The notes: generated from the sequence alone by a model not told the origin. DNA of 64,000 nucleotides from an uncultured Gemmataceae bacterium (GCA_963750165.1 CAVVPN010000003.1:3168001-3232000), one strand, 5' to 3'. Counted from the stretch's first letter, positions 1 to 64,000 are shown. A program made the numbers and translations.

Positions 1-312
1 TCGATTCCACGACAAGCACACGCACGCGTCACCACCTTTTTGAAAGGGAGAGTTTCCTGGGTTCGGAGCCGCGTTCGATCCGTTGTCGATGCTTTGACGA
101 TCTAGCCCCGTCTGGCTCACGCGCCAGCGTCGGATTGTGGCCACAAATCGGGGCTACCTTTCTAAAGACGCCGTTGGGCAGCAAACTTGCAACAAAGTTT
201 TCGTGAAGATGGGAAAACGCTGGCGCGGCAGGCGCCTCATGAAAATTAATGAATACTTTCACATGTGCAGTGGTCGCGTCCCAAAGTTCCGGGGGCGCCG
301 GTCGCGCAAACC

Positions 313-341
313 TTGACAGCGGCGCGCGGAGGTGTTTTCAT
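313..341 (+). promoter_or_regulatory. Putative sigma70-type promoter for the kinase/sigma pair
   Basis: TTGACA at 313-318, 17-bp spacer, then TG-T-TTTCAT (extended -10-like) at 333-341, ~50 bp upstream of ATG 393. Confidence 0.4.
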
Positions 342-392
342 CACATACTACCTTTGGAAGCAGATAGGAAGACCGACCATACGCGGGGCATC

Positions 393-2618
393 ATGGACCA
401 TCGCCGGGCTCTACCGCCCAGTGCCGAAGAACTGCACGCCTTCAGCCTGGGCAAGTGTGACCCTCAGCGGATCGGGGAGTTCGAGGACTTCCTGACGCAC
501 GGCCCCGATTGCCGCGCGATCCTGGAGGGCGTGCCCGACGACGCGCTGCTGCGGCACCTGCGCGGCGCGGGGGAACTATCTTGGGAGGCCGTCCCCTATA
601 CCCCCGTGCGCACGGCCCCGATGCGGGACGACCCGGACGCGGACGTCGCCAGTCTGCTCAACCACCCCCGTTACCGCATCCTCCACAAACTGGGCCAGGG
701 CGGCATGGGCACCGTCTACCTGGCCGAACACCGCCTCATGCGGCGGCTGGTCGCCATCAAGCTGATTCGCGCCGGTTACCTGGGCAACCCGCAGCTGGTG
801 CAGCGTTTCCGCCAGGAGGTAGAGGCGGCGGCCCGGCTGGCGCACCCGCACATCGTCACCGCCCACGACGCCGAGGAAGCCAACGGCACCCACTTCCTGG
901 TCATGGAGTACGTCGAGGGCGAGCCGCTGGACCGGGTGCTCGCCCGTCGGGGGCCGCTGCCGGTCGCGGAAGCGTGCGCCTGCGTCCACCAGGCGGCCCT
1001 CGGCCTGGAATTCGCCCACCAGAAGGGCATGGTCCACCGCGACCTCAAGCCGCACAACCTGATGCGCACCGCGGACGGCACGGTCAAAATCCTCGACTTC
1101 GGCCTGGCCCGGCTCCTCGACGTAGCCGGGACCGAGGCACCGGACACAACCGCCGGCACCGGGCCTGCGACGGGCCAGCTCACCGCCGCCGGCGCCGTCA
1201 TGGGCACCGTCGATTACATGGCCCCCGAGCAGGCCCGCGACAGCCACGCCGCGGACAGCCGCGCCGACATCTATAGCCTCGGCTGCACCCTGTACCACCT
1301 GCTGACCGGGCAGGTGCCGTTTCCCGGCGGCACCCTCGGCGAGAAACTCCACCGCCGCGCCACCGCGCGGCCCGAACCGATCGCCTCCCGGCGCGCCGAC
1401 GTGCCGGCGGGGCTGGCGCAGGTCCTCGACCGCCTGACGGCCCCGCGGCCCGAGGACCGCTATCAAACGCCGGGCGCGGCCGCCGCGGCGCTGGCGCCGT
1501 TCGCCACGCCGCACCGCCCGCGGCGGCGCGGCCGGTGGCTCACCGCGGCGCTGGCGGCCGCCCTTCTGGTCGGCGGCATCGTCGCGGTCGCCGTCTCGCG
1601 CCCCCCGGCCGACACGGACGACGCCGGGGAACCGCCTGCGGTGCAGGCCGACGCCGGGCCGGCAAAGATCGAGGTCATCCGGCGCATCCCCGTGGCCGCG
1701 CACCGCACTTTTTTCTACGACACCGCCGTCAGCAAGGGGGGCAAGTACGCCTTGATCACCCGGGACGTCAACCCCGGCGTGATGATGGACGTTTTCAACC
1801 CGGCGACGGGCGAAAAACACTTTAGCCAGCCCGGCTACCGTGCCCGCTTCCTCGGGGACGGCGAAGAAGTCCTGGCGTTAATCGGAGATGGCTACAAGGT
1901 CTACGAATCCGCCACCGGCACGTTACTGCGCGAGACCGCGCAGCCCATCAAGAGTTGGGACTTCAAGGTCGCGCCGGGCAGCCGGCACTTGATCTCCTGG
2001 TTCAAGGACGGCTGGGACCTGTTCGACCTGACCCAGATGCGGCGGTTGCACCACTGGGACTGCCAGGCGCCGCCCTCGACAAGTACCAGCGCGCACTTCA
2101 CCGCCGACGGCAAACGTCTGCTCCTGCAACCGGACCAGGCCGGCAACTGGGTGGTCTGGGACGTGGAACACAACCGGGCCGGTGACGCCCTGGCCGGTCT
2201 GGCGGGCGTGGAACAAATTGTGTGGATGTGTCCGGACGGCTACACGGCGGTCGTGACGCGGGACGGCAAGCGCCTGTCGCTCGACCTGCGCACCGGGACG
2301 GTGGTCGAAACTTACCGCGCGAAGGCTCCGCCGAACACGCTGCGGGGCGTGGCGGAGGGCTCGCACTTCCTGAGCGGCTGGCGGTTCGCCACGCGGGTCG
2401 AGGGCGGGCAGATTCAATTGCTCGCGTATCACCTCCTGAGCAACGCCGAGGTGCGCGGCCTCTTCGCCTTTCCCGACAGCGAGCCGCCCCACACTTCCCT
2501 CCCCCCGGCCCGCTTCCGGTACGCCTTTTCCGATGACGACGCCCACGCCAGCTTGCTGACGGCGCACTCCCTCTACGTCCTGCGCCTGCCCGCCCGCCCG
2601 CCGAAAGGACCGAACTGA
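393..2618 (+). CDS. Hanks-type Ser/Thr protein kinase with N-terminal anti-sigma zinc-finger-like segment, one TM helix and a C-terminal beta-propeller-like sensor domain
   Basis: Motifs LGQGGMGTVY, VAIK, HRDLKPHN, KILDFG, GTVDYMAPE, DIYSLG. TM segment WLTAALAAALLVGGIVAVAV. ORF is open from 249, but ATG 393 fits the promoter and the PSAEELHAFSLG N-terminus. Confidence 0.93.
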   Translation: MDHRRALPPSAEELHAFSLGKCDPQRIGEFEDFLTHGPDCRAILEGVPDDALLRHLRGAGELSWEAVPYTPVRTAPMRDDPDADVASLLNHPRYRILHKLGQGGMGTVYLAEHRLMRRLVAIKLIRAGYLGNPQLVQRFRQEVEAAARLAHPHIVTAHDAEEANGTHFLVMEYVEGEPLDRVLARRGPLPVAEACACVHQAALGLEFAHQKGMVHRDLKPHNLMRTADGTVKILDFGLARLLDVAGTEAPDTTAGTGPATGQLTAAGAVMGTVDYMAPEQARDSHAADSRADIYSLGCTLYHLLTGQVPFPGGTLGEKLHRRATARPEPIASRRADVPAGLAQVLDRLTAPRPEDRYQTPGAAAAALAPFATPHRPRRRGRWLTAALAAALLVGGIVAVAVSRPPADTDDAGEPPAVQADAGPAKIEVIRRIPVAAHRTFFYDTAVSKGGKYALITRDVNPGVMMDVFNPATGEKHFSQPGYRARFLGDGEEVLALIGDGYKVYESATGTLLRETAQPIKSWDFKVAPGSRHLISWFKDGWDLFDLTQMRRLHHWDCQAPPSTSTSAHFTADGKRLLLQPDQAGNWVVWDVEHNRAGDALAGLAGVEQIVWMCPDGYTAVVTRDGKRLSLDLRTGTVVETYRAKAPPNTLRGVAEGSHFLSGWRFATRVEGGQIQLLAYHLLSNAEVRGLFAFPDSEPPHTSLPPARFRYAFSDDDAHASLLTAHSLYVLRLPARPPKGPN

Positions 2619-2623
2619 CGCCC

Positions 2624-3211
2624 ATGCAAGCCACGTCGCAAAGTCTGCTGGAGCGCCTGCACGACCGCGCCGACCACCAGGCGTGGCAGCGGCTGCTGGC
2701 CGTCTACGAGCCGTGGCTGCGCGGCTGGCTGAGCCGGCACGACCTGCAACCGGCTGACGTGGAGGACGTGCTGCAAGACATCCTGCTGGTGGTCAGCGAC
2801 AAGTTGCCGGGGTTCGTCCACAACGGCCAACCCGGGGCGTTCCGGTCCTGGCTGCGGACGATCCTGACGCTGCGGGTGGGCCACTTCCTGCGCGGGCAGC
2901 GCCACCGCGAAGCCGTGGTGTCTACACAGCTGCCGAGCGACTGGCTGGACCAGCTGGCCGACCCGGATAGCGCCCTGAGCCGGCAATGGGACCAGGAACA
3001 CGACCAGCAACTCGTCCGCCGCATGTTGGCGAGCATTCAGGCGGAGTTCAACGCGCGGACGTGGCAGGTGTTCCAGCTGCAGGTGCTTGAAGACCGCCCC
3101 GTCGCGGAGGTGGCGCAACGGTTGGGCATCACCGCCAACGCCGTCTACGTCGCCAAGTCGCGCGTCCTGACCCGGCTGCGCGCCGAGCTGCGCGGCCTGT
3201 TCGATGGCTGA
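2624..3211 (+). CDS. ECF RNA polymerase sigma-70 factor, planctomycete kinase-associated type
   Basis: TSQSLLERL N-terminus, region 2 (DVEDVLQD...GAFRSWL), region 4 HTH (VAEVAQRLGITANAVYVAKSRVL); starts 5 bp after the kinase stop. Confidence 0.92.
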   Translation: MQATSQSLLERLHDRADHQAWQRLLAVYEPWLRGWLSRHDLQPADVEDVLQDILLVVSDKLPGFVHNGQPGAFRSWLRTILTLRVGHFLRGQRHREAVVSTQLPSDWLDQLADPDSALSRQWDQEHDQQLVRRMLASIQAEFNARTWQVFQLQVLEDRPVAEVAQRLGITANAVYVAKSRVLTRLRAELRGLFDG

Positions 3212-3442
3212 CCGGCGCAATTCTCCCACCAATCTTTTTCGGCGTTTCAACCTTTTTGTAAGATTCCGTCCCTTGCTGCAATTTCATCTGGGGGGACGGC
3301 AGAAAAATCTGGCCCCGTGTTCTAACTTTCATCGCTGCGGTGGCGTGGACCGCTGTCGCGCTACGTAGTGCCGACCCTGCGCCCCTTACGAACGTGCTGA
3401 GAGCCACCCCAACGGGTGTAACTTCCGCGTGGAGATAGCCGC

Positions 3443-4224
3443 ATGATACCCAGGGTTTCACGAGTCGGGTTGGTGTTTCTGGTGACGCTGGTGGCGTGTG
3501 CGCCGCGCGCGCGGGGTTCATCGTGGACCCACTGGGAATGGGAAGAACCATCTGGGCGGAGAATAGCGGCGATACGGGCAGTTCCCTGGCGACCGCCCAG
3601 GTCACGACCGGCAACTCAACCCTCGACCTGATCGCAGGCACCCTCGCCAACTCGCCCAACATCGACATGTACGCAATCCAGATCACCGATCCGGCTGCGT
3701 TCTCGGCGACGACCTATTCCGTCAATGGCAACGCGGACTACTTGTTGAACGGCGCCACGCACGCTGTGCAGAACACCATGCTGTTCCTGTTTGACAGCAG
3801 CGGCCGCGGCCTGGTGGCCAACAACGACATGAACAGCGGCAGCACCCTGTCGGCGCTCCCGGCGGGGTCCATCGCCGGTTTGACGCCCGGCATTTATTAC
3901 CTCGCGGTCTCCGGATACGCAACGGAGCCTTACTACGGAAACCCGAATGCCGTCCGCGTGTTCGACTTCAACTCCACCAATGCGACGGACGTGCTTGGGC
4001 CGCACAGCCCGAACCGGTCCCTGGCCTTCTGGGAGACGAATCCAGACCCCGGCGACACGGGCGGCTACGCGATCACCCTGACCGGGGCCGCGACCGTGGA
4101 TTACGTGCCGACCAGCAATCCCGCGCCCGAGCCGGCCAGCCTGCTACTGTGCGTCACGGGGGGCCTGGGGCTTGCGGCCACCCGCTGGCGGCGCTGGCGC
4201 CGGCACCGGCGGTTGGCCGACTGA
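3443..4224 (+). CDS. PEP-CTERM sorting-domain exoprotein with DVUA0089/PPC-like domain; apparent frameshift at ~3503-3512
   Basis: C-terminus APEPASLLLCVTGGLGLAATRWRRWRR; core TMLFLFDSSGRGLVANND...GIYYLAVSGY. Signal peptide MIPRVSRVGLVFLVTLVACAP (RBS GGAG at 3431) is in a different frame from the mature ARAGFIV... ORF 3496-4224. Confidence 0.85.
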
Positions 4225-4261
4225 AACGCGGAACGACCAGTAAGCGCGACCAGGGAAATCA

Positions 4262-4305
4262 CCGGGGCCGCGGTTCGATCCATCTGGATCGGGTCGCGGC
4301 CCCGG
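4262..4305. terminator. GC-rich hairpin after the PEP-CTERM gene, possible terminator
   Basis: CCGGGGCCGCG-GTT-CGATCCA / TGGATCG-GGT-CGCGGCCCCGG, fully pairable with G-U pairs; no strong U tract. Confidence 0.45.
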
Positions 4306-4423
4306 CGTTATGATGCAGGCAGGTGGTCCGTACCCTGTTCGTGATTGGTACGAGGCCGTAAAGGTAATCGGCGTGGCCTGCATTCGGTTCAGTAACCAGA
4401 CGAACGACGGAAGGAGCCAGCCT

Positions 4424-5191
4424 GTGTCGGTACTGTCAACCCCCTCTCCGAGTCCGCTCGTTTACCCCGAAAGCGACGGCCTGCCCATGGCGGACAACTC
4501 GCTGCAACTGCAGTGGATCGTCACCCTGTATGACAACCTCGACATCCTGTTCGGCGGGCGCGGCGACGTGTTCGTTGGGGGAGACCTGCTGTGGTACCCC
4601 GTACAGGGCGACCCGGAGATCCGCCTGGCCCCCGACGTGCTCGTGGTCTTCGGCCGGCCACCGGGATACCGCGGCTCCTACAAGCAATGGGAGGAAGGCG
4701 ACGTGCCGCTGACCGTCGTCTTCGAGATCCTCTCGCCGAATAACACAGCCACCGAGATGGACCTGAAGCTATTGTTCTACGAGGACCACGGGGTCGAGGA
4801 ATACTATTTCTACGACCCCATCAAGAATCATTTGCAAGCCTACTGCCGCGAGCGCGACACGCTGCTTCGCATCCGGCCAGCGCACGGCCACGTCAGCCCC
4901 CGCCTGGGCATCCGCTTCGACCTGTCCGGGCCAGAGATGATGGTGTTCCGTCCTGACGGACTTCCCTTCCTGACTGCGAGGCAACTGGACGAACGTCGCC
5001 TCCAGGCCGAGGCCCGCGCCGGCCAGGCCGAGGCCCGCGCCGGCCAGGCCGAGGCCCGCGCCCAACAGGCTGACCAGTTGCTCCGCCAGGTAATGGAACT
5101 CGCGCGGAAGGCCCGCGCGCAGCAGGCCACCCCTGAGGAGTTGGCCGAACTCGAACGGCTAGAGGCCGAGGCCGGACCGGGGACCGTGTAA
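4424..5191 (+). CDS. Uma2 family (DUF820) endonuclease-like protein with coiled-coil tail
   Basis: YPESDGLPMADN, APDVLVVFGR, VVFEILSP, GVEEYYFYDP motifs; GTG 4424 preceded by AAGGAG (4411-4416). Confidence 0.9.
   Translation: MSVLSTPSPSPLVYPESDGLPMADNSLQLQWIVTLYDNLDILFGGRGDVFVGGDLLWYPVQGDPEIRLAPDVLVVFGRPPGYRGSYKQWEEGDVPLTVVFEILSPNNTATEMDLKLLFYEDHGVEEYYFYDPIKNHLQAYCRERDTLLRIRPAHGHVSPRLGIRFDLSGPEMMVFRPDGLPFLTARQLDERRLQAEARAGQAEARAGQAEARAQQADQLLRQVMELARKARAQQATPEELAELERLEAEAGPGTV
5003..5065 (+). repeat. 21-bp tandem repeat x3 encoding heptad QAEARAG
   Basis: CAGGCCGAGGCCCGCGCCGGC twice, plus a third copy ending CAA. Confidence 0.9.
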
Positions 5192-5208
5192 GAACCGGTC
5201 CCCGGTCC
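5174..5208. terminator. 13-bp perfect inverted repeat between convergent genes, possible bidirectional terminator
   Basis: GGACCGGGGACCG (5174-5186) / CGGTCCCCGGTCC (5196-5208); the loop contains the Uma2 stop codon. Confidence 0.55.
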
Positions 5209-5221
5209 CGACGACTCGGCG

Positions 5222-6811
5222 TCACACGTACACGCGATAATCAATATCCGGAAACAGGTTGTGCCGCCGCTCAATCTCGCTGAGCCACGGCTCGTCGATC
5301 TCGCCGCGCTTGAGCTGTTCATACAGGTGGTTGAAATTCAGCACATGGACGCGCGTCCGCTCCACCGCGTACTCGACCATGGTGCCCGTCTTCATGATGA
5401 ACGCCCAGTCGCTGGACTGCGCCAGCAAGATTTCGCGTGCCGCCTGGTTGAGCGCCCGCCGTCGCAGAGGGCAACCAGTGTCGCGGTTGGACTGCGCCAG
5501 CTCGACCATGCGGTCGGCGTTCTCGTGCAGGTGGCGGTAGATCCAGTCGTTGGAGCCCTCCAGCCAGACCTCGCAGTAGCCCTTGTAGCCCCAGCTGGAG
5601 AACGACGGCTGCGACACCTGAACGCGGGTGTGGCGGTCCAGGTATTCCGGCACCGTAATCATCTTGACCGTCTGCTGGTCCCAGTGGACCTTGCGGCACA
5701 GGAAATTCACCCAGTCCGGCCCCTCGAACCACCAGTGGCCAAACAACTCGGCATCATACGGCGCCACAATTACCGGCGGCCGGCCGTCCATCGCACCGCT
5801 CAGCCACTCGACCTGCTTCTCGCGGTTGAACATGAAGTTGCCAGCGTGCTCCGCCGCCTTGTCCAGCGCCGCCTTCGGGTCGTAGGGCTGCTTGTGGTCG
5901 GTGCGGCCGGTGATCTTGTAATATTTGATGCCGAGATGGCTGCGGATGCCGTGCTGGTGCAGGTGCGGCTTCAGATACTCGTAATCCAGATCGAAGCCGA
6001 CATCGCGGTAAAAATCGCGGTAGTTGTAGTCGCCGGGGTAGCCCTCAATGGCGCTCCAGACCTGCTTGCTCGACTCGGTGTCGCGGGCCAGCACCGCCAC
6101 GCCGCTCCTGGGGCAGACGATGGGAGCGTAAACGCCGAAGCGCGGCCGCGGCTCGGCGTGCAGTACACCGTGCGTGTCCGTGAAGAAGTAGCGAATGCCG
6201 CTGTCGCGCAGCACCTCATCAACGCCCGGGGAGTAGCCGCACTCCGGCAGCCAGATGCCCTGCGGCCGTTTGCCGAAGTGCCGCTCGAACTCGCGCGCTC
6301 CCAGCTCGACCTGCGCGTGCATCGCCTTGCGGTTGTCGTTCATCAGCGGCAAGAAGCCGTGCGTGGCGCCGCAGGTGATGAGTTCCAGCTTGCCGGCCTG
6401 AAAGAAGCGCTTGAAGCCGTTGAGCAGGTTGTTGCCGTACTGGTTGACGAACACCTCGCGGGCGCGGCAGAAGCGGGCATAGTACATCTGCGCCAGGTGG
6501 TGAAACTCCGGCTGCCAGCGCGTGCGCTCGAGTTCCTTGCCGGCCAGGGCGATGAGGTTGTCGATGTGACGGACGTAGCGGTATTGCAGCAGCGGATCGC
6601 TGAGCATGGCCGCCAGGGTGGGCGTCACCGACATCGTTACGCGCCAGTCGCAGCCGTCGCGCTCCAGGCCGTCGAAGACCTCCAGCAGAGGGATGTAGGT
6701 CTCGGTGATGGCCTCGTAGAGCCAGTCTTCCTCAAGGAAGTCGTCGTACTCCGGATGGCGGACGTACGGCAGATGGGCGTGCAGGACGAGGGTGAGGTAA
6801 CCAAGCGGCAT
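5222..6811 (-). CDS. GH57 family 1,4-alpha-glucan branching enzyme (DUF1957 domain)
   Basis: LVLHAHLPYVRH, EEDWLYEAITETYIPLL, ATHGFLPL, GIWLPECGY, APYDAELFGHWWFEG, LLAQSSDWAFI; ATG at 6811. Confidence 0.94.
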   Translation of the reverse strand: MPLGYLTLVLHAHLPYVRHPEYDDFLEEDWLYEAITETYIPLLEVFDGLERDGCDWRVTMSVTPTLAAMLSDPLLQYRYVRHIDNLIALAGKELERTRWQPEFHHLAQMYYARFCRAREVFVNQYGNNLLNGFKRFFQAGKLELITCGATHGFLPLMNDNRKAMHAQVELGAREFERHFGKRPQGIWLPECGYSPGVDEVLRDSGIRYFFTDTHGVLHAEPRPRFGVYAPIVCPRSGVAVLARDTESSKQVWSAIEGYPGDYNYRDFYRDVGFDLDYEYLKPHLHQHGIRSHLGIKYYKITGRTDHKQPYDPKAALDKAAEHAGNFMFNREKQVEWLSGAMDGRPPVIVAPYDAELFGHWWFEGPDWVNFLCRKVHWDQQTVKMITVPEYLDRHTRVQVSQPSFSSWGYKGYCEVWLEGSNDWIYRHLHENADRMVELAQSNRDTGCPLRRRALNQAAREILLAQSSDWAFIMKTGTMVEYAVERTRVHVLNFNHLYEQLKRGEIDEPWLSEIERRHNLFPDIDYRVYV

Positions 6812-6912
6812 CGGGTGCGGATCCTTTGGGGTCCAGGTGCGGGACAAAGTTGCTTCTCTGGTTTGATACGGGCACGGCCGGGGGCGAGCAAGGTGCAATC
6901 GGAAAGCGGCCG

Positions 6913-8136
6913 TCAACCGGGGGCCGTGAGCCAGCGGCCGCGCCACAGGACGGCGTTCACGGGTTCGGTCCCTTGCAGCACCGACTCCAGCGGATCACCC
7001 TGGCGTTTCCACAGCGGCACCGCCACCAGGTCCGCGGACTTGCCCGGCGTCAGGCTGCCGGTTTCCGCTTCCCAGCCGAGCGCCTCGGCGCCGGAGAGCG
7101 TTGCCATGCGCAGCAGCTGCGCCGGCGGCATCTGCGGATAATGGCGGTGGGCGCAGTGCGCTTCTTCGAGCACATTCAGGTCGGGGTTGGAGGCGAGGCT
7201 GTCGGTGCCCAGGGCGACGCGGACGCCGCACTGCAGCCAGTGCGGGAACGGGTGCGGATCGTGACCGAACGCGGCGTGGGTGCGCGGGCAAAAGACGACG
7301 GTGGTGCCTGGCGAGAACTCCATGCCTTCTGGCAGATAGTTGCAATGCACCAGCAGCCAGCGCCCCGAAAGAAAACTGAGCTGGCCAAACCCAAACTTCT
7401 CCAGTGGCCCGCGTAACACCCCCTCCTCATCCCACACACCCAGTTCCTGCAAAAACGGCACAAACGGCCCGCGGCGATCCTGCACCAGTTCCCGCTCGGC
7501 GCGCGTCTCCGCCAGGTGGGTCGCGGCGATGAAACTGTACCGTGCGGCACGAATGGCAATGTCGGGAAACAGGTGCCAGTGGACGCTGTAGGGGGCGTGT
7601 GGACTCAGTCCGGGACGGCACGTCTCTGTGGACGGGTGCTCGTGGAACCAGCCCATTGCTGTCTCCATCGCTTGTTTTGCACGCGCCAGCGGCAGTCCCA
7701 AAAGTTCCTGAAACACCACCGCCCGCAGCGGCGCTTCCGCCAGCACCGGCCAGCTCATCCCCGCCGCCGTGATGTCGCCCACCAGCGTCGTGCCGTAGCG
7801 CACGCACTCCGCCACGCCGGCGCGCACGTCCTCTAGCACCTGCGCCTCGGAGCGGGTGCGGCGGAAGGCGATGACGCCGCGCAGCCAGTGCGTGAAGTCG
7901 GGCGTCGGCGGACACTGACCGCGCAGTCCGGTGAGGTCGAGGTGCGTGTGTGCGTTGACCAGACCCGGCAGCACCGCCACGTCGCCGAGGTCCACGTCTG
8001 CGGTGCGGCTGCCGTGTGGCCCGACCGCGGCGATACGCTCCCCGTCGATGGTAACGGTGCCGTGCGCCAGCGGTGGGCCGTCGATCGGCAGGATCCAGCG
8101 GGCGGTCAGCGTCCAGGGGCAAGGGTGCGCGGCCAT
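6913..8136 (-). CDS. Amidohydrolase family metal-dependent deaminase (SsnA/aminodeoxyfutalosine deaminase-like)
   Basis: PGLVNAHTHLD, SPHAPYSV, THLAET, LVHCN, ALGTDSLASN, GKSADLVAV motifs. Confidence 0.88.
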   Translation of the reverse strand: MAAHPCPWTLTARWILPIDGPPLAHGTVTIDGERIAAVGPHGSRTADVDLGDVAVLPGLVNAHTHLDLTGLRGQCPPTPDFTHWLRGVIAFRRTRSEAQVLEDVRAGVAECVRYGTTLVGDITAAGMSWPVLAEAPLRAVVFQELLGLPLARAKQAMETAMGWFHEHPSTETCRPGLSPHAPYSVHWHLFPDIAIRAARYSFIAATHLAETRAERELVQDRRGPFVPFLQELGVWDEEGVLRGPLEKFGFGQLSFLSGRWLLVHCNYLPEGMEFSPGTTVVFCPRTHAAFGHDPHPFPHWLQCGVRVALGTDSLASNPDLNVLEEAHCAHRHYPQMPPAQLLRMATLSGAEALGWEAETGSLTPGKSADLVAVPLWKRQGDPLESVLQGTEPVNAVLWRGRWLTAPG

Positions 8137-8190
8137 GCGGTGATTTCACCACAACCGCACACGGGACACAAGCTGGCGCCTGGGGTCCCC

Positions 8191-8219
8191 TTGACAGCCG
8201 GCCGCGCGCCGCGCATCGT
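8191..8219 (+). promoter_or_regulatory. Putative sigma70 promoter for rfbB-ugd
   Basis: TTGACA (8191-8196), 17-bp spacer, CATCGT (8214-8219), 40 bp upstream of ATG 8259. Confidence 0.4.
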
Positions 8220-8258
8220 AGGGGCGTACCTTGCCCGGTCCTCTGCGAAGGGAATCCC

Positions 8259-9269
8259 ATGACCACGGTCCTCGTCACCGGCGGCTGCGGTTTCATCGGC
8301 AGCAACTTCATCCGCCATCTGCTGCACACCGACCCCGGCGTGCACGTCCTGAACTTCGATAAGCTGACCTACGCCGGCAATCCCGCCAACCTCAGCGAAC
8401 TGGCAGCCCATCCGCGCTACCAGTTCGTCCACGGCGACATCACCGACCGCCAGCAGGTGCGCGACGCCCTGGCCCGCGGCGTCAAGCACCTGCTGCACTT
8501 CGCCGCGGAGAGTCATGTCGATCGCAGCATCCAGGACTCCGGGCCGTTCGTGACCACCAATGTGCTCGGCACCCAGGTACTGCTCGACGCCGCCCGCGAG
8601 TTCCAGGTTGAACGCTTTGTTCAGGTCAGTACCGATGAGGTGTACGGCAGCCTGGGAGCGACAGGGCTGTTCACGGAGGAGACGCCGCTGGCGGCGAACA
8701 GTCCCTACGCCGCCAGCAAGGCGGCGGCGGACCTGCTGGTGCGCAGTTACGTCCACACCTTCCACCTGCCGGCGCTGATCACGCGCTGCAGCAACAACTA
8801 TGGCCCCTACCAGTTCCCGGAGAAGTTAATCCCGCTGTTCATCACGAACCTGCAGCGCGACGAGCCGGTGCCGGTCTACGGCGACGGCCTCAACGTTCGC
8901 GACTGGATTCACGTGCGCGACCACTGCGCCGCGGTCGATCTCGTTTGGCGGCGCGGCCGGGTCGGCGAGGTCTACAACATCGGCGGCCGCTGCGAGAAGA
9001 CGAACCTGGAATTGACCTATGCTTTGCTGGACGCGATGGGCAAGCCGCGGTCCATGATCTGCTACGTCAAGGACCGCCCCGGCCACGACCGCCGCTACGC
9101 CATCGATTGTGCCAAAATGGAGCGGGAACTGGGCTGGCGGCCGGCGGTCGCCTTCGAGGAGGGCCTGCGGCAAACGGTGGCCTGGTATCTGGAACACGCG
9201 GATTGGGTCGCCAACATCCGCACCGGTGACTATTTGAAATACTATGAGCGGCAGTATCACGGGCGCTGA
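8259..9269 (+). CDS. rfbB: dTDP-glucose 4,6-dehydratase
   Basis: VLVTGGCGFIGSNF, DKLTYAGN, HFAAESHVDRSI, VSTDEVYG, SPYAASKA, NNYGPYQFPEKLIP, DRPGHDRRYAID. Confidence 0.96.
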   Translation: MTTVLVTGGCGFIGSNFIRHLLHTDPGVHVLNFDKLTYAGNPANLSELAAHPRYQFVHGDITDRQQVRDALARGVKHLLHFAAESHVDRSIQDSGPFVTTNVLGTQVLLDAAREFQVERFVQVSTDEVYGSLGATGLFTEETPLAANSPYAASKAAADLLVRSYVHTFHLPALITRCSNNYGPYQFPEKLIPLFITNLQRDEPVPVYGDGLNVRDWIHVRDHCAAVDLVWRRGRVGEVYNIGGRCEKTNLELTYALLDAMGKPRSMICYVKDRPGHDRRYAIDCAKMERELGWRPAVAFEEGLRQTVAWYLEHADWVANIRTGDYLKYYERQYHGR

Positions 9270-9299
9270 CGGCCCGAGCTTCTGAACGGAGAACACCCT

Positions 9300-10613
9300 T
9301 TGAAGATTGCTGTCATCGGCACGGGTTACGTCGGCCTGGTCACGAGCACCTGCCTGGCGGAGAGCGGCAACGACGTCATCGGCATCGACAAGGACGCCGC
9401 CAAAATCGCCCTGCTCGAGGGCGGTCAACTACCGATCTACGAGCCGGGCCTGCTGGAACTGGTGAACCGCAACCGCCGCGAAGGCCGGCTCACGTTCACC
9501 ACCGACCTGGCGGCCGCGGTGGCGCCGGCACAGATCGTTTTCATCGCGGTGGGCACGCCGCAGCGCGACGACGGCGCCGCCGACCTGTCCGCCCTGTGGG
9601 CGGTGGGCGACGCCCTGGCCAAAACCATCAATGGCCCCAACAAAATCGTCATCGTCAAGAGCACCGTGCCGGTCGGCACCAACACCACTCTGCACGAGCG
9701 CCTGGCCGCCCGCTGTCCCCACCCCGTGGACGTGGCCAGCAACCCCGAGTTCCTGAAAGAAGGCGCCGCGGTCGATGACTTCATGAAGCCGGATCGCGTC
9801 GTCGTCGGCGTGCGCCGGCAGGAGGTCGCCGAGACGCTGCACGAGTTGTACTCGCCGTTCCTGCGCACGGAGCGGCCGTTCCTGGTCATGTCGCCCGAGA
9901 GCGCCGAGATGACCAAGTACGTCGCCAACGCCATGCTGGCGACCAAGATCAGCTTCATCAACGAGATGGCCAACCTGTGCGAGCGCGTCGGTGCCGATGT
10001 CAACGACGTGCGCCGCGGCATCGGCCACGACGCCCGCATTGGCTTTCAGTTCCTCTTCCCGGGGGCCGGCTACGGGGGGAGCTGCTTTCCAAAAGACGTT
10101 AGCGCTCTGATTTACCTGGCAAATCAGTTAAAGTCGCCGGTGCGGCTCATGGAGGCGGTCCACCAGGTCAACGAGGCGCAAAAGCACGTCCTGGCGACGA
10201 AGGTGCGTGCCCACTACGGCAGCAGCCTGCGCGACCGCACGCTCGCCATCTGGGGCCTGGCGTTCAAGCCGCGCACCGACGACATCCGCGAGGCGCCTGC
10301 GCTGACGCTCCTTGACGAGTTGCTCAAGGAAGGGGTGCGGCTGCGCGTCCACGACCCGGAGGCGCTGCGCAACGTGCGGGCGCTGTACGGCGACAAGCTG
10401 GAGTACTGCGACCGGCCGTACGGGGCGCTGGAAGGGGCGGACGGGCTGGTGGTCGTGACTGAATGGCAGGAGTTTCGCCGGCCGGATTTCGAGGTGATCC
10501 GCCGGCTGCTGCGCGAGCCGGTCGTCTTTGACGGACGCAATCTGTACGAGCCGAAAACCATGCACGCGCTGGGCTTCACCTATTACGGCATCGGCCGCGT
10601 CCTCAGCGCTTGA
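9300..10613 (+). CDS. ugd: UDP-glucose 6-dehydrogenase
   Basis: [71 protein letters not shown] start. Confidence 0.95.
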
Positions 10614-11535
10614 CGGCGACGATGCGGATGGTGTCGGACTGGCGGGTCAGGCAGCCGTACCAGCTGGCCAGCCGGCTCAGCGGCCCAGCGCTCAGCAGCC
10701 GCGCCGCGAGGGTGCCGCGACCGCGCTGCCGGGCCTGGCGCGCGGACCGGCGCAGCCAGGTGGTGTGACACACCATTGTCACCGGTCCCGGCTCCAACCC
10801 CGCCCGCTCCAGCATGCGCCGCAGCGTCCACGGGCTGAAGTGCGTCAGGTGCCGCGGCAGATCGAGGCCGAACCAGTTTGGGCCGAACCAGCGGAACGGC
10901 AAACTGTCGATGTTCGGCACCTCCACCACCAACTTGCCGCCCGGCACTAGCAGACGGTAGGCGGCCCGCAGCACCTCCAGCGGCTCGTGGACGTGCTCCA
11001 GCGCGTGCCACATCGTCACCACGTCGTAACTGCGATCCTGGAGTTCGGGGTGCGGCAACGATCCGACCAGGGCCGGCACACCGAGGGCGCTGCGGACCTG
11101 CTCGACCGCCGTGGCGCTGCAATCCACGCCGGTGACGCGCCAGCCGGCCTGGTGCATGCGCGCCAGGAACGAACCGGCGCCGCAGCCGAAGTCCAGCAGT
11201 CGGCCCTGACCGTGCCAGGCAACGCCCTTGACCGCCGCGCGGCGCCGACCCAGGGCGACGGCGCGCGAACCGGGTTTGCGGTGTGGCCGGTAGTCAGCGG
11301 GATAAAAGGCGGCGATGGCACGGGCAGACGGCCGTGGGTTGGTGAAGCACAGGTCGCAGTCCTGGCACTTGACGACCGCGAACCACAGGGCCAGTTCGCC
11401 GCCGCACGGGTCCGGGGCCTCCAGCAGGAGTTTCCAGCGGCGGCCGCAGCACAGCGGACAGACGATCTCTTCCCATTCCACGCGGGGCACCGGTGCGGCC
11501 GCCGCGGGCGCCAGGTCACACGGCAGAAAGCCCAT
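10603..11535 (-). CDS. Class I SAM-dependent methyltransferase with N-terminal Zn-ribbon
   Basis: CPLC...[40 protein letters not shown] 11535 with GAGGAAGGA RBS; overlaps the 3' end of ugd convergently by 11 bp. Confidence 0.88.
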
Positions 11536-11767
11536 GCACGTCCTTCCTCGTCGCTTGGCGGCGCCATCCGTTACGCCCGGTAGACTATACCGGACGGGGC
11601 AAAAGCAATCAACCCGGGAGTGCGGGCTCGCCCCACCGCGGAGAGCGGCACTTCTTCGGAAAGATCGGCAGCGGGGGAGGAAATCTTGAGCGTTCCCGGA
11701 CCCCACGAACCCCGCTCGGCGCAGGATGGTCTGGGAAGGCTGGCGGCAACGTGATCCGGGAGCACGG

Positions 11768-12826
11768 TCACACATCCATCTCTCCTGGGAAGACGGGCGG
11801 CGGCGGGGGCGGCACGAGAGCAGCCGCGCTCGCCAGGGGAAAGCGAGGCCACAGGCCGGCCACCACCACCGACGCCACCAGGCCCAGCAGGACGCCCTCC
11901 AACCGCTGCACGGCAGGGGTGACGCTGCCGAAGTCGGCCGGGGGTGCCACCACCACCATTGGCAGCACCAGCCCCATCTGCAGGCCCGCGTAGGAATACT
12001 TCCCGGCCGTCCGGGTCAGGTAGGTCGCCACGAACTGGCCGAGGAACAGCAGACTGGCGAGCAACAGGAAGTGCGGCTGCAGACCCACCATCAGGAAGGT
12101 GCCCAGGCTCCAGGCCACGGCCAGTAACAAACCGACAATGCGCAGTTCTCCCTTCAGGATCATCGCCTGCAGGTGCGAGGTGGACGCCAACAGCATGACC
12201 GAGATCGCGGCCTTATCGGGCGGCAGGCCAAGCGCGTGGGCCCCCAGCAGCGTCAGGAGCACCGTGACGGCGAGCATCAGGCTCTGGTTCAGCCAGTCGC
12301 CGCGCACCGGCCAGAGGGGGGCGTCGCCGAACTGGATGCTGAGGTCGCGTTCGACGCCGGCCAGCCAGGTCACCACGGCCGCGACCACCACGCCGAGCGC
12401 GACGGCGGTGAACAGCTCCCAGGCAACCGAGACGGCTGCGGCGGGGTTGGCGTGGCCGATCTGGAACATGGCGACGACGTACAGCCCGGCGTTCAGAAAC
12501 GTGTAGGCCAGCCGACCGGCGAAATAGAGGTAGAAGAAGACGATCAGCAGGACGGCAATCAGGCCCAGGGCGAGCAAGGCGGTGTCGTTGAACCAGGTCA
12601 CCAGGATCAGGCCCGCCAGGATGCCCAGCCCCCGGCCCACCACCCGCTCCAGCCCTTTTTGAAAGCGGGTGAAGGTATACTGGGCCGTCACCATGAAAAC
12701 CGTCCACACGGCCAAATTGCCGTGCGCCAGGCCGAACCACGCGACCAGCGTCAGGCACACCACCGAGGCGACGGCCGTCAACAGGGCCGGGCCCGTGGCG
12801 CCTCTCGTGTCCACAGCTGACGACAT
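11768..12826 (-). CDS. FUSC-family (fusaric acid resistance-like) inner-membrane protein
   Basis: Two repeats of ~5 TM helices with KGLERVVG and KGELRIVG motifs and YSYAGLQMGLVLP; downstream of hlyD-like gene. Confidence 0.8.
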   Translation of the reverse strand: MSSAVDTRGATGPALLTAVASVVCLTLVAWFGLAHGNLAVWTVFMVTAQYTFTRFQKGLERVVGRGLGILAGLILVTWFNDTALLALGLIAVLLIVFFYLYFAGRLAYTFLNAGLYVVAMFQIGHANPAAAVSVAWELFTAVALGVVVAAVVTWLAGVERDLSIQFGDAPLWPVRGDWLNQSLMLAVTVLLTLLGAHALGLPPDKAAISVMLLASTSHLQAMILKGELRIVGLLLAVAWSLGTFLMVGLQPHFLLLASLLFLGQFVATYLTRTAGKYSYAGLQMGLVLPMVVVAPPADFGSVTPAVQRLEGVLLGLVASVVVAGLWPRFPLASAAALVPPPPPPVFPGEMDV

Positions 12827-12838
12827 CGGCGTCACTCC

Positions 12839-12893
12839 CAGAAGTCAGAAGTCAGAAGTCAGAGAATCATTGCTTCTGACTTCTGACTTCTGA
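12839..12893. repeat. Inverted heptamer-repeat hairpin (CAGAAGT)n/(ACTTCTG)n
   Basis: CAGAAGT x3 + CAGA, 11-nt loop, then TCTGACTTCTGACTTCTGA; 19-bp perfect stem 12845-12863 / 12875-12893. Confidence 0.9.
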
Positions 12894-12899
12894 TCCGCG

Positions 12900-14050
12900 T
12901 CAGAGGTAATACAACCAGGCGATGACCTGATGCCAGCCCTCGGTGACGTCGTTGAGCCACCCTTCGGGCTCGGTGTAGACGACGACGCTCCCGGTCATGC
13001 CGACCCGCAGCGGCACGGACTCGGGGTCGTCAAGGGTCAGTCGCACCTGGAAGCGCTGGGCCGGCGGCACCCAGCTCGACGGAACCTTCACATCGGGCAG
13101 CTGACCGGAAGGCACGCCCTGTCCCTGGCTCACCCCCCAGCCGACGGACATCACCTCGGCATCGAAGAGACGGCCGGGCACGCCGCGAAAGGCAATGCGC
13201 GCCGGCTGTCCCTCGCGCACCCCGACCAGCGCGTTCTCGCGGAAGTTGGCCACGATCAACCAGCGACCGGTGTCGATCAACGTCAAGACAGCCTGGCCGG
13301 TGTGGGCGTAGGCACCCTCGCGCAACTGCAGATCGGTAATGAGTCCGTCGCACGGCGCGTACACGCGCGTCCATTCCAGGTTGAGCCGGGCCTCGGCGAG
13401 CTGCGCCTCGACCTCCGCGACCAGCGCATGTTCCTCGTCGATCTGCGCCGCCAGCGCCTCCTCGGCCTTGCGGACCTGCGCCGGGAGCGCTTCAGGGCCG
13501 CCTGCGCTGCCTTGAATTTCTGGAGCGCATCCAGGTATTTCCGGTCGGTGGTGGCCTCCTGCTTGAAGATCTCCTTCTCCTGCAGGTGGACCGCCCGGGC
13601 GTAATCCTCCTCGGCGACCAGCCGCGTATCCTCGGCCTCGGCGGCCACCAGGTCGGCTTCCAACTGGGCAACCTGCTGGACGGCCAGGACCCGTTTCGCG
13701 AGCAGCAGTTCCACCCGGTGCTTGAAGGACCGCCGATCGATCTCGAAAAGCAGATCGCCCTTCTTCACGGTCTGGTTCTCCCGGACGTGGACGCGAACCA
13801 CCTGGCCCTCGACCCGGGGCGCCACCTGAACGACGTAAGCCTGGACGTAGGCCTCCGTGGTAAGGGGGGTGTAGCGATCCGACAGCACGTAATAGGCGAT
13901 CAGGACCGCGATCAACAGCAGGAGGAACAGGATCAGGGACCGTACAGACAGCAACAGCTTCCACCCGATTCTCAGGGGGGAAAGCAATACTGCCAGCAAG
14001 AACCTCCCGAGTCGGCCCAGGAACGAGCGGAAATGGTGCAGTGCCATCAT
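12900..14050 (-). CDS. HlyD/EmrA-family membrane-fusion protein; apparent frameshift at ~13481
   Basis: N-half in ORF 13283-14050 (TM anchor, TTEAYVQAYVVQVAPRVEGQV, KKGDLLFEID). C-half in ORF 12900-13964 (ARLNLEWTRVYAPCDG, IVANFRENAL, PAQRFQVR). One added base joins them as ...LKRSRAQVRKAEE... Confidence 0.88.
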
Positions 14051-14070
14051 GTTGGAAACCTCGCCTCAGG

Positions 14071-15624
14071 CTATTTCACCTCCGGTGACCGATCCCCCTG
14101 CGGGGAGAAACTACCCTGGCGCTGGCCCACGGCGTAGTCCAGGCGCGCCAGGGCGGCCAGGTACGTGTAGGTGGCCGAGAAAAACCGCTGCTGTGATCGA
14201 GTCAAGGCGGCCTCGCTGTCCACGATGTCGGTCGGGGTGGCATTGCCGTTGCGATAGCGGACCCGAAGCAGGCGCAGGTTTTCCTCAGCCTGGACGACGG
14301 CGACCCGCGCCAGGTCGATGCGTTCGCGGGCGGCCATCACGGCGCGGTACGCCAGGTTCACCTGCAGGCTGATGGCGTCCAGGATGACCTGGGCGTCGGC
14401 GATGGCGGCTTCGATGTCCGCCTCGGCCGAGCGCATATCGCCGAGCCGCCGGCCGCCAGCGTAGAGAGGTGCCTCCAGGTGCAGGCCGGCCCCTTCCTGC
14501 CAGCCGGTAATCACGTTTTGCCCGTCGGTATGGCCCGCAACGGCCCGGACGAAGATTCGCGGCAGGAACTCGGCCCGCGCCACTTGCCGGCCCTCCTGGG
14601 CGGCCGCCACCGCTTGCCGGGCCAGGCCGACCTCCGGGCGCTCGGCGGCGGCCCACTCCAGGAGGGAGGCCAGCGCGCCGGGCAAGGGCGGTTGCACTTC
14701 CAGGTCGATCACCTCCAGCGGCCAGCCGGCGTTGCGTCCCATGGCGTTGTTCAGGCGGGCGACCGAGCCCCACTCCCGTTCCCGGGCCAGGACGAGGGCC
14801 TCACGGCTCTCCGACAGCTGGACCTCGGCACGCAGCACGTTCTCCTTGAGCGCGACGCCGCCCTTGCGCCGGGCCACCGTGTCGTGCAGCGTCACCTCGG
14901 CCCGACGAACGGCGTCCTCTTGCACCCGGCGGGACGCACGGGCCAGCAGGACATCCAGGTAAGTCGCGGCCACGTCGAATTCTATGGTTTGCTTGGCCCG
15001 GATGAGCTGAAGTTCCGCGATGCGCTCGCGCGCGATTGCCTGGCGGTAGCGGCCGCCGGTCCGCCCGAAGTCGTACAGGGTCCATTGCAGCCCCACCTCG
15101 GTTTGCGCATACATCCGAGTCGCGATGCCATTCGCCAGGAGGAATCCCGTGGGCCCAGGGACGCCGGGAGCCAGGGTGCCGGAGGTGGTGCCGTCCTGTG
15201 CCAGGATATCGATTTGCGGCAAAAACGGGGCGAAGGCCACTTGCTCCTGGCCGCGGGCGCGTTCGATGGCGGCACGGGCCGACCGCAGCCGAGGGTTGTG
15301 CCGCAGGCCGAAGGCGATGGCGTCGGCCAGCGAGAAGGTCGTCCGCTCGAGTTCGAGGCCGTTGTTCACAGGCGGCCCCAGGGTCGCCTGGCCAGGAGGG
15401 CCAGGTTTGATGACGGTTTCCGCCGGGTTGACATTCAGGTCAGTCGGGACCAGGAGGCGAGCCGCCACGCCAGCCTGGGCGACTTCCGGCGGGATGGGCA
15501 ACGGCCGAGACCAGGAGGCACAACCCGCGACCAGCAGCAGCGGCAGCAGTACGCGCGCCCGGCCATGGCGCCGCGGCACGGCAGCCGTGGGAGTTGAGGG
15601 CCGGGGTGAGGCGATGCACGCCAC
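14071..15624 (-). CDS. TolC-family outer-membrane efflux lipoprotein
   Basis: Lipobox LLLVAGC; SLADAIAFGLRHNP, WTLYDFG, RYRNGNATPTDIVDSE, ARLDYAVG. Start uncertain: GTG 15624 follows AGAGGA, and the ORF is open to 15699. Confidence 0.88.
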   Translation of the reverse strand: MACIASPRPSTPTAAVPRRHGRARVLLPLLLVAGCASWSRPLPIPPEVAQAGVAARLLVPTDLNVNPAETVIKPGPPGQATLGPPVNNGLELERTTFSLADAIAFGLRHNPRLRSARAAIERARGQEQVAFAPFLPQIDILAQDGTTSGTLAPGVPGPTGFLLANGIATRMYAQTEVGLQWTLYDFGRTGGRYRQAIARERIAELQLIRAKQTIEFDVAATYLDVLLARASRRVQEDAVRRAEVTLHDTVARRKGGVALKENVLRAEVQLSESREALVLAREREWGSVARLNNAMGRNAGWPLEVIDLEVQPPLPGALASLLEWAAAERPEVGLARQAVAAAQEGRQVARAEFLPRIFVRAVAGHTDGQNVITGWQEGAGLHLEAPLYAGGRRLGDMRSAEADIEAAIADAQVILDAISLQVNLAYRAVMAARERIDLARVAVVQAEENLRLLRVRYRNGNATPTDIVDSEAALTRSQQRFFSATYTYLAALARLDYAVGQRQGSFSPQGDRSPEVK

Positions 15625-15796
15625 AAGGAGTCCTCTTCTCGGCAGGACGACACCTGGCTGGAACGCGACCCTCGGTGGATGCCAGGACATGGCGATCAAG
15701 ACGAATGGATGCTGACTGTATTATCGGCACAATCGATACGAGGCTTTACTCCACCCTTCAACCACCCAGACACCCCATTCTGCCAGGCACCTGGGG

Positions 15797-15937
15797 GGTG
15801 ACGGCGTCAGCCTGGACGCGCAAGGCGATCTGGTGGCGCAGACCGCCGCCGGCACCGTGCCCCAGCTTGCCTCGGTGGCCTACCAGGAGACCGACGGCGC
15901 CCACCACCCAAAAAGTTCTCCAGCCAGCGGACCCTAA
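15797..15937 (+). pseudogene. Relic fragment resembling the N-terminal domain of SBBP-repeat exoproteins
   Basis: Translates GDGVSLDAQGDLVAQTAAGTVPQLASVAYQETDGAHH, like the recalled 'LSLDAQGDLVLHTAGG...PV.YQE.DG' motif; no start or flanking domain. Confidence 0.5.
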
Positions 15938-16053
15938 CGCCCTTGCTGGGGTTCAATGCTTAACGAAAGCTCCGGCCAGCGAACCTGTGCCAGCCTCAGC
16001 ATGACGATTTGGTGACTTTCGACGTCCCCCCCAGGGGTCAGCCGGCGTGCGGG

Positions 16054-16126
16054 TTCCTTGTAAGGAATGAAAAAATTTTTCATTTTTCCGATTTTTCCTT
16101 GTATTCGCCAAAACATTTCTTACTCT
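16054..16126 (+). promoter_or_regulatory. AT-rich promoter/operator region upstream of giant gene 1, divergent from tolC
   Basis: Palindrome AATGAAAAA-A-TTTTTCATT (16066-16084); palindrome TTCCTT-GT-AAGGAA (16054-16067); direct repeat TTCCTTGTA at 16054 and 16095; TTGTAT-16bp-TACTCT (16099-16126). Confidence 0.45.
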
Positions 16127-16606
16127 AACTTCCCTGGACAGAAATGTCTATTTAACCATGTGTGCGAAGCCACGCTTTCCAGCCTGGTGACGAAGGATTC
16201 GCAACCGTACACGATTAAAAGTTCGCCCTAGCCGATCCCGGGCTCTCCTGTTTCCCCGGTGTCAATCAGTCCGCTGCGCGTTGGCTCCTTTTAGGAAGCA
16301 TGCCGCGGTGTGCGTTGAATGGGTGTCCGGTTGGGTCCTGTAAGCGTTTGTCGATTCGGCATTTGGGACCGGCGAGGCTCGCTATCGGGTTCTTCTTTCT
16401 CTCCCTGCGGCGTGCGGCCTTGGTCCCGAGGCAAAGCTTGCCGCACGTGTGTCTTGTTTTATCGGAATTGTTCCGAACATCCTTGCGCCCACAAAACCAG
16501 TGAAGTTGGACTGCGACCGACCCGGTCCCTCCCCACTTAATGCGCGGGTTCTGAAGACCCCCGCCGATGCTCAATTATCCTTACCCTTGCAACAAGAGAG
16601 TTACCC

Positions 16607-19600
16607 ATGTCTTTCCCGTCGTGGCGTCAGTTGGTGCAGCGGTCTCGTCGCAACGCCGGTGTCGCCGGCCAGAAACGCCGTCCGGCCCTGGCCGGGCACT
16701 TCTTCCGCGGCCTCTGGCTCGAGGCCCTGGAAGACCGCACGCTCCTCTCGACGTACCAGTGGACCGGCGCCAGTTCGGCCCTGTGGAACGTCGCCGGCAA
16801 CTGGACCGGGGGCCCCGCCGGCACCTTCCCCACTGCCGCTGGCGACATCGCCCAGTTCACCGGCACCATCACCGGCAGCACCACGGCCACCGTCAACGCC
16901 GCCATCACCGTCGGCGAGATTGACTTCAACACCGCCAGCAACATCACCATCAACAATACCGGCGGCAACGTCCTGACCCTGGACAACACCGGCGGCGGCA
17001 GCGCCAACGCCATCCTGAACGTCGCCGCCACCAACACCGGCACGCAGGTGATCAGTGCCCCGCTGGCTGTCGCAACCGCCACGCCGCTGACCGCGACTGT
17101 CTCCGGCGGCACGCTGCAACTGACCAACACCGCCACCGGCGCCACCGCCAACGTCATCGGCAGCACGAGCACGTTTACCGTCAACACCGGCGGCACCCTG
17201 CGCGAAAGCGCCGCGGGCTCGGGCTCCCTGACCACGGCCAACCTCACGGACACCGGCGCCCTGGGCAGCGCCGGGCTCACCCTGGCGGGCGGCTCCCTGG
17301 TCATCGACCCGACCGCGTCCACCGCGGCCAACGGCGTGGCCAGCAAGTACATCGTCCAGACCAGCAACCAGATCAACGGCAACGACTTCGTGAACGCGGC
17401 GGCGATCACCGGCGCACCGACCTTCCAGACCAGCGCCGTCGCCGCCGCCCCGGGCCTGGCCAACAGCTTCGCCTTCGGCACCAACGCCCCCGGCACCGGC
17501 CAGTCCTTCGGCGCCAATGTCCCGACCACCAACTTCGCTGCCGTGTGGAACGGCATGCTCCCAATCACCTCGCCGGGGCCCACCACCTTCACCTCGACCA
17601 GCGACGACGCCATGAAGGTCTACGTCGATGGTATGCTCGTGGTCAACAATGACGGTTCCCACGGGCCCACTGGCCAGGCCTCGGGCACGATCAACCTGAC
17701 GCCCGGCCTGCACAACCTGCGCGTGCTCTACGCCCAGAGCAGCGGCGGCGACGAGGCCCTGCTCAGTTACACGCCGGCCGGCGGCACCGCGCAGCCGATC
17801 CCCTTCACCTCCCTGTACACGCCCGACCCGCTCAACCTCGGCAACGCCGTCACCGTGTCGTCTGCCTCGACCATCACGCTCAACGGCGGCAACTTCACCG
17901 CCGTCGGTCTGGGCACCCTGGCCCTCAACGCCAGCCTGACGGTGAACGCCCAGGCGGGCAAGCGCCTGAACTTCAGCGGCGCCACCACCACCTCCACCAG
18001 TTCGGTCACCCTGAACGACAGCGCCGACGTGGGCTTTGTCAGCAGCTACAGCGCCTACCCCTACACCGCCGGCGTGGTCAACCTGCCGGGCGTCACCCTG
18101 GTCAAGCAGGGCGCCGGCCAGCTTATCCTCGACAACACCAACGCCACCTCCTCGAACATCTTCACCGGTTCGACCCTCGACATCCAGGCTGGCCGCGTGG
18201 TGGCCGTCGGCAGCAACACCGCCACCTTCAACGCGGACCCGCTGGGCACCGCCGCCGTCACCATCGACGGCGGCACGCTGTCGCTGGACACGAGCAACGG
18301 CCCCATCACCTTCGATAACGCCGTGGCCGTCACCAACTCCGGCACCCTGGAAGACCAGGCCAACGCGGCGACGCTGATGCTGGGCAGTGCCACGACCACC
18401 AACACCATGAGCATCGCCACCGGCAAGACCCTGACCGTCAACACCTTCGGCGGCTCGCCCCCGGCGCTGGGTAACGCCGCCGGCGCCACCCTGCAGATCA
18501 ACGAGCCCATCAGCGGCGGGGGCGCGCTGGTCGTGAACAGCATCCCGTTCAGCACCACCGCCAACGCCGGCACGGTGATCCTCAACCCGGTGGCCGACAG
18601 CACGTTCACGGGTGGCCTGACCGTCAACGGCGGCCTCGTGAAAGACACGGCCGAGAACGGCCTGGGGGCGGGCCCCGTGGTCGTGAGCGCCAGCAAACAG
18701 GTCACCATCGTCGGCGCCGGCACCGCCACCACCGTCACCGGCTTCACCGTGAAATCGGGCGCCACGCTGCTGGCCGACACCCCCTCCGCCCCAGGCGGCG
18801 CCGGCGGCGGCGTGATGAACGGCGACTTCGAGACCGGCGACCTCACCGGCTGGACGGCGGGGCAGAACGTCACCAACGGCGTCAACGGCCTGCCCACCAT
18901 CACCACGGCGGTCGTCCACACCGGCATGTACGCCGTCGCGATCGGCAACTTCGGCGCGTACCCGTCCCCGGAACCCCTGGGCGACGACTACCTCACGCAG
19001 GTCGTGACTGTGCCGACCAGCAGCCCGAGCTTGACCTTCTGGACCAACGAATACACGACGGACTCGATCTCCTACGACTGGCAGGACGCATACATCATGG
19101 ACGCCACCGGCACCACGCTGCTGGCCACCATCTTCCACGTCTGCCAAACCCAGGGCTGGACCCAGACCACCTTCGACATGACGCCCTACGCCGGCATGAC
19201 CGTGACCATTGAGTTCCTGGTCCACCAGGACGGCTACGGCGATGACACCGGCATGTACGTCGATGATGTCGTCCTCTCTGGCAGCGGCAGCGGCACCACC
19301 ACCTACATGCCCCGCTTCAGCCCCACCGCCGCCGTGAACCTGCAGGGCGGCAGCTTCACCTACAAAAGCGGTGTCGGCGGCACCACCAACGAGACCCTCG
19401 GGGCCATCAACGTCCAGAGCGGCTTGTCCACCGTCACCCTGAATTCGCAGGGCAGCGGCAGCTTGAACGTGGTGGCGGACAGCCTGAACGAGGCCGCCGG
19501 GGCGGCCGTCAACTTCGTCGGCCAGGGGGCCGTCCTGGGCACGGCCAACAATAACCTGACCTTCACCACCGCCCCGACGCAGACCAACGGCATCATCGCC

Positions 19601-22600
19601 GGGGCCTACATCGGCGGCAGCGATTTCGCCGTCTACAACCAGGGCGGCCAGACCGGCCTCTCGGCCTCCGTCGGCTCCCCCGGTGCCGGCCCGAACGTTG
19701 TGGCCAACCCCGGCTTCGAGACGGGCGACTTCACCGGCTGGACAACGGGCGGCGGCAACCCGACGCCGATGGTCTCCACCGCGGTAACGAATTCGGGCAC
19801 GTACTCCGCCGCACTGGGCAGTTTCCTCCCTTACCCGGCTTCGGAACCGCTGGGCGACAGCACCCTTTCCCAGGTGGTCAACGTGCCCGCTGCCAGCGAC
19901 GCCCCGGTTTTGACCTTCTGGACCAACGAGTACACGACGGACTCGATCTCCTACGACTGGCAGGACGCATACATCAAGGATGCGACGGGCACCACGCTGC
20001 TGGCCACCATCTTCCACGTCTGCCAAACCCAGGGCTGGACCCAGACCACCTTCAACATGGCGCCCTACGCCGGCATGACCGTGACCATTGAGTTCCTGGT
20101 CCACCAGGACGGCTTCGGCGACGACACCGGCATGTATGTCGATGATGTCTCCCTCGCAGGCACCATCATTCCCTACTACGCCACCACCCTGGTCGGCGCC
20201 ACCGCCACCAGCAACGTCAAGCTCACCAGCAACGATGTCATCCCGACGGGCGGCTTGACAGTCAACGCGCTCATCATCGCCGGCAACGGCATCACGGTCA
20301 CGGGTGCCCCGGGCAACAGCCTGACCATCGGCGACCAGACGCTCCTGGTCACCGGCGGCGCCGACGCCATCAACGCCCCGTTGAGCCTGGGCACGACCGG
20401 CACCACCGCTGTCATCGCCAACGCCGGGGCGACCGCCACCTTCAACGGCCCCATCAGCGGCTCCAGCCTCACCGTGATGGGCGGCACCACCGTGCTCAAC
20501 GCCGCCGACACCTACACCGGCGGCACCACGCTGGAGTCGGGCACACTTACCATCGGCAACCCCACTGGCCTGGGCACCGGGGCGCTGAACCTCGTCAATG
20601 GCACCGTCCAGTCCAGCGTCGCCACCACGGTCAGCAACGCCGTCAACCTGAACAACGCCGGCGGCACCAACGGCACCGTGACCCTCGGCGGCAGCGCGCC
20701 GCTGACCTTCAGCGGCCAGGTCAACCTGACCGGCGCCAATACGCTTGTCGCTTCCAACCCGGCCGGCACCAACTTCTCCGGGTCGCTCAGCGGCACCGGC
20801 TCGCTGACCCTGGTTGGCGGCGCCAGCGGCGGCACCGTGGGCCTGTCGGGGGACAACAGCGGCTACACCGGCACCGGCACGGGCATCACCCTGGCGGGCG
20901 GCACCCTGGTCCTGGGTTCCAACAACGCCCTGGGCGGCGCCACCAGCGCGGCCACCCTCAGCGGCGGCACCATCCTGGCCAGCACCGCGGTCACCCTGCC
21001 CGTGCCGATCCTCGTCAACGGCCCGGTGACGTTCGGCGGCAACAACGCCATCACCCTCAGCGGCCCCATCACCACGGCTGGCGCCGCGCTCACGGTCAAC
21101 AACAGCACCACGATCACCGGCGCCGTCACCGGCTCGCTGGAACTGGTGGGCGGCTCGGGCACGCTGGCGCTGGGCAACGCCGCCACGGTCAGTGGCGCCA
21201 CCACGGTGGCCGGCGGCACCCTGAGCGTGGGCAGCGCCGCCCCGCTCGGCACCGGCACGCTCTGGCTCTCCGGCGGCACCGTGCTGCCGACCGCCGCCGG
21301 TCTGACGTTCAGCAACCCCGTGCAACTCAGCGGTTCGCCGACCATCGGTGGTACCGTTGCCAACGCCGCCACCTTCAGCGGCCCCGTCACCCTGGCGGGC
21401 CCCACCACCCTCACGGTGGCCAACAGCGCCACCGTCACCGGCGCCATCAGCGGCGGGCCCACGGCGGGCCTGACCCTGGCCGGCGGCACCCTCAACCTGC
21501 AAGGCGCCAGCACCTTCACCGGCACCACCAACATCAGCGGCGGCAACCTCGTGCTCAATGGCGCCAACGGGGCGCTGACGGCGACCGCCGGCATCATCCT
21601 GAACCAGGGCGGCACCCTGACGCTGGACGACTCCGCCACCAATAACACCAGCCGCATCAACGCCACCGCCCCCATCACCGTCAACGGCGGCAACCTGGCC
21701 CTGATCGGCAACGGCACCGCTCTCACAGTGCAGCCGCTGGGGGTGGTCACGTTTAACAGCGGTCTTTCGACGATTTCGGTGAACACCACCGGCCCGGGCG
21801 CGGCGTTCAGCCCCGCCGACCTGAACCGCAATCAGGGGGCCACCATCAACCTCACCGGCAACAGCTGGGCAACCACTGCCACCGGGACCATCCTGCCCTA
21901 CGCCACGGTGAACGGCACCACCTGGGCGGTGCTGACATCCACCGGCGCTGCCGGCTTCACCGGCTACACGACCAGCCTGCCCACCGGCGGCGGCACCGGC
22001 ACCGAGAACGTCAAGCTGACCGGCGGCACCACCACGGTCACGCAGAACACCACGATCTTCTCGCTCGTCCTGGCCAACGGCGCCAACCTGACCATCAGCC
22101 CAGGCGTGACGCTGACCATCGTCAGCGGCGGCGTGCTGGTCACCGGTGGCAGCAGCACGGTCAGCGGCGGCATCCTGGCCCTGGGCAGCAACGCCACCAC
22201 GGATGGCGTCCTGATTACCGACGTTGCCACCACCAGCCTGACGATCAACAGCACCATCGCCGGCAGCGGCGGCCTGACGATCAGCGGCGCCGGCACGATC
22301 ACCCTGAACGCGGCCAACACCTACACCGGGGCGAACGCAGTCAACGGCGGCACGCTGATCCTCGGCAACGCCTCGGCCCTGAGCCTGGGCACCCTGACCC
22401 TGACCGCCGGCACCCTGCAAACCTCGGTCAGCGGCGGCCTGACCTTGCAGAACGGGGTTGTGCTGAACAACAGCAACGTCACCATCGGCGGCACCAACGC
22501 CATCACGTTCCAGCCGCCCGCCATCAGTTCCCTCAGCCCCGGCTGGACGATGTTCCAGGACGCCAACCCCGGCGGCACCGGCAACATTAAAGCCCAGTTC

Positions 22601-25600
22601 GGGATTGAGTCGGGCGTGGTCAACTCGGGGTCATATGCCGTCCTGCTCGGCAACACCGTGGGCAGCCAGGAACCGAACGGGTCCGCCTACCTCCAGCAGA
22701 CTGTGGCCGTGCCGGCCGGCACCCCACAGCTGACCTTCTGGACCAACAGAGGCACGACCGACAGTATCACCTTCGACTGGCAGGATGTGCAAATCCTGAG
22801 CCCCGCCGCCCCGCTCAGCATCGTCAGTGCCATCCAGTCGGGCACCACCGTCACCGTCACCACCTCGATACCCCACGGGTTCACCGTTGGGGAATCGGTC
22901 CTGATGGGGGGCATCAACTCAGGCACGGGCGACATCGGCCTCAACGGCACCTACACGATCACGTCCGTCCCCTCGCCCACGACCTTCACCTACGTCCAGC
23001 CGAATATCTCCGGCGCCAGCGGCACCGGCGGCACCGTGAGCCTGGTGCTGGCCACCATCTTCCACAACTGCGTGACCCAGGGGTGGACCCAGACCACGTT
23101 CGACATGACCCCCTTCGCGGGCCAGACCGTGATCCTGTCCTTCCTGACCCACGGGGATGGCTTCGGCGACACCACCTTCATGTACGTCGATGACATCTCC
23201 CTGACCGACGGGATGGGTGGCCCCAACGTCGTGGTCAACCCCGGCTTCGAGGCCCCGCCCACGGTGGTTGGCGGCTTCGCCCTGAACGGACTGAACAACA
23301 CGCTCACGGTCGGCAACGCCGCTGGCACGCCTCAGGTCGCCATCAACGGCGTGGTCTTCACCGAGTCCGGGGCGGTCGGCAACCTGATCAAGTCCGGCCC
23401 CGGCACGCTGGTCCTGAACAGCAGCGCCAACACCTACTCCGGCCAGACCGTCGTCAACCAGGGTGTGCTGCAGCTGAATAACACCACGGTCACGTCCGGC
23501 ATCGTCCCGTACACCTCGCCGCTGGGCAGCACCCTTACCGGCGCGCCCACGGTGGTCGCCAGCGGCGCCAGCCTGCAGCTCCTCGGCTCGGGCATGAACT
23601 TTTACAACCCGCTCGTCCTGAGCGGCAACGGCGTCAGCGGCAACGGCGCCCTGGAGAACCTGGCCGGCGGCAACAACACCTGGTCCGGCAATGTCATCTT
23701 GAACGGTAACGCCAGCATCGGCGCGGACGCGGGCACCACGCTGTCCCTTACCGCGGGCGTGCTCAACGGCCAGGCCTCCGGCGGCCTCAGCGGCACCGGC
23801 ACCCTGACCAAGGTGGGGAGCGGCACGCTGGCCGCCGCCAGCAGCAGCACCATCAACAACTTCGGCAGCACCGGCACGGGCTGGACGCTCAATGGCGGCG
23901 CCACCGTTTCTTCCAACATCCTCACGTTGACGGACAACGGCGGCAGCGAGGCCCGCTCCGCCTGGTACGATGTCCCGGTCAATACGGGCAGTTTCTCCGT
24001 CAGTTTCACGTACACCGTCGGGGGCAGCCTGGCGGCGGACGGTGCCGGCTTCGTCCTTCAAAGTCAAGGGCTTACCGCCCTGGGAGCGGGCGGCGGCAGC
24101 AAGGGCTACGACGGCATCACCTCCAGCGTGGGGCTGATGTTCAACATTTATACCGGCGGGGGTGGGCCGATCGGCGTCAGCCTCGTGACCGGCGGGTCCG
24201 GTGCCAGCAACAACACCGCGTACACCCCCAGCACCCCGGTGAATCTGGCCAGTGGCGACCCGATCAACGTCACCCTGACGTATGACGGCACCACGCTGGC
24301 GGTCAGGCTCGTGGACCAGACCACCAGCAGCGTCTTCACCATCAACTACCTGGTCAACATCCCGGGCCTGGTCGGCAGCACCGCCTACATGGGCTTCACC
24401 GGCGGCACCGGCGGCGCGGCGTCCATCCAGACGATCAGCAATTTCGCCTTCGTATCGACCACGCCATCCTCGACCCAGACGGTCGCCACCTCGGCACCTC
24501 CTTTCACCGGCAACGTCGTCGTCGGCAGCGGCATCCTCAACGTCCAGAGCGGCCAGGCCCTCGGCCAGGCCACCAGCGCGGGTGGCGGTTCGGTCACGGT
24601 CAACGCCGGCGCCACGCTCCAGTTGCAGGGCGGCATCACCGTCGCCGGCAAGAACGTGACGCTGGCCGGCACCGGCTTCGGCAACGTCGCCGGTCAGACG
24701 GCGGCCCTGCCGCAGGGCGCCCTGGTCAGCCTCTCCGGCACCAACCTCTGGACCGGGAACATCGCCCTGACGGGCACGGTGGGCCTGACCGGCGGCTCTC
24801 TGCCACTGCTGTCCGCGACCAGCACCGGCACCCTGATCGGCGCCGCCGGCGGTTCGACACTGCAAATCGCCGGCGTCGTCAGCGGCACCGACTTCACCAA
24901 GGTCGGCGCCGGCGCCGTGCAGCTGCTCGACGTCAACACCTACACCGGCGCCACCACGGTCCTGGGCGGCAACCTGACGCTGTCGAACAACAACACCGCG
25001 GCCGTGGGCACGGCGACGGTCGCTGGCTCGGCCGTCAGCGGCGTCACCAGCACCGTCAACGGCGTCACCTACACCAACTTCTCGGCCGGTTCGTTGACGC
25101 TCAACCAGTTCGGCACCCTGGGCAGCGCCGCCGTCGCCATCGACCAGAGCGGCCAGGTCACGATTGACGACACCGCCGTCAACCAGCATCGCTTCACCAA
25201 TGCCACGGCGCCGAGCGTGACCTTCAACTCCGGCAGCTTTACCTTCCAGGCGAACAACGGCCCGGGGGCCGTTACGGCCGAAACCCTGGGCGCGGTCACG
25301 CTCGCCAGCGGCCAATCGACCATCAACGCCGGCTACACCGCGGCCCCGGTCACGGGCGCCGGCGGTTCGACGCTGACCTTCGCCAGCCTGGTGCGCACCC
25401 CGGGAGCCACGGTTAACTTCGTCGGTGGCACGGTCTCCGGGGGCGTGCAGGCCTCGCCGCTGGGCGTGATGACCAACGGCGCGCTCAACCAACTCGTCGT
25501 CACCACCGCCCCGACGACGGTGGGTAACGGCGGCGGCATCCTGCCCTACGCCGAGGTCAACGGCGGCACCGGCAGCGGCGACTTCGCCACCTACGGCACC

Positions 25601-28600
25601 AACGGCGTGACCGCCTACACCAACTACGTCACCAGTCTCGCCACCGCAGTCGCGGGCGACATCGTCAAGCTCACGGCCAGCGCGACGGTGGCCGCCAACC
25701 AGACCATCGGCGCCCTGCTCCTGAGCGCCGGCGCCGCCCTGCAGGTCACCGTCAACGCGGGCGTCACCCTGACGCTGAGCACCGGGGCGTTCATGGCCAC
25801 CGGCAGCGGCGGCCAGGCCCAGATTGGCAACGCCTACGTGGCCAACGCGCCGCAGGGCACCCTCGCCTTCGGCACTGCCGAGGGCGTGTTCTTCGCCAAC
25901 AACTCGGCCGGCAATACGAACATCGACACGTTCATCACGGGTAGCGGCGGCGTCACCCTCGGCGGCGCGAACCCCCTGACCTGGAACGTCGGCGCCAGCG
26001 CCTACACCGGCACGACCACGCTCAACGCCGGCACCCTCATCGCCCTGAACGGCGGCTCGTTCGGCGGCGGCACGTTCACCTTCACGGGCGGCACGTTCAG
26101 CCCGAACAACCCGAACGTGGTCATCGGCAACCCCGTCAACCTTAACGGCTACATCACGTTCGCCGCCAACGCGACGGCCCTGGCGGCGCCGGTCACGCTG
26201 ACGACCAACGCCGTCCTCAACGACACGGTGGCCCTCACTGTCACCGGGGTCGTCGGCGAGACCGGCGGCAGCAAGACGCTGGCTGTCGTTGGCGGCAGCA
26301 CCGTGTCCCTGGACAGCGCCAACACCTACAGCGGCGGCACGAGCCTGGTCGCCGGCACGCTGTCCCTGCTGAACAACGCCGCCCTGGGTACCGGGGCCCT
26401 CACGTTCCTGGGCGGCGCCCTGACCGCCGCCATCCCCTTGAACAACATCGCCAACACCATCAACCTGCCGAACACGACGGCCACCATCAGCGGCGCCAAC
26501 AACATCACCTTCACCGGCGGCGTCAACCTGACGGGCGTCGGCACCATCGCGGCCAGCAACCTTGGCCAGACGACGTTCTCCGGCGTCATCGCCGGCAGCG
26601 GCGTCCTGGCCAACGCCGGCACCGCCGGCACCCTGGCGCTGACCGGCGCCAACACCTTCAGCGGCGGCAGCTACCTCAGCGCCGGCACGCTGCTCCTCGG
26701 CAACAACGCCGCCCTGGGCACCGGCACCGCGACCATCAGCGCCGGCACCTTCCTGGCCACCAGCGCCCTGACCATCGCCAACCCCCTGACCTTCACCGGC
26801 AGCGCGACCTTCGCCGGCACCAACCCGCTCACGTTCAGCGGCAACGTGACCTTGCTCGCCAGCCCGACCCTGACCGTCAACAACGCGACGACCTTCTCCG
26901 GCCTGATCAGCGAAGGCGCCGGCTCCCGCAGCCTGACGTTCCAGGGCATCGGCACGCTGACGGTCAGCAACAGCGGCAACTCCTACTCGGGCGGCAGCAC
27001 GCTGAACATGGCGGCGGGCGGCGACGCACTCGGCACCCTGGTCGCCGGCGCGGCCTACGTGTTCGGCACCGGCGTCTTGACCCTGACCGCCGGCAATTTC
27101 CAGGTCGGCGGCACCTTCGCCGTCGCCACCCCCTTCATCTTCGGCACCGGCGGCCTGGTGGTCTTCAACGGCACCAACCCGATCACCTTCCAGAGCATCG
27201 AGCCCGACAGCCTGACCAACGCCACCCCGTCGGGGGTGATCGTCAACACGCCGACGACGATCGGCACCGCCCTCAGCGGCAGCGGCGGCCTGATCCTGCT
27301 GGGCGGCACCAGCACCCTGTCGCTGACGGGCGCCAACACCTACAGCGGGCCGACCATCGTGAGCGGCGGCACCCTGTCCCTGACGGGGGCCAACGGTGCG
27401 CTGGCTGCGTCCGCCGTCACGGTCAACACCGGCGGCACACTGCTGCTGGACAACACCGCCTTCAACAACAACAGCCGCCTCAACGTGGCCACCACGCTCA
27501 GCGGCGGCACCCTGTCGGTGCGCGGCACCGACGTGGCCAGCACCGACACCACCGAGGCGCTCGGCGGCCTGACCCTGGCGGCCGGCACTTCGACCATCCT
27601 GCTCACCAAGGGCGCCGGCGGCAACGTGACCCTGGCCGGCACCACCCTGACGCGCAACAACGGCTCCGGCGGCATCCTCAACGTGACCACCGGCGGCGGC
27701 GGCGTCCTGGGCACCAGCGCCCAGCTGACCTTCGCGACCGCGCCGACCACCACACCTGCTACCGGCACCTCGGCGCTGCTGCCCTACGCTACCGTCGCCG
27801 GCACCGAGTTGGCCACCTATGGCACGAATGGCCTGGTGAGCTACACCGTCGGCGGCGGCACCTACGACACCTCCATCGCCGGCATTGCCGCCGCCACGGA
27901 CAACCTGAAGCTCTCGGCCAACGACGCGGTCACCGCCTCCACCACGGTGAACTCGCTGACCGTCACGGGCACCGTCACGCTGACCATCGCCCCCGGCCAA
28001 ACCCTCACGATCACCAGCGGCGCGATCTTCCTGGCCGCGGGTGCGTTGTTCACCGTTACCGGCGGCGGTCTGTTGGTCTTCCCCGGCGACGCCATCATCG
28101 ACACCGCCAACGCCGCCGCCACCTTCACCGCCGCCGCCGGCACCGCCCTGAGCGGCAGCAACCTGACGCTGGCCGGCCCCGGCACCGTCACGTTCAACAC
28201 CGCCAACGCCCTCGGTGCGGGCCAGACCACCCTGGCCGGCGTCACCCTCAACCTGCCCACCAGCGCCGCGCTGGGCACCGGCACCATCACGCTGGTCAGC
28301 GGCACCGTGCAGACGACCAACACCGCCGGCGTCCAGCTGGCCAACACCCTGAGCTTCGACAACGCCAACGTGACCCTCGCCGGCAGCAATCCGCTGCTGT
28401 TCGGCGGCGGCGGCGCGACGCTGGCCACCGGCACCAACAACACCATCAACGTCACCAACACGGCGGTGACGAACATCAACAACGCCATCGGCGGCGCCGG
28501 CCTGCTGACCAAGACGGGGGCCGGCACGCTCATCCTGTCCGGCACCAGCAGCTACAGCGGCCAGACCTTCATTAACCAGGGCGTCGTGCAGCTGCAGAAC

Positions 28601-31600
28601 AGCAGCGGCCTGGGCAGCGCTACCCCCGCCGTGGTGGTGCAGAGCGGCGCCGCCCTCCAGCTCTACGGCAACGGCCTGAGCATCAGCAAGCCGCTCGTGC
28701 TCAACGGCACCGGCATCAACAGCGGCGGTGCCCTCGAGAACCTGCGCATCGGCGGCGGCTTCGCCAACACCTGGGCGGGCGGCATCAACTTCCAGAGCGA
28801 CAGCAGCATCGGCGTGGACGTGGGTACGACGCTGACCGTCAGCGGCGCCCTCGGCGGCACCGGTAGCAACGCCAACTTCACCAAGGTCGGGCAGGGCCAG
28901 CTGACCTCCACCGTTGCCGGCACCTACACCGGCAACACCACGATCACCGACGGCGTCTTCAACGTCCAGAACAGCGCCGGCCTCGGCCTCATCACGGGCA
29001 GCGTCACGGTCAACGGCGGCACGTTGCAGTTGCAGGCCAGCATCGCCGGCAAGGCCCTGACGCTGAACGGCAACGGCTTCGGCAACGTCGGCGCGCTGCC
29101 GCAGGGCGCCCTCGTCGCCCAGAGCGGCAGCGTCACCTGGAGCGGCAACGTCACGCTGAACACCGGCACCTCGGTCGCCGCGGCCAGCGGCCAGACCCTG
29201 ACGCTCAGCGGCGTCGTCAGCGGCACCGACCTGACCAAGAACGGCGCCGGCGCCGTCGTGCTGACCAACGCCAACACCTTCACCGGCAACGTGACCGTCA
29301 ACGCCGGCGCCCTGACCTTGGCCAACGCCAACGTCTACACCGGCGCCACCACGGTCAGTGGCTCGGCCATCGGCGGCAGTTTCGTCGGCGGCACGCTCAC
29401 CCTGAACCTGTTCGGCTCGGCCCCCAGCACCAGCGGCATCACGGTCAACCCGGGCAGTACGATGACAGTGGACGGCTCGCTCGCCAACGTCGCGAACCGC
29501 CTCGCCGGCGCCGCGGCCGTCACCCTGAAAGAAGCCGCCTTCACCTACCTGGCCACCGGCGTGGTCGGCGTCACCACGAATCAGACGCTCGGCGCGCTGA
29601 CGCTGGCCGGCGGCCAATCGACCGTCACCGTGGGCTACATCGGGTCGCCGCCCGCGGGCACCGGCGGCTTGACCATGACCTTCCCGTCCCTGACGCGGGC
29701 CCCGGGCGCCACGGCCAACTTCATCGGCGGCACCGGCAACCTGTCGCCGCTCGGCGTGGCGACCAACGGCGTGTTCAACAAGGTCCTGTTCGGCACCAGC
29801 GGCGGCTCCTACAACGACGGCGGCCTGACCTCTGTCAACGGCACGGCCGGAACCTTCACGGCCAACAAGCTGCAGTATTTCGGCACCGGCACCGCCGGCG
29901 TGGCGAACATCGCGCCGGCGCTGGAGATCGGCGGCGGCGCCAACACTGGCGACTTCGCCAGCTACACCGCCAACGGCCTCACGGCGTTCAGCACCTACTT
30001 CACCCAGACCTTCGCGTCCAGCGGCACCCTCGTCTCGACCGCGCCGACCGACATCGTCAAGCTCGTTTCCAACGGTGGCGGCACCAGCGTGACGCTAACC
30101 GCCCTGCCCAACCAGGCGTTCGGCGCCCTGCTCATCCAGAACCTGACCACCGCCAACCCGGGCGTGCAGCTCAATACCACTGGCTCGTTCACCGTCAATT
30201 CCGGGGCCTACCTGACCCTGGGCAACGGCGCCGCCTCCTCGATCAACATCCAGGCCTCGTCCGCGGCCAGCCCGATCGTGCTGCCAGTCGAGACCGACTT
30301 CTTCTACAACTCCTCGGGCGGCAACACGAACTTCACGGGCCCAATCATCGGCCCCGGCACCCTGGTGCTGGCGGGCAACAACAACATCTACTTCGGCAGC
30401 GGCGTCGTCAACAGCTACAGCGGCGGCACCTACATCAGCTCCGGCACCGTTATCGACCAGGGCAGCGGCAACTTCGGCACCGGCGCCATCACCTTTAACG
30501 GCGGCGCCCTGCAGGGCAACAACGGCAACCAGACGTTCAGCAACGCCGTGAACCTCTCCGGCTCGATCAACTTCACCAACGCCACCGTCGTCTTCACCGG
30601 CCCGACCACGTTGACCGCCACCACGTACCTGACCCTCAATAACAACGTCTTCTTCAACGGCGTCGTCGGCGGGCCCGGGGCGCTGGTCATCGCCGCCGGC
30701 GGGGCCACGGCGATCCTGAACAACGCCAACACCTACACCGGCGGCACCATCCTGACCGCCGCGAACCTCCAGATCAGCAACAACAACGCCCTGGGCACCG
30801 GTCTCTTGACGCTCGTCGGCGGCACCATCAACCCCAACTTCAGCAACGGCGACAACATCGCCACCGTCGTGCCCAACAACATCCTGTTGCCGAACGGTTC
30901 GGTCACGCTGAACACCGGCATCGGCGGCCAGGGCACCAACCTGACCTTCACCGGCAACGTCACCGTCGTCGGCACCGACACCCTCGCCATCGCCAACGCC
31001 GGCCAGACCTCCTTCACCGGCACCGTCAGCGGCTCGGGCGTTATCGTCCTGAACAATGCCGCGGGCGTCGTGCAGTTCAGCGGCAACAACACCGGCTGGA
31101 CGGGCGGCCTGACCATGTCCGCCGGCACGCTGCTGGTGCCCAACGCCAACAGCCTGGGCACCGGGCCACTGGCGCTCTCCGGCGGCACCCTCCTCGCCAA
31201 CGGCGCCACGCCACTGACGCTGGCACAGCCGCTGATCCTGAACGGCGGCACCGTCACGCTGGGCGGCGAAAACGCCTTCACGTTCACCGGCCTGACGGCC
31301 ATGCTGAACAGCACCACGCTCAACGTCACCGACACCGCCGGGGCCACGCTGGCCGGCATCATCACCGACGACAACGGCGCCCGCGCGGTCACGTTCACCG
31401 GCACCGGCACGCTGACGCTGCCCAACGCCAACAACTACGCGGGCGGCACCGTCCTTAGCGCCGGCGGCGCCACCGGCGCCGGCACCCTGGTGCTGGGCAA
31501 CGGTACCACCCGGGGCGTCAGCGCCGTCCAGACCCTCACCCTCAGCGGCGCCACGGGCGGCACCTTCACCCTGACCTTCAATGGCCAGACCACCGCCCCC

Positions 31601-34600
31601 ATCGCCTACAGCGCGACCGCGGCCACGCTGGTGACCAACATCCAGAACGCCCTGAATGCGTTGTCGTCCATCGGCCTGACGGGCGGCATGCCCAACGCCC
31701 TGGTGGCCGCGGGCACCACGGCCGGCACCTTCACGATCACGTTCCAGAACGCCCTGGCCGCCACCGCCGTGCCGACGCTGCTGGCCAACGGCGATGGCCT
31801 GACCGGCACCACCCCGACGGCTGCCGTCACCGTCACGACCCCCGGCGTGGCCGTCTTCAACAGCTCGCTGGGCACCGGTACGATCACGCTGACGGCTGGC
31901 GTCCTCCAGACCTCCGCCCCGTTGCGGTTGAACAACACGATCTCGGCCACCGCCAGCTTCGTCGCCTTCACCGGGAGTGCCCTGACCCTGGCCGGTTCGC
32001 TCGGCATTAACAGCGCCAGCACCTTCCTGCTGACGAACACCGTCTTCGTCAACGGCACCACCACCGGCACCGCGTTGACGCTGACCAACCAACCGCTGCC
32101 GGCCGGCAACGCCACCCTGACCAACACCGGCACCCTGGCCATCCAGAACACCGACTCCGCCGGCCCGATCACCGTCAACGCCGGCACGCTGGTCGTCGGC
32201 GGCAACGGCGCGCTGACGGGGGCCGCCAACACGAACGCGGCGCAGACCATCACTTTCGGCGGGACCAACACCATTGGCGGCATGTTCACCCTGACCGTCC
32301 TGGGCCGCACCACGGCGCCCATCTCCTGGGACTCGACCACCGCCAACCTGCAAGCCAACATCCAGACCGCCCTCGACACCCTGCTCGGCGCCGGCACCAC
32401 TGTGGTTTCCAACTCCGCCAACCCCACCGTCACATTCCAGGGCGTCCTGGGGGGCCAGCCCATCCCCTTGATGACCGCCAGCGGCGTCGGCCTGACCGGC
32501 ACCAACCCGACCGTGACGGTCACCAACACCACCAACGGCGCCTCGGCCATCACCATCAACACCGGAGGCACGCTGGTCCTGGACAACTCCAGCACCAACA
32601 ACGCCAACCGCGTCAGCGACACGGCCAACATCCTGCTCAATGGCGGCATGCTCATCTACCTGGGCAACGGCACCGCCGCCTCGACCGAGACGGTGGGGAA
32701 CCTGAACCTCGGCGCCGGCAACTCGACGGTCAACGTCGTCCCTGGCTCGGGTCAGGCCGCCACGCTCACCTTCAACAACCTCGGCAACCGCCTGCCGGGC
32801 GGCCTGGTCAACTTCAACGGCGCCAACCTGGGCGGCTTCACCGGCACGAACAGCCAGATCGTCTTCACGAACGCGCCGACGCTGGTCAACGGCATCCTGC
32901 CCTACGCGCTGGTCAACGGAAGCGACTTCGCCACCATCGGCGGCAGTGGCATGACCATCCAGGCCCTCAGCGCCACCAGCCCCAACAGCAGTAACTTCGC
33001 CACCTCGTTGCCGACGGACGGCACGGCGGTGGCCACGGTGAACTACAAGCTGACCGACCCCGGCACGCTCACCCTGACGGGCGCCACCGCCATCAACGGC
33101 CTGCTGATCGTCGGCGCCACAATGCCGACCGTGCTGAACCAGGGGGGCAACAGCCTGACGCTCGACACCCTGGCCTTCAGTGGTACGCAGGCCGCGACGA
33201 TCTCGGGCGGCAGCATCGCCCTGGGCATGACCGAGGGCGTCTTCATGACCGCCCCCGGCGCCACCGCGACCCTGTCCAGCAACGTCACCGGCAGCGGCGG
33301 CCTGACCGTCGGCGGCGCCGGCACGCTCACCCTGAGCGGCACCAACACCTACACCAACAGCAGTTCCAGCCAGACCCTGAACATCATCGGCGCGCCCACC
33401 GCCGGCACGTTCACGCTAACCTTCAACGGCCAGACCACGACCGCCCTGAACTACAACGCCCTGGCGAGCGACATCCAGAACGCCCTGCAGGCGCTGCCGA
33501 ACATCGGCAGCGGCAACGTGCTGGTCACGGGCACCAACCCCGGCCCCTTCACGGTCACCTTCACCGGCGCCCTGGCGGCCACGCCGCTGGCGACGCTGGC
33601 ACTGGGCACCAATAGCCTCACCGGCGGCACCACCCCCACCGTCCTCGTGGAGGTGGCGACCGCCGGCCTGGTTGCCACCACGTTGGCGGGCGGCACCCTG
33701 GTCCTGGGCGGCACCAACGCCCTGGCCGCGGGCGGTTTGCAGGCCATCGCCGGCACCCTCCAGGGCGGCATCGCCCCAACCACGGCGCCGCTGACGCTGA
33801 CCAATTCGCTGCTGCTCAGCACCAGCACCGTCACCTTCGGCGGCACCCACCCGTTCGTGGTGACCGGCGGCGTCACGCTGAACGGCATCAACAACCTGCT
33901 CACCGTCAACACCAACACGACCTTCGCGGGCCAGGTCAGCAACGGCATCACGGCGGCCACTCTGACCAAGCAGGGCACCGCCACGCTGTACCTGACCAGC
34001 AACGTCAATAACTTCACCGGCCAGACGACAGTCGCCAGCGGTTACCTCAACGTCCAGGCCGCCAACGCCCTGGGCACCAGTTCCGCCGTGACGGTCGCCA
34101 GCGGCGCCGCGCTCCAGCTGCAAGCCTCGCTCAACGCCAACGGCAGCTTCACCTTCTCCCGGGCCCTGACGCTCTACGGCAACGGCCCGACCGGCAACGG
34201 CGCCCTGGAGAGCGTGCTCGGCACCAACGTCGTCTCGGGCACCATCACCCTGAACACCGCCGCGACCATCGGCGTCACCTCCGGCGCCCTGACCCAGACT
34301 GGCGTCATCAGCGGGCCCGGCGACCTGACCAAAGCCGGTGGCGGCACCTTCAACATGACCGCCGCCAACAGCTACACCGGCAACACGATCCTGGCCAACG
34401 GCATCACCACCGTGGCCACGAACGCCTTCGTCCTTGGCGCGAGCACCGGCAACGCGGTCGTCAACAGCGGCGCCACACTGGCCATCGTCAACGGCTCGGG
34501 CGGCATCTTCGCCGCCAAGACGCTGATCCTCAACGGCACCGGCTACGCCGGCTACAACCTCGCCGGCGCCCTGGTCAGCACCACCGTGAACGCCACGCAG

Positions 34601-37600
34601 ACCTGGATGGGCAATGTCGTCCTCAACCCCGGCGCCACCATCGGCGTCACCACCGGCGGCAACCTGATCCTCGACGGCATCGTCAGCGGCACCGGCGACC
34701 TGACCAAGGTCGGCCCCGGCACCCTGACCCTGCCCGCGGCCGAGACCTACAGCGGCAACACAGTGGTCAACGGCGGCACGCTCGTCCTGCAGATCGCCGG
34801 CACTGCCCTGAACTCGCCGAACTTCATTGTCAACCCCGGCGCCACGCTGACCATCGACAACAACCAGAACGGCAGCACCACGTCGGTGCTGCTGACCAAC
34901 CGCATCGCCGACACCGCGGGCGTCACCCTGAACGCGGGCACGTTCAACTTCATCGCCAACCCGGGCACGGGCGGCGTCCTCAACGGCTTCCAGGTCGGCG
35001 GCGCCCTGGCCAACACCGAGACCATCGGCACCCTGACCCTGGGCGCCGGCTCCTCGACCATCCAGACCGGCTACACCTCGGCCCCGAACGCCGCCACCTC
35101 CTCGACGCTGACCGCCGCCAGCCTGGTGCGCAACGCTGGCGCCACGGTCAACTTCCAGTCCAACGCCGGCGGCCTGAGCACCGCCCTGCTCGGCAGCACC
35201 TTCAACAAGGTGACGTTCACCAGCGCTCCCACCACGGTCGGCAACGGCGGCGGCATCCTGCCCTACGCCCTGGCGAGCAACAACTTCACCAGCGGCGAGG
35301 ACTTCGCCACCTATGACCAGGTTGCCAACAGCATTGCTGCGTTCACCAACTACGCGACCTCCCTCGCCACCGCGGGCGCCGGCGACACCGTCAAGCTGGC
35401 CGCCGTCGAAACGCTGACCGGCAACAAGACGATCAACGGCCTGCTGCTGGTCGGCGGCACGGTTGGCCTGGCGGGCAACACCCTGACGATCACCAGCGGC
35501 GGCCTGGCCGCCACCGCGACCAACGCTGCCACCACCAGCACGGTCATCGGCGGCACGGTGGCGTTCGGCAGCGCCGAGGGCGTCATCAACACCGTCAACA
35601 ACGGCGGCAACGCGGCCAGCCTGGTCTTCCAACCCCTGACCACGGGCAGCGGCGGCCTGACGGTCGGCGGCAACGGCGTCGTCACACTGCCCAACGCCAG
35701 CACCGTCACCGGCCCCTCGACCTTCGCGGGCGGCACCCTCAACCTGGGCAACGGCACGGGCCTGGGCACCGGCACGCTCAGCCTCATCAGCGGCACCCTG
35801 CAGGGCCTGGCCGCGATCACGATCAACAACCCGCTGGCCCTGAACAACAGCAACGTCACGCTCGCCGGCAACCAGAACCTGACCTTCACCGGCAGCGGCA
35901 CGCTCAGCGACACCGGTACGGCCGCGGGCACGTTCGCCAGCACCGTGAACGTTACCGACACGGCCCTGACCGTCTTCTCGGGAGCGCTCGGCGGCAGCGG
36001 CAGCCTGTTCCTCAGCGGCACGGGCAACGTGGTGCTGTCCGGGGCCAACACGTACTCCGGCGGCACGTTCGTGACCGGCAACCTCATCGTGGTGGTCGGC
36101 AGCAACAGCGCCTTCGGCACCGGCACCCTGGCTCTGACGACCGGCACACTCCTGGCCGACGCCGCCGGGCACACCCTGGCCAACAACTTCGTCCTCAACG
36201 GCTTCGGCTTCGTCTTCGGCGGCAGCAGTTACAACGGCGCGAGCAGCGGCTCCACGGCGAACAGCAACCTGACCTTCAGCGGCACGGGCGTGCTCGCCTA
36301 CGTGAACACGACGATGTCGATCTCGACGACTCTCGTGGTGTCCAACACGACCACGTTCGGCGGCACGATCAGCGGGCCGGGCGGCCTGCTGGTGACCGGG
36401 CCGGGCAACCTCGTCCTGGCGGGCACGAACACCTATGCCGGCGGCACCGCCCTCAACTCCTCCGGCATCGGCCTGGCCGCCGTCCAGTTCACCACGTCCG
36501 CCACCTCGACGGTGACGGGGATCAACTTCCCCGGGTTGACGCCGCTGTTCGCGCACCTCGACCCGGTCGTCAATTACGTGACGCAGAACGGCTTCATCCC
36601 GCCGGTCGGCTTCCTCAACCCGCCCCCGGTCCCGGGCGGCCTGCCGATCGCCGGTGACGCCCTGACGGAGAGCGGCTACCTGAACATCGTGACGCCGGGC
36701 AACTACACCTTCCAGTTCCTCGGCGACGACGGCGCCGTGGTGTATCTGGACGGCGTCCTCATCACCCACGGCGACGGTGTGAACCAGACGGCGACCAGCG
36801 TCACCCTGCCGCTGGCCGCGGGCCTGCACAGCCTGCAGATCCGCGTGAACAACAACACCGGCGGCGCGCAGGCGGTCCTGAACTACTCTGGCCCGGACAC
36901 CAACAACGTCAACGTGCAGGTCCAGCCGGGGGCGCTGTCGAACCCACTGGGCACGGCCGGCACGCTCCAGGTCACGAACGCCAGTTCCCTGGGCACCGGC
37001 CCGGTGGCGCTGTCCAACGGCGTCCTGCAGGCCACGAATGCGGTGACGATCAGCAACCCGGTGTCGATTACCGGCGGAGCGCTGCCGCTGGTGTTCGCCG
37101 GCAGCAACATCACCATCGCTAACTCGGCCACCCTGACCGGCAACGTCAACCTGTCGGTGAACAACACGACCACCTTCAACGGCGACCTCGCCAACGCATC
37201 CGGCCTGGTCCCCGCAATCCAACTGCTGGCCGCCGGACTGACCCTGACCAGCCAGCCAGTGACCGTCGGCACCACGACCTACACCGGCAACGGCAACCTG
37301 GTGTTCACCAACTCGGTCAGCTACTCCGGCCCGACCAGCGTCAGCGCCGGCACCCTGACGCTGAGCGGCAACGGCGCCCTGACGCAGACTGCCGGGGCCA
37401 ACGCCACGCAGACCGTCAGCATCATCAAGGCCGCCAGCGGCACGTTCACGCTGACCTTCAACGGCCAGACCACCGGGACCATCACTTACAGCACGACGCC
37501 GACCGTCACGGCCCAGAACATCCAGGCCGCCCTCGCCGGGCTGTCCAACGTCGGCATCGGCAACGTCACTGTCAACTTCGTGCCGGGCAGCAGCGCCAAT

Positions 37601-40600
37601 AACCAGCAGATCCTCGTCGCCTTCGTCGGTGCCCTGGCCGGGCAGGCCCTGCCGACGATGTCGATCAACATCAGCGGCATGACCGCGTCGGCGCAATTCG
37701 TCCTCGGCAGCGTCGCGACGACGACGGTCGGCGCCGCCGGCCTGACGATCAATACCGGCGGCACCGTCGTGCTGGACAACACCACGGTCAACAACACCAA
37801 CCGCCTGAACGACGCCGCCACCGTCGCCCTGGGCGGCGGCACGTTCAAGCTGCTCGGCAACGCCAACGCCCCGTCGTCCGAGACGCTCGGGGGAGTCGGA
37901 CTGGTGAGCGGCAACTCCACCATCTTCACGCAGGCCGGCACCGGCCAGTCCGTCAAGCTGACCGCGCCCACCGCCCTGCGCCTGCCCGGCGCCACGGTCA
38001 ACTTCGTGGCCGGCGGCGGCCAGGTTCTGGGCAGCGCCACCAACCAGGTGCTGCTCAGTGGCGTGGCGTCCGCATCCCTGTTGATCGGCGGCATCGTGCC
38101 GTTCGCCACCGTCACCGACGCCAGCACGGTCACCGGCAACACCACCGGCTTTAACCTGGCCACGGCCACCGACACCACCAGCGGCGCCAGCATCCAGGCC
38201 CTCACCACCTACGACACCAGCAACGTCCTCGTCACCAGTTCGCAGGCCCTGACCGGGATGGTCAACGCCGTGCTGATCGTTGGCGACGGCATCAACGTGA
38301 GCGGCGCCGCGCTGACCGTGAGCAGCGGCGTGGTGGCCAGCAGCGGCGGCAACACGACCGGCAATACGGTGTCCGTCGCCGCCCTGACGCTGGGCTCGAC
38401 CGAGGGCATTTTCACCGCCTACACCCATGCGACGACGGCCGCGCCGGCTGGCGGCAACCTGAAGTTCACCGGCACCATCACCGGCACCGGCGGCCTGACC
38501 TTCTCCGGGCCGACCTCGACCGCGTCCACCACCGCCGGCGTGGTGGCCGTGAACGGCGCCAACAGCATCATCGGCGCCGTGAACCTCAACAGCGGTACGC
38601 TCAGCCTCGGCAACAGCCTGGCCCTGGGCAGCGTCCCGGTCGCGGCCTCGGTCATCGTCCCCAACTTCAGCTTTGAAACGCCCGCCCAGGGGACCGGTTA
38701 CGTTTATAACCCGACCGGCGGCTCCTGGACCTTCCTGGGCCAGAGCGGCCTTGCCGGCAACGGCAGCGCTTTCGGCCCGCCCAACGCGCCCAACGGCGTC
38801 CAGCAAGATTTCCTCCAGAACCTGGGGAGCTTCTCGCAGAGCCTCACCTTCCCGGTCGCGGGGACATACGCCATCACCTTCTATTCCGCCGGCCGCAACG
38901 GCTACGGCTCGAACCCCTTCCAGGTGCAGATCGACGGGGTGCAGATCGGCTCGACGATCACTCCGGTGGTCAATGTCTACGGTGCGTACACCATTACCTT
39001 CACGGTCTCGTCCAGCGGGGCCCACACCCTGGGCTTCGTGGGTACGAACTCCACCAGCAGCGACTTCACGTCGTTCATCGACAACATCTCCATCGTGCAG
39101 GTGCTGGTCGGCACCCAGGAGGCCACGGTGTACCTCAACGGCGGCACGTTGCTGGCGAGCACTGCGGTGACGCTGCCCCAGCCTGTCGTCCTGAACAGCA
39201 GCAACGTCACTCTGGGCGGGAGCAATTCCCTGGTGTTCACGGGAGCGGTCACACTGGCCGGCCTCAACAACACCCTGAACGTCACCAACACTGCCCCGAC
39301 CATCATCACCGGCGTTGTGAGCGACGCCGCCGTCAGTCCCGCCCAATCGCTGACCAAGACGGGCGCCGGCACCCTGATCCTGACCGGCGCCAACACCTAC
39401 TCGGCCCAGACCAACATCCTCGCCGGCGTCGTCAACGTCCAGAGCGCCACGGCGCTCGGCGCCACGCCCGACCAGCCCCCGGTGTCCTCCTTGGCCAACG
39501 CCGCCGTCGCGAACGCGGGCGGCACCATCGTCGGCGCCGGCGCCACGCTGCAGGTGCAGGGCGGCATCACCGTCAACGAGGCGGTGGCGCTCAACGGCGG
39601 CACGCTGGAGAGCGTGACCGGGACCAACACCTTCGGCGGCTCGATCAACCTCCTGGCGTCCAGCACCATCGCGGTGGACGCGGGCCAGCTGACGGTGAGC
39701 AGCCAGGTCGCCGGCAGCGCGGACCTGACCAAGACAGGCGGCGGCACCCTGGTGCTGACGGACAACAACACCTACACCGGCCAGACCAACGTCAACGCCG
39801 GCATCTTGACGCTCGGCAGCATCGGCGGCACCGCCGGCCCCAACACGCTCGGGGCGGCGACGGGCAGCGTCGTCGTCGCCGCCGGCGCCACCCTGCAGCT
39901 CAACCCGGGCGCCGGCACCACCTACACCAGCAAGCAGTTGATCCTGAACGGTTCGGGCCTGGGCCTGACCACCTCCGGCCTGCTGCTGCCCACCGGCGCC
40001 CTGGAGAACATCACCAACGCCACCAGCGTCTGGACCGGCAACATCATCCTGAACACGCCGGACGCCACGGTCAGCGGCACGACGGGCACCCTGGTGCTGG
40101 CCGGCACCGTGAGCGGCACGGGCAGCCTGACCAAGGTGGGGACCGGCACCGTCGTCCTGGCCGCGACCGACACCTACACCGGCGCCACCACGGTGAGCGC
40201 CGGCACACTGACCCTCGGCAGCGTCGGCAGCATCCAGACCACCGCCAGCGTCACGCTGAACAATTCGTACGCGTCCGGCGCCAATCTGACCGTGGACAAC
40301 CAGAACGCCTACGCCGGGGCGGCCAGCGGCTACAACGTGCCCAACCGGCTGGGCGGCACGGTCGGCGTGACGCTGAACAACGGCGTGTTCAACCTGATCG
40401 GCAACAATACCTCAGGCTCCGGCAGCGCCGAGTCGGTGTCTACCCTGACCGTCAACAGCGGCGCCTCGTTCATCAACCAGACCAGCGGCTCGGGCCTGAA
40501 TGCCTCCGCCGTCCTGACGGTCGGCACCCTGACCCGCAACCAGGGGGCGACCCTCGGTTTCGTGCCGGGTGGCAGCGCCGGGGTCAACAACAGCTTTAAC

Positions 40601-43600
40601 AGCGCCTTCAACAAGGTGCTTATCAACACGCTCGGCACCGGGGTGGCCATGGTCAACGGCATCCTGCCGTGGGCGACGGTCGGCACCCTCGGGGCGACGA
40701 GCGGCACGCCCGGTGGCTCGGCCATCGTCGGCCAGTACGACTTCGTGACCCTGGTCCCCAGCGGCACCGCCAGCAGCGTCGCAGCCTTCACCAACTACAA
40801 GACCTCGCTGGCCGCCGCCGGCCCGACCGACACTGTCCGCCTGACGGCCAGCGAGACCCTGACGTCCAACAAGGTGGTCAACGCCATCATGGTCGCCGGC
40901 ACCACCGCCGGGATCAACGTCACGATCACGCAGAACAATTTCACCCTGGGCGTGACCGCCGGCGCCATCATGTCGATGGGCAACCAGCTGCTAACCATCA
41001 GCGGCGGCACGGTCGATTTCGGCACGTCCGAGGGCATCCTGAACCAGAACAACGCCAACATCACGGTCAACAGCACGCTGTCCGGCAGCGGCGGCCTGAC
41101 CGTGACCGCCACCACCGCGGGCAACATCACCCTGAACGCCGCCAACAACCTGACGGGCAGCACCTACCTCAACTCGACCGGCAGCACCACGCTGACCGTG
41201 GGCAACCTCAGCGCGCTCGGCAGCGGTGCCCTGACGCTGACGAGCGGCTCGTTGACCAACAGCGTCGGCAACAACTTCGTCGTGGCCAACCCGGTCAACT
41301 TCAACGACAGCGTGTTCACGTTCGGCAGCTCGGCCAACCGCTTCGTCCTCACCGGCCCGATCGCGTTGACGGGCAACAACCAGATCACCGCCGATTCCAA
41401 CGCCACCGTCGGGCAGGCGACCTTCTTCAGCGGCGTCATCAGCGGCACCGGTTCGCTCAACCAGCTCGGCGGCGCCCTGGTGATTCAGAACCCGAACAAC
41501 ACCTACTCCGGCGGGACCAACCTCGCCGCCGGCAACCTGATCGTGACGGCCAGCGACACCGTCAGCGGCGGCAACGTGACCAAGGGCCCGCTCGGCACCG
41601 GCGCCGTCAACCTCACCGGCGGCCTCTTCCAGGCCGCCGCCAGCAACGTTTCGGATTACACGGTCAACGCCATCACCCTGCACAACGCGATCATCCTGGC
41701 CAACGCGAACACCATCGTCGCGGGTGGTGCCCAAACGAACGCCGGCGGAGGTGGCAACATCACCCTGGCGGGCCCTGTGACCCTCTCCGGCAACAACACG
41801 CTGGGCGTCACGGCCGGCTTCAACTTCATCATCTCGGGCACCATCAGCGGCAGCGGTTCGCTGACCAAGACCAACAACGGCTCCTTGCTCCTCAACGGCA
41901 ATAACACCTTTACCGGCGGCCTCACGGTCGGCTTCAGCGCCGGCGTCCTCGGCAACGTCGGCAACGTGATTATCGGCAACAACAATGCCCTGGGCAGCGG
42001 CGTGCTCACGCTGGCGGGCGGCGCCTTCCAGGACGACGGCAACAGCGCGCTCACCGTGAGCAACAACGTGATCCTCGCCGCCGGCACCACCAGCACCATT
42101 AACGCGATCAACCCGAGCCTCCCGTTCACCTTCACCGGCTACGTCGGCGGCACCGGCAACCTGGTCAAGGGCTTCGCCAGTTTGACCACTTACGAAAGCA
42201 CGATGGACGATGTCCTGACGCTCAATTTCCTGAACAACTCTCTGATCACCGGCGGCACCTTCACCTTGACGCTCAACGGCGCCACCACCGGCACCATCGC
42301 GTGGAGTTCGACCCCGGCCATGCTGGTCACGAACATCCAAAACGCGCTGAACCTCCTGCCGAGCGCCATCGTCGGCCCCTATCAGCCCGTCGTCAACGGC
42401 ACCAGCCTCAGCGCCATTTCGATCACGTTCCAGACGCTCACCCCCAACGCCAACGGCGGGGCCACCCCGACCGTGTCCTTCAACGGCGCGGGCCTGACCC
42501 TGGCCGGCACTGGCGTCGCCACGATCGCCGCCTCTCCGAGTGGCGCCACCGAAGCGACCAATACCGTCACCATCACCACCACCGCTGCCCACGGCTTCCT
42601 GGTCGGCCAGTACGTCACCATCACCGGTGTTGGCGTCACCGGCTATAACGGCACCTACCTCATTACCTCGGTCCCGACCGCGACCAGTTTCACCTACATC
42701 GATCCGACCACCGGCCTGGCGGCCTCGGGCGGTGGTTCGGCGGCGGTTGTCTCTTCGATCAGCCCGACCCTGGGTTCCGGTACGCTCAACCTGCAAGGTG
42801 TGTCGCTCTACACCGGCACCACTACCGTCAATCAGGGCAAGCTGAGCCTGAGCGGCGGCGGCCAACTTGTGAACACGACCGCGGTGACGGTCAACCCCGG
42901 CGCCACGCTGACCCTGGACAACACCGGCGCCAATAACTCCAACCGCATCAACGACGCGGCCAACCTCACCCTGAACGGCGGCAACTTGACCTTGCTGGGC
43001 ACCGCCAACGCCGCCTCGTCCGAGACCCTGGCGGCTCTCATCCTGGGCGCCGGCAACTCGACCATCACGACCACGGCCGGCACCGGCACCGGTTCGGTCG
43101 CCCTGACGCTGGCGAACTTCGTCCGCAATACAGGCGGCATCGTCAACTTCGTCGCCGGCGGCGGTCAGATTCTCGGCAGCGCGACGAACCAGGTGATCGT
43201 TAACCAGATGGCGGCGACCATCTTGACCGGTGCTGCCACGGGCATCCTGGCGGGCGCGACGGTGACCGACGGCACCACCACCGTCAATGTCGATGCGGGC
43301 ACCGCCAACTCCGGCGGCTTCAACCTGGTTACGGCCGGGGCTTTGTCCACCGGCTCCACTACCAGTTTGGCCGCGCTGACGACCTACGTAAGTTTGAACC
43401 TCACCGCCGGCAACAACCCGACGGACAACGTCTTCGTCAACTTGACCGGGGCTCAGGCGCTGGGCACCGCGAACACGGTGAACGCCATCCTGTTTAACAC
43501 CGACGGCCTCAACCTCACCGGGACCTCGCTCACGTCCGCCTCGGGCATGTACGTGTTCGCCGACACCGGCAACACCGGCAACACCATCGCCGTCAGCCCG

Positions 43601-46600
43601 AGCGTGACCGGCGAAGGCATCTTCATCACGAACAATAGCCCCGGCACCACGGGCGTCACCAACATCACCGGCGTCATCCCGGCCACGGCGACGGCCCTGA
43701 CCATCGGCGGCACTGGCTCGCTCGCCCTGAGCGGGGCCAACCTCAACACCGGCACGGTCAATCTCGATTCCGGCAACCTGATCCTTGGTAATGCCACGGC
43801 CATTGGCCCTGCCGCCACGATCCTCGCCGCCTACGGCGGCACCATTTCGACCGCCGCCGCCCTCACGATCGCCAACCCGCTCCAACTGCGGACCGGGGCC
43901 GCCTACCTGACCTTTACCGGCGCCAACAACATCACCTGGTCCGGCGCCATTTCCCTTGGCGGTTCGCTCGCCGTGGATATGAACACGAGCACGACGACTT
44001 TCGCGTTCGGCGGGCAGGTCAACAGCTACTTCGGCATCACCAACGTCATCGAAGGAACGCTCACCATCACCTCCACGGGCGACGGTGCCTGGAACAACAA
44101 CCAGATCGCCAGCAACGGCGGCCAGGGCGATTTGCTCATCATCGGCAACGGCCAGGCCGGCACGCAAGCCACCGTGAACGACAATACGAACTCCCTGCCC
44201 AACAATACCAACACCACCATCAACAACACCGGCAACTATTTCGTCGGCCCCACCTCTGGCGACGCCGTGGGTGGCTTCATTCTCAACGGCGGCACCCTGT
44301 CGCAGCTCATCCTGAACCTTGAGGACGCCATCGTGGCTCTGCCCAGCGCCATCCCCTCGAGCATTTCCGGCAGTTTCTCGCTCGCCCGAACCGGTGGCGT
44401 CACCGCCAGCGTGGGCGCCGGCTACAACGTGATTAACGTGTTCCCCGGTGTTGGCGCCGCGGCAGGGGACGAATTGACCATCAGTTCCGCAATCGCATCT
44501 GGGTCTTCCGGCAACGGCTTCACGGTCACGAAGATCGGCGCGGGCACGCTCATCTACGCGGGCTCCAGCGCCAGCAGCTACACCGAACCGACCAACGTGG
44601 ACGAGGGCACCCTGGTGCTCGCCAAGACCGCGGCCGCCTTCGCCGGCCCGCTGGTCGTTGGCGATTTCAACGGCGCGGACGTGGTTCGCGTCCTGAGCAA
44701 CACCAACCAGCTCAACAGCCAGGCGGTCACGGTCAGCGGTTCCGGCACCTTGAACGCCGCGTCGGGCGGGTCGGTCTATCAACTCATCCTCAGCGGCCTC
44801 ACGTCCGGCACGTTCACCATCACCGTGAACACCATCGCCGGGTCGCAGACGACGGCGGCCCTGCCGTTCAACGCGACCCGGGCCCAGGTGCTGGCCGCCC
44901 TGCAGGCGTTGACCACGGCCATCCCGAACCCCGCGACCGACCTCCAGGTGGTTGTCAGCGGCGTCCTGGCCACCGCCACCGCGGGCGGCGTCTACGACCT
45001 CTTCTTCCAGGGCACCCTCGCCAACCAGAACGTCACCGTCAGTCTGAGCGCGGGGACCGCGACGGTCGTCTACGCCGGCGCCAGTTCCGTGGTCGGCACG
45101 ACGGGCACTCTGGACCTGCGCGGCGGCCTGGTGTCGCTCGGCAACGCCAACCTGAGCGTCGGCGGCACCATCCAGGGCACCCCCTACAACGGCACCACGA
45201 CCAGCCAGATTGTCAACGACTACAGCCACATCGCCGCCTCCCCGACCGGGGCCACCGAGTCGGGCACCACCGTGACCATCACCACCACGACGCCGCACGG
45301 CTATCAGGTTGGGCAGCTGGTCCAGATCGCCGGCGTGGGCGTGGCGGGCTACAATGGCCCGTTCACGATCACGGCCGTGCCGTCCGCGACCACCTTCACC
45401 TACACGGCGGCCTCCGGCCTGACCGCCTCGGGCGGCGGCTCCGTCCTGGCCATCAACGCGGTCATCACCGCCACCGGGGCCAGCGAAACCGGCAACACCG
45501 TCACCATCACGACCACGGCGGCCCACGGCCTGCAAACCGGGCAGGTCGTCTCCATCGCTGGCGTCGGCGTGAAGGGCTACAACGGCATCTTCACGATCAC
45601 CTCGGTCACGGCGATGGGCTTCACCTACACCGACCCCTTGAGCGGCCTGGCCGCCTCGGGTGGCGGTACGGTGGCCGTCGCCCCGGCCACCGCCACGGTC
45701 CTGACCGGCAACAACGGCCTGTTGACCCTGACCACCTCCACGGCCCTGAACACCGCCGATGCCGGTGGCACCCCGGCCCTGAACATCGGCGCCGTCATCG
45801 CCGGCGGCGGCAACGCCGTCACCAAGGGCGCCAACGGCACGGTCATCCTCAGCGCCGGCGCGCCCGACACCGGCACCGGCACCTGGACTGTCAACAGCGG
45901 CACCCTGCTCCTGAGCGACACCGGCGGCCTCGCCCTGCCGGGCAACCTGACCGTCGGCGACCTGCTCGGCGGCTCCGGCGCCACCAAGGGCGACGTGGTC
46001 CGCCTGACGCTTCCGAACCAGCTCGTCTCGACCGCCGCGGTCACGGTCAACAATTCGGGCTTGCTGGACCTGAACGGCAACAACCAGGCAGTCGGGCAGT
46101 TGACCCTCACTGGCGGCGCCGTCACGACCGGCACCGGCACGCTGACGCTGAACGGCCCGGTGTTCGGCACCTGGAACGTCGCCAACCAAACACCGGCGAC
46201 GATCAGCGGCAATGTCTCGCTGGGCGGCGGCGTCCGCCAGTTCGACGTGCAGCCGGGCAGCCTGCCCAACAGCCAGAACGACCTGATCGTCAGCGCAAAC
46301 ATCAGCGGTGTCACCAGCGGCGACGGCATCACCAAGACCAACGGCGGCAAGCTGGCGCTGACGGGCACCAACAGTTACACCGGCCCGACCACGGTGAACG
46401 GCGGCACCCTGCTCGTGGACGGCACGCAGCCGAATAGCCCAGTCGTGGTCAACTCCGGCGCCACCCTGGGCGGCACCGGCACGGTGGGCATGTTGACCGC
46501 GCTGGGCGGCACGGTCAACCCCGGCGACCCGGTGTCCAGCACGGGCACGCTCAGCGCGACGACCAGCGGCAACCTCAGCAGCGGCAGCCTGACCGTTGAG

Positions 46601-49600
46601 ATTGCCGGTTCGACAGGCCACTTCACCAAGGACGTGCTCAACCTGGGCACCGCCGTACTGACGCTGGGCGGCACCTCGACGTTGAACCTCGACCTGGCCG
46701 GCCTGACCTCCGCCACCGGCGGCCCGATCACCATCATCCAGGACGGCGGCACCACCGGGACGTTCACCACCGTCAACCTCCTCAACAGCCCGAACGGCGT
46801 CACGGCTGTTTTGGGCTACACGGCCAACACGGTGACGGTGAACATTGTCGCGTCCATCACACACCTGGGCATCAGCGCCCCGGCCACGGTCACGGCCAAC
46901 ATCCCCTTCACGTTCACGGTGACGGCCCTGGACGCCTTCAACAACCCGGTCTCGGGTTACCTGGGGACGGTACACTTCACCAAGAGCGACAGCGGCACCG
47001 GCTCGGCCGTGCCCGCCGACTACACCTTCGTGGCCGGCGACCACGGCGTCCACACCTTCACGGGCGGTGCCACCTTCGTGACCCTCGGCAGCCAGACGCT
47101 GACTGCCACCGACACCGTCACCAGTTCCATCACCGGCACCACTTCCGTCACCGTCAGCAACACTGCCAACCCCGCCACCCACTTCCTGGTCAGCGCCCCG
47201 AGCAGCGCCAGCGCCGGGAGCGCCTTCAGTTTCACGGTGACGGCCCTGGACGCCTCCAACAACCCGACCGCGGGCTACACGGGCACGATCCACTTCACCA
47301 GTTCGGACGGCGCCGCCACGCTGCCGGCCAACGCCATGCTGACCAACGGCACCGGCACCTTCACTGCCACCCTGAACACCGGCGGCAGCCAGACGATTAC
47401 TGCCACCGATACGGTGACCAGCAGCATCACCGGCACCAGCAACATCATCAACGTCAGCACTGCCGCCAACCCCGCCACGCATTTTGTGGTCAGCGCCCCG
47501 AGCAGCGCCATCGCGGGCAATGCCTTCCTGGTCATGGTGACGGCACAGGACCAGTTCAACAACACCGCCACGGGCTACACGGGGACGGTCCACTTCACCA
47601 GCACCGACGGCACCGCCACGCTGCCGGCCAACGCCATGCTGACCAACGGCGTCGGCTACTTTGTCGTCACGCTGAAGACCGCCGGCAGCCAGACCGTGAC
47701 CGCCACCGACACGGTGACCAGCACCATCACCGGCACCAGCAGCGCCATCACGGTCAGCGCCGCCGCGGCCACGCACTTCGGCGTCACCGCTCCCGCCACG
47801 GCCACCGCCGGGACGGCCTTCAGTTTCACGGTGACGGCCCTGGACGCCTACAACAACACGGCGACGGGCTACAGCGGCACCGTCCACTTCACCAGCACGG
47901 ACGGCAGCGCCGTATTGCCGGCGAACGGCACGCTCACCAGCGGCACCGGCACCTTCAGCGCCACGCTGAAGACGGCGGGTAGCCAGACCTTGACCGCCAC
48001 CGACACCGTCACCAGTTCCATCACCGGCACCAGCGGCGCCATCACGGTCAGCGCCGCCGCCGCCAGCCACTTCAGCGTCACGGCCCCGGCCACGGCCACG
48101 GCAGGCAGCGCCTTCAGCTTCACGGTCACGGCGCAGGACGCCTTCAACAACACCGCCACGGGTTACAGCGGCACCGTCCACTTCACCAGTAGCGACGGCC
48201 AGGCCGTGGTCCCGGCCAACAGCACGCTCACCAGCGGTGTGGGCACCTTCAGCGCCACGCTGAAGACGGCGGGTAGCCAGACCCTGACCGCCACCGACAC
48301 GGTGACCAGCAGCATCACCGGCACCAGCGGCACGGTCACGGTCAGCGCCGCCGCCGCCAGCCACTTTAGCGTCACCGCCCCGGCCACGGCCACGGCGGGC
48401 AGCGCCTTCAGCTTCACGGTCACGGCCCTGGACGCCTTTAACAACACCGCCACGGGTTACAGCGGCACCGTCCACTTCACCAGCACCGACGCTCAGGCCG
48501 TGGTCCCGGCGAACAGCACGCTCACCAGCGGCACCGGCACCTTCAGCGCCACGCTGAAGACGGCGGGTAGCCAGACCCTGACCGCCACCGACACCGTCAC
48601 CAGTTCCATCACCGGCACCAGCGGCGCCATCACGGTCAGCGCCGCCGCCCTGAGTCGCTTGCTGGTCAGCACCCCGGCCGGCGCCACCACCGGCACCCCC
48701 ATCAGCTTCACCGTCACCGCCGTGGACGCCTATGGCAACGCCGCCGCCGGCTACAGCGGCACCGTCCACTTCACCAGTTCCGACGCCGCCGCCACCCTGC
48801 CCGCCGACAGTCCCCTGACCAGCGGCACCGGCACCTTCAGCGCCACCTTCGCCACCAGCGGCGCCCAGACCCTGACCGCCACCGACACGGTCACCAGCAG
48901 CATCACCGGCACCAGCACCGTTGCGGTACGCGGCCTGGTGGTCACCGCCTTCACGCCCACGCCCACCGGCTTCACCGTCGCCTTCAGCAAGCCGTTCGTC
49001 AACAGCAGTGCCAGCCCGCTCAACCTTTACGACGCCGGCTCCGCCGGCTACGGCGCCGCCGATGTCACCCTGGTCGGCTCCGGCGGCATTGGTACGGTCA
49101 AGGGTTCGCTGCTCATCGACCCGAGCAACCAGAGCTTCACCTTCCTCAAGACCGACCTGGTCACCGGCGGCGGCACCTCCGGCCTGCTGGCGGCCGGCAC
49201 CTACACCGTCACCCTGGTCAGCGGCGCCACTGCCTTCAAGGACGCCACCGGCGCCCCGCTCGACGGCAACAACGACGGCGTCAACGGCGACAGCTACGTC
49301 ACCACCTTCACCGTGGCGGCCAACACCGCGGTGGTAGTGACCGTGCCCGACTTCGCCCGCGGCCCCGACGCCACCGACCCGATCAACCTGCCCAACAGCG
49401 GCACCAATGGCATCCCCATCGCCCTGAATAACGGCGCCGGCGTCACCGACGGCACCTTCGTGCTCAACTACAACTCCAACCTGCTGACCATCACCGGCGG
49501 CACCGTCAACTCCGCGCTCACCGGGGCCACCTTCACCGTCAGCACCTCCGGCAGCGGCACCAGCGCTCAGGCGACCATCACCTTCCACACTCCGACGGCG

Positions 49601-50928
49601 CTGGCGTCCGGGGTGGTGCGGCTCGGCGGCCTGACGGCCACCGTGCCGGCCAACGCGCCATACAAGTCCAAGGAACTGCTGCACTGGGCGAGCCTGTCGC
49701 TCAACAGTGGGGCCATTGCGGCGGTGGGCGACGATGCCGTCCATGCGGTGGCGTTCCTGGGCGATGTCTCGGGAGACGGCACCTACACCAGCGCCGACAG
49801 CGTGTTGATCTCGAACGTGGCGGCGGCCAAGGACAGCGGTTTCGCCGCCTACCCAATCCTCGACCCGGCGGTCGTCGGCGACATCACCGGCGACGGCCGC
49901 ATCACCTCGGCGGACGCCACGGCGCTGAACCTGTACCTGGGCGGGTCCATGTCCACCCTGGTGCCGCCATACCCCGGCGCGCCGAGCAACAACCCGAGCG
50001 GCCCCGACCCGGCGCTGAGCATCCCCACCGACCTGCGGGTGGGCTCGGGCGGGTCGGTGACGGTGCCGGTGAACATCGACGACCCGCACCCCAAGGGCAG
50101 CACGGGGCTCACGCAGGCGCTGCTGGCGCTGACCTACGATCCGGCGGTGTTCGCCGTGTCGGCGGCAGACATCCAGCTGGGCAGTGTGCCGGCCGCGGGC
50201 ACGGGCTGGACGCTGCAGGCACACGTGGACGCGGCGACAGGCCAGATCGGCATCGTGCTGTTCAGTGACGTGCCGATCACCAGCGCAGCGGGCGGCAGCC
50301 TGGTAACCATCGACTTCCACGTGCAGCCAGGGGCGCTGGCGGGAGCGAGCGCGATCAACCTGGCAGCACAGGTTAACCCGAACGGCCAGGGGGTGATCGC
50401 GACAGCGCTGGACGACGACCAGGGGCCGCTGACGCTGCATCCGGCGCCGACCGACGCGGCAACCGACACAGGCGTGGACGGCCAGGTGACGGTGGTTGCC
50501 GCGACCGCCCCGGGGAAGCCGGCGGTTGGTGCCGGCAAGAACGAGGTGGTTGTGGACGGCGGGTCGGTGACCGACGTGTCCACCGCAGCTGTGGCGGTCA
50601 AGCCGGTGCTGGTCGTGACCGCGCCGGTAGCGAACGGCCTGCTGCCGTTCGCCCTGCCGTCCGTCGGGGCGCCCGGGGCGTGGCGGATCAGGTGTTTCTC
50701 GCCCTGGCCGCGAGCACGGGCGCGGCCGCGCCGGCGGGCGACGGCAACCCGGCCGGCCAGTCGGGAGCGGCGTGGGTGAATGAGGCGCAGTTGTGGGCGG
50801 AGGTGGAAGCCGAGCCCGACTGGCTCACGGGGTTGGCGGGGGCGTCGGCAGATGGGGCCGGCCAGCCGTGGGGCCTCGATTTCACGGCCGCAGCTGGGCG
50901 GATCCCTGGCTCTCCGGATCTCTCGTGA
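16607..50928 (+). CDS. Giant (~11,400 aa) secreted beta-helical adhesin-like protein with passenger-associated repeats, lectin/CBM inserts, Ig repeats and C-terminal cohesin-dockerin-cohesin; apparent frameshift at ~50665-50680
   Basis: Uninterrupted ORF 16607-50779 with strong codon bias. Planctomycete leader LWLEALEDRTLLS and dozens of LTKxGxGTLxLxxxNTYTG repeats. Natural-looking acidic tail (VADQVFLALAA...) continues in ORF 50680-50928. Confidence 0.93.
17333..17830 (+). other. PA14 domain 1 of giant protein 1
   Basis: NFAAVWNGML...FTSTSDDAMKVYVDGMLVVNNDGSHG...INLTPGLHNLRVLYAQSSGG. Confidence 0.85.
18809..20155 (+). other. Two CBM-like jelly-roll domains (18809-19276, 19694-20155)
   Basis: NGDFETG/NPGFETG..GW start, LTFW, GWTQTTFDMTPYAG, MYVDDV end. 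Confidence 0.75.
22541..23260 (+). other. Third CBM-like domain, circularly permuted, with a nested insertion
   Basis: Same LTFW..DWQD..LATIFH.C.TQGWTQTTFDMTP..MYVDD core, but NVVVNPGFE follows the last strand; ~78-aa insert at ~22812-23045. Confidence 0.7.
23855..24451 (+). other. L-type (legume-like) lectin domain
   Basis: GWTLNGGA, LTLTD, SAWYDVPV, ADGAGFVLQ, GAGGGSKGY, AYMGFTGGTGG, QTISNFAF. Confidence 0.85.
36470..36940 (+). other. PA14 domain 2
   Basis: SGYLNIVTPGNYTFQFLGDDGAVVYLDGVLI...LAAGLHSLQIRVNNNTGG..LNYSGPD. Confidence 0.8.
38657..39094 (+). other. Galactose-binding-like (DUF642/CBM-like) domain
   Basis: VPNFSFETP...SFSQSLTF..GTYAITFYSAGR...HTLGFVG...SFIDNISI. Confidence 0.7.
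46858..48930 (+). repeat. Seven tandem ~98-aa Ig-like repeats in giant protein 1
   Basis: THFxVxAPxxATAGxAFxFTVTAxDxxNNxATGYxGTVHFTSxD...TAGSQTLTATDT x7; same family as the giant 2 repeats. Confidence 0.9.
49331..49759 (+). other. Cohesin-like domain preceding the dockerin
   Basis: VPDFARGP...GIPIAL...GTFVLNYNSNLLTITG...ATITF...LGGLTATVPANAPY. Confidence 0.55.
49760..49945 (+). other. Dockerin (type I-like) domain
   Basis: Duplicated Ca-loop/helix: GDVSGDGTYTSADSVLI and GDITGDGRITSADATAL. Confidence 0.85.
50012..50497 (+). other. Cohesin-like domain following the dockerin
   Basis: GSVTVPVNI...GL..A.LALTYDPAVF.V...GQIGIVLF...GSLVTIDFHV...SAINL...DGQVTV. Confidence 0.75.
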
Positions 50929-51014
50929 ACGGCAACCCAGGGCACGGTGTCACTGGCAATCCGGAGTTGGGTGGTTCGGTTGTTCCTGCCGTGCCGGTAA
51001 AGGGGGGAAGCTGC

Positions 51015-51092
51015 GTAAAAAAAACCGCCCAGAACAACCGACACTTTTTACTTGAGGATGGCGTATAGTCATTATAAAGGTTAATTTATGTG
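51015..51092 (+). promoter_or_regulatory. AT-rich promoter-like region upstream of giant gene 2
   Basis: Locally AT-rich; TTTACT-17bp-CATTAT (51047-51075) and TATAGT (51064-51069). Confidence 0.4.
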
Positions 51093-51198
51093 AGATGCGT
51101 TTCGGGCAACCGGAGCGCACGGGGGCTGAGCTGTCTTGGCAACCCCGGGTCCGCGTGCGGCTCTTCGTTTCTGAGTCCTGACACAAGTGAGTGGCAAC

Positions 51199-54100
51199 AT
51201 GTTCTTCTTCAGGTGGCGCGGCCCAGCAAAACGGGGTCATCGGGTTCCTTCGATGCGCGGCGTGGCCGGGCGGCCACGCAAGCGGCTGGGGGTCGAACTG
51301 CTGGAGAGCCGCGTCCTGCCGGCCAATTCCGCCTATATCAGCATGCCGACGAACCTGTCGGCCAACCAGGGCACGGTGGTGACCGTGCCCGTGACCATCA
51401 ACCACCTGTTCGACGCCGCCGGCAACCAGGGCCTGGCCGGGGCCGATGTCACCCTGACCTACGACCCCAACGTCTTCACCGTGGGGGACGCAGACATCAC
51501 CGTGGGCTCCCTGCTCACCAACCCGCCCCCCAACGGCACCTGGAATTTCGTGGAGAACACCGCCACACCGGGTGAGGTGGACCTGTCCGTGTCCACGTCC
51601 AGCGCCACCGCCTTCGTGACCAGCATGACGGGCGGCATCCTGGCCGACATCAGCTTCCACGTCAAGGGCGCGGCCCCGACCGGCAACAGCACCATCCAGG
51701 TCGTGACCCCACCCGCTTCCTCCCCCAACGGCAACAGCACCGACGCCCTGCCCGCCACCGGCCCCAACTCGCCGTCCGGCGACTTCGCCGGCTACACCCT
51801 GAGCGCCGCTGACCAGGTGAACGGCGTGGTCAACATCCAGAACTTCTCCCCGGTCACGACCCTGAGCCTGCCCGTCAACCTGCCCGCCATCCCGGGGCAA
51901 ACCATCACCGTGCCGGTGAACATCGCCAACCCCGACCCGGTCGGCAGTGCCGGCATGATCTCGGCGGACACGGCCATCATTTACGACCCGAACGTGCTGA
52001 CCGTGGCCAGCGCGGGTGCCGTGGCCCTGGGGAGCGACGTGCCGGCCACCGGCTGGTCGTTGACCTACGGGGTGGACACCAGCGGCAACAACACGGTGGA
52101 TTCGACCAAGGCCGCCCTGGGTCTGCACCTGACCAACACCAACTCGACGCCCCTGACCAGCACCAGCGCCGGCAGCCTGTGGCTGGTGACGTTCACGGTC
52201 AACGCCGCCGCCCCCACGGAGACGACGATCCTGAACCTGGTGCCGAGTGCCCGGGTGGGCGCCTCGATTACCACCACGAACGTCACCGGCGCCAACAAGG
52301 TGTATCAGTTGACCCCGGCGCCGACGAACGCCACCACGGACACGGTGGACGGCAGTGTCCAGATCAGCGGCAGCACCACGGGGGCGACGCACTTCAGCGT
52401 CAGCGGCCCGGCCACGGCCACGGCGGGGACGGCCGCCAGCTTCACGGTGACGGCGTTGGACGCCAGCAACAACCCGGTTTCGGGTTACACGGGCACGGTG
52501 CATTTCACGAGCACGGACGGCCAGGCGGTGCTGCCGGCGAACGCCATGCTGACCAACGGTGTCGGCACGTTCAACGTCACCTTCCACACGTCGGGCAACC
52601 AGACCGTGACGGCCACCGACACGGTGACCAGTAGCATCACCGGCACCAGCGGCCCGGTCGCCGTCAGCGCCGCGGCGGCCACGCACTTCAGCGTCAGCGC
52701 TCCCAGCAGTGCCACGGCGGGCAGCGCCTTCAACTTCACGGTGACGGCGCAGGACCAGTTCAACAACACGGCGACGGGCTACAGCGGCACAGTCCACTTC
52801 ACGAGCACGGACGGCCAGGCGGTGCTGCCGGCCAATAGTACGCTCACCAGCGGTGTCGGCACCTTCAGCGTCACGCTCAAGACCGCTGGCAACCAGACGC
52901 TCACGGCCACTGATACGGCGACCAGCACGATCACCGGCACCAGCGCCGCCATCGCCGTCAGCGCCGCCGCCGCCACGCACTTCAGCGTCACCGCTCCGGC
53001 CACGGCCACCGTTGGGACGGCGTTCAGCGTGACGGTGACGGCCCTGGATCCGTACAACAACACGGCGACGGGCTACACCGGCACCGTCCACTTCACCAGC
53101 ACCGACGGCAGCGCCGTGCTGCCGGCCAACAGCACCCTGACCAACGGCACCCACACCTTCAGCGCCACCCTGCAGACGGCCGGCAACCAGACCCTGACCG
53201 CCACCGACACGGTCACCAGCACCATCACCGGCACCAGCGCCGCCATCAGCGTCAGTGCCTCGACCGCCAGCTCCGCCTACATCAGCATGCCGACGAACCT
53301 GTCGGCCAACCAGGGCACGGTGGTGACCGTACCCGTGACCATCAACCACCTGTTCGACGCCGCCGGCAACCAGGGCCTGGCCGGCGCCGATGTCACCCTG
53401 ACCTACGACCCCAACGTCTTCACCGTGGGGGACGCAGACATCACCGTGGGCTCCCTGCTCACCAACCCGCCTCCCAACGGCACCTGGAACTTCGTGGAGA
53501 ACACCGCCACACCGGGCGAGGTGGACCTGTCCGTGTCCACGTCCAGCGCCACCGCCTTCGTGACCAGCATGACGGGCGGCATCCTGGCCGACATCAGCTT
53601 CCACGTCAAGGGCGCGGCCCCGACCGGCAACAGCACCATCCAGGTCGTGACCCCACCCGCTTCCTCCCCCAACGGCAACAGCACCGATGCCCTGCCCGCC
53701 ACCGGCCCCAACTCGCCGTCCGGCGACTTCGCCGGCTACACCCTGAGCGCCGCTGACCAGGTGAACGGCGTGGTCAACATCCAGAACTTCTCCCCGGTCA
53801 CGACCCTGAGCCTGCCCGTCAACCTGCCCGCCATCCCGGGGCAAACCATCACCGTGCCGGTGAACATCGCCAACCCCGACCCGGTCGGCAGTGCCGGCAT
53901 GATCTCGGCGGACACGGCCATCATTTACGACCCGAACGTGCTGACCGTGGCCAGCGCGGGTGCCGTGGCCCTGGGGAGCGACGTGCCGGCCACCGGCTGG
54001 TCGTTGACCTACGGGGTGGACACCAGCGGCAACAACACGGTGGATTCGACCAAGGCCGCCCTGGGCCTGCACCTGACCAACACCAACTCGACGCCCCTGA

Positions 54101-57100
54101 CCAGCACCAGCGCCGGCAGCCTGTGGCTGGTGACGTTCACGGTCAACGCCGCCGCCCCCACGGAGACGACGATCCTGAACCTGGTGCCGAGTGCCCGGGT
54201 GGGCGCCTCGATTACCACCACGAACGTCACCGGCGCCAACAAGGTGTATCAGTTGACCCCGGCGCCGACGAACGCCACCACGGACACGGTGGACGGCAGT
54301 GTCCAGATCAGCGGCAGCACCACGGGGGCGACGCACTTCAGCGTCAGCGGCCCGGCCACGGCCACGGCGGGGACGGCTGCCAGCTTCACGGTGACGGCGT
54401 TGGACGCCAGCAACAACCCGGTTTCGGGTTACACGGGCACGGTGCATTTCACGAGCACGGACGGCCAGGCGGTGCTGCCGGCGAACGCCATGCTGACCAA
54501 CGGTGTCGGCACGTTCAACGTCACCTTCCACACGTCGGGCAACCAGACCGTGACGGCCACCGACACGGTGACCAGCAGTATCACCGGCACCAGCGGGCCG
54601 GTCGCCGTCAGCGCCGCGGCGGCCACGCACTTCAGCGTCAGCGCTCCCAGCAGCGTCGCGGCGGGCAGCGCCTTCAACGTTACGGTGACGGCGCAGGACC
54701 AGTTCAACAACACCGCCACCAGCTACACCGGCACGGTCCACTTCACCAGCACGGATGGCCAGGCGGTGCTGCCGGCCAACAGCACGCTGACCAACGGCAC
54801 CGGCACCTTCAGCGTGACGCTCAAGACCGCCGGCAACCAGACCCTGACGGCCACTGATACGGCGACCAGCACGATCACCGGCACCAGCGCCGCCATCGCC
54901 GTCAGCGCCGCCGCCGCCACGCACTTCAGCGTCACTGCTCCGGCCACAGCCACGGCGGGCAGCGCCTTCAACGTTACGGTGACGGCGCAGGACCAGTTCA
55001 ACAACACCGCCACCAGCTACAGCGGCACCGTCCACTTCACGAGCACGGACGGCCAGGCGGTGCTGCCGGCCAATAGTACGCTGACCAACGGCACCGGCAC
55101 CTTCAGCGTGACGCTCAAGACCGCCGGCAACCAGACCCTGACGGCCACTGATACGGCGACCAGCACGATCACCGGCACCAGCGCCGCCATCGCCGTCAGC
55201 GCCGCCGCCGCCACGCACTTCAGCGTCACCGCTCCGGCCACGGCCACCGTTGGGACGGCGTTCAGCGTGACGGTGACGGCCCTGGATCCGTACAACAACA
55301 CGGCGACGGGCTACACCGGCACCGTCCACTTCACCAGCACCGACGGCAGCGCCGTGCTGCCGGCCAACAGCACCCTGACCAACGGCACCCACACCTTCAG
55401 CGCCACCCTGCAGACGGCCGGCAACCAGACCCTGACCGCCACCGACACGGTCACCAGCACCATCACCGGCACCAGCGCCGCCATCAGCGTCAGTGCCTCG
55501 ACCGCCAGCTCCGCCTACATCAGCATGCCGACGAACCTGTCGGCCAACCAGGGCACGGTGGTGACCGTACCCGTGACCATCAACCACCTGTTCGACGCCG
55601 CCGGCAACCAGGGCCTGGCCGGCGCCGATGTCACCCTGACCTACGACCCCAACGTCTTCACCGTGGGGGACGCAGACATCACCGTGGGCTCCCTGCTCAC
55701 CAACCCGCCTCCCAACGGCACCTGGAACTTCGTGGAGAACACCGCCACACCGGGCGAGGTGGACCTGTCCGTGTCCACGTCCAGCGCCACCGCCTTCGTG
55801 ACCAGCATGACGGGCGGCATCCTGGCCGACATCAGCTTCCACGTCAAGGGCGCGGCCCCGACCGGCAACAGCACCATCCAGGTCGTGACCCCACCCGCTT
55901 CCTCCCCCAACGGCAACAGCACCGATGCCCTGCCCGCCACCGGCCCCAACTCGCCGTCCGGCGACTTCGCCGGCTACACCCTGAGCGCCGCTGACCAGGT
56001 GAACGGCGTGGTCAACATCCAGAACTTCTCTCCGGTCACGACCCTGAGCCTGCCCATCAACCTGCCCGCCATCCCGGGGCAAACCATCACCGTGCCGGTG
56101 AACATCGCCAACCCCGACCCGGTCGGCAGTGCCGGCATGATCTCGGCGGACACGGCCATCATTTACGACCCGAACGTGCTGACCGTGGCCAGCGCGGGTG
56201 CCGTGGCCCTGGGGAGCGACGTGCCGGCCACCGGCTGGTCGTTGACCTACGGGGTGGACACCAGCGGCAACAACACGGTGGATTCGACCAAGGCCGCCCT
56301 GGGTCTGCACCTGACCAACACCAACTCGACGCCCCTGACCAGCACCAGCGCCGGCAGCCTGTGGCTGGTGACGTTCACGGTCAACGCCGCCGCCCCCACG
56401 GAGACGACGATCCTGAACCTGGTGCCGAGTGCCCGGGTGGGCGCCTCGATTACCACCACGAACGTCACCGGCGCCAACAAGGTGTATCAGTTGACCCCGG
56501 CGCCGACGAACGCCACCACGGACACGGTGGACGGCAGTGTCCAGATCAGCGGCAGCACCACGGGGGCGACGCACTTCAGCGTCAGCGGCCCGGCCACGGC
56601 CACGGCGGGGACGGCCGCCAGCTTCACGGTGACGGCGTTGGACGCCAGCAACAACCCGGTTTCGGGTTACACGGGCACGGTGCATTTCACGAGCACGGAT
56701 GGCCAGGCGGTGCTGCCGGCGAACGCCATGCTGACCAACGGTGTCGGCACGTTCAACGTCACCTTCCACACGTCGGGCAATCAGACCGTGACGGCCACCG
56801 ACACGGTGACCAGTAGCATCACCGGCACCAGCGGGCCGGTCGCCGTCAGCGCCGCGGCGGCCACGCACTTCAGCGTCAGCGCCCCCAGCAGTGCCACGGC
56901 GGGCAGCGCCTTCAACGTTACGGTGACGGCGCAGGACGCCTTCAACAACACCGCCACCAGCTACAGCGGCACCGTCCACTTCACCAGCACGGACGGCCAG
57001 GCGGTGCTGCCGGCCAACAGCACGCTGACCAACGGCACCGGCACCTTCAGCGTGACGCTCAAGACCGCCGGCAACCAGACGCTGACCGCCACCGACACGG

Positions 57101-60100
57101 TGACCAGCACGATCACCGGCACCAGCGGCACCATCGCCGTCAGCGCCGCGGCGGCCACGCACTTCAGCGTCAGCGCTCCCAGCAGCGCCACGGCGGGCAG
57201 CGCCTTCAACGTCACGGTGACGGCGCAGGACGCCTTCAACAACACCGCCACCGGCTACAGCGGCACCGTCCACTTCACCAGCACGGACGGTAGTGCCACG
57301 CTGCCGGTCAACAATACGCTCACCAACGGCGTCGGCACCTTCAGTGCCACCCTGCAGACGGCCGGCAACCAGACGTTGACCGCCACCGATACGGTGACCA
57401 GCACGATCACCGGCACCAGCAACACGATCACGGTCAGCACCTTCCCCGCTACGCACTTCGCCGTCAGCGCCCCGAGCAGCGCCACGGCGGGCAGCGCCTT
57501 CACCTTCACGGTCACGGCCCTGGACGCCAGCAACAACCCGACCACAGGGTACAGTGGCACGGTGCATTTCGCCAGCAGCGACGGCCAGGCGGTGTTGCCG
57601 GCAGACACCACCCTGACGAACGGCACCGGCACCTTCAGCGTCACGCTCAAGACGGCCGGCAGCCAGACCCTCACGGCCACCGACACCACTACCAGCACGA
57701 TCACCGGCACCAGCGCCGCCATCGCCGTCAGCGCCGCCGCCGCCACCCACTTCAGCGTCACCGCCCCGGCCACGGCCACGGCGGGCAGCGCCTTCAACTT
57801 CACGGTGACGGCGCAGGATGCCTTCAACAACGCCGCCACGGGCTATACCGGCACCGTCCACTTCACCAGCAGCGACGGCCAGGCCGTCCTGCCCGCCAAT
57901 AGCACCCTGACCAACGGCACCGGCACCTTCAGCGTCACGCTCAAGACGGCCGGCAACCAGACCGTGACCGCCACCGATACGGTGACCAGCACGATCACCG
58001 GCACCAGCGCCGCCATCGCCGTCAGCGCCGCCGCCGCCACCCACTTCAGCGTCACCGCCCCGGCCACGGCCACGGCGGGCAGCGCCTTCAACTTCACGGT
58101 GACGGCGCAGGATGCCTTCAACAACACGGCGACGGGCTACAGCGGCACCGTCCACTTCACCAGCTCCGATGGCCAGGCGGTGCTGCCGGCCAACAGCACG
58201 CTGACCAGCGGTGTCGGCACCTTCAGCGTCACCCTCAAAACCGCCGGCAACCAGACGATTACGGCCACCGATACGGTGACCAGCACGATCACCGGTACCA
58301 GCGCCGCCATCGCCGTCAGTGCCGCGGCGGCCACGCACTTCAGCGTCACTGCTCCGGCCACGGCCACGGCGGGCAGCGCCTTCAACTTCACGGTGACGGC
58401 GCAGGATGCCTTCAACAACGCCGCCACGGGCTACAGCGGCACCGTCCACTTCACCAGCAGCGATGGCCAGGCCGTCCTGCCCGCCAATAGCACGCTGACC
58501 AACGGCACCGGCACCTTCAGCGTGACGCTCAAGACCGCCGGCAACCAGACCGTGACCGCCACCGATACGGTCACCAGCACGATCACCGGTACCAGCGCCG
58601 CCATCGCCGTCAGTGCCGCGGCGGCCACGCACTTCACTGTCACGGCCCCGGCCACGGCCACGGCGGGCAGCGCTTTCAACTTCACGGTGACGGCGCAGGA
58701 TGCCTTCAACAACACCGCCACGGGCTACAGCGGCACCGTCCACTTCACCAGCAGCGACGGCCAGGCCGTCCTGCCCGCCAATAGCACCCTGACCAACGGC
58801 ACCGGCACCTTCAGCGTCACCCTCAAAACCGCCGGCAACCAGACGTTGACCGCCACCGATACGGTGACCAGCACGATCACCGGCACCAGCGCCGCCATCG
58901 CCGTCAGCGCCGCCGCCGCCACCCACTTCAGCGTCACTGCTCCGGCCACAGCCACGGCGGGCAGCGCCTTCAACGTTACGGTGACGGGCAGGACGCCTTC
59001 AACAACACCGCCACCAGCTACAGCGGCACCGTCCACTTCACGAGCACGGACGGCCAGGCGGTGCTGCCGGCGAACAGCACGCTGACCAACGGCACCGGCA
59101 CCTTCAGCGTCACGCTCAAGACCGCCGGCAACCAGACCGTGACCGCCACCGATACGGTGACCAGCACGATCACCGGCACCAGCGCCGCCATCGCCGTCAG
59201 CGCCGCCGCCGCCACCCACTTCAGCGTCACTGCTCCGGCCACAGCCACGGCGGGCAGCGCCTTCAACTTCACGGTGACGGCGCAGGATGCCTTCAACAAC
59301 GCCGCCACGGGCTACAGCGGCACCGTCCACTTCACCAGCAGCGACGGCCAGGCCGTCCTGCCCGCCAATAGCACCCTGACCAACGGCACCGGCACCTTCA
59401 GCGTGACGCTCAAGACCGCCGGCAACCAGACCGTGACCGCCACCGATACGGTCACCAGCACGATCACCGGTACCAGCGCCGCCATCGCCGTCAGTGCCGC
59501 GGCGGCCACGCACTTCACTGTCACGGCCCCGGCCACGGCCACGGCGGGCAGCGCTTTCAACTTCACGGTGACGGCGCAGGATGCCTTCAACAACACCGCC
59601 ACGGGCTACAGCGGCACCGTCCACTTCACCAGCAGCGACGGCCAGGCCGTCCTGCCCGCCAATAGCACCCTGACCAACGGCACCGGCACCTTCAGCGTCA
59701 CCCTCAAAACCGCCGGCAACCAGACGTTGACCGCCACCGATACGGTGACCAGCACGATCACCGGCACCAGCGCCGCCATCGCCGTCAGTGCCGCGGCGGC
59801 CACGCACTTCAGCGTCACGGCTCCGGCCACGGCCACGGCGGGCAGCGCCTTCAACGTCACGGTGACGGCGCAGGATGCCTTCAACAACGCCGCCACGGGC
59901 TACAGCGGCACCGTCCACTTCACCAGCAGCGATGGCCAGGCCGTCCTGCCCGCCAATAGCACGCTGACCAACGGCACCGGCACCTTCAGCGTGACGCTCA
60001 AGACCGCCGGCAACCAGACCGTGACCGCCACCGATACGGTCACCAGCACGATCACCGGTACCAGCGCCGCCATCGCCGTCAGTGCCGCGGCGGCCACGCA

Positions 60101-63100
60101 CTTCACTGTCACGGCTCCGGCCACGGCCACGGCGGGCAGCGCTTTCAACTTCACGGTGACGGCGCAGGATGCCTTCAACAACACCGCCACGGGCTACAGC
60201 GGCACCGTCCACTTCACCAGCAGCGACGGCCAGGCCGTCCTGCCCGCCAATAGCACCCTGACCAACGGCACCGGCACCTTCAGCGTCACCCTCAAAACCG
60301 CCGGCAACCAGACGTTGACCGCCACCGATACGGTGACCAGCACGATCACCGGCACCAGCGCCGCCATCGCCGTCAGTGCCGCGGCGGCCACGCACTTCAG
60401 CGTCACGGCTCCGGCCACGGCCACGGCGGGCAGCGCCTTCAACTTCACGGTGACGGCGCAGGATGCCTTCAACAACGCCGCCACGGGCTACAGCGGCACC
60501 GTCCACTTCACCAGCAGCGATGGCCAGGCCGTCCTGCCCGCCAATAGCACCCTGACCAACGGCACCGGCACCTTCAGCGTGACGCTCAAGACCGCCGGCA
60601 ACCAGACCGTGACCGCCACCGATACGGTGACCAGCACGATCACCGGCACCAGCGCCGCCATCGCCGTCAGCGCCGCCGCCGCCACCCACTTCAGCGTCAC
60701 TGCTCCGGCCACAGCCACGGCGGGCAGCGCCTTCAACGTTACGGTGACGGCGCAGGACGCCTTCAACAACACCGCCACCAGCTACAGCGGCACCGTCCAC
60801 TTCACGAGCACGGACGGCCAGGCGGTGCTGCCGGCCAACAGCACGCTGACCAACGGCACCGGCACCTTCAGCGTGACGCTCAAGACCGCCGGCAACCAGA
60901 CGCTGACCGCCACCGACACGGTGACCAGCACGATCACCGGCACCAGCGGCACCATCGCCGTCAGCGCCGCCGCCGCCACCCACTTCAGCGTCAGCGCTCC
61001 CAGCAGCGCCACGGCGGGCAGCGCCTTCAACGTCACGGTGACGGCGCAGGACGCCTTCAACAACACCGCCACCGGCTACAGCGGCACCGTCCACTTCACC
61101 AGCACGGACGGTAGTGCCACGCTGCCGGTCAACAATACGCTCACCAACGGCGTCGGCACCTTCAGTGCCACCCTGCAGACGGCCGGCAACCAGACGTTGA
61201 CCGCCACCGATACGGTGACCAGCACGATCACCGGCACCAGCAACACGATCACGGTCAGCACCTTCCCCGCTACGCACTTCGCCGTCAGCGCCCCGAGCAG
61301 CGCCACGGCGGGCAGCGCCTTCACCTTCACGGTCACGGCCCTGGACGCCAGCAACAACCCGACCACAGGGTACAGTGGCACGGTGCATTTCGCCAGCAGC
61401 GACGGCCAGGCGGTGCTGCCGGCGAACAGCACGCTGACCAACGGCACCGGCACCTTCAGCGTCACGCTCAAGACGGCCGGCAGCCAGACCCTCACGGCCA
61501 CCGATACGGTCACCAGCACGATCACCGGCACCAGCGCCGCCATCGCCGTCAGCGCCGCCGCCGCCACCCACTTCAGCGTCACCGCCCCCAGCAGTGCCAC
61601 GGCGGGCAGCGCCTTCAACTTCACGGTGACGGCGCTGGACGCCTTCAACAACACGGCGACGGGCTACAGCAGCACCGTCCACTTCACCAGCACGGACGGC
61701 CAGGCCGTGCTGCCCGCCAATAGCACCCTGACCAACGGCACCGGCACCTTCAGCGTGACGCTCAAGACCGCCGGTAGCCAGACCCTGACGGCCACCGACA
61801 CGGTGACCAGCACGATCACCGGTACCAGCGCCGCCATCGCCGTCAGCGCCGCCGCCGCCACCCACTTCAGCGTCAGCGCCCCGGCCACGGCCACGGCGGG
61901 CAGCGCTTTCAACTTCACGGTGACGGCGCAGGACGCCTTCAACAACACCGCCAGTGGCTACAGCGGCACCGTCCACTTCACCAGCAGTGACGGCCAGGCC
62001 GTCCTGCCCGCCAATAGCACCCTGACCAACGGCACCGGCACCTTCAGCGTGACGCTCAAGACCGCCGGCAACCAGACCGTGACCGCCACCGATACGGTGA
62101 CCAGCACGATCACCGGCACCAGCGCCGCCATCGCCGTCAGTGCCGCGGCGGCCACGCACTTCAGCGTCACGGCTCCGGCCACGGCCACGGCGGGCAGCGC
62201 CTTCACCTTCACGGTGACGGCGCAGGACCAGTTCAATAACACGGCGACGGGCTACAGCGGCACCGTCCACTTCACCAGCAGTGACGGCCAGGCCGTGCTG
62301 CCGGCGAACAGCACGCTGACCAACGGCACCGGCACCTTCAGCGTGACGCTCAAGACCGCTGGCAACCAGACCGTGACCGCCACCGACACGGTGACCAGCA
62401 CGATCACCGGTACCAGCGCCGCCATCGCCGTCAGTGCCGCGGCGGCCACGCACTTCAGCGTCACTGCTCCGGCCACGGCCACGGCGGGCAGCGCCTTCAA
62501 CTTCACGGTGACGGCGCAGGATGCCTTCAACAACGCCGCCACGGGCTATACCGGCACCGTCCACTTCACCAGCAGCGACGGCCAGGCCGTCCTGCCCGCC
62601 AATAGCACCCTGACCAACGGCACCGGCACCTTCAGCGTCACGCTCAAGACGGCCGGCAACCAGACGTTGACCGCCACCGATACGGTGACCAGCACGATCA
62701 CCGGCACCAGCGCCGCCATCGCCGTCAGTGCCGCGGCGGCCACGCACTTCAGCGTCACGGCTCCGGCCACGGCCACGGCGGGCAGCGCCTTCACCTTCAC
62801 GGTGACGGCGCAGGACCAGTTCAATAACACGGCGACGGGCTACAGCGGCACCGTCCACTTCACCAGCAGTGACGGCCAGGCCGTGCTGCCGGCGAACAGC
62901 ACGCTGACCAACGGCACCGGCACCTTCAGCGTGACGCTCAAGACCGCTGGCAACCAGACCGTGACCGCCACCGATACGGTGACCAGCAGCATCACCGGTA
63001 CCAGCGCCGCCATCGCCGTCAGTGCCGCGGCGGCCACGCACTTCAGCGTCACTGCTCCGGCCACGGCCACGGCGGGCAGCGCCTTCAACTTCACGGTGAC

Positions 63101-64000
63101 GGCGCAGGATGCCTTCAACAACGCCGCCACGGGCTACAGCGGCACCGTCCACTTCACCAGTAGCGATGGTCAGGCGGTGCTGCCGGCTAATAGTACGCTC
63201 ACCAGCGGTGTCGGCACCTTCAGCGTCACGCTCAAGACGGCCGGCAACCAGACGATTACGGCCACCGATACGGTGACCAGCACGATCACCGGCACCAGCA
63301 GCGCCATCACGGTCAGCGCCGCCGCCGCCACGCACTTCAGCGTCACGGCTCCGGCCACGGCCACGGCGGGCAGCGCCTTCACCTTCACGGTGACGGCGCA
63401 GGACGCCTTCAACAACACCGCCACGGGCTACAGCGGCACCGTCCACTTCACCAGCTCCGATGGCCAGGCGGTGCTGCCGGCGAACAGCACGCTGACCAAC
63501 GGCACCGGCACCTTCAGCGTGACGCTCAAGACCGCTGGCAACCAGACCGTGACCGCCACCGACACGGTGACCAGCACGATCACCGGCACCAGCGCCGCCA
63601 TCGCCGTCAGCGCCGCCGCCGCCACCCACTTCACCGTCACTGCTCCGTCCACGGCCACGGCGGGCAGCGCCTTCAACTTTACAGTGACGGCCCTGGACGC
63701 CTTCAACAACACCGCCACGGGCTACAGCGGCACCGTCCACTTCACCAGTAGCGACGGCCAGGCCGTCCTGCCCGCCAATAGCACCCTGACCAACGGCACC
63801 GGCACCTTCAGCGTGACGCTCAAGACCGCTGGCAACCAGACGCTCACGGCCACCGACACGGTGACCAGCACGATCACCGGCACCAGCAGCGCCATCACGG
63901 TCAGCGCCGCCGCCGCCACCCACTTCAGCGTCACCGCCCCGGCCACGGCCACCGCCGGGACGGCGTTCAGCGTGACGGTGACAGCGCAGGACGCCTTCAA
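51199..64000 (+). CDS. Giant scaffoldin-like secreted protein (partial, >4,200 aa) with six cohesin-like domains and >32 Ig-like repeats; 1-bp deletion at 58987/58988
   Basis: Leader RKRLGVELLESRVLPA. ORF 51187-59085 breaks where GTGACGGCGCAGG reads GTGACGGGCAGG; repeats continue at 294-bp period in the shifted frame to the window end. Confidence 0.9.
51328..56553 (+). repeat. Three near-identical cohesinA-cohesinB blocks (51328-52371, 53272-54315, 55510-56553)
   Basis: GTVVTVPVTI..GLAGADVTLTYDPNVFTV..LADISFHV (A) and GQTITVPVNI..AIIYDPNVLTV..GSLWLVTFTV..DGSVQI (B); block offsets 1944 and 2238 bp. Confidence 0.85.
56569..64000 (+). repeat. Tandem array of 294-bp (98-aa) Ig-like repeats: 25 complete copies plus a partial one
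   Basis: Constant 294-bp period (one 293-bp unit); the 26th copy starts at 63918. Confidence 0.95.

Follow-up and report, generated by a model that had tools for sequence, protein, structure and literature searches.

A cohesin-dockerin-cohesin cassette on giant proteins of a Gemmataceae planctomycete and a candidate scaffoldin beside it

Cohesins and dockerins are known for joining the parts of enzyme complexes. Two adjacent, co-oriented genes of an uncultured Gemmataceae bacterium raise the question of what such joints might do elsewhere, for here cohesin-dockerin modules sit on giant fibre-like proteins, in 15 copies in one genome. The genes lie in a window of 64,000 nucleotides (GCA_963750165.1 CAVVPN010000003.1:3168001-3232000), from whose first letter positions are counted; every feature placed within it is on the plus strand. 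The original prediction saw in them a non-catalytic pair, a lectin fibre bearing a dockerin (giant 1) and a scaffoldin bearing six cohesins (giant 2), that could build a branched adhesion, matrix or stalk/holdfast structure.

Two giant proteins and their modules

Giant 1 is a single open frame (16607..50779) of 11,390 aa and 1.106 MDa, in agreement with the roughly megadalton dockerin cargo that had been proposed. Its GC3 is 0.94, the frames of both giants lie at 0.93-0.94, and long ORFs that overlie the two genes in antisense or in a shifted frame were dismissed as shadows of these frames. The protein consists of a rod of beta-helix (PATR) repeats with inserted lectin-like modules, seven Ig repeats and a C-terminal cassette. 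Two PA14 domains (17477..17824, 44.9 bits; 36671..36943, 27.1 bits) exceed the Pfam cut-off of 24. CBM-like jelly-roll module 1 (18809..19288) has weak matches to InhA-like_MAM (E 6e-5) and CBM_4_9 (E 0.005), both below cut-off, module 2 (19694..20164) scores 40.5 bits against NTTRR-F1 (cut-off 70), and module 3 (22580..23212), with a small FCCH-like insert, is named by its sequence likeness to modules 1 and 2 only. A legume-lectin-like domain (23849..24460; PF18483, E 7e-14) reaches 52.6 bits, below its cut-off of 78.3, and a weak DUF642-like CBM-type module lies at 38654..39100 (E 0.039). The seven 98-aa Ig-like repeats (46859..48931) lead into a conserved beta-rich domain (48932..49318) that has no Pfam match and usually stands just ahead of the cassette. 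Only the leader, the lectin-like modules and the cassette contain at least 10% charged residues. Pfam and NCBIfam profile scans of giant 1 matched no enzyme family. An autotransporter (type Va) identity was considered and rejected: the PATR/TIGR02601 repeats are there, no translocator barrel family is matched, and the C-terminus is the cassette.

Both giants begin with similar basic leaders ending in a LExLExR-type motif (16607..16750 in giant 1), and to this extent the shared leader proposed for them stands. Since no Pfam or NCBIfam model matches it, the name 'planctomycete export leader' is tentative.

The dockerin first seen at 49760-49945 is genuine and spans 49754..49969; its own two flanking cohesins had been overlooked. 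It combines two calcium-loop motifs with a family-specific invariant linker motif, and scores 31.9 bits against Dockerin_1 (PF00404; cut-off 22.9) when scanned alone and 21.9 bits inside a 2,390-aa segment. Joined to its front without a linker is the cohesin-fold domain cohN (49328..49753), whose PF00963 score (21.3 bits, E 3.4e-4) falls below the cut-off of 24.1, and a short linker after it leads to cohC (50006..50497), a type-I-like cohesin with 32.6 bits against the same profile. In the AlphaFold model of the cassette (pLDDT 92.3), cohN resembles the X82 cohesin 2vo8 (Z 14.0, rmsd 2.1, 123 aligned), cohC the type I cohesin 4uyp (Z 16.5, rmsd 1.9, 136 aligned) and the dockerin solved dockerins at Z 9.1 and 8.9 (2ccl_B: Z 8.9, rmsd 1.6, 62 aligned). 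Both calcium-loop-helix repeats are present in the dockerin model, with helices at 155-165 and 194-204. Foldseek recovers the cohesin fold at E 2e-9, and domains of pilins and adhesins come next to it in structure at Z 8-10. An ESM Atlas search leads from the cassette to cohesin/dockerin clusters and from the seven-fold insert domain to unnamed clusters. The predicted folds are thus borne out by Pfam matches together with structure comparison of the modelled cohN, cohC and dockerin, and for cohA of giant 2 by a sequence match to 1AOH (E 9e-6). The cassette is a portable module in which cohN is fused to the dockerin and cohC follows on a short linker. A pTM of 0.65 alongside the high pLDDT suggests low confidence in the packing of the three domains against one another in the model.

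The first frame of giant 2 (51199..59085) encodes a leader and the series (cohA-cohB-Ig3)(cohA-cohB-Ig4)(cohA-cohB-Ig array). The six cohesins that had been expected to precede a long Ig array are present (PF00963, 6 stretches, 156 bits), but they are interleaved with Ig repeats and not contiguous. The pairs lie at 51328..52368, at 53272..54312, where the protein is identical to the first, and at 55510..56550, with one V/I difference; scanned alone, cohA scores 53.5 bits and cohB 38.7 bits (cut-off 24.1). Over 1041 nt the three copies show 3-9 differences, with no more than one residue changed, and on the sequence evidence the six cohesins are a recent, strain-level triplication of the A-B pair. 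A second frame continues the stalk of 98-aa Ig repeats (Ig98) from 58986 through the window's end at 64000 to about window+68915. The C-terminus, whose retrieval the original prediction had called for, lies past the window: three DUF4214 blocks end the protein at about window+70834 (G000:C3 3236916-3238834, locus L001), matching PF13946 in 9 stretches with 290 bits (cut-off 23.2). The whole protein comprises about 6,540 aa and reads A-B-Ig3, A-B-Ig4, A-B-Ig42. It carries 49 copies of the Ig repeat, 33 of them within the window, and this is the same 98-aa repeat found in giant 1, as had been noted. Its Pfam matches include six cohesins and no enzyme family, and DUF4214 in place of any CBM3, SLH or sortase anchor. 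Judged from its domain order, the layout of an anchoring scaffoldin is supported for giant 2.

Between the genes lie 270 nt (50929..51198) with an AT-rich stretch, possibly a promoter of giant 2's own. A promoter scan of 50600-51400 gave 0 consensus sites, and the two intergenic regions compared have little in common besides the start region, namely a 33-nt stretch at 82%.

A cassette shared by many proteins

A census of the genome does not support a private two-gene system. The cassette occurs 15 times across 14 giant proteins, each copy with its own cohesins, and giant 1 carries just one of them; a second dockerin class is found in five other ORFs, in RHS/Ig giants. Because the cassette is common to 14 proteins and brings its own cohesins to each, giant 2 has many candidate ligands and the giant 1 dockerin many candidate partners. 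The 15 cassette dockerins fall into a giant-1 subtype of four and a separate set of eleven. The cassette was found in 21 of 252 genomes of the family and in none of 400 others in a phylum-wide sample (E<=1e-12); a separate search did match G059, which belongs to another family; 2 of 120 cassette homologs are labelled Gemmataceae by their source. Such modules have multiplied in several genera within a single planctomycete family.

Cohesin genes without a dockerin are few: the searches of the genome found just two. Each immediately follows a cassette gene of the giant-1 type and has a DUF4214 tail, on stalks of 25-42 Ig repeats; the second belongs to a paralog of the giant 1-giant 2 pair and encodes an unbroken protein with two cohesins. 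An unbroken ortholog of giant 2, P0124 (1,776 aa), likewise has two cohesins in the order cohA-cohB-Ig12-DUF4214. Conservation of the gene pair, which had been named as a check, holds in part: a cohesin-only gene again stands behind a cassette gene at the paralogous locus and in G023, G059 and G071, the G023 and G059 cases coming from 14 loci chosen partly for cohesin matches. It is not a rule, for it applies to 2 of the 14 cassette proteins of this genome and to 1 of 20 loci in a further sample, most of which lack a neighbouring anchor gene. The partner gene in G023 ends in FG-GAP repeats, which are not a known anchor, and another two proteins of the giant-1 subtype are not followed by an anchor gene.

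In a FastTree phylogeny, cohA and cohB form clades of 13 and 6 members (support 1.0 each); none of these proteins, several of them fragments, showed a dockerin. A search of representatives with cohA-cohB gave 281 matches, the best 150 of them listed. Tails of cohA members include DUF4214 (P0124, P0138, P0144) and short PEP-CTERM-like sequences below cut-off (P0129, P0131), and proteins of 203-224 aa are little beyond a cohesin and its tail. A locus search of genome contigs with cohA-cohB gave 225 pattern matches, of which 0 were confirmed.

Among 106 rows of the cassette family, the calcium-loop aspartates are kept at 94% (D146) and 100% (D157) in loop 1 and at 91% (D185) and 60% (D196) in loop 2. 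Type I dockerins carry basic residues at positions 17/18. The giant 1 dockerin has Ser-Asn and Asn-Leu there, with no basic residue in either repeat; in the family, Arg occupies position 18 of repeat 1 in 58% of the 106 rows. An Asp of 1AOH, presumably important on the type I binding face, is matched by an aligned Asp in cohA and cohB of giant 2, in 7/9 second-position cohesins, in 5/16 leader-proximal cohesins (two mis-registered) and in 17/125 cohC. On strands 3 and 6 of cohC small residues are conserved (A267 95%, G/A308 94%), as would be expected of a kept interface.

Comparison with known systems

The candidate anchor DUF4214 occurs on 38 ORFs of this genome and for that reason is regarded as a generic tail. 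Its model (pLDDT 87) has its best fold match in a phycobilisome linker (Z 11.7). The N-terminal domain of RsaA (6t72), which binds LPS, ranks first in Foldseek, but at E 0.045 with an rmsd of 12 (VIA Z 4.3); no Foldseek match reaches E<=0.001, and a PDB sequence search with the DUF4214 block gave 0 matches. One parallel is Psh of Pseudomonas putida, which acts at the cell surface and has a C-terminal helical DUF4214; its O-antigen binding comes from modelling, and the authors cannot determine how it binds (10.64898/2026.09.02.748959). Giant 2 would share with Psh a C-terminal DUF4214 on an exported, surface-acting protein, export and surface site being predicted here. Psh as described there differs in being an RTX fusion with type I secretion and without cohesins. 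The DUF4214 repeats of giant 2 are probably a surface anchor.

Several published systems combine cohesins and dockerins in comparable ways. In Paenibacillus guangzhouensis nearly all dockerins are predicted, by sequence only, in cohesin-bearing proteins, with 28 adaptors and five SLH scaffoldins (Minor et al. 2024, PMC11557425). Dockerin and cohesin in one protein and surface-anchoring scaffoldins are shared features. That organism is Gram-positive and uses SLH, often glycoside-hydrolase cargo and one cohesin per adaptor (PMC11557425), whereas the planctomycete described here has DUF4214 on a stalk of 25-42 Ig repeats, a fused cohN-dockerin-cohC and megadalton fibre-like cargo in which no enzyme family was found. 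Another is the 'planctosome' proposed for Nemodlikiaceae, a hypothetical cohesin-dockerin anchor and adaptor not serving cellulose degradation (Andrei et al. 2019, PMC6461901); it too is planctomycete and non-cellulolytic and pairs an anchor with a dockerin-cohesin adaptor. Its parts are different, namely a Lamin-tail anchor with P-domains and TSP3 repeats, a HYR adaptor and M12B and M14 peptidases (PMC6461901), and none of these families is among the Pfam matches of both giants or of the scanned cohesin/dockerin ORFs.

Clostridial and ruminococcal cellulosomes (cohesins 4uyp, 3kcp, 1aoh; dockerins 4fl4, 2ccl) offer the same folds, a multi-cohesin protein with a surface-binding tail (predicted here) and proteins bearing both modules. 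Unlike them, this system shows no dockerin-borne glycoside hydrolase in the regions scanned, nor CBM3 or SLH, its dockerin is fused to a cohesin-fold domain, and the giant 1 dockerin lacks basic residues at 17/18. Cellulosome membership was rejected on the lack of such hydrolases in the scanned regions and of CBM3, SLH or a sortase anchor among the Pfam matches of giant 2, which has DUF4214 instead. The best structural matches of cohN are the X82 cohesins 2vo8, 2w1n and 2o4e (Z 14.0, 13.4 and 11.9), which in Clostridium perfringens sit in glycoside hydrolases (PMC12997984), so both are embedded in cargo proteins; at only 8-12% identity the match shows fold and not function. Limihaloglobus sulfuriphilus, also a PVC bacterium, is described as having a single Coh2-Doc1-Coh1 protein and separate dockerin-tagged enzymes (PMC11557425). 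By that description it too has a dockerin flanked by cohesins, whereas here the cassette is copied onto 14 giant proteins. The Ca. Stygibacter scaffoldin is another non-cellulolytic cohesin-dockerin protein outside Firmicutes (PMC8542988). A literature search whose scope took in few subscription papers found no description of the cassette or of a cohesin-Ig-DUF4214 scaffoldin, nor is this system described in the available parts of PMC12484212, PMC9692418, PMC11970703 and 10.1101/2023.11.21.568195.

How the modules might be used

With the identities and order of the domains established, the reading we prefer, at about even confidence, is that giant 2 is a cell-anchored scaffoldin on which the 14 tagged giants dock to form an enzyme-free surface mesh, whose fibres may chain through their own cohesins. 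Both giants would be exported through the leader, and giant 2 would be held by its C-terminal DUF4214, which may bind the cell surface, with LPS as the probable target; its stalk of 42 Ig repeats would carry the six cohesin sockets outward. Giant 1, as one of 14 giants with the fused cohesin-dockerin-cohesin tag, is predicted to dock by calcium-dependent binding of its dockerin to cohA or cohB. The X module of X-dockerins provides a rigid support, and cohN may by analogy do the same. More tentatively, cohC of a docked fibre might take the next dockerin and so give chains and branches, a step weakened by the scarcity of the binding-face Asp in cohC and in leader-proximal cohesins. The PA14, lectin-like and CBM-like modules could recognise glycans, whether those of substrates, of the matrix or of other cells. 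A fuller version, which we find doubtful, is a self-extending branched mesh with one plug and one or two sockets per fibre, growing outward from DUF4214-anchored stalked scaffoldins, enzyme-free and calcium-locked, its make-up set by which of the 14 giants are expressed. If true, the cohesin-dockerin polymer would be a building material and a candidate for some unexplained planctomycete surface fibres. The small, well-folded domains (the cohN-dockerin dyad, cohA, cohB and cohC) make the planctomycete cohesin-dockerin idea testable in a few binding experiments; should they bind, designer assemblies would gain new and possibly orthogonal pairs, and DUF4214 a role as a scaffoldin anchor.

The cassette might instead be self-contained, its dockerin being taken by cohC in cis or in other cassette proteins while the giant 2 cohesins bind, for instance, second-class dockerins. 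We consider this unlikely. In its favour, both flanking cohesins accompany 171 of the 194 cassette dockerins that are distinct, 11-13 residues separate dockerin and cohC in 141/189, cohC equals the remaining domains in conservation (mean modal frequency 0.61), most cassette loci have no adjoining anchor gene, and the second-class dockerins of the five other ORFs could be the true cohA/B ligands. Against a fixed unit, the spacing is 16-82 residues in 44/189 and the modelled domains do not confidently form one body (pTM 0.65 at pLDDT 92); moreover, both anchor genes stand behind giant-1-type cassettes and none behind a second-class dockerin gene. Adjacency at two paralogous loci would also suit the original prediction in its simple form, a dedicated pair with at most six copies of giant 1 held by giant 2 and with cohN and cohC as inert spacers that allow no chaining. 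The separate giant-1 subtype and the rarity of the binding-face Asp in cohC agree with such a pair. We nevertheless find it distinctly unlikely, given the two giant-1-subtype proteins without an anchor gene, the small residues kept in cohC and a six-fold valence that reflects a recent triplication.

Should there be no plug-and-socket binding at all, the cohesin folds would be rigid Ig-like spacers, and the cassette would tag giant adhesins for folding, for stiffening by calcium or for secretion. The cassette does lie within 450 aa of the C-terminus in 114/120 homologs, its cohesin fold does resemble pilin and adhesin domains, and eleven of the 15 cassette dockerins in the genome have a degenerate calcium loop 2; N-terminal and central cassettes (L054, L066) and dockerin-free cohesins on anchor-like tails, which, the 203-224-aa proteins included, are implausible as spacers, make this improbable. 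An enzyme complex of planctosome or cellulosome type, with hydrolases docked beside or hidden in the fibres, seems very improbable. Peptidases S8 and M23 do appear in 4/120 cassette homologs, an Exo_endo_phos domain in L007 and S8 beside the dockerin in one second-class ORF, and many homologs carry beta-propeller cargoes of ambiguous activity. The claim of a non-catalytic system is supported for giant 1 but does not hold strictly across the family. In this genome's cassette proteins and the five other dockerin ORFs, however, no enzyme family, glycoside hydrolases included, was matched in the scanned regions, which span all but a few stretches. GH9 was not found in a search of the 93%-complete genome whose control was positive in just 1/14; a GH48 search gave 0 matches, as did its control in 0/14 genomes.

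Least probable of all, we judge, is the view of giant 2 as a pseudogene in decay or of its number of repeats as an assembly artefact. Two frameshifts interrupt giant 2, one of a single base near 58986 and one past the window, and a third affects the tail of giant 1 near 50675, where a paralog-like tail runs on in another frame to the stop at 50926-50928. Ordinary paralogous genes of the assembly show 33 events in 472 kb, about 1 per 14 kb, a count that includes four duplicates from adjacent bins; here there are 3 in 54 kb. The frameshifts of giant 2 occur at the assembly's background rate. Its A-B copies differ mostly synonymously, pair 1 from the others by 8-9 nt and 0-1 aa, 0 of 496 Ig-unit pairs are identical, and the giant 2 paralog is unbroken.

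A fibre-like passenger-repeat protein with a terminal cassette

The window is C3:3168001-3232000 of the 9.6-Mb, 93%-complete source genome. Giant 1 occupies a single frame (16607-50779) and encodes 11,390 aa (1.106 MDa; GC3 0.94), most of which is G/T/N-rich passenger repeat (PATR, TIGR02601). Charged residues make up 4.8% of the chain overall; the only parts with 10% or more are its leader, CBM-like modules and C-terminal cassette. As originally noted, giant 1 and the adjacent giant 2 both have a basic, LExLExR-type leader, a putative planctomycete export leader that no Pfam or NCBIfam model matches. Among the predicted glycan-binding inserts, two PA14 domains score over cut-off and a legume-lectin-like domain (E 7e-14) falls below it; one DUF642-like and three CBM-like modules have weak matches only, so that all of these are putative sugar binders. 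As predicted, giant 1 matched no enzyme family searched. Small FCCH-like beta-barrels are inserted at 22835, about 42490, 45254 and 45485, one of them inside a CBM-like module. An unnamed insert domain of the beta-helix rod is marked by seven motif matches (31559, 31724, 32279, 33404, 37439, 42254 and 44807), two within one copy; its ESM Atlas matches (score 0.97) are unnamed clusters from Planctomycetota and other groups.

Beyond seven 98-aa Ig repeats and a beta-rich domain, giant 1 ends in a cohesin (cohN, 49328-49753), a dockerin (49754-49969) and a further cohesin (cohC, 50006-50497); the dockerin had been recognized, but not the two cohesins completing this cassette. Structure prediction, proposed originally as a check, returned cohesin folds for cohN and cohC and a dockerin fold between them (AlphaFold2, 50 alignment rows, the shorter ones among 106 aligned first; pLDDT 92.3, pTM 0.65). 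Among 48,161 solved chains, cohC resembles type I cohesins, with Z 16.5 and rmsd 1.9 over 136 aligned residues. The matches of cohN are X82 cohesins, with Z 14.0 and rmsd 2.1 over 123 aligned residues, and those of the dockerin are solved dockerins, with Z 9.1 and 8.9; Foldseek concurs on the cohesin fold.

Upstream lie a Ser/Thr kinase, an ECF-type sigma factor and a DVUA0089-like protein (249-4224), followed by surface-sugar genes (8073-11775) for a dTDP-glucose 4,6-dehydratase, a UDP-glucose dehydrogenase and a methyltransferase. An HlyD/EmrA-type adaptor gene (12900-14050, minus strand), split over two frames by one more frameshift, adjoins a gene of the TolC family (14071-15699) that diverges from giant 1; the two may have a link to export.

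The cohesin-bearing neighbor

Giant 2 begins at ATG 51199 and is open in its first frame to 59085, with a one-base shift near 58986 into another frame. It extends 6.8 kb beyond the window, and its full read-through length is 19,636 nt, or about 6,540 aa. The six cohesins predicted are present, but they do not simply precede one Ig array: they form a cohA-cohB pair repeated three times and interleaved as A-B-Ig3, A-B-Ig4, A-B-Ig42. Between copies, 3-9 of 1041 nt are different but never more than one residue, which argues for a recent triplication under selection and against an echo of the assembly. Ig repeats number 49, of which 48 were located by motif and one by eye, and the retrieved C-terminus holds three DUF4214 blocks (9 stretches, 290 bits). 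The three frameshifts in 54 kb of the giants equal the background rate (33 events over 472 kb, counted in ordinary paralogs that 250 sampled ORFs matched), so consensus error is likely.

The system within and beyond the source genome

The observed set of cohesins and dockerins is real and larger than first perceived: Pfam gives 41 cohesin matches (38 over cut-off) and nine dockerin matches in this genome. The census yielded 15 relatives of the giant 1 dockerin in 14 ORFs, every one within a cassette; four are of the giant 1 subtype and eleven have a degenerate second loop. Pfam scans of all but a few stretches of these proteins detected Ig, PATR, PA14, propeller and Calx-beta domains and no enzyme family, although long low-complexity queries can conceal domains. 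A different dockerin class occurs in five further giant ORFs (L029, L030, L031, L032, L033), three with RHS and Ig repeats, one with Ig repeats and one with LamG and PATR; L029 carries an S8 peptidase as well. One ORF (C11:1210340-1218844) holds two tandem cassettes of different subtypes. Five cassette proteins (C3:756197, C3:2973507, C11:1210340, C12:112703, C12:556198) have equal tails of about 1,085 aa after the dockerin. Two cohesins that are almost identical open the tail, and its other 700 aa gave no Pfam match in the one tail scanned. The genome also has dozens of ORFs over 2,500 codons and DUF4214-like domains in 38 ORFs, mostly C-terminal.

A 390-aa cassette query found 137 proteins (684-2000 aa). 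Among the 120 listed, all have cohN-dockerin and 118 also cohC, a count that is partly circular in that query and HMMs derive from the same set, with two homologs from the source genome; two carry a Gemmataceae label from their source, and four have S8 or M23 peptidases. Within the family, 21 of 252 genomes, representing 19 of 90 genera, have the cohN-dockerin dyad, and nine of these genomes have at least 12 copies; a sample of 400 genomes across the phylum contained none, and one match came from another family. In genome G069, three or more giant genes stand in a tandem array (L069:373-19901 and L070); all of them combine a cassette with several cohesins at the N-terminus, which would make them multi-socket adaptors. 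Cassette proteins L054, L056, L057 and L059 end in an extra dockerin-like motif (L054: Dockerin_1, 45.4 bits).

Proposed anchoring and chaining, and the alternatives

We give roughly even chances to anchoring with probable chaining. Both giants would be exported through their leader and giant 2 retained at the surface through DUF4214, cassette dockerins would dock on cohA or cohB, and fibres would chain through cohC. In this reading cohN may support the dockerin rigidly, as its zero spacing from the dockerin and the invariant motifs flanking the junction suggest. A cohA-cohB query gave 281 matches, including P0124, an intact giant 2 ortholog with 12 Ig repeats and DUF4214, and P0129 and P0131, each with one cohA and a short PEP-CTERM-like tail (below cut-off). 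A tree of 76 cohesins, for which 30 of the non-own cohC domains were drawn at random and the dockerin-free ones chosen by hand, separates a cohA clade of 13 from a cohB clade of 6 (support 1.0 each), with no dockerin detected in their members. A DUF4214 model best resembles a phycobilisome linker (Z 11.7) and matches the RsaA anchor weakly (E 0.045, Z 4.3). In Pseudomonas, according to a 2026 preprint, an RTX-DUF4214 protein is located at the cell surface and is modelled as binding O-antigen (10.64898/2026.09.02.748959).

A self-contained cassette is considerably less probable. Among 194 distinct dockerins, cohN-dockerin spacing is zero in 170 of 176 and dockerin-cohC spacing 11-13 residues in 141 of 189. 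Dockerin-free cohesin genes in the source genome were found only in giant 2 and its paralog. Less probable still is a private pair of giant 1 and giant 2. Two other proteins of the giant 1 subtype are without an anchor-type neighbor. As to conservation of the pair, a proposed check, the source genome has a paralogous pair of the same design (C3:3402049-3444477), a PATR/PA14 giant with terminal cassette followed by an unbroken leader-cohA-cohB-Ig25-DUF4214 gene. Cassette genes also precede cohesin-only genes in G071, in G059, where the partner is a cohesin with a PEP-CTERM-like tail, and in G023, whose partner combines two cohesins, an Ig stalk and an FG-GAP tail, but one survey found this arrangement at only one of 20 loci. 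Slightly less probable again is that cohesins and dockerins do not bind. Dockerin positions 17/18 and a cohesin binding-face aspartate are presumably important for type I recognition; the giant 1 dockerin has no basic residues at 17/18, and the aspartate is present in only 17 of 125 cohC domains. It is kept in cohA and cohB, and the calcium aspartates of cassette dockerins are conserved.

By analogy, anchoring with chaining would work like an anchoring-plus-adaptor scaffoldin system. Cellulosomes and planctosomes as defined were rejected, because dockerin-borne hydrolases, CBM3, SLH, lamin-tail and HYR parts were not found in the scanned regions of the giants' system. The nearest published logic appears to be that of Paenibacillus guangzhouensis, for which PMC11557425 gives 28 adaptors with both a dockerin and a cohesin, together with five scaffoldins of the SLH type; it also gives one Coh2-Doc-Coh protein in Limihaloglobus, where, as here, cohesins flank the dockerin. 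Andrei 2019 (PMC6461901) already proposes planctomycete cohesin-dockerin assembly. The literature searched contained no account of a cohN-dockerin-cohC cassette or a DUF4214 scaffoldin; the features that stand out are a cassette both fused and portable, a cargo of megadalton size that is non-catalytic, cohesins dedicated to the anchor class, and the DUF4214 stalk. Both anchor genes are also preceded by an AT-rich stretch (51014-51100, and C3 near 3433775) with a common 33-nt segment at 82% identity.
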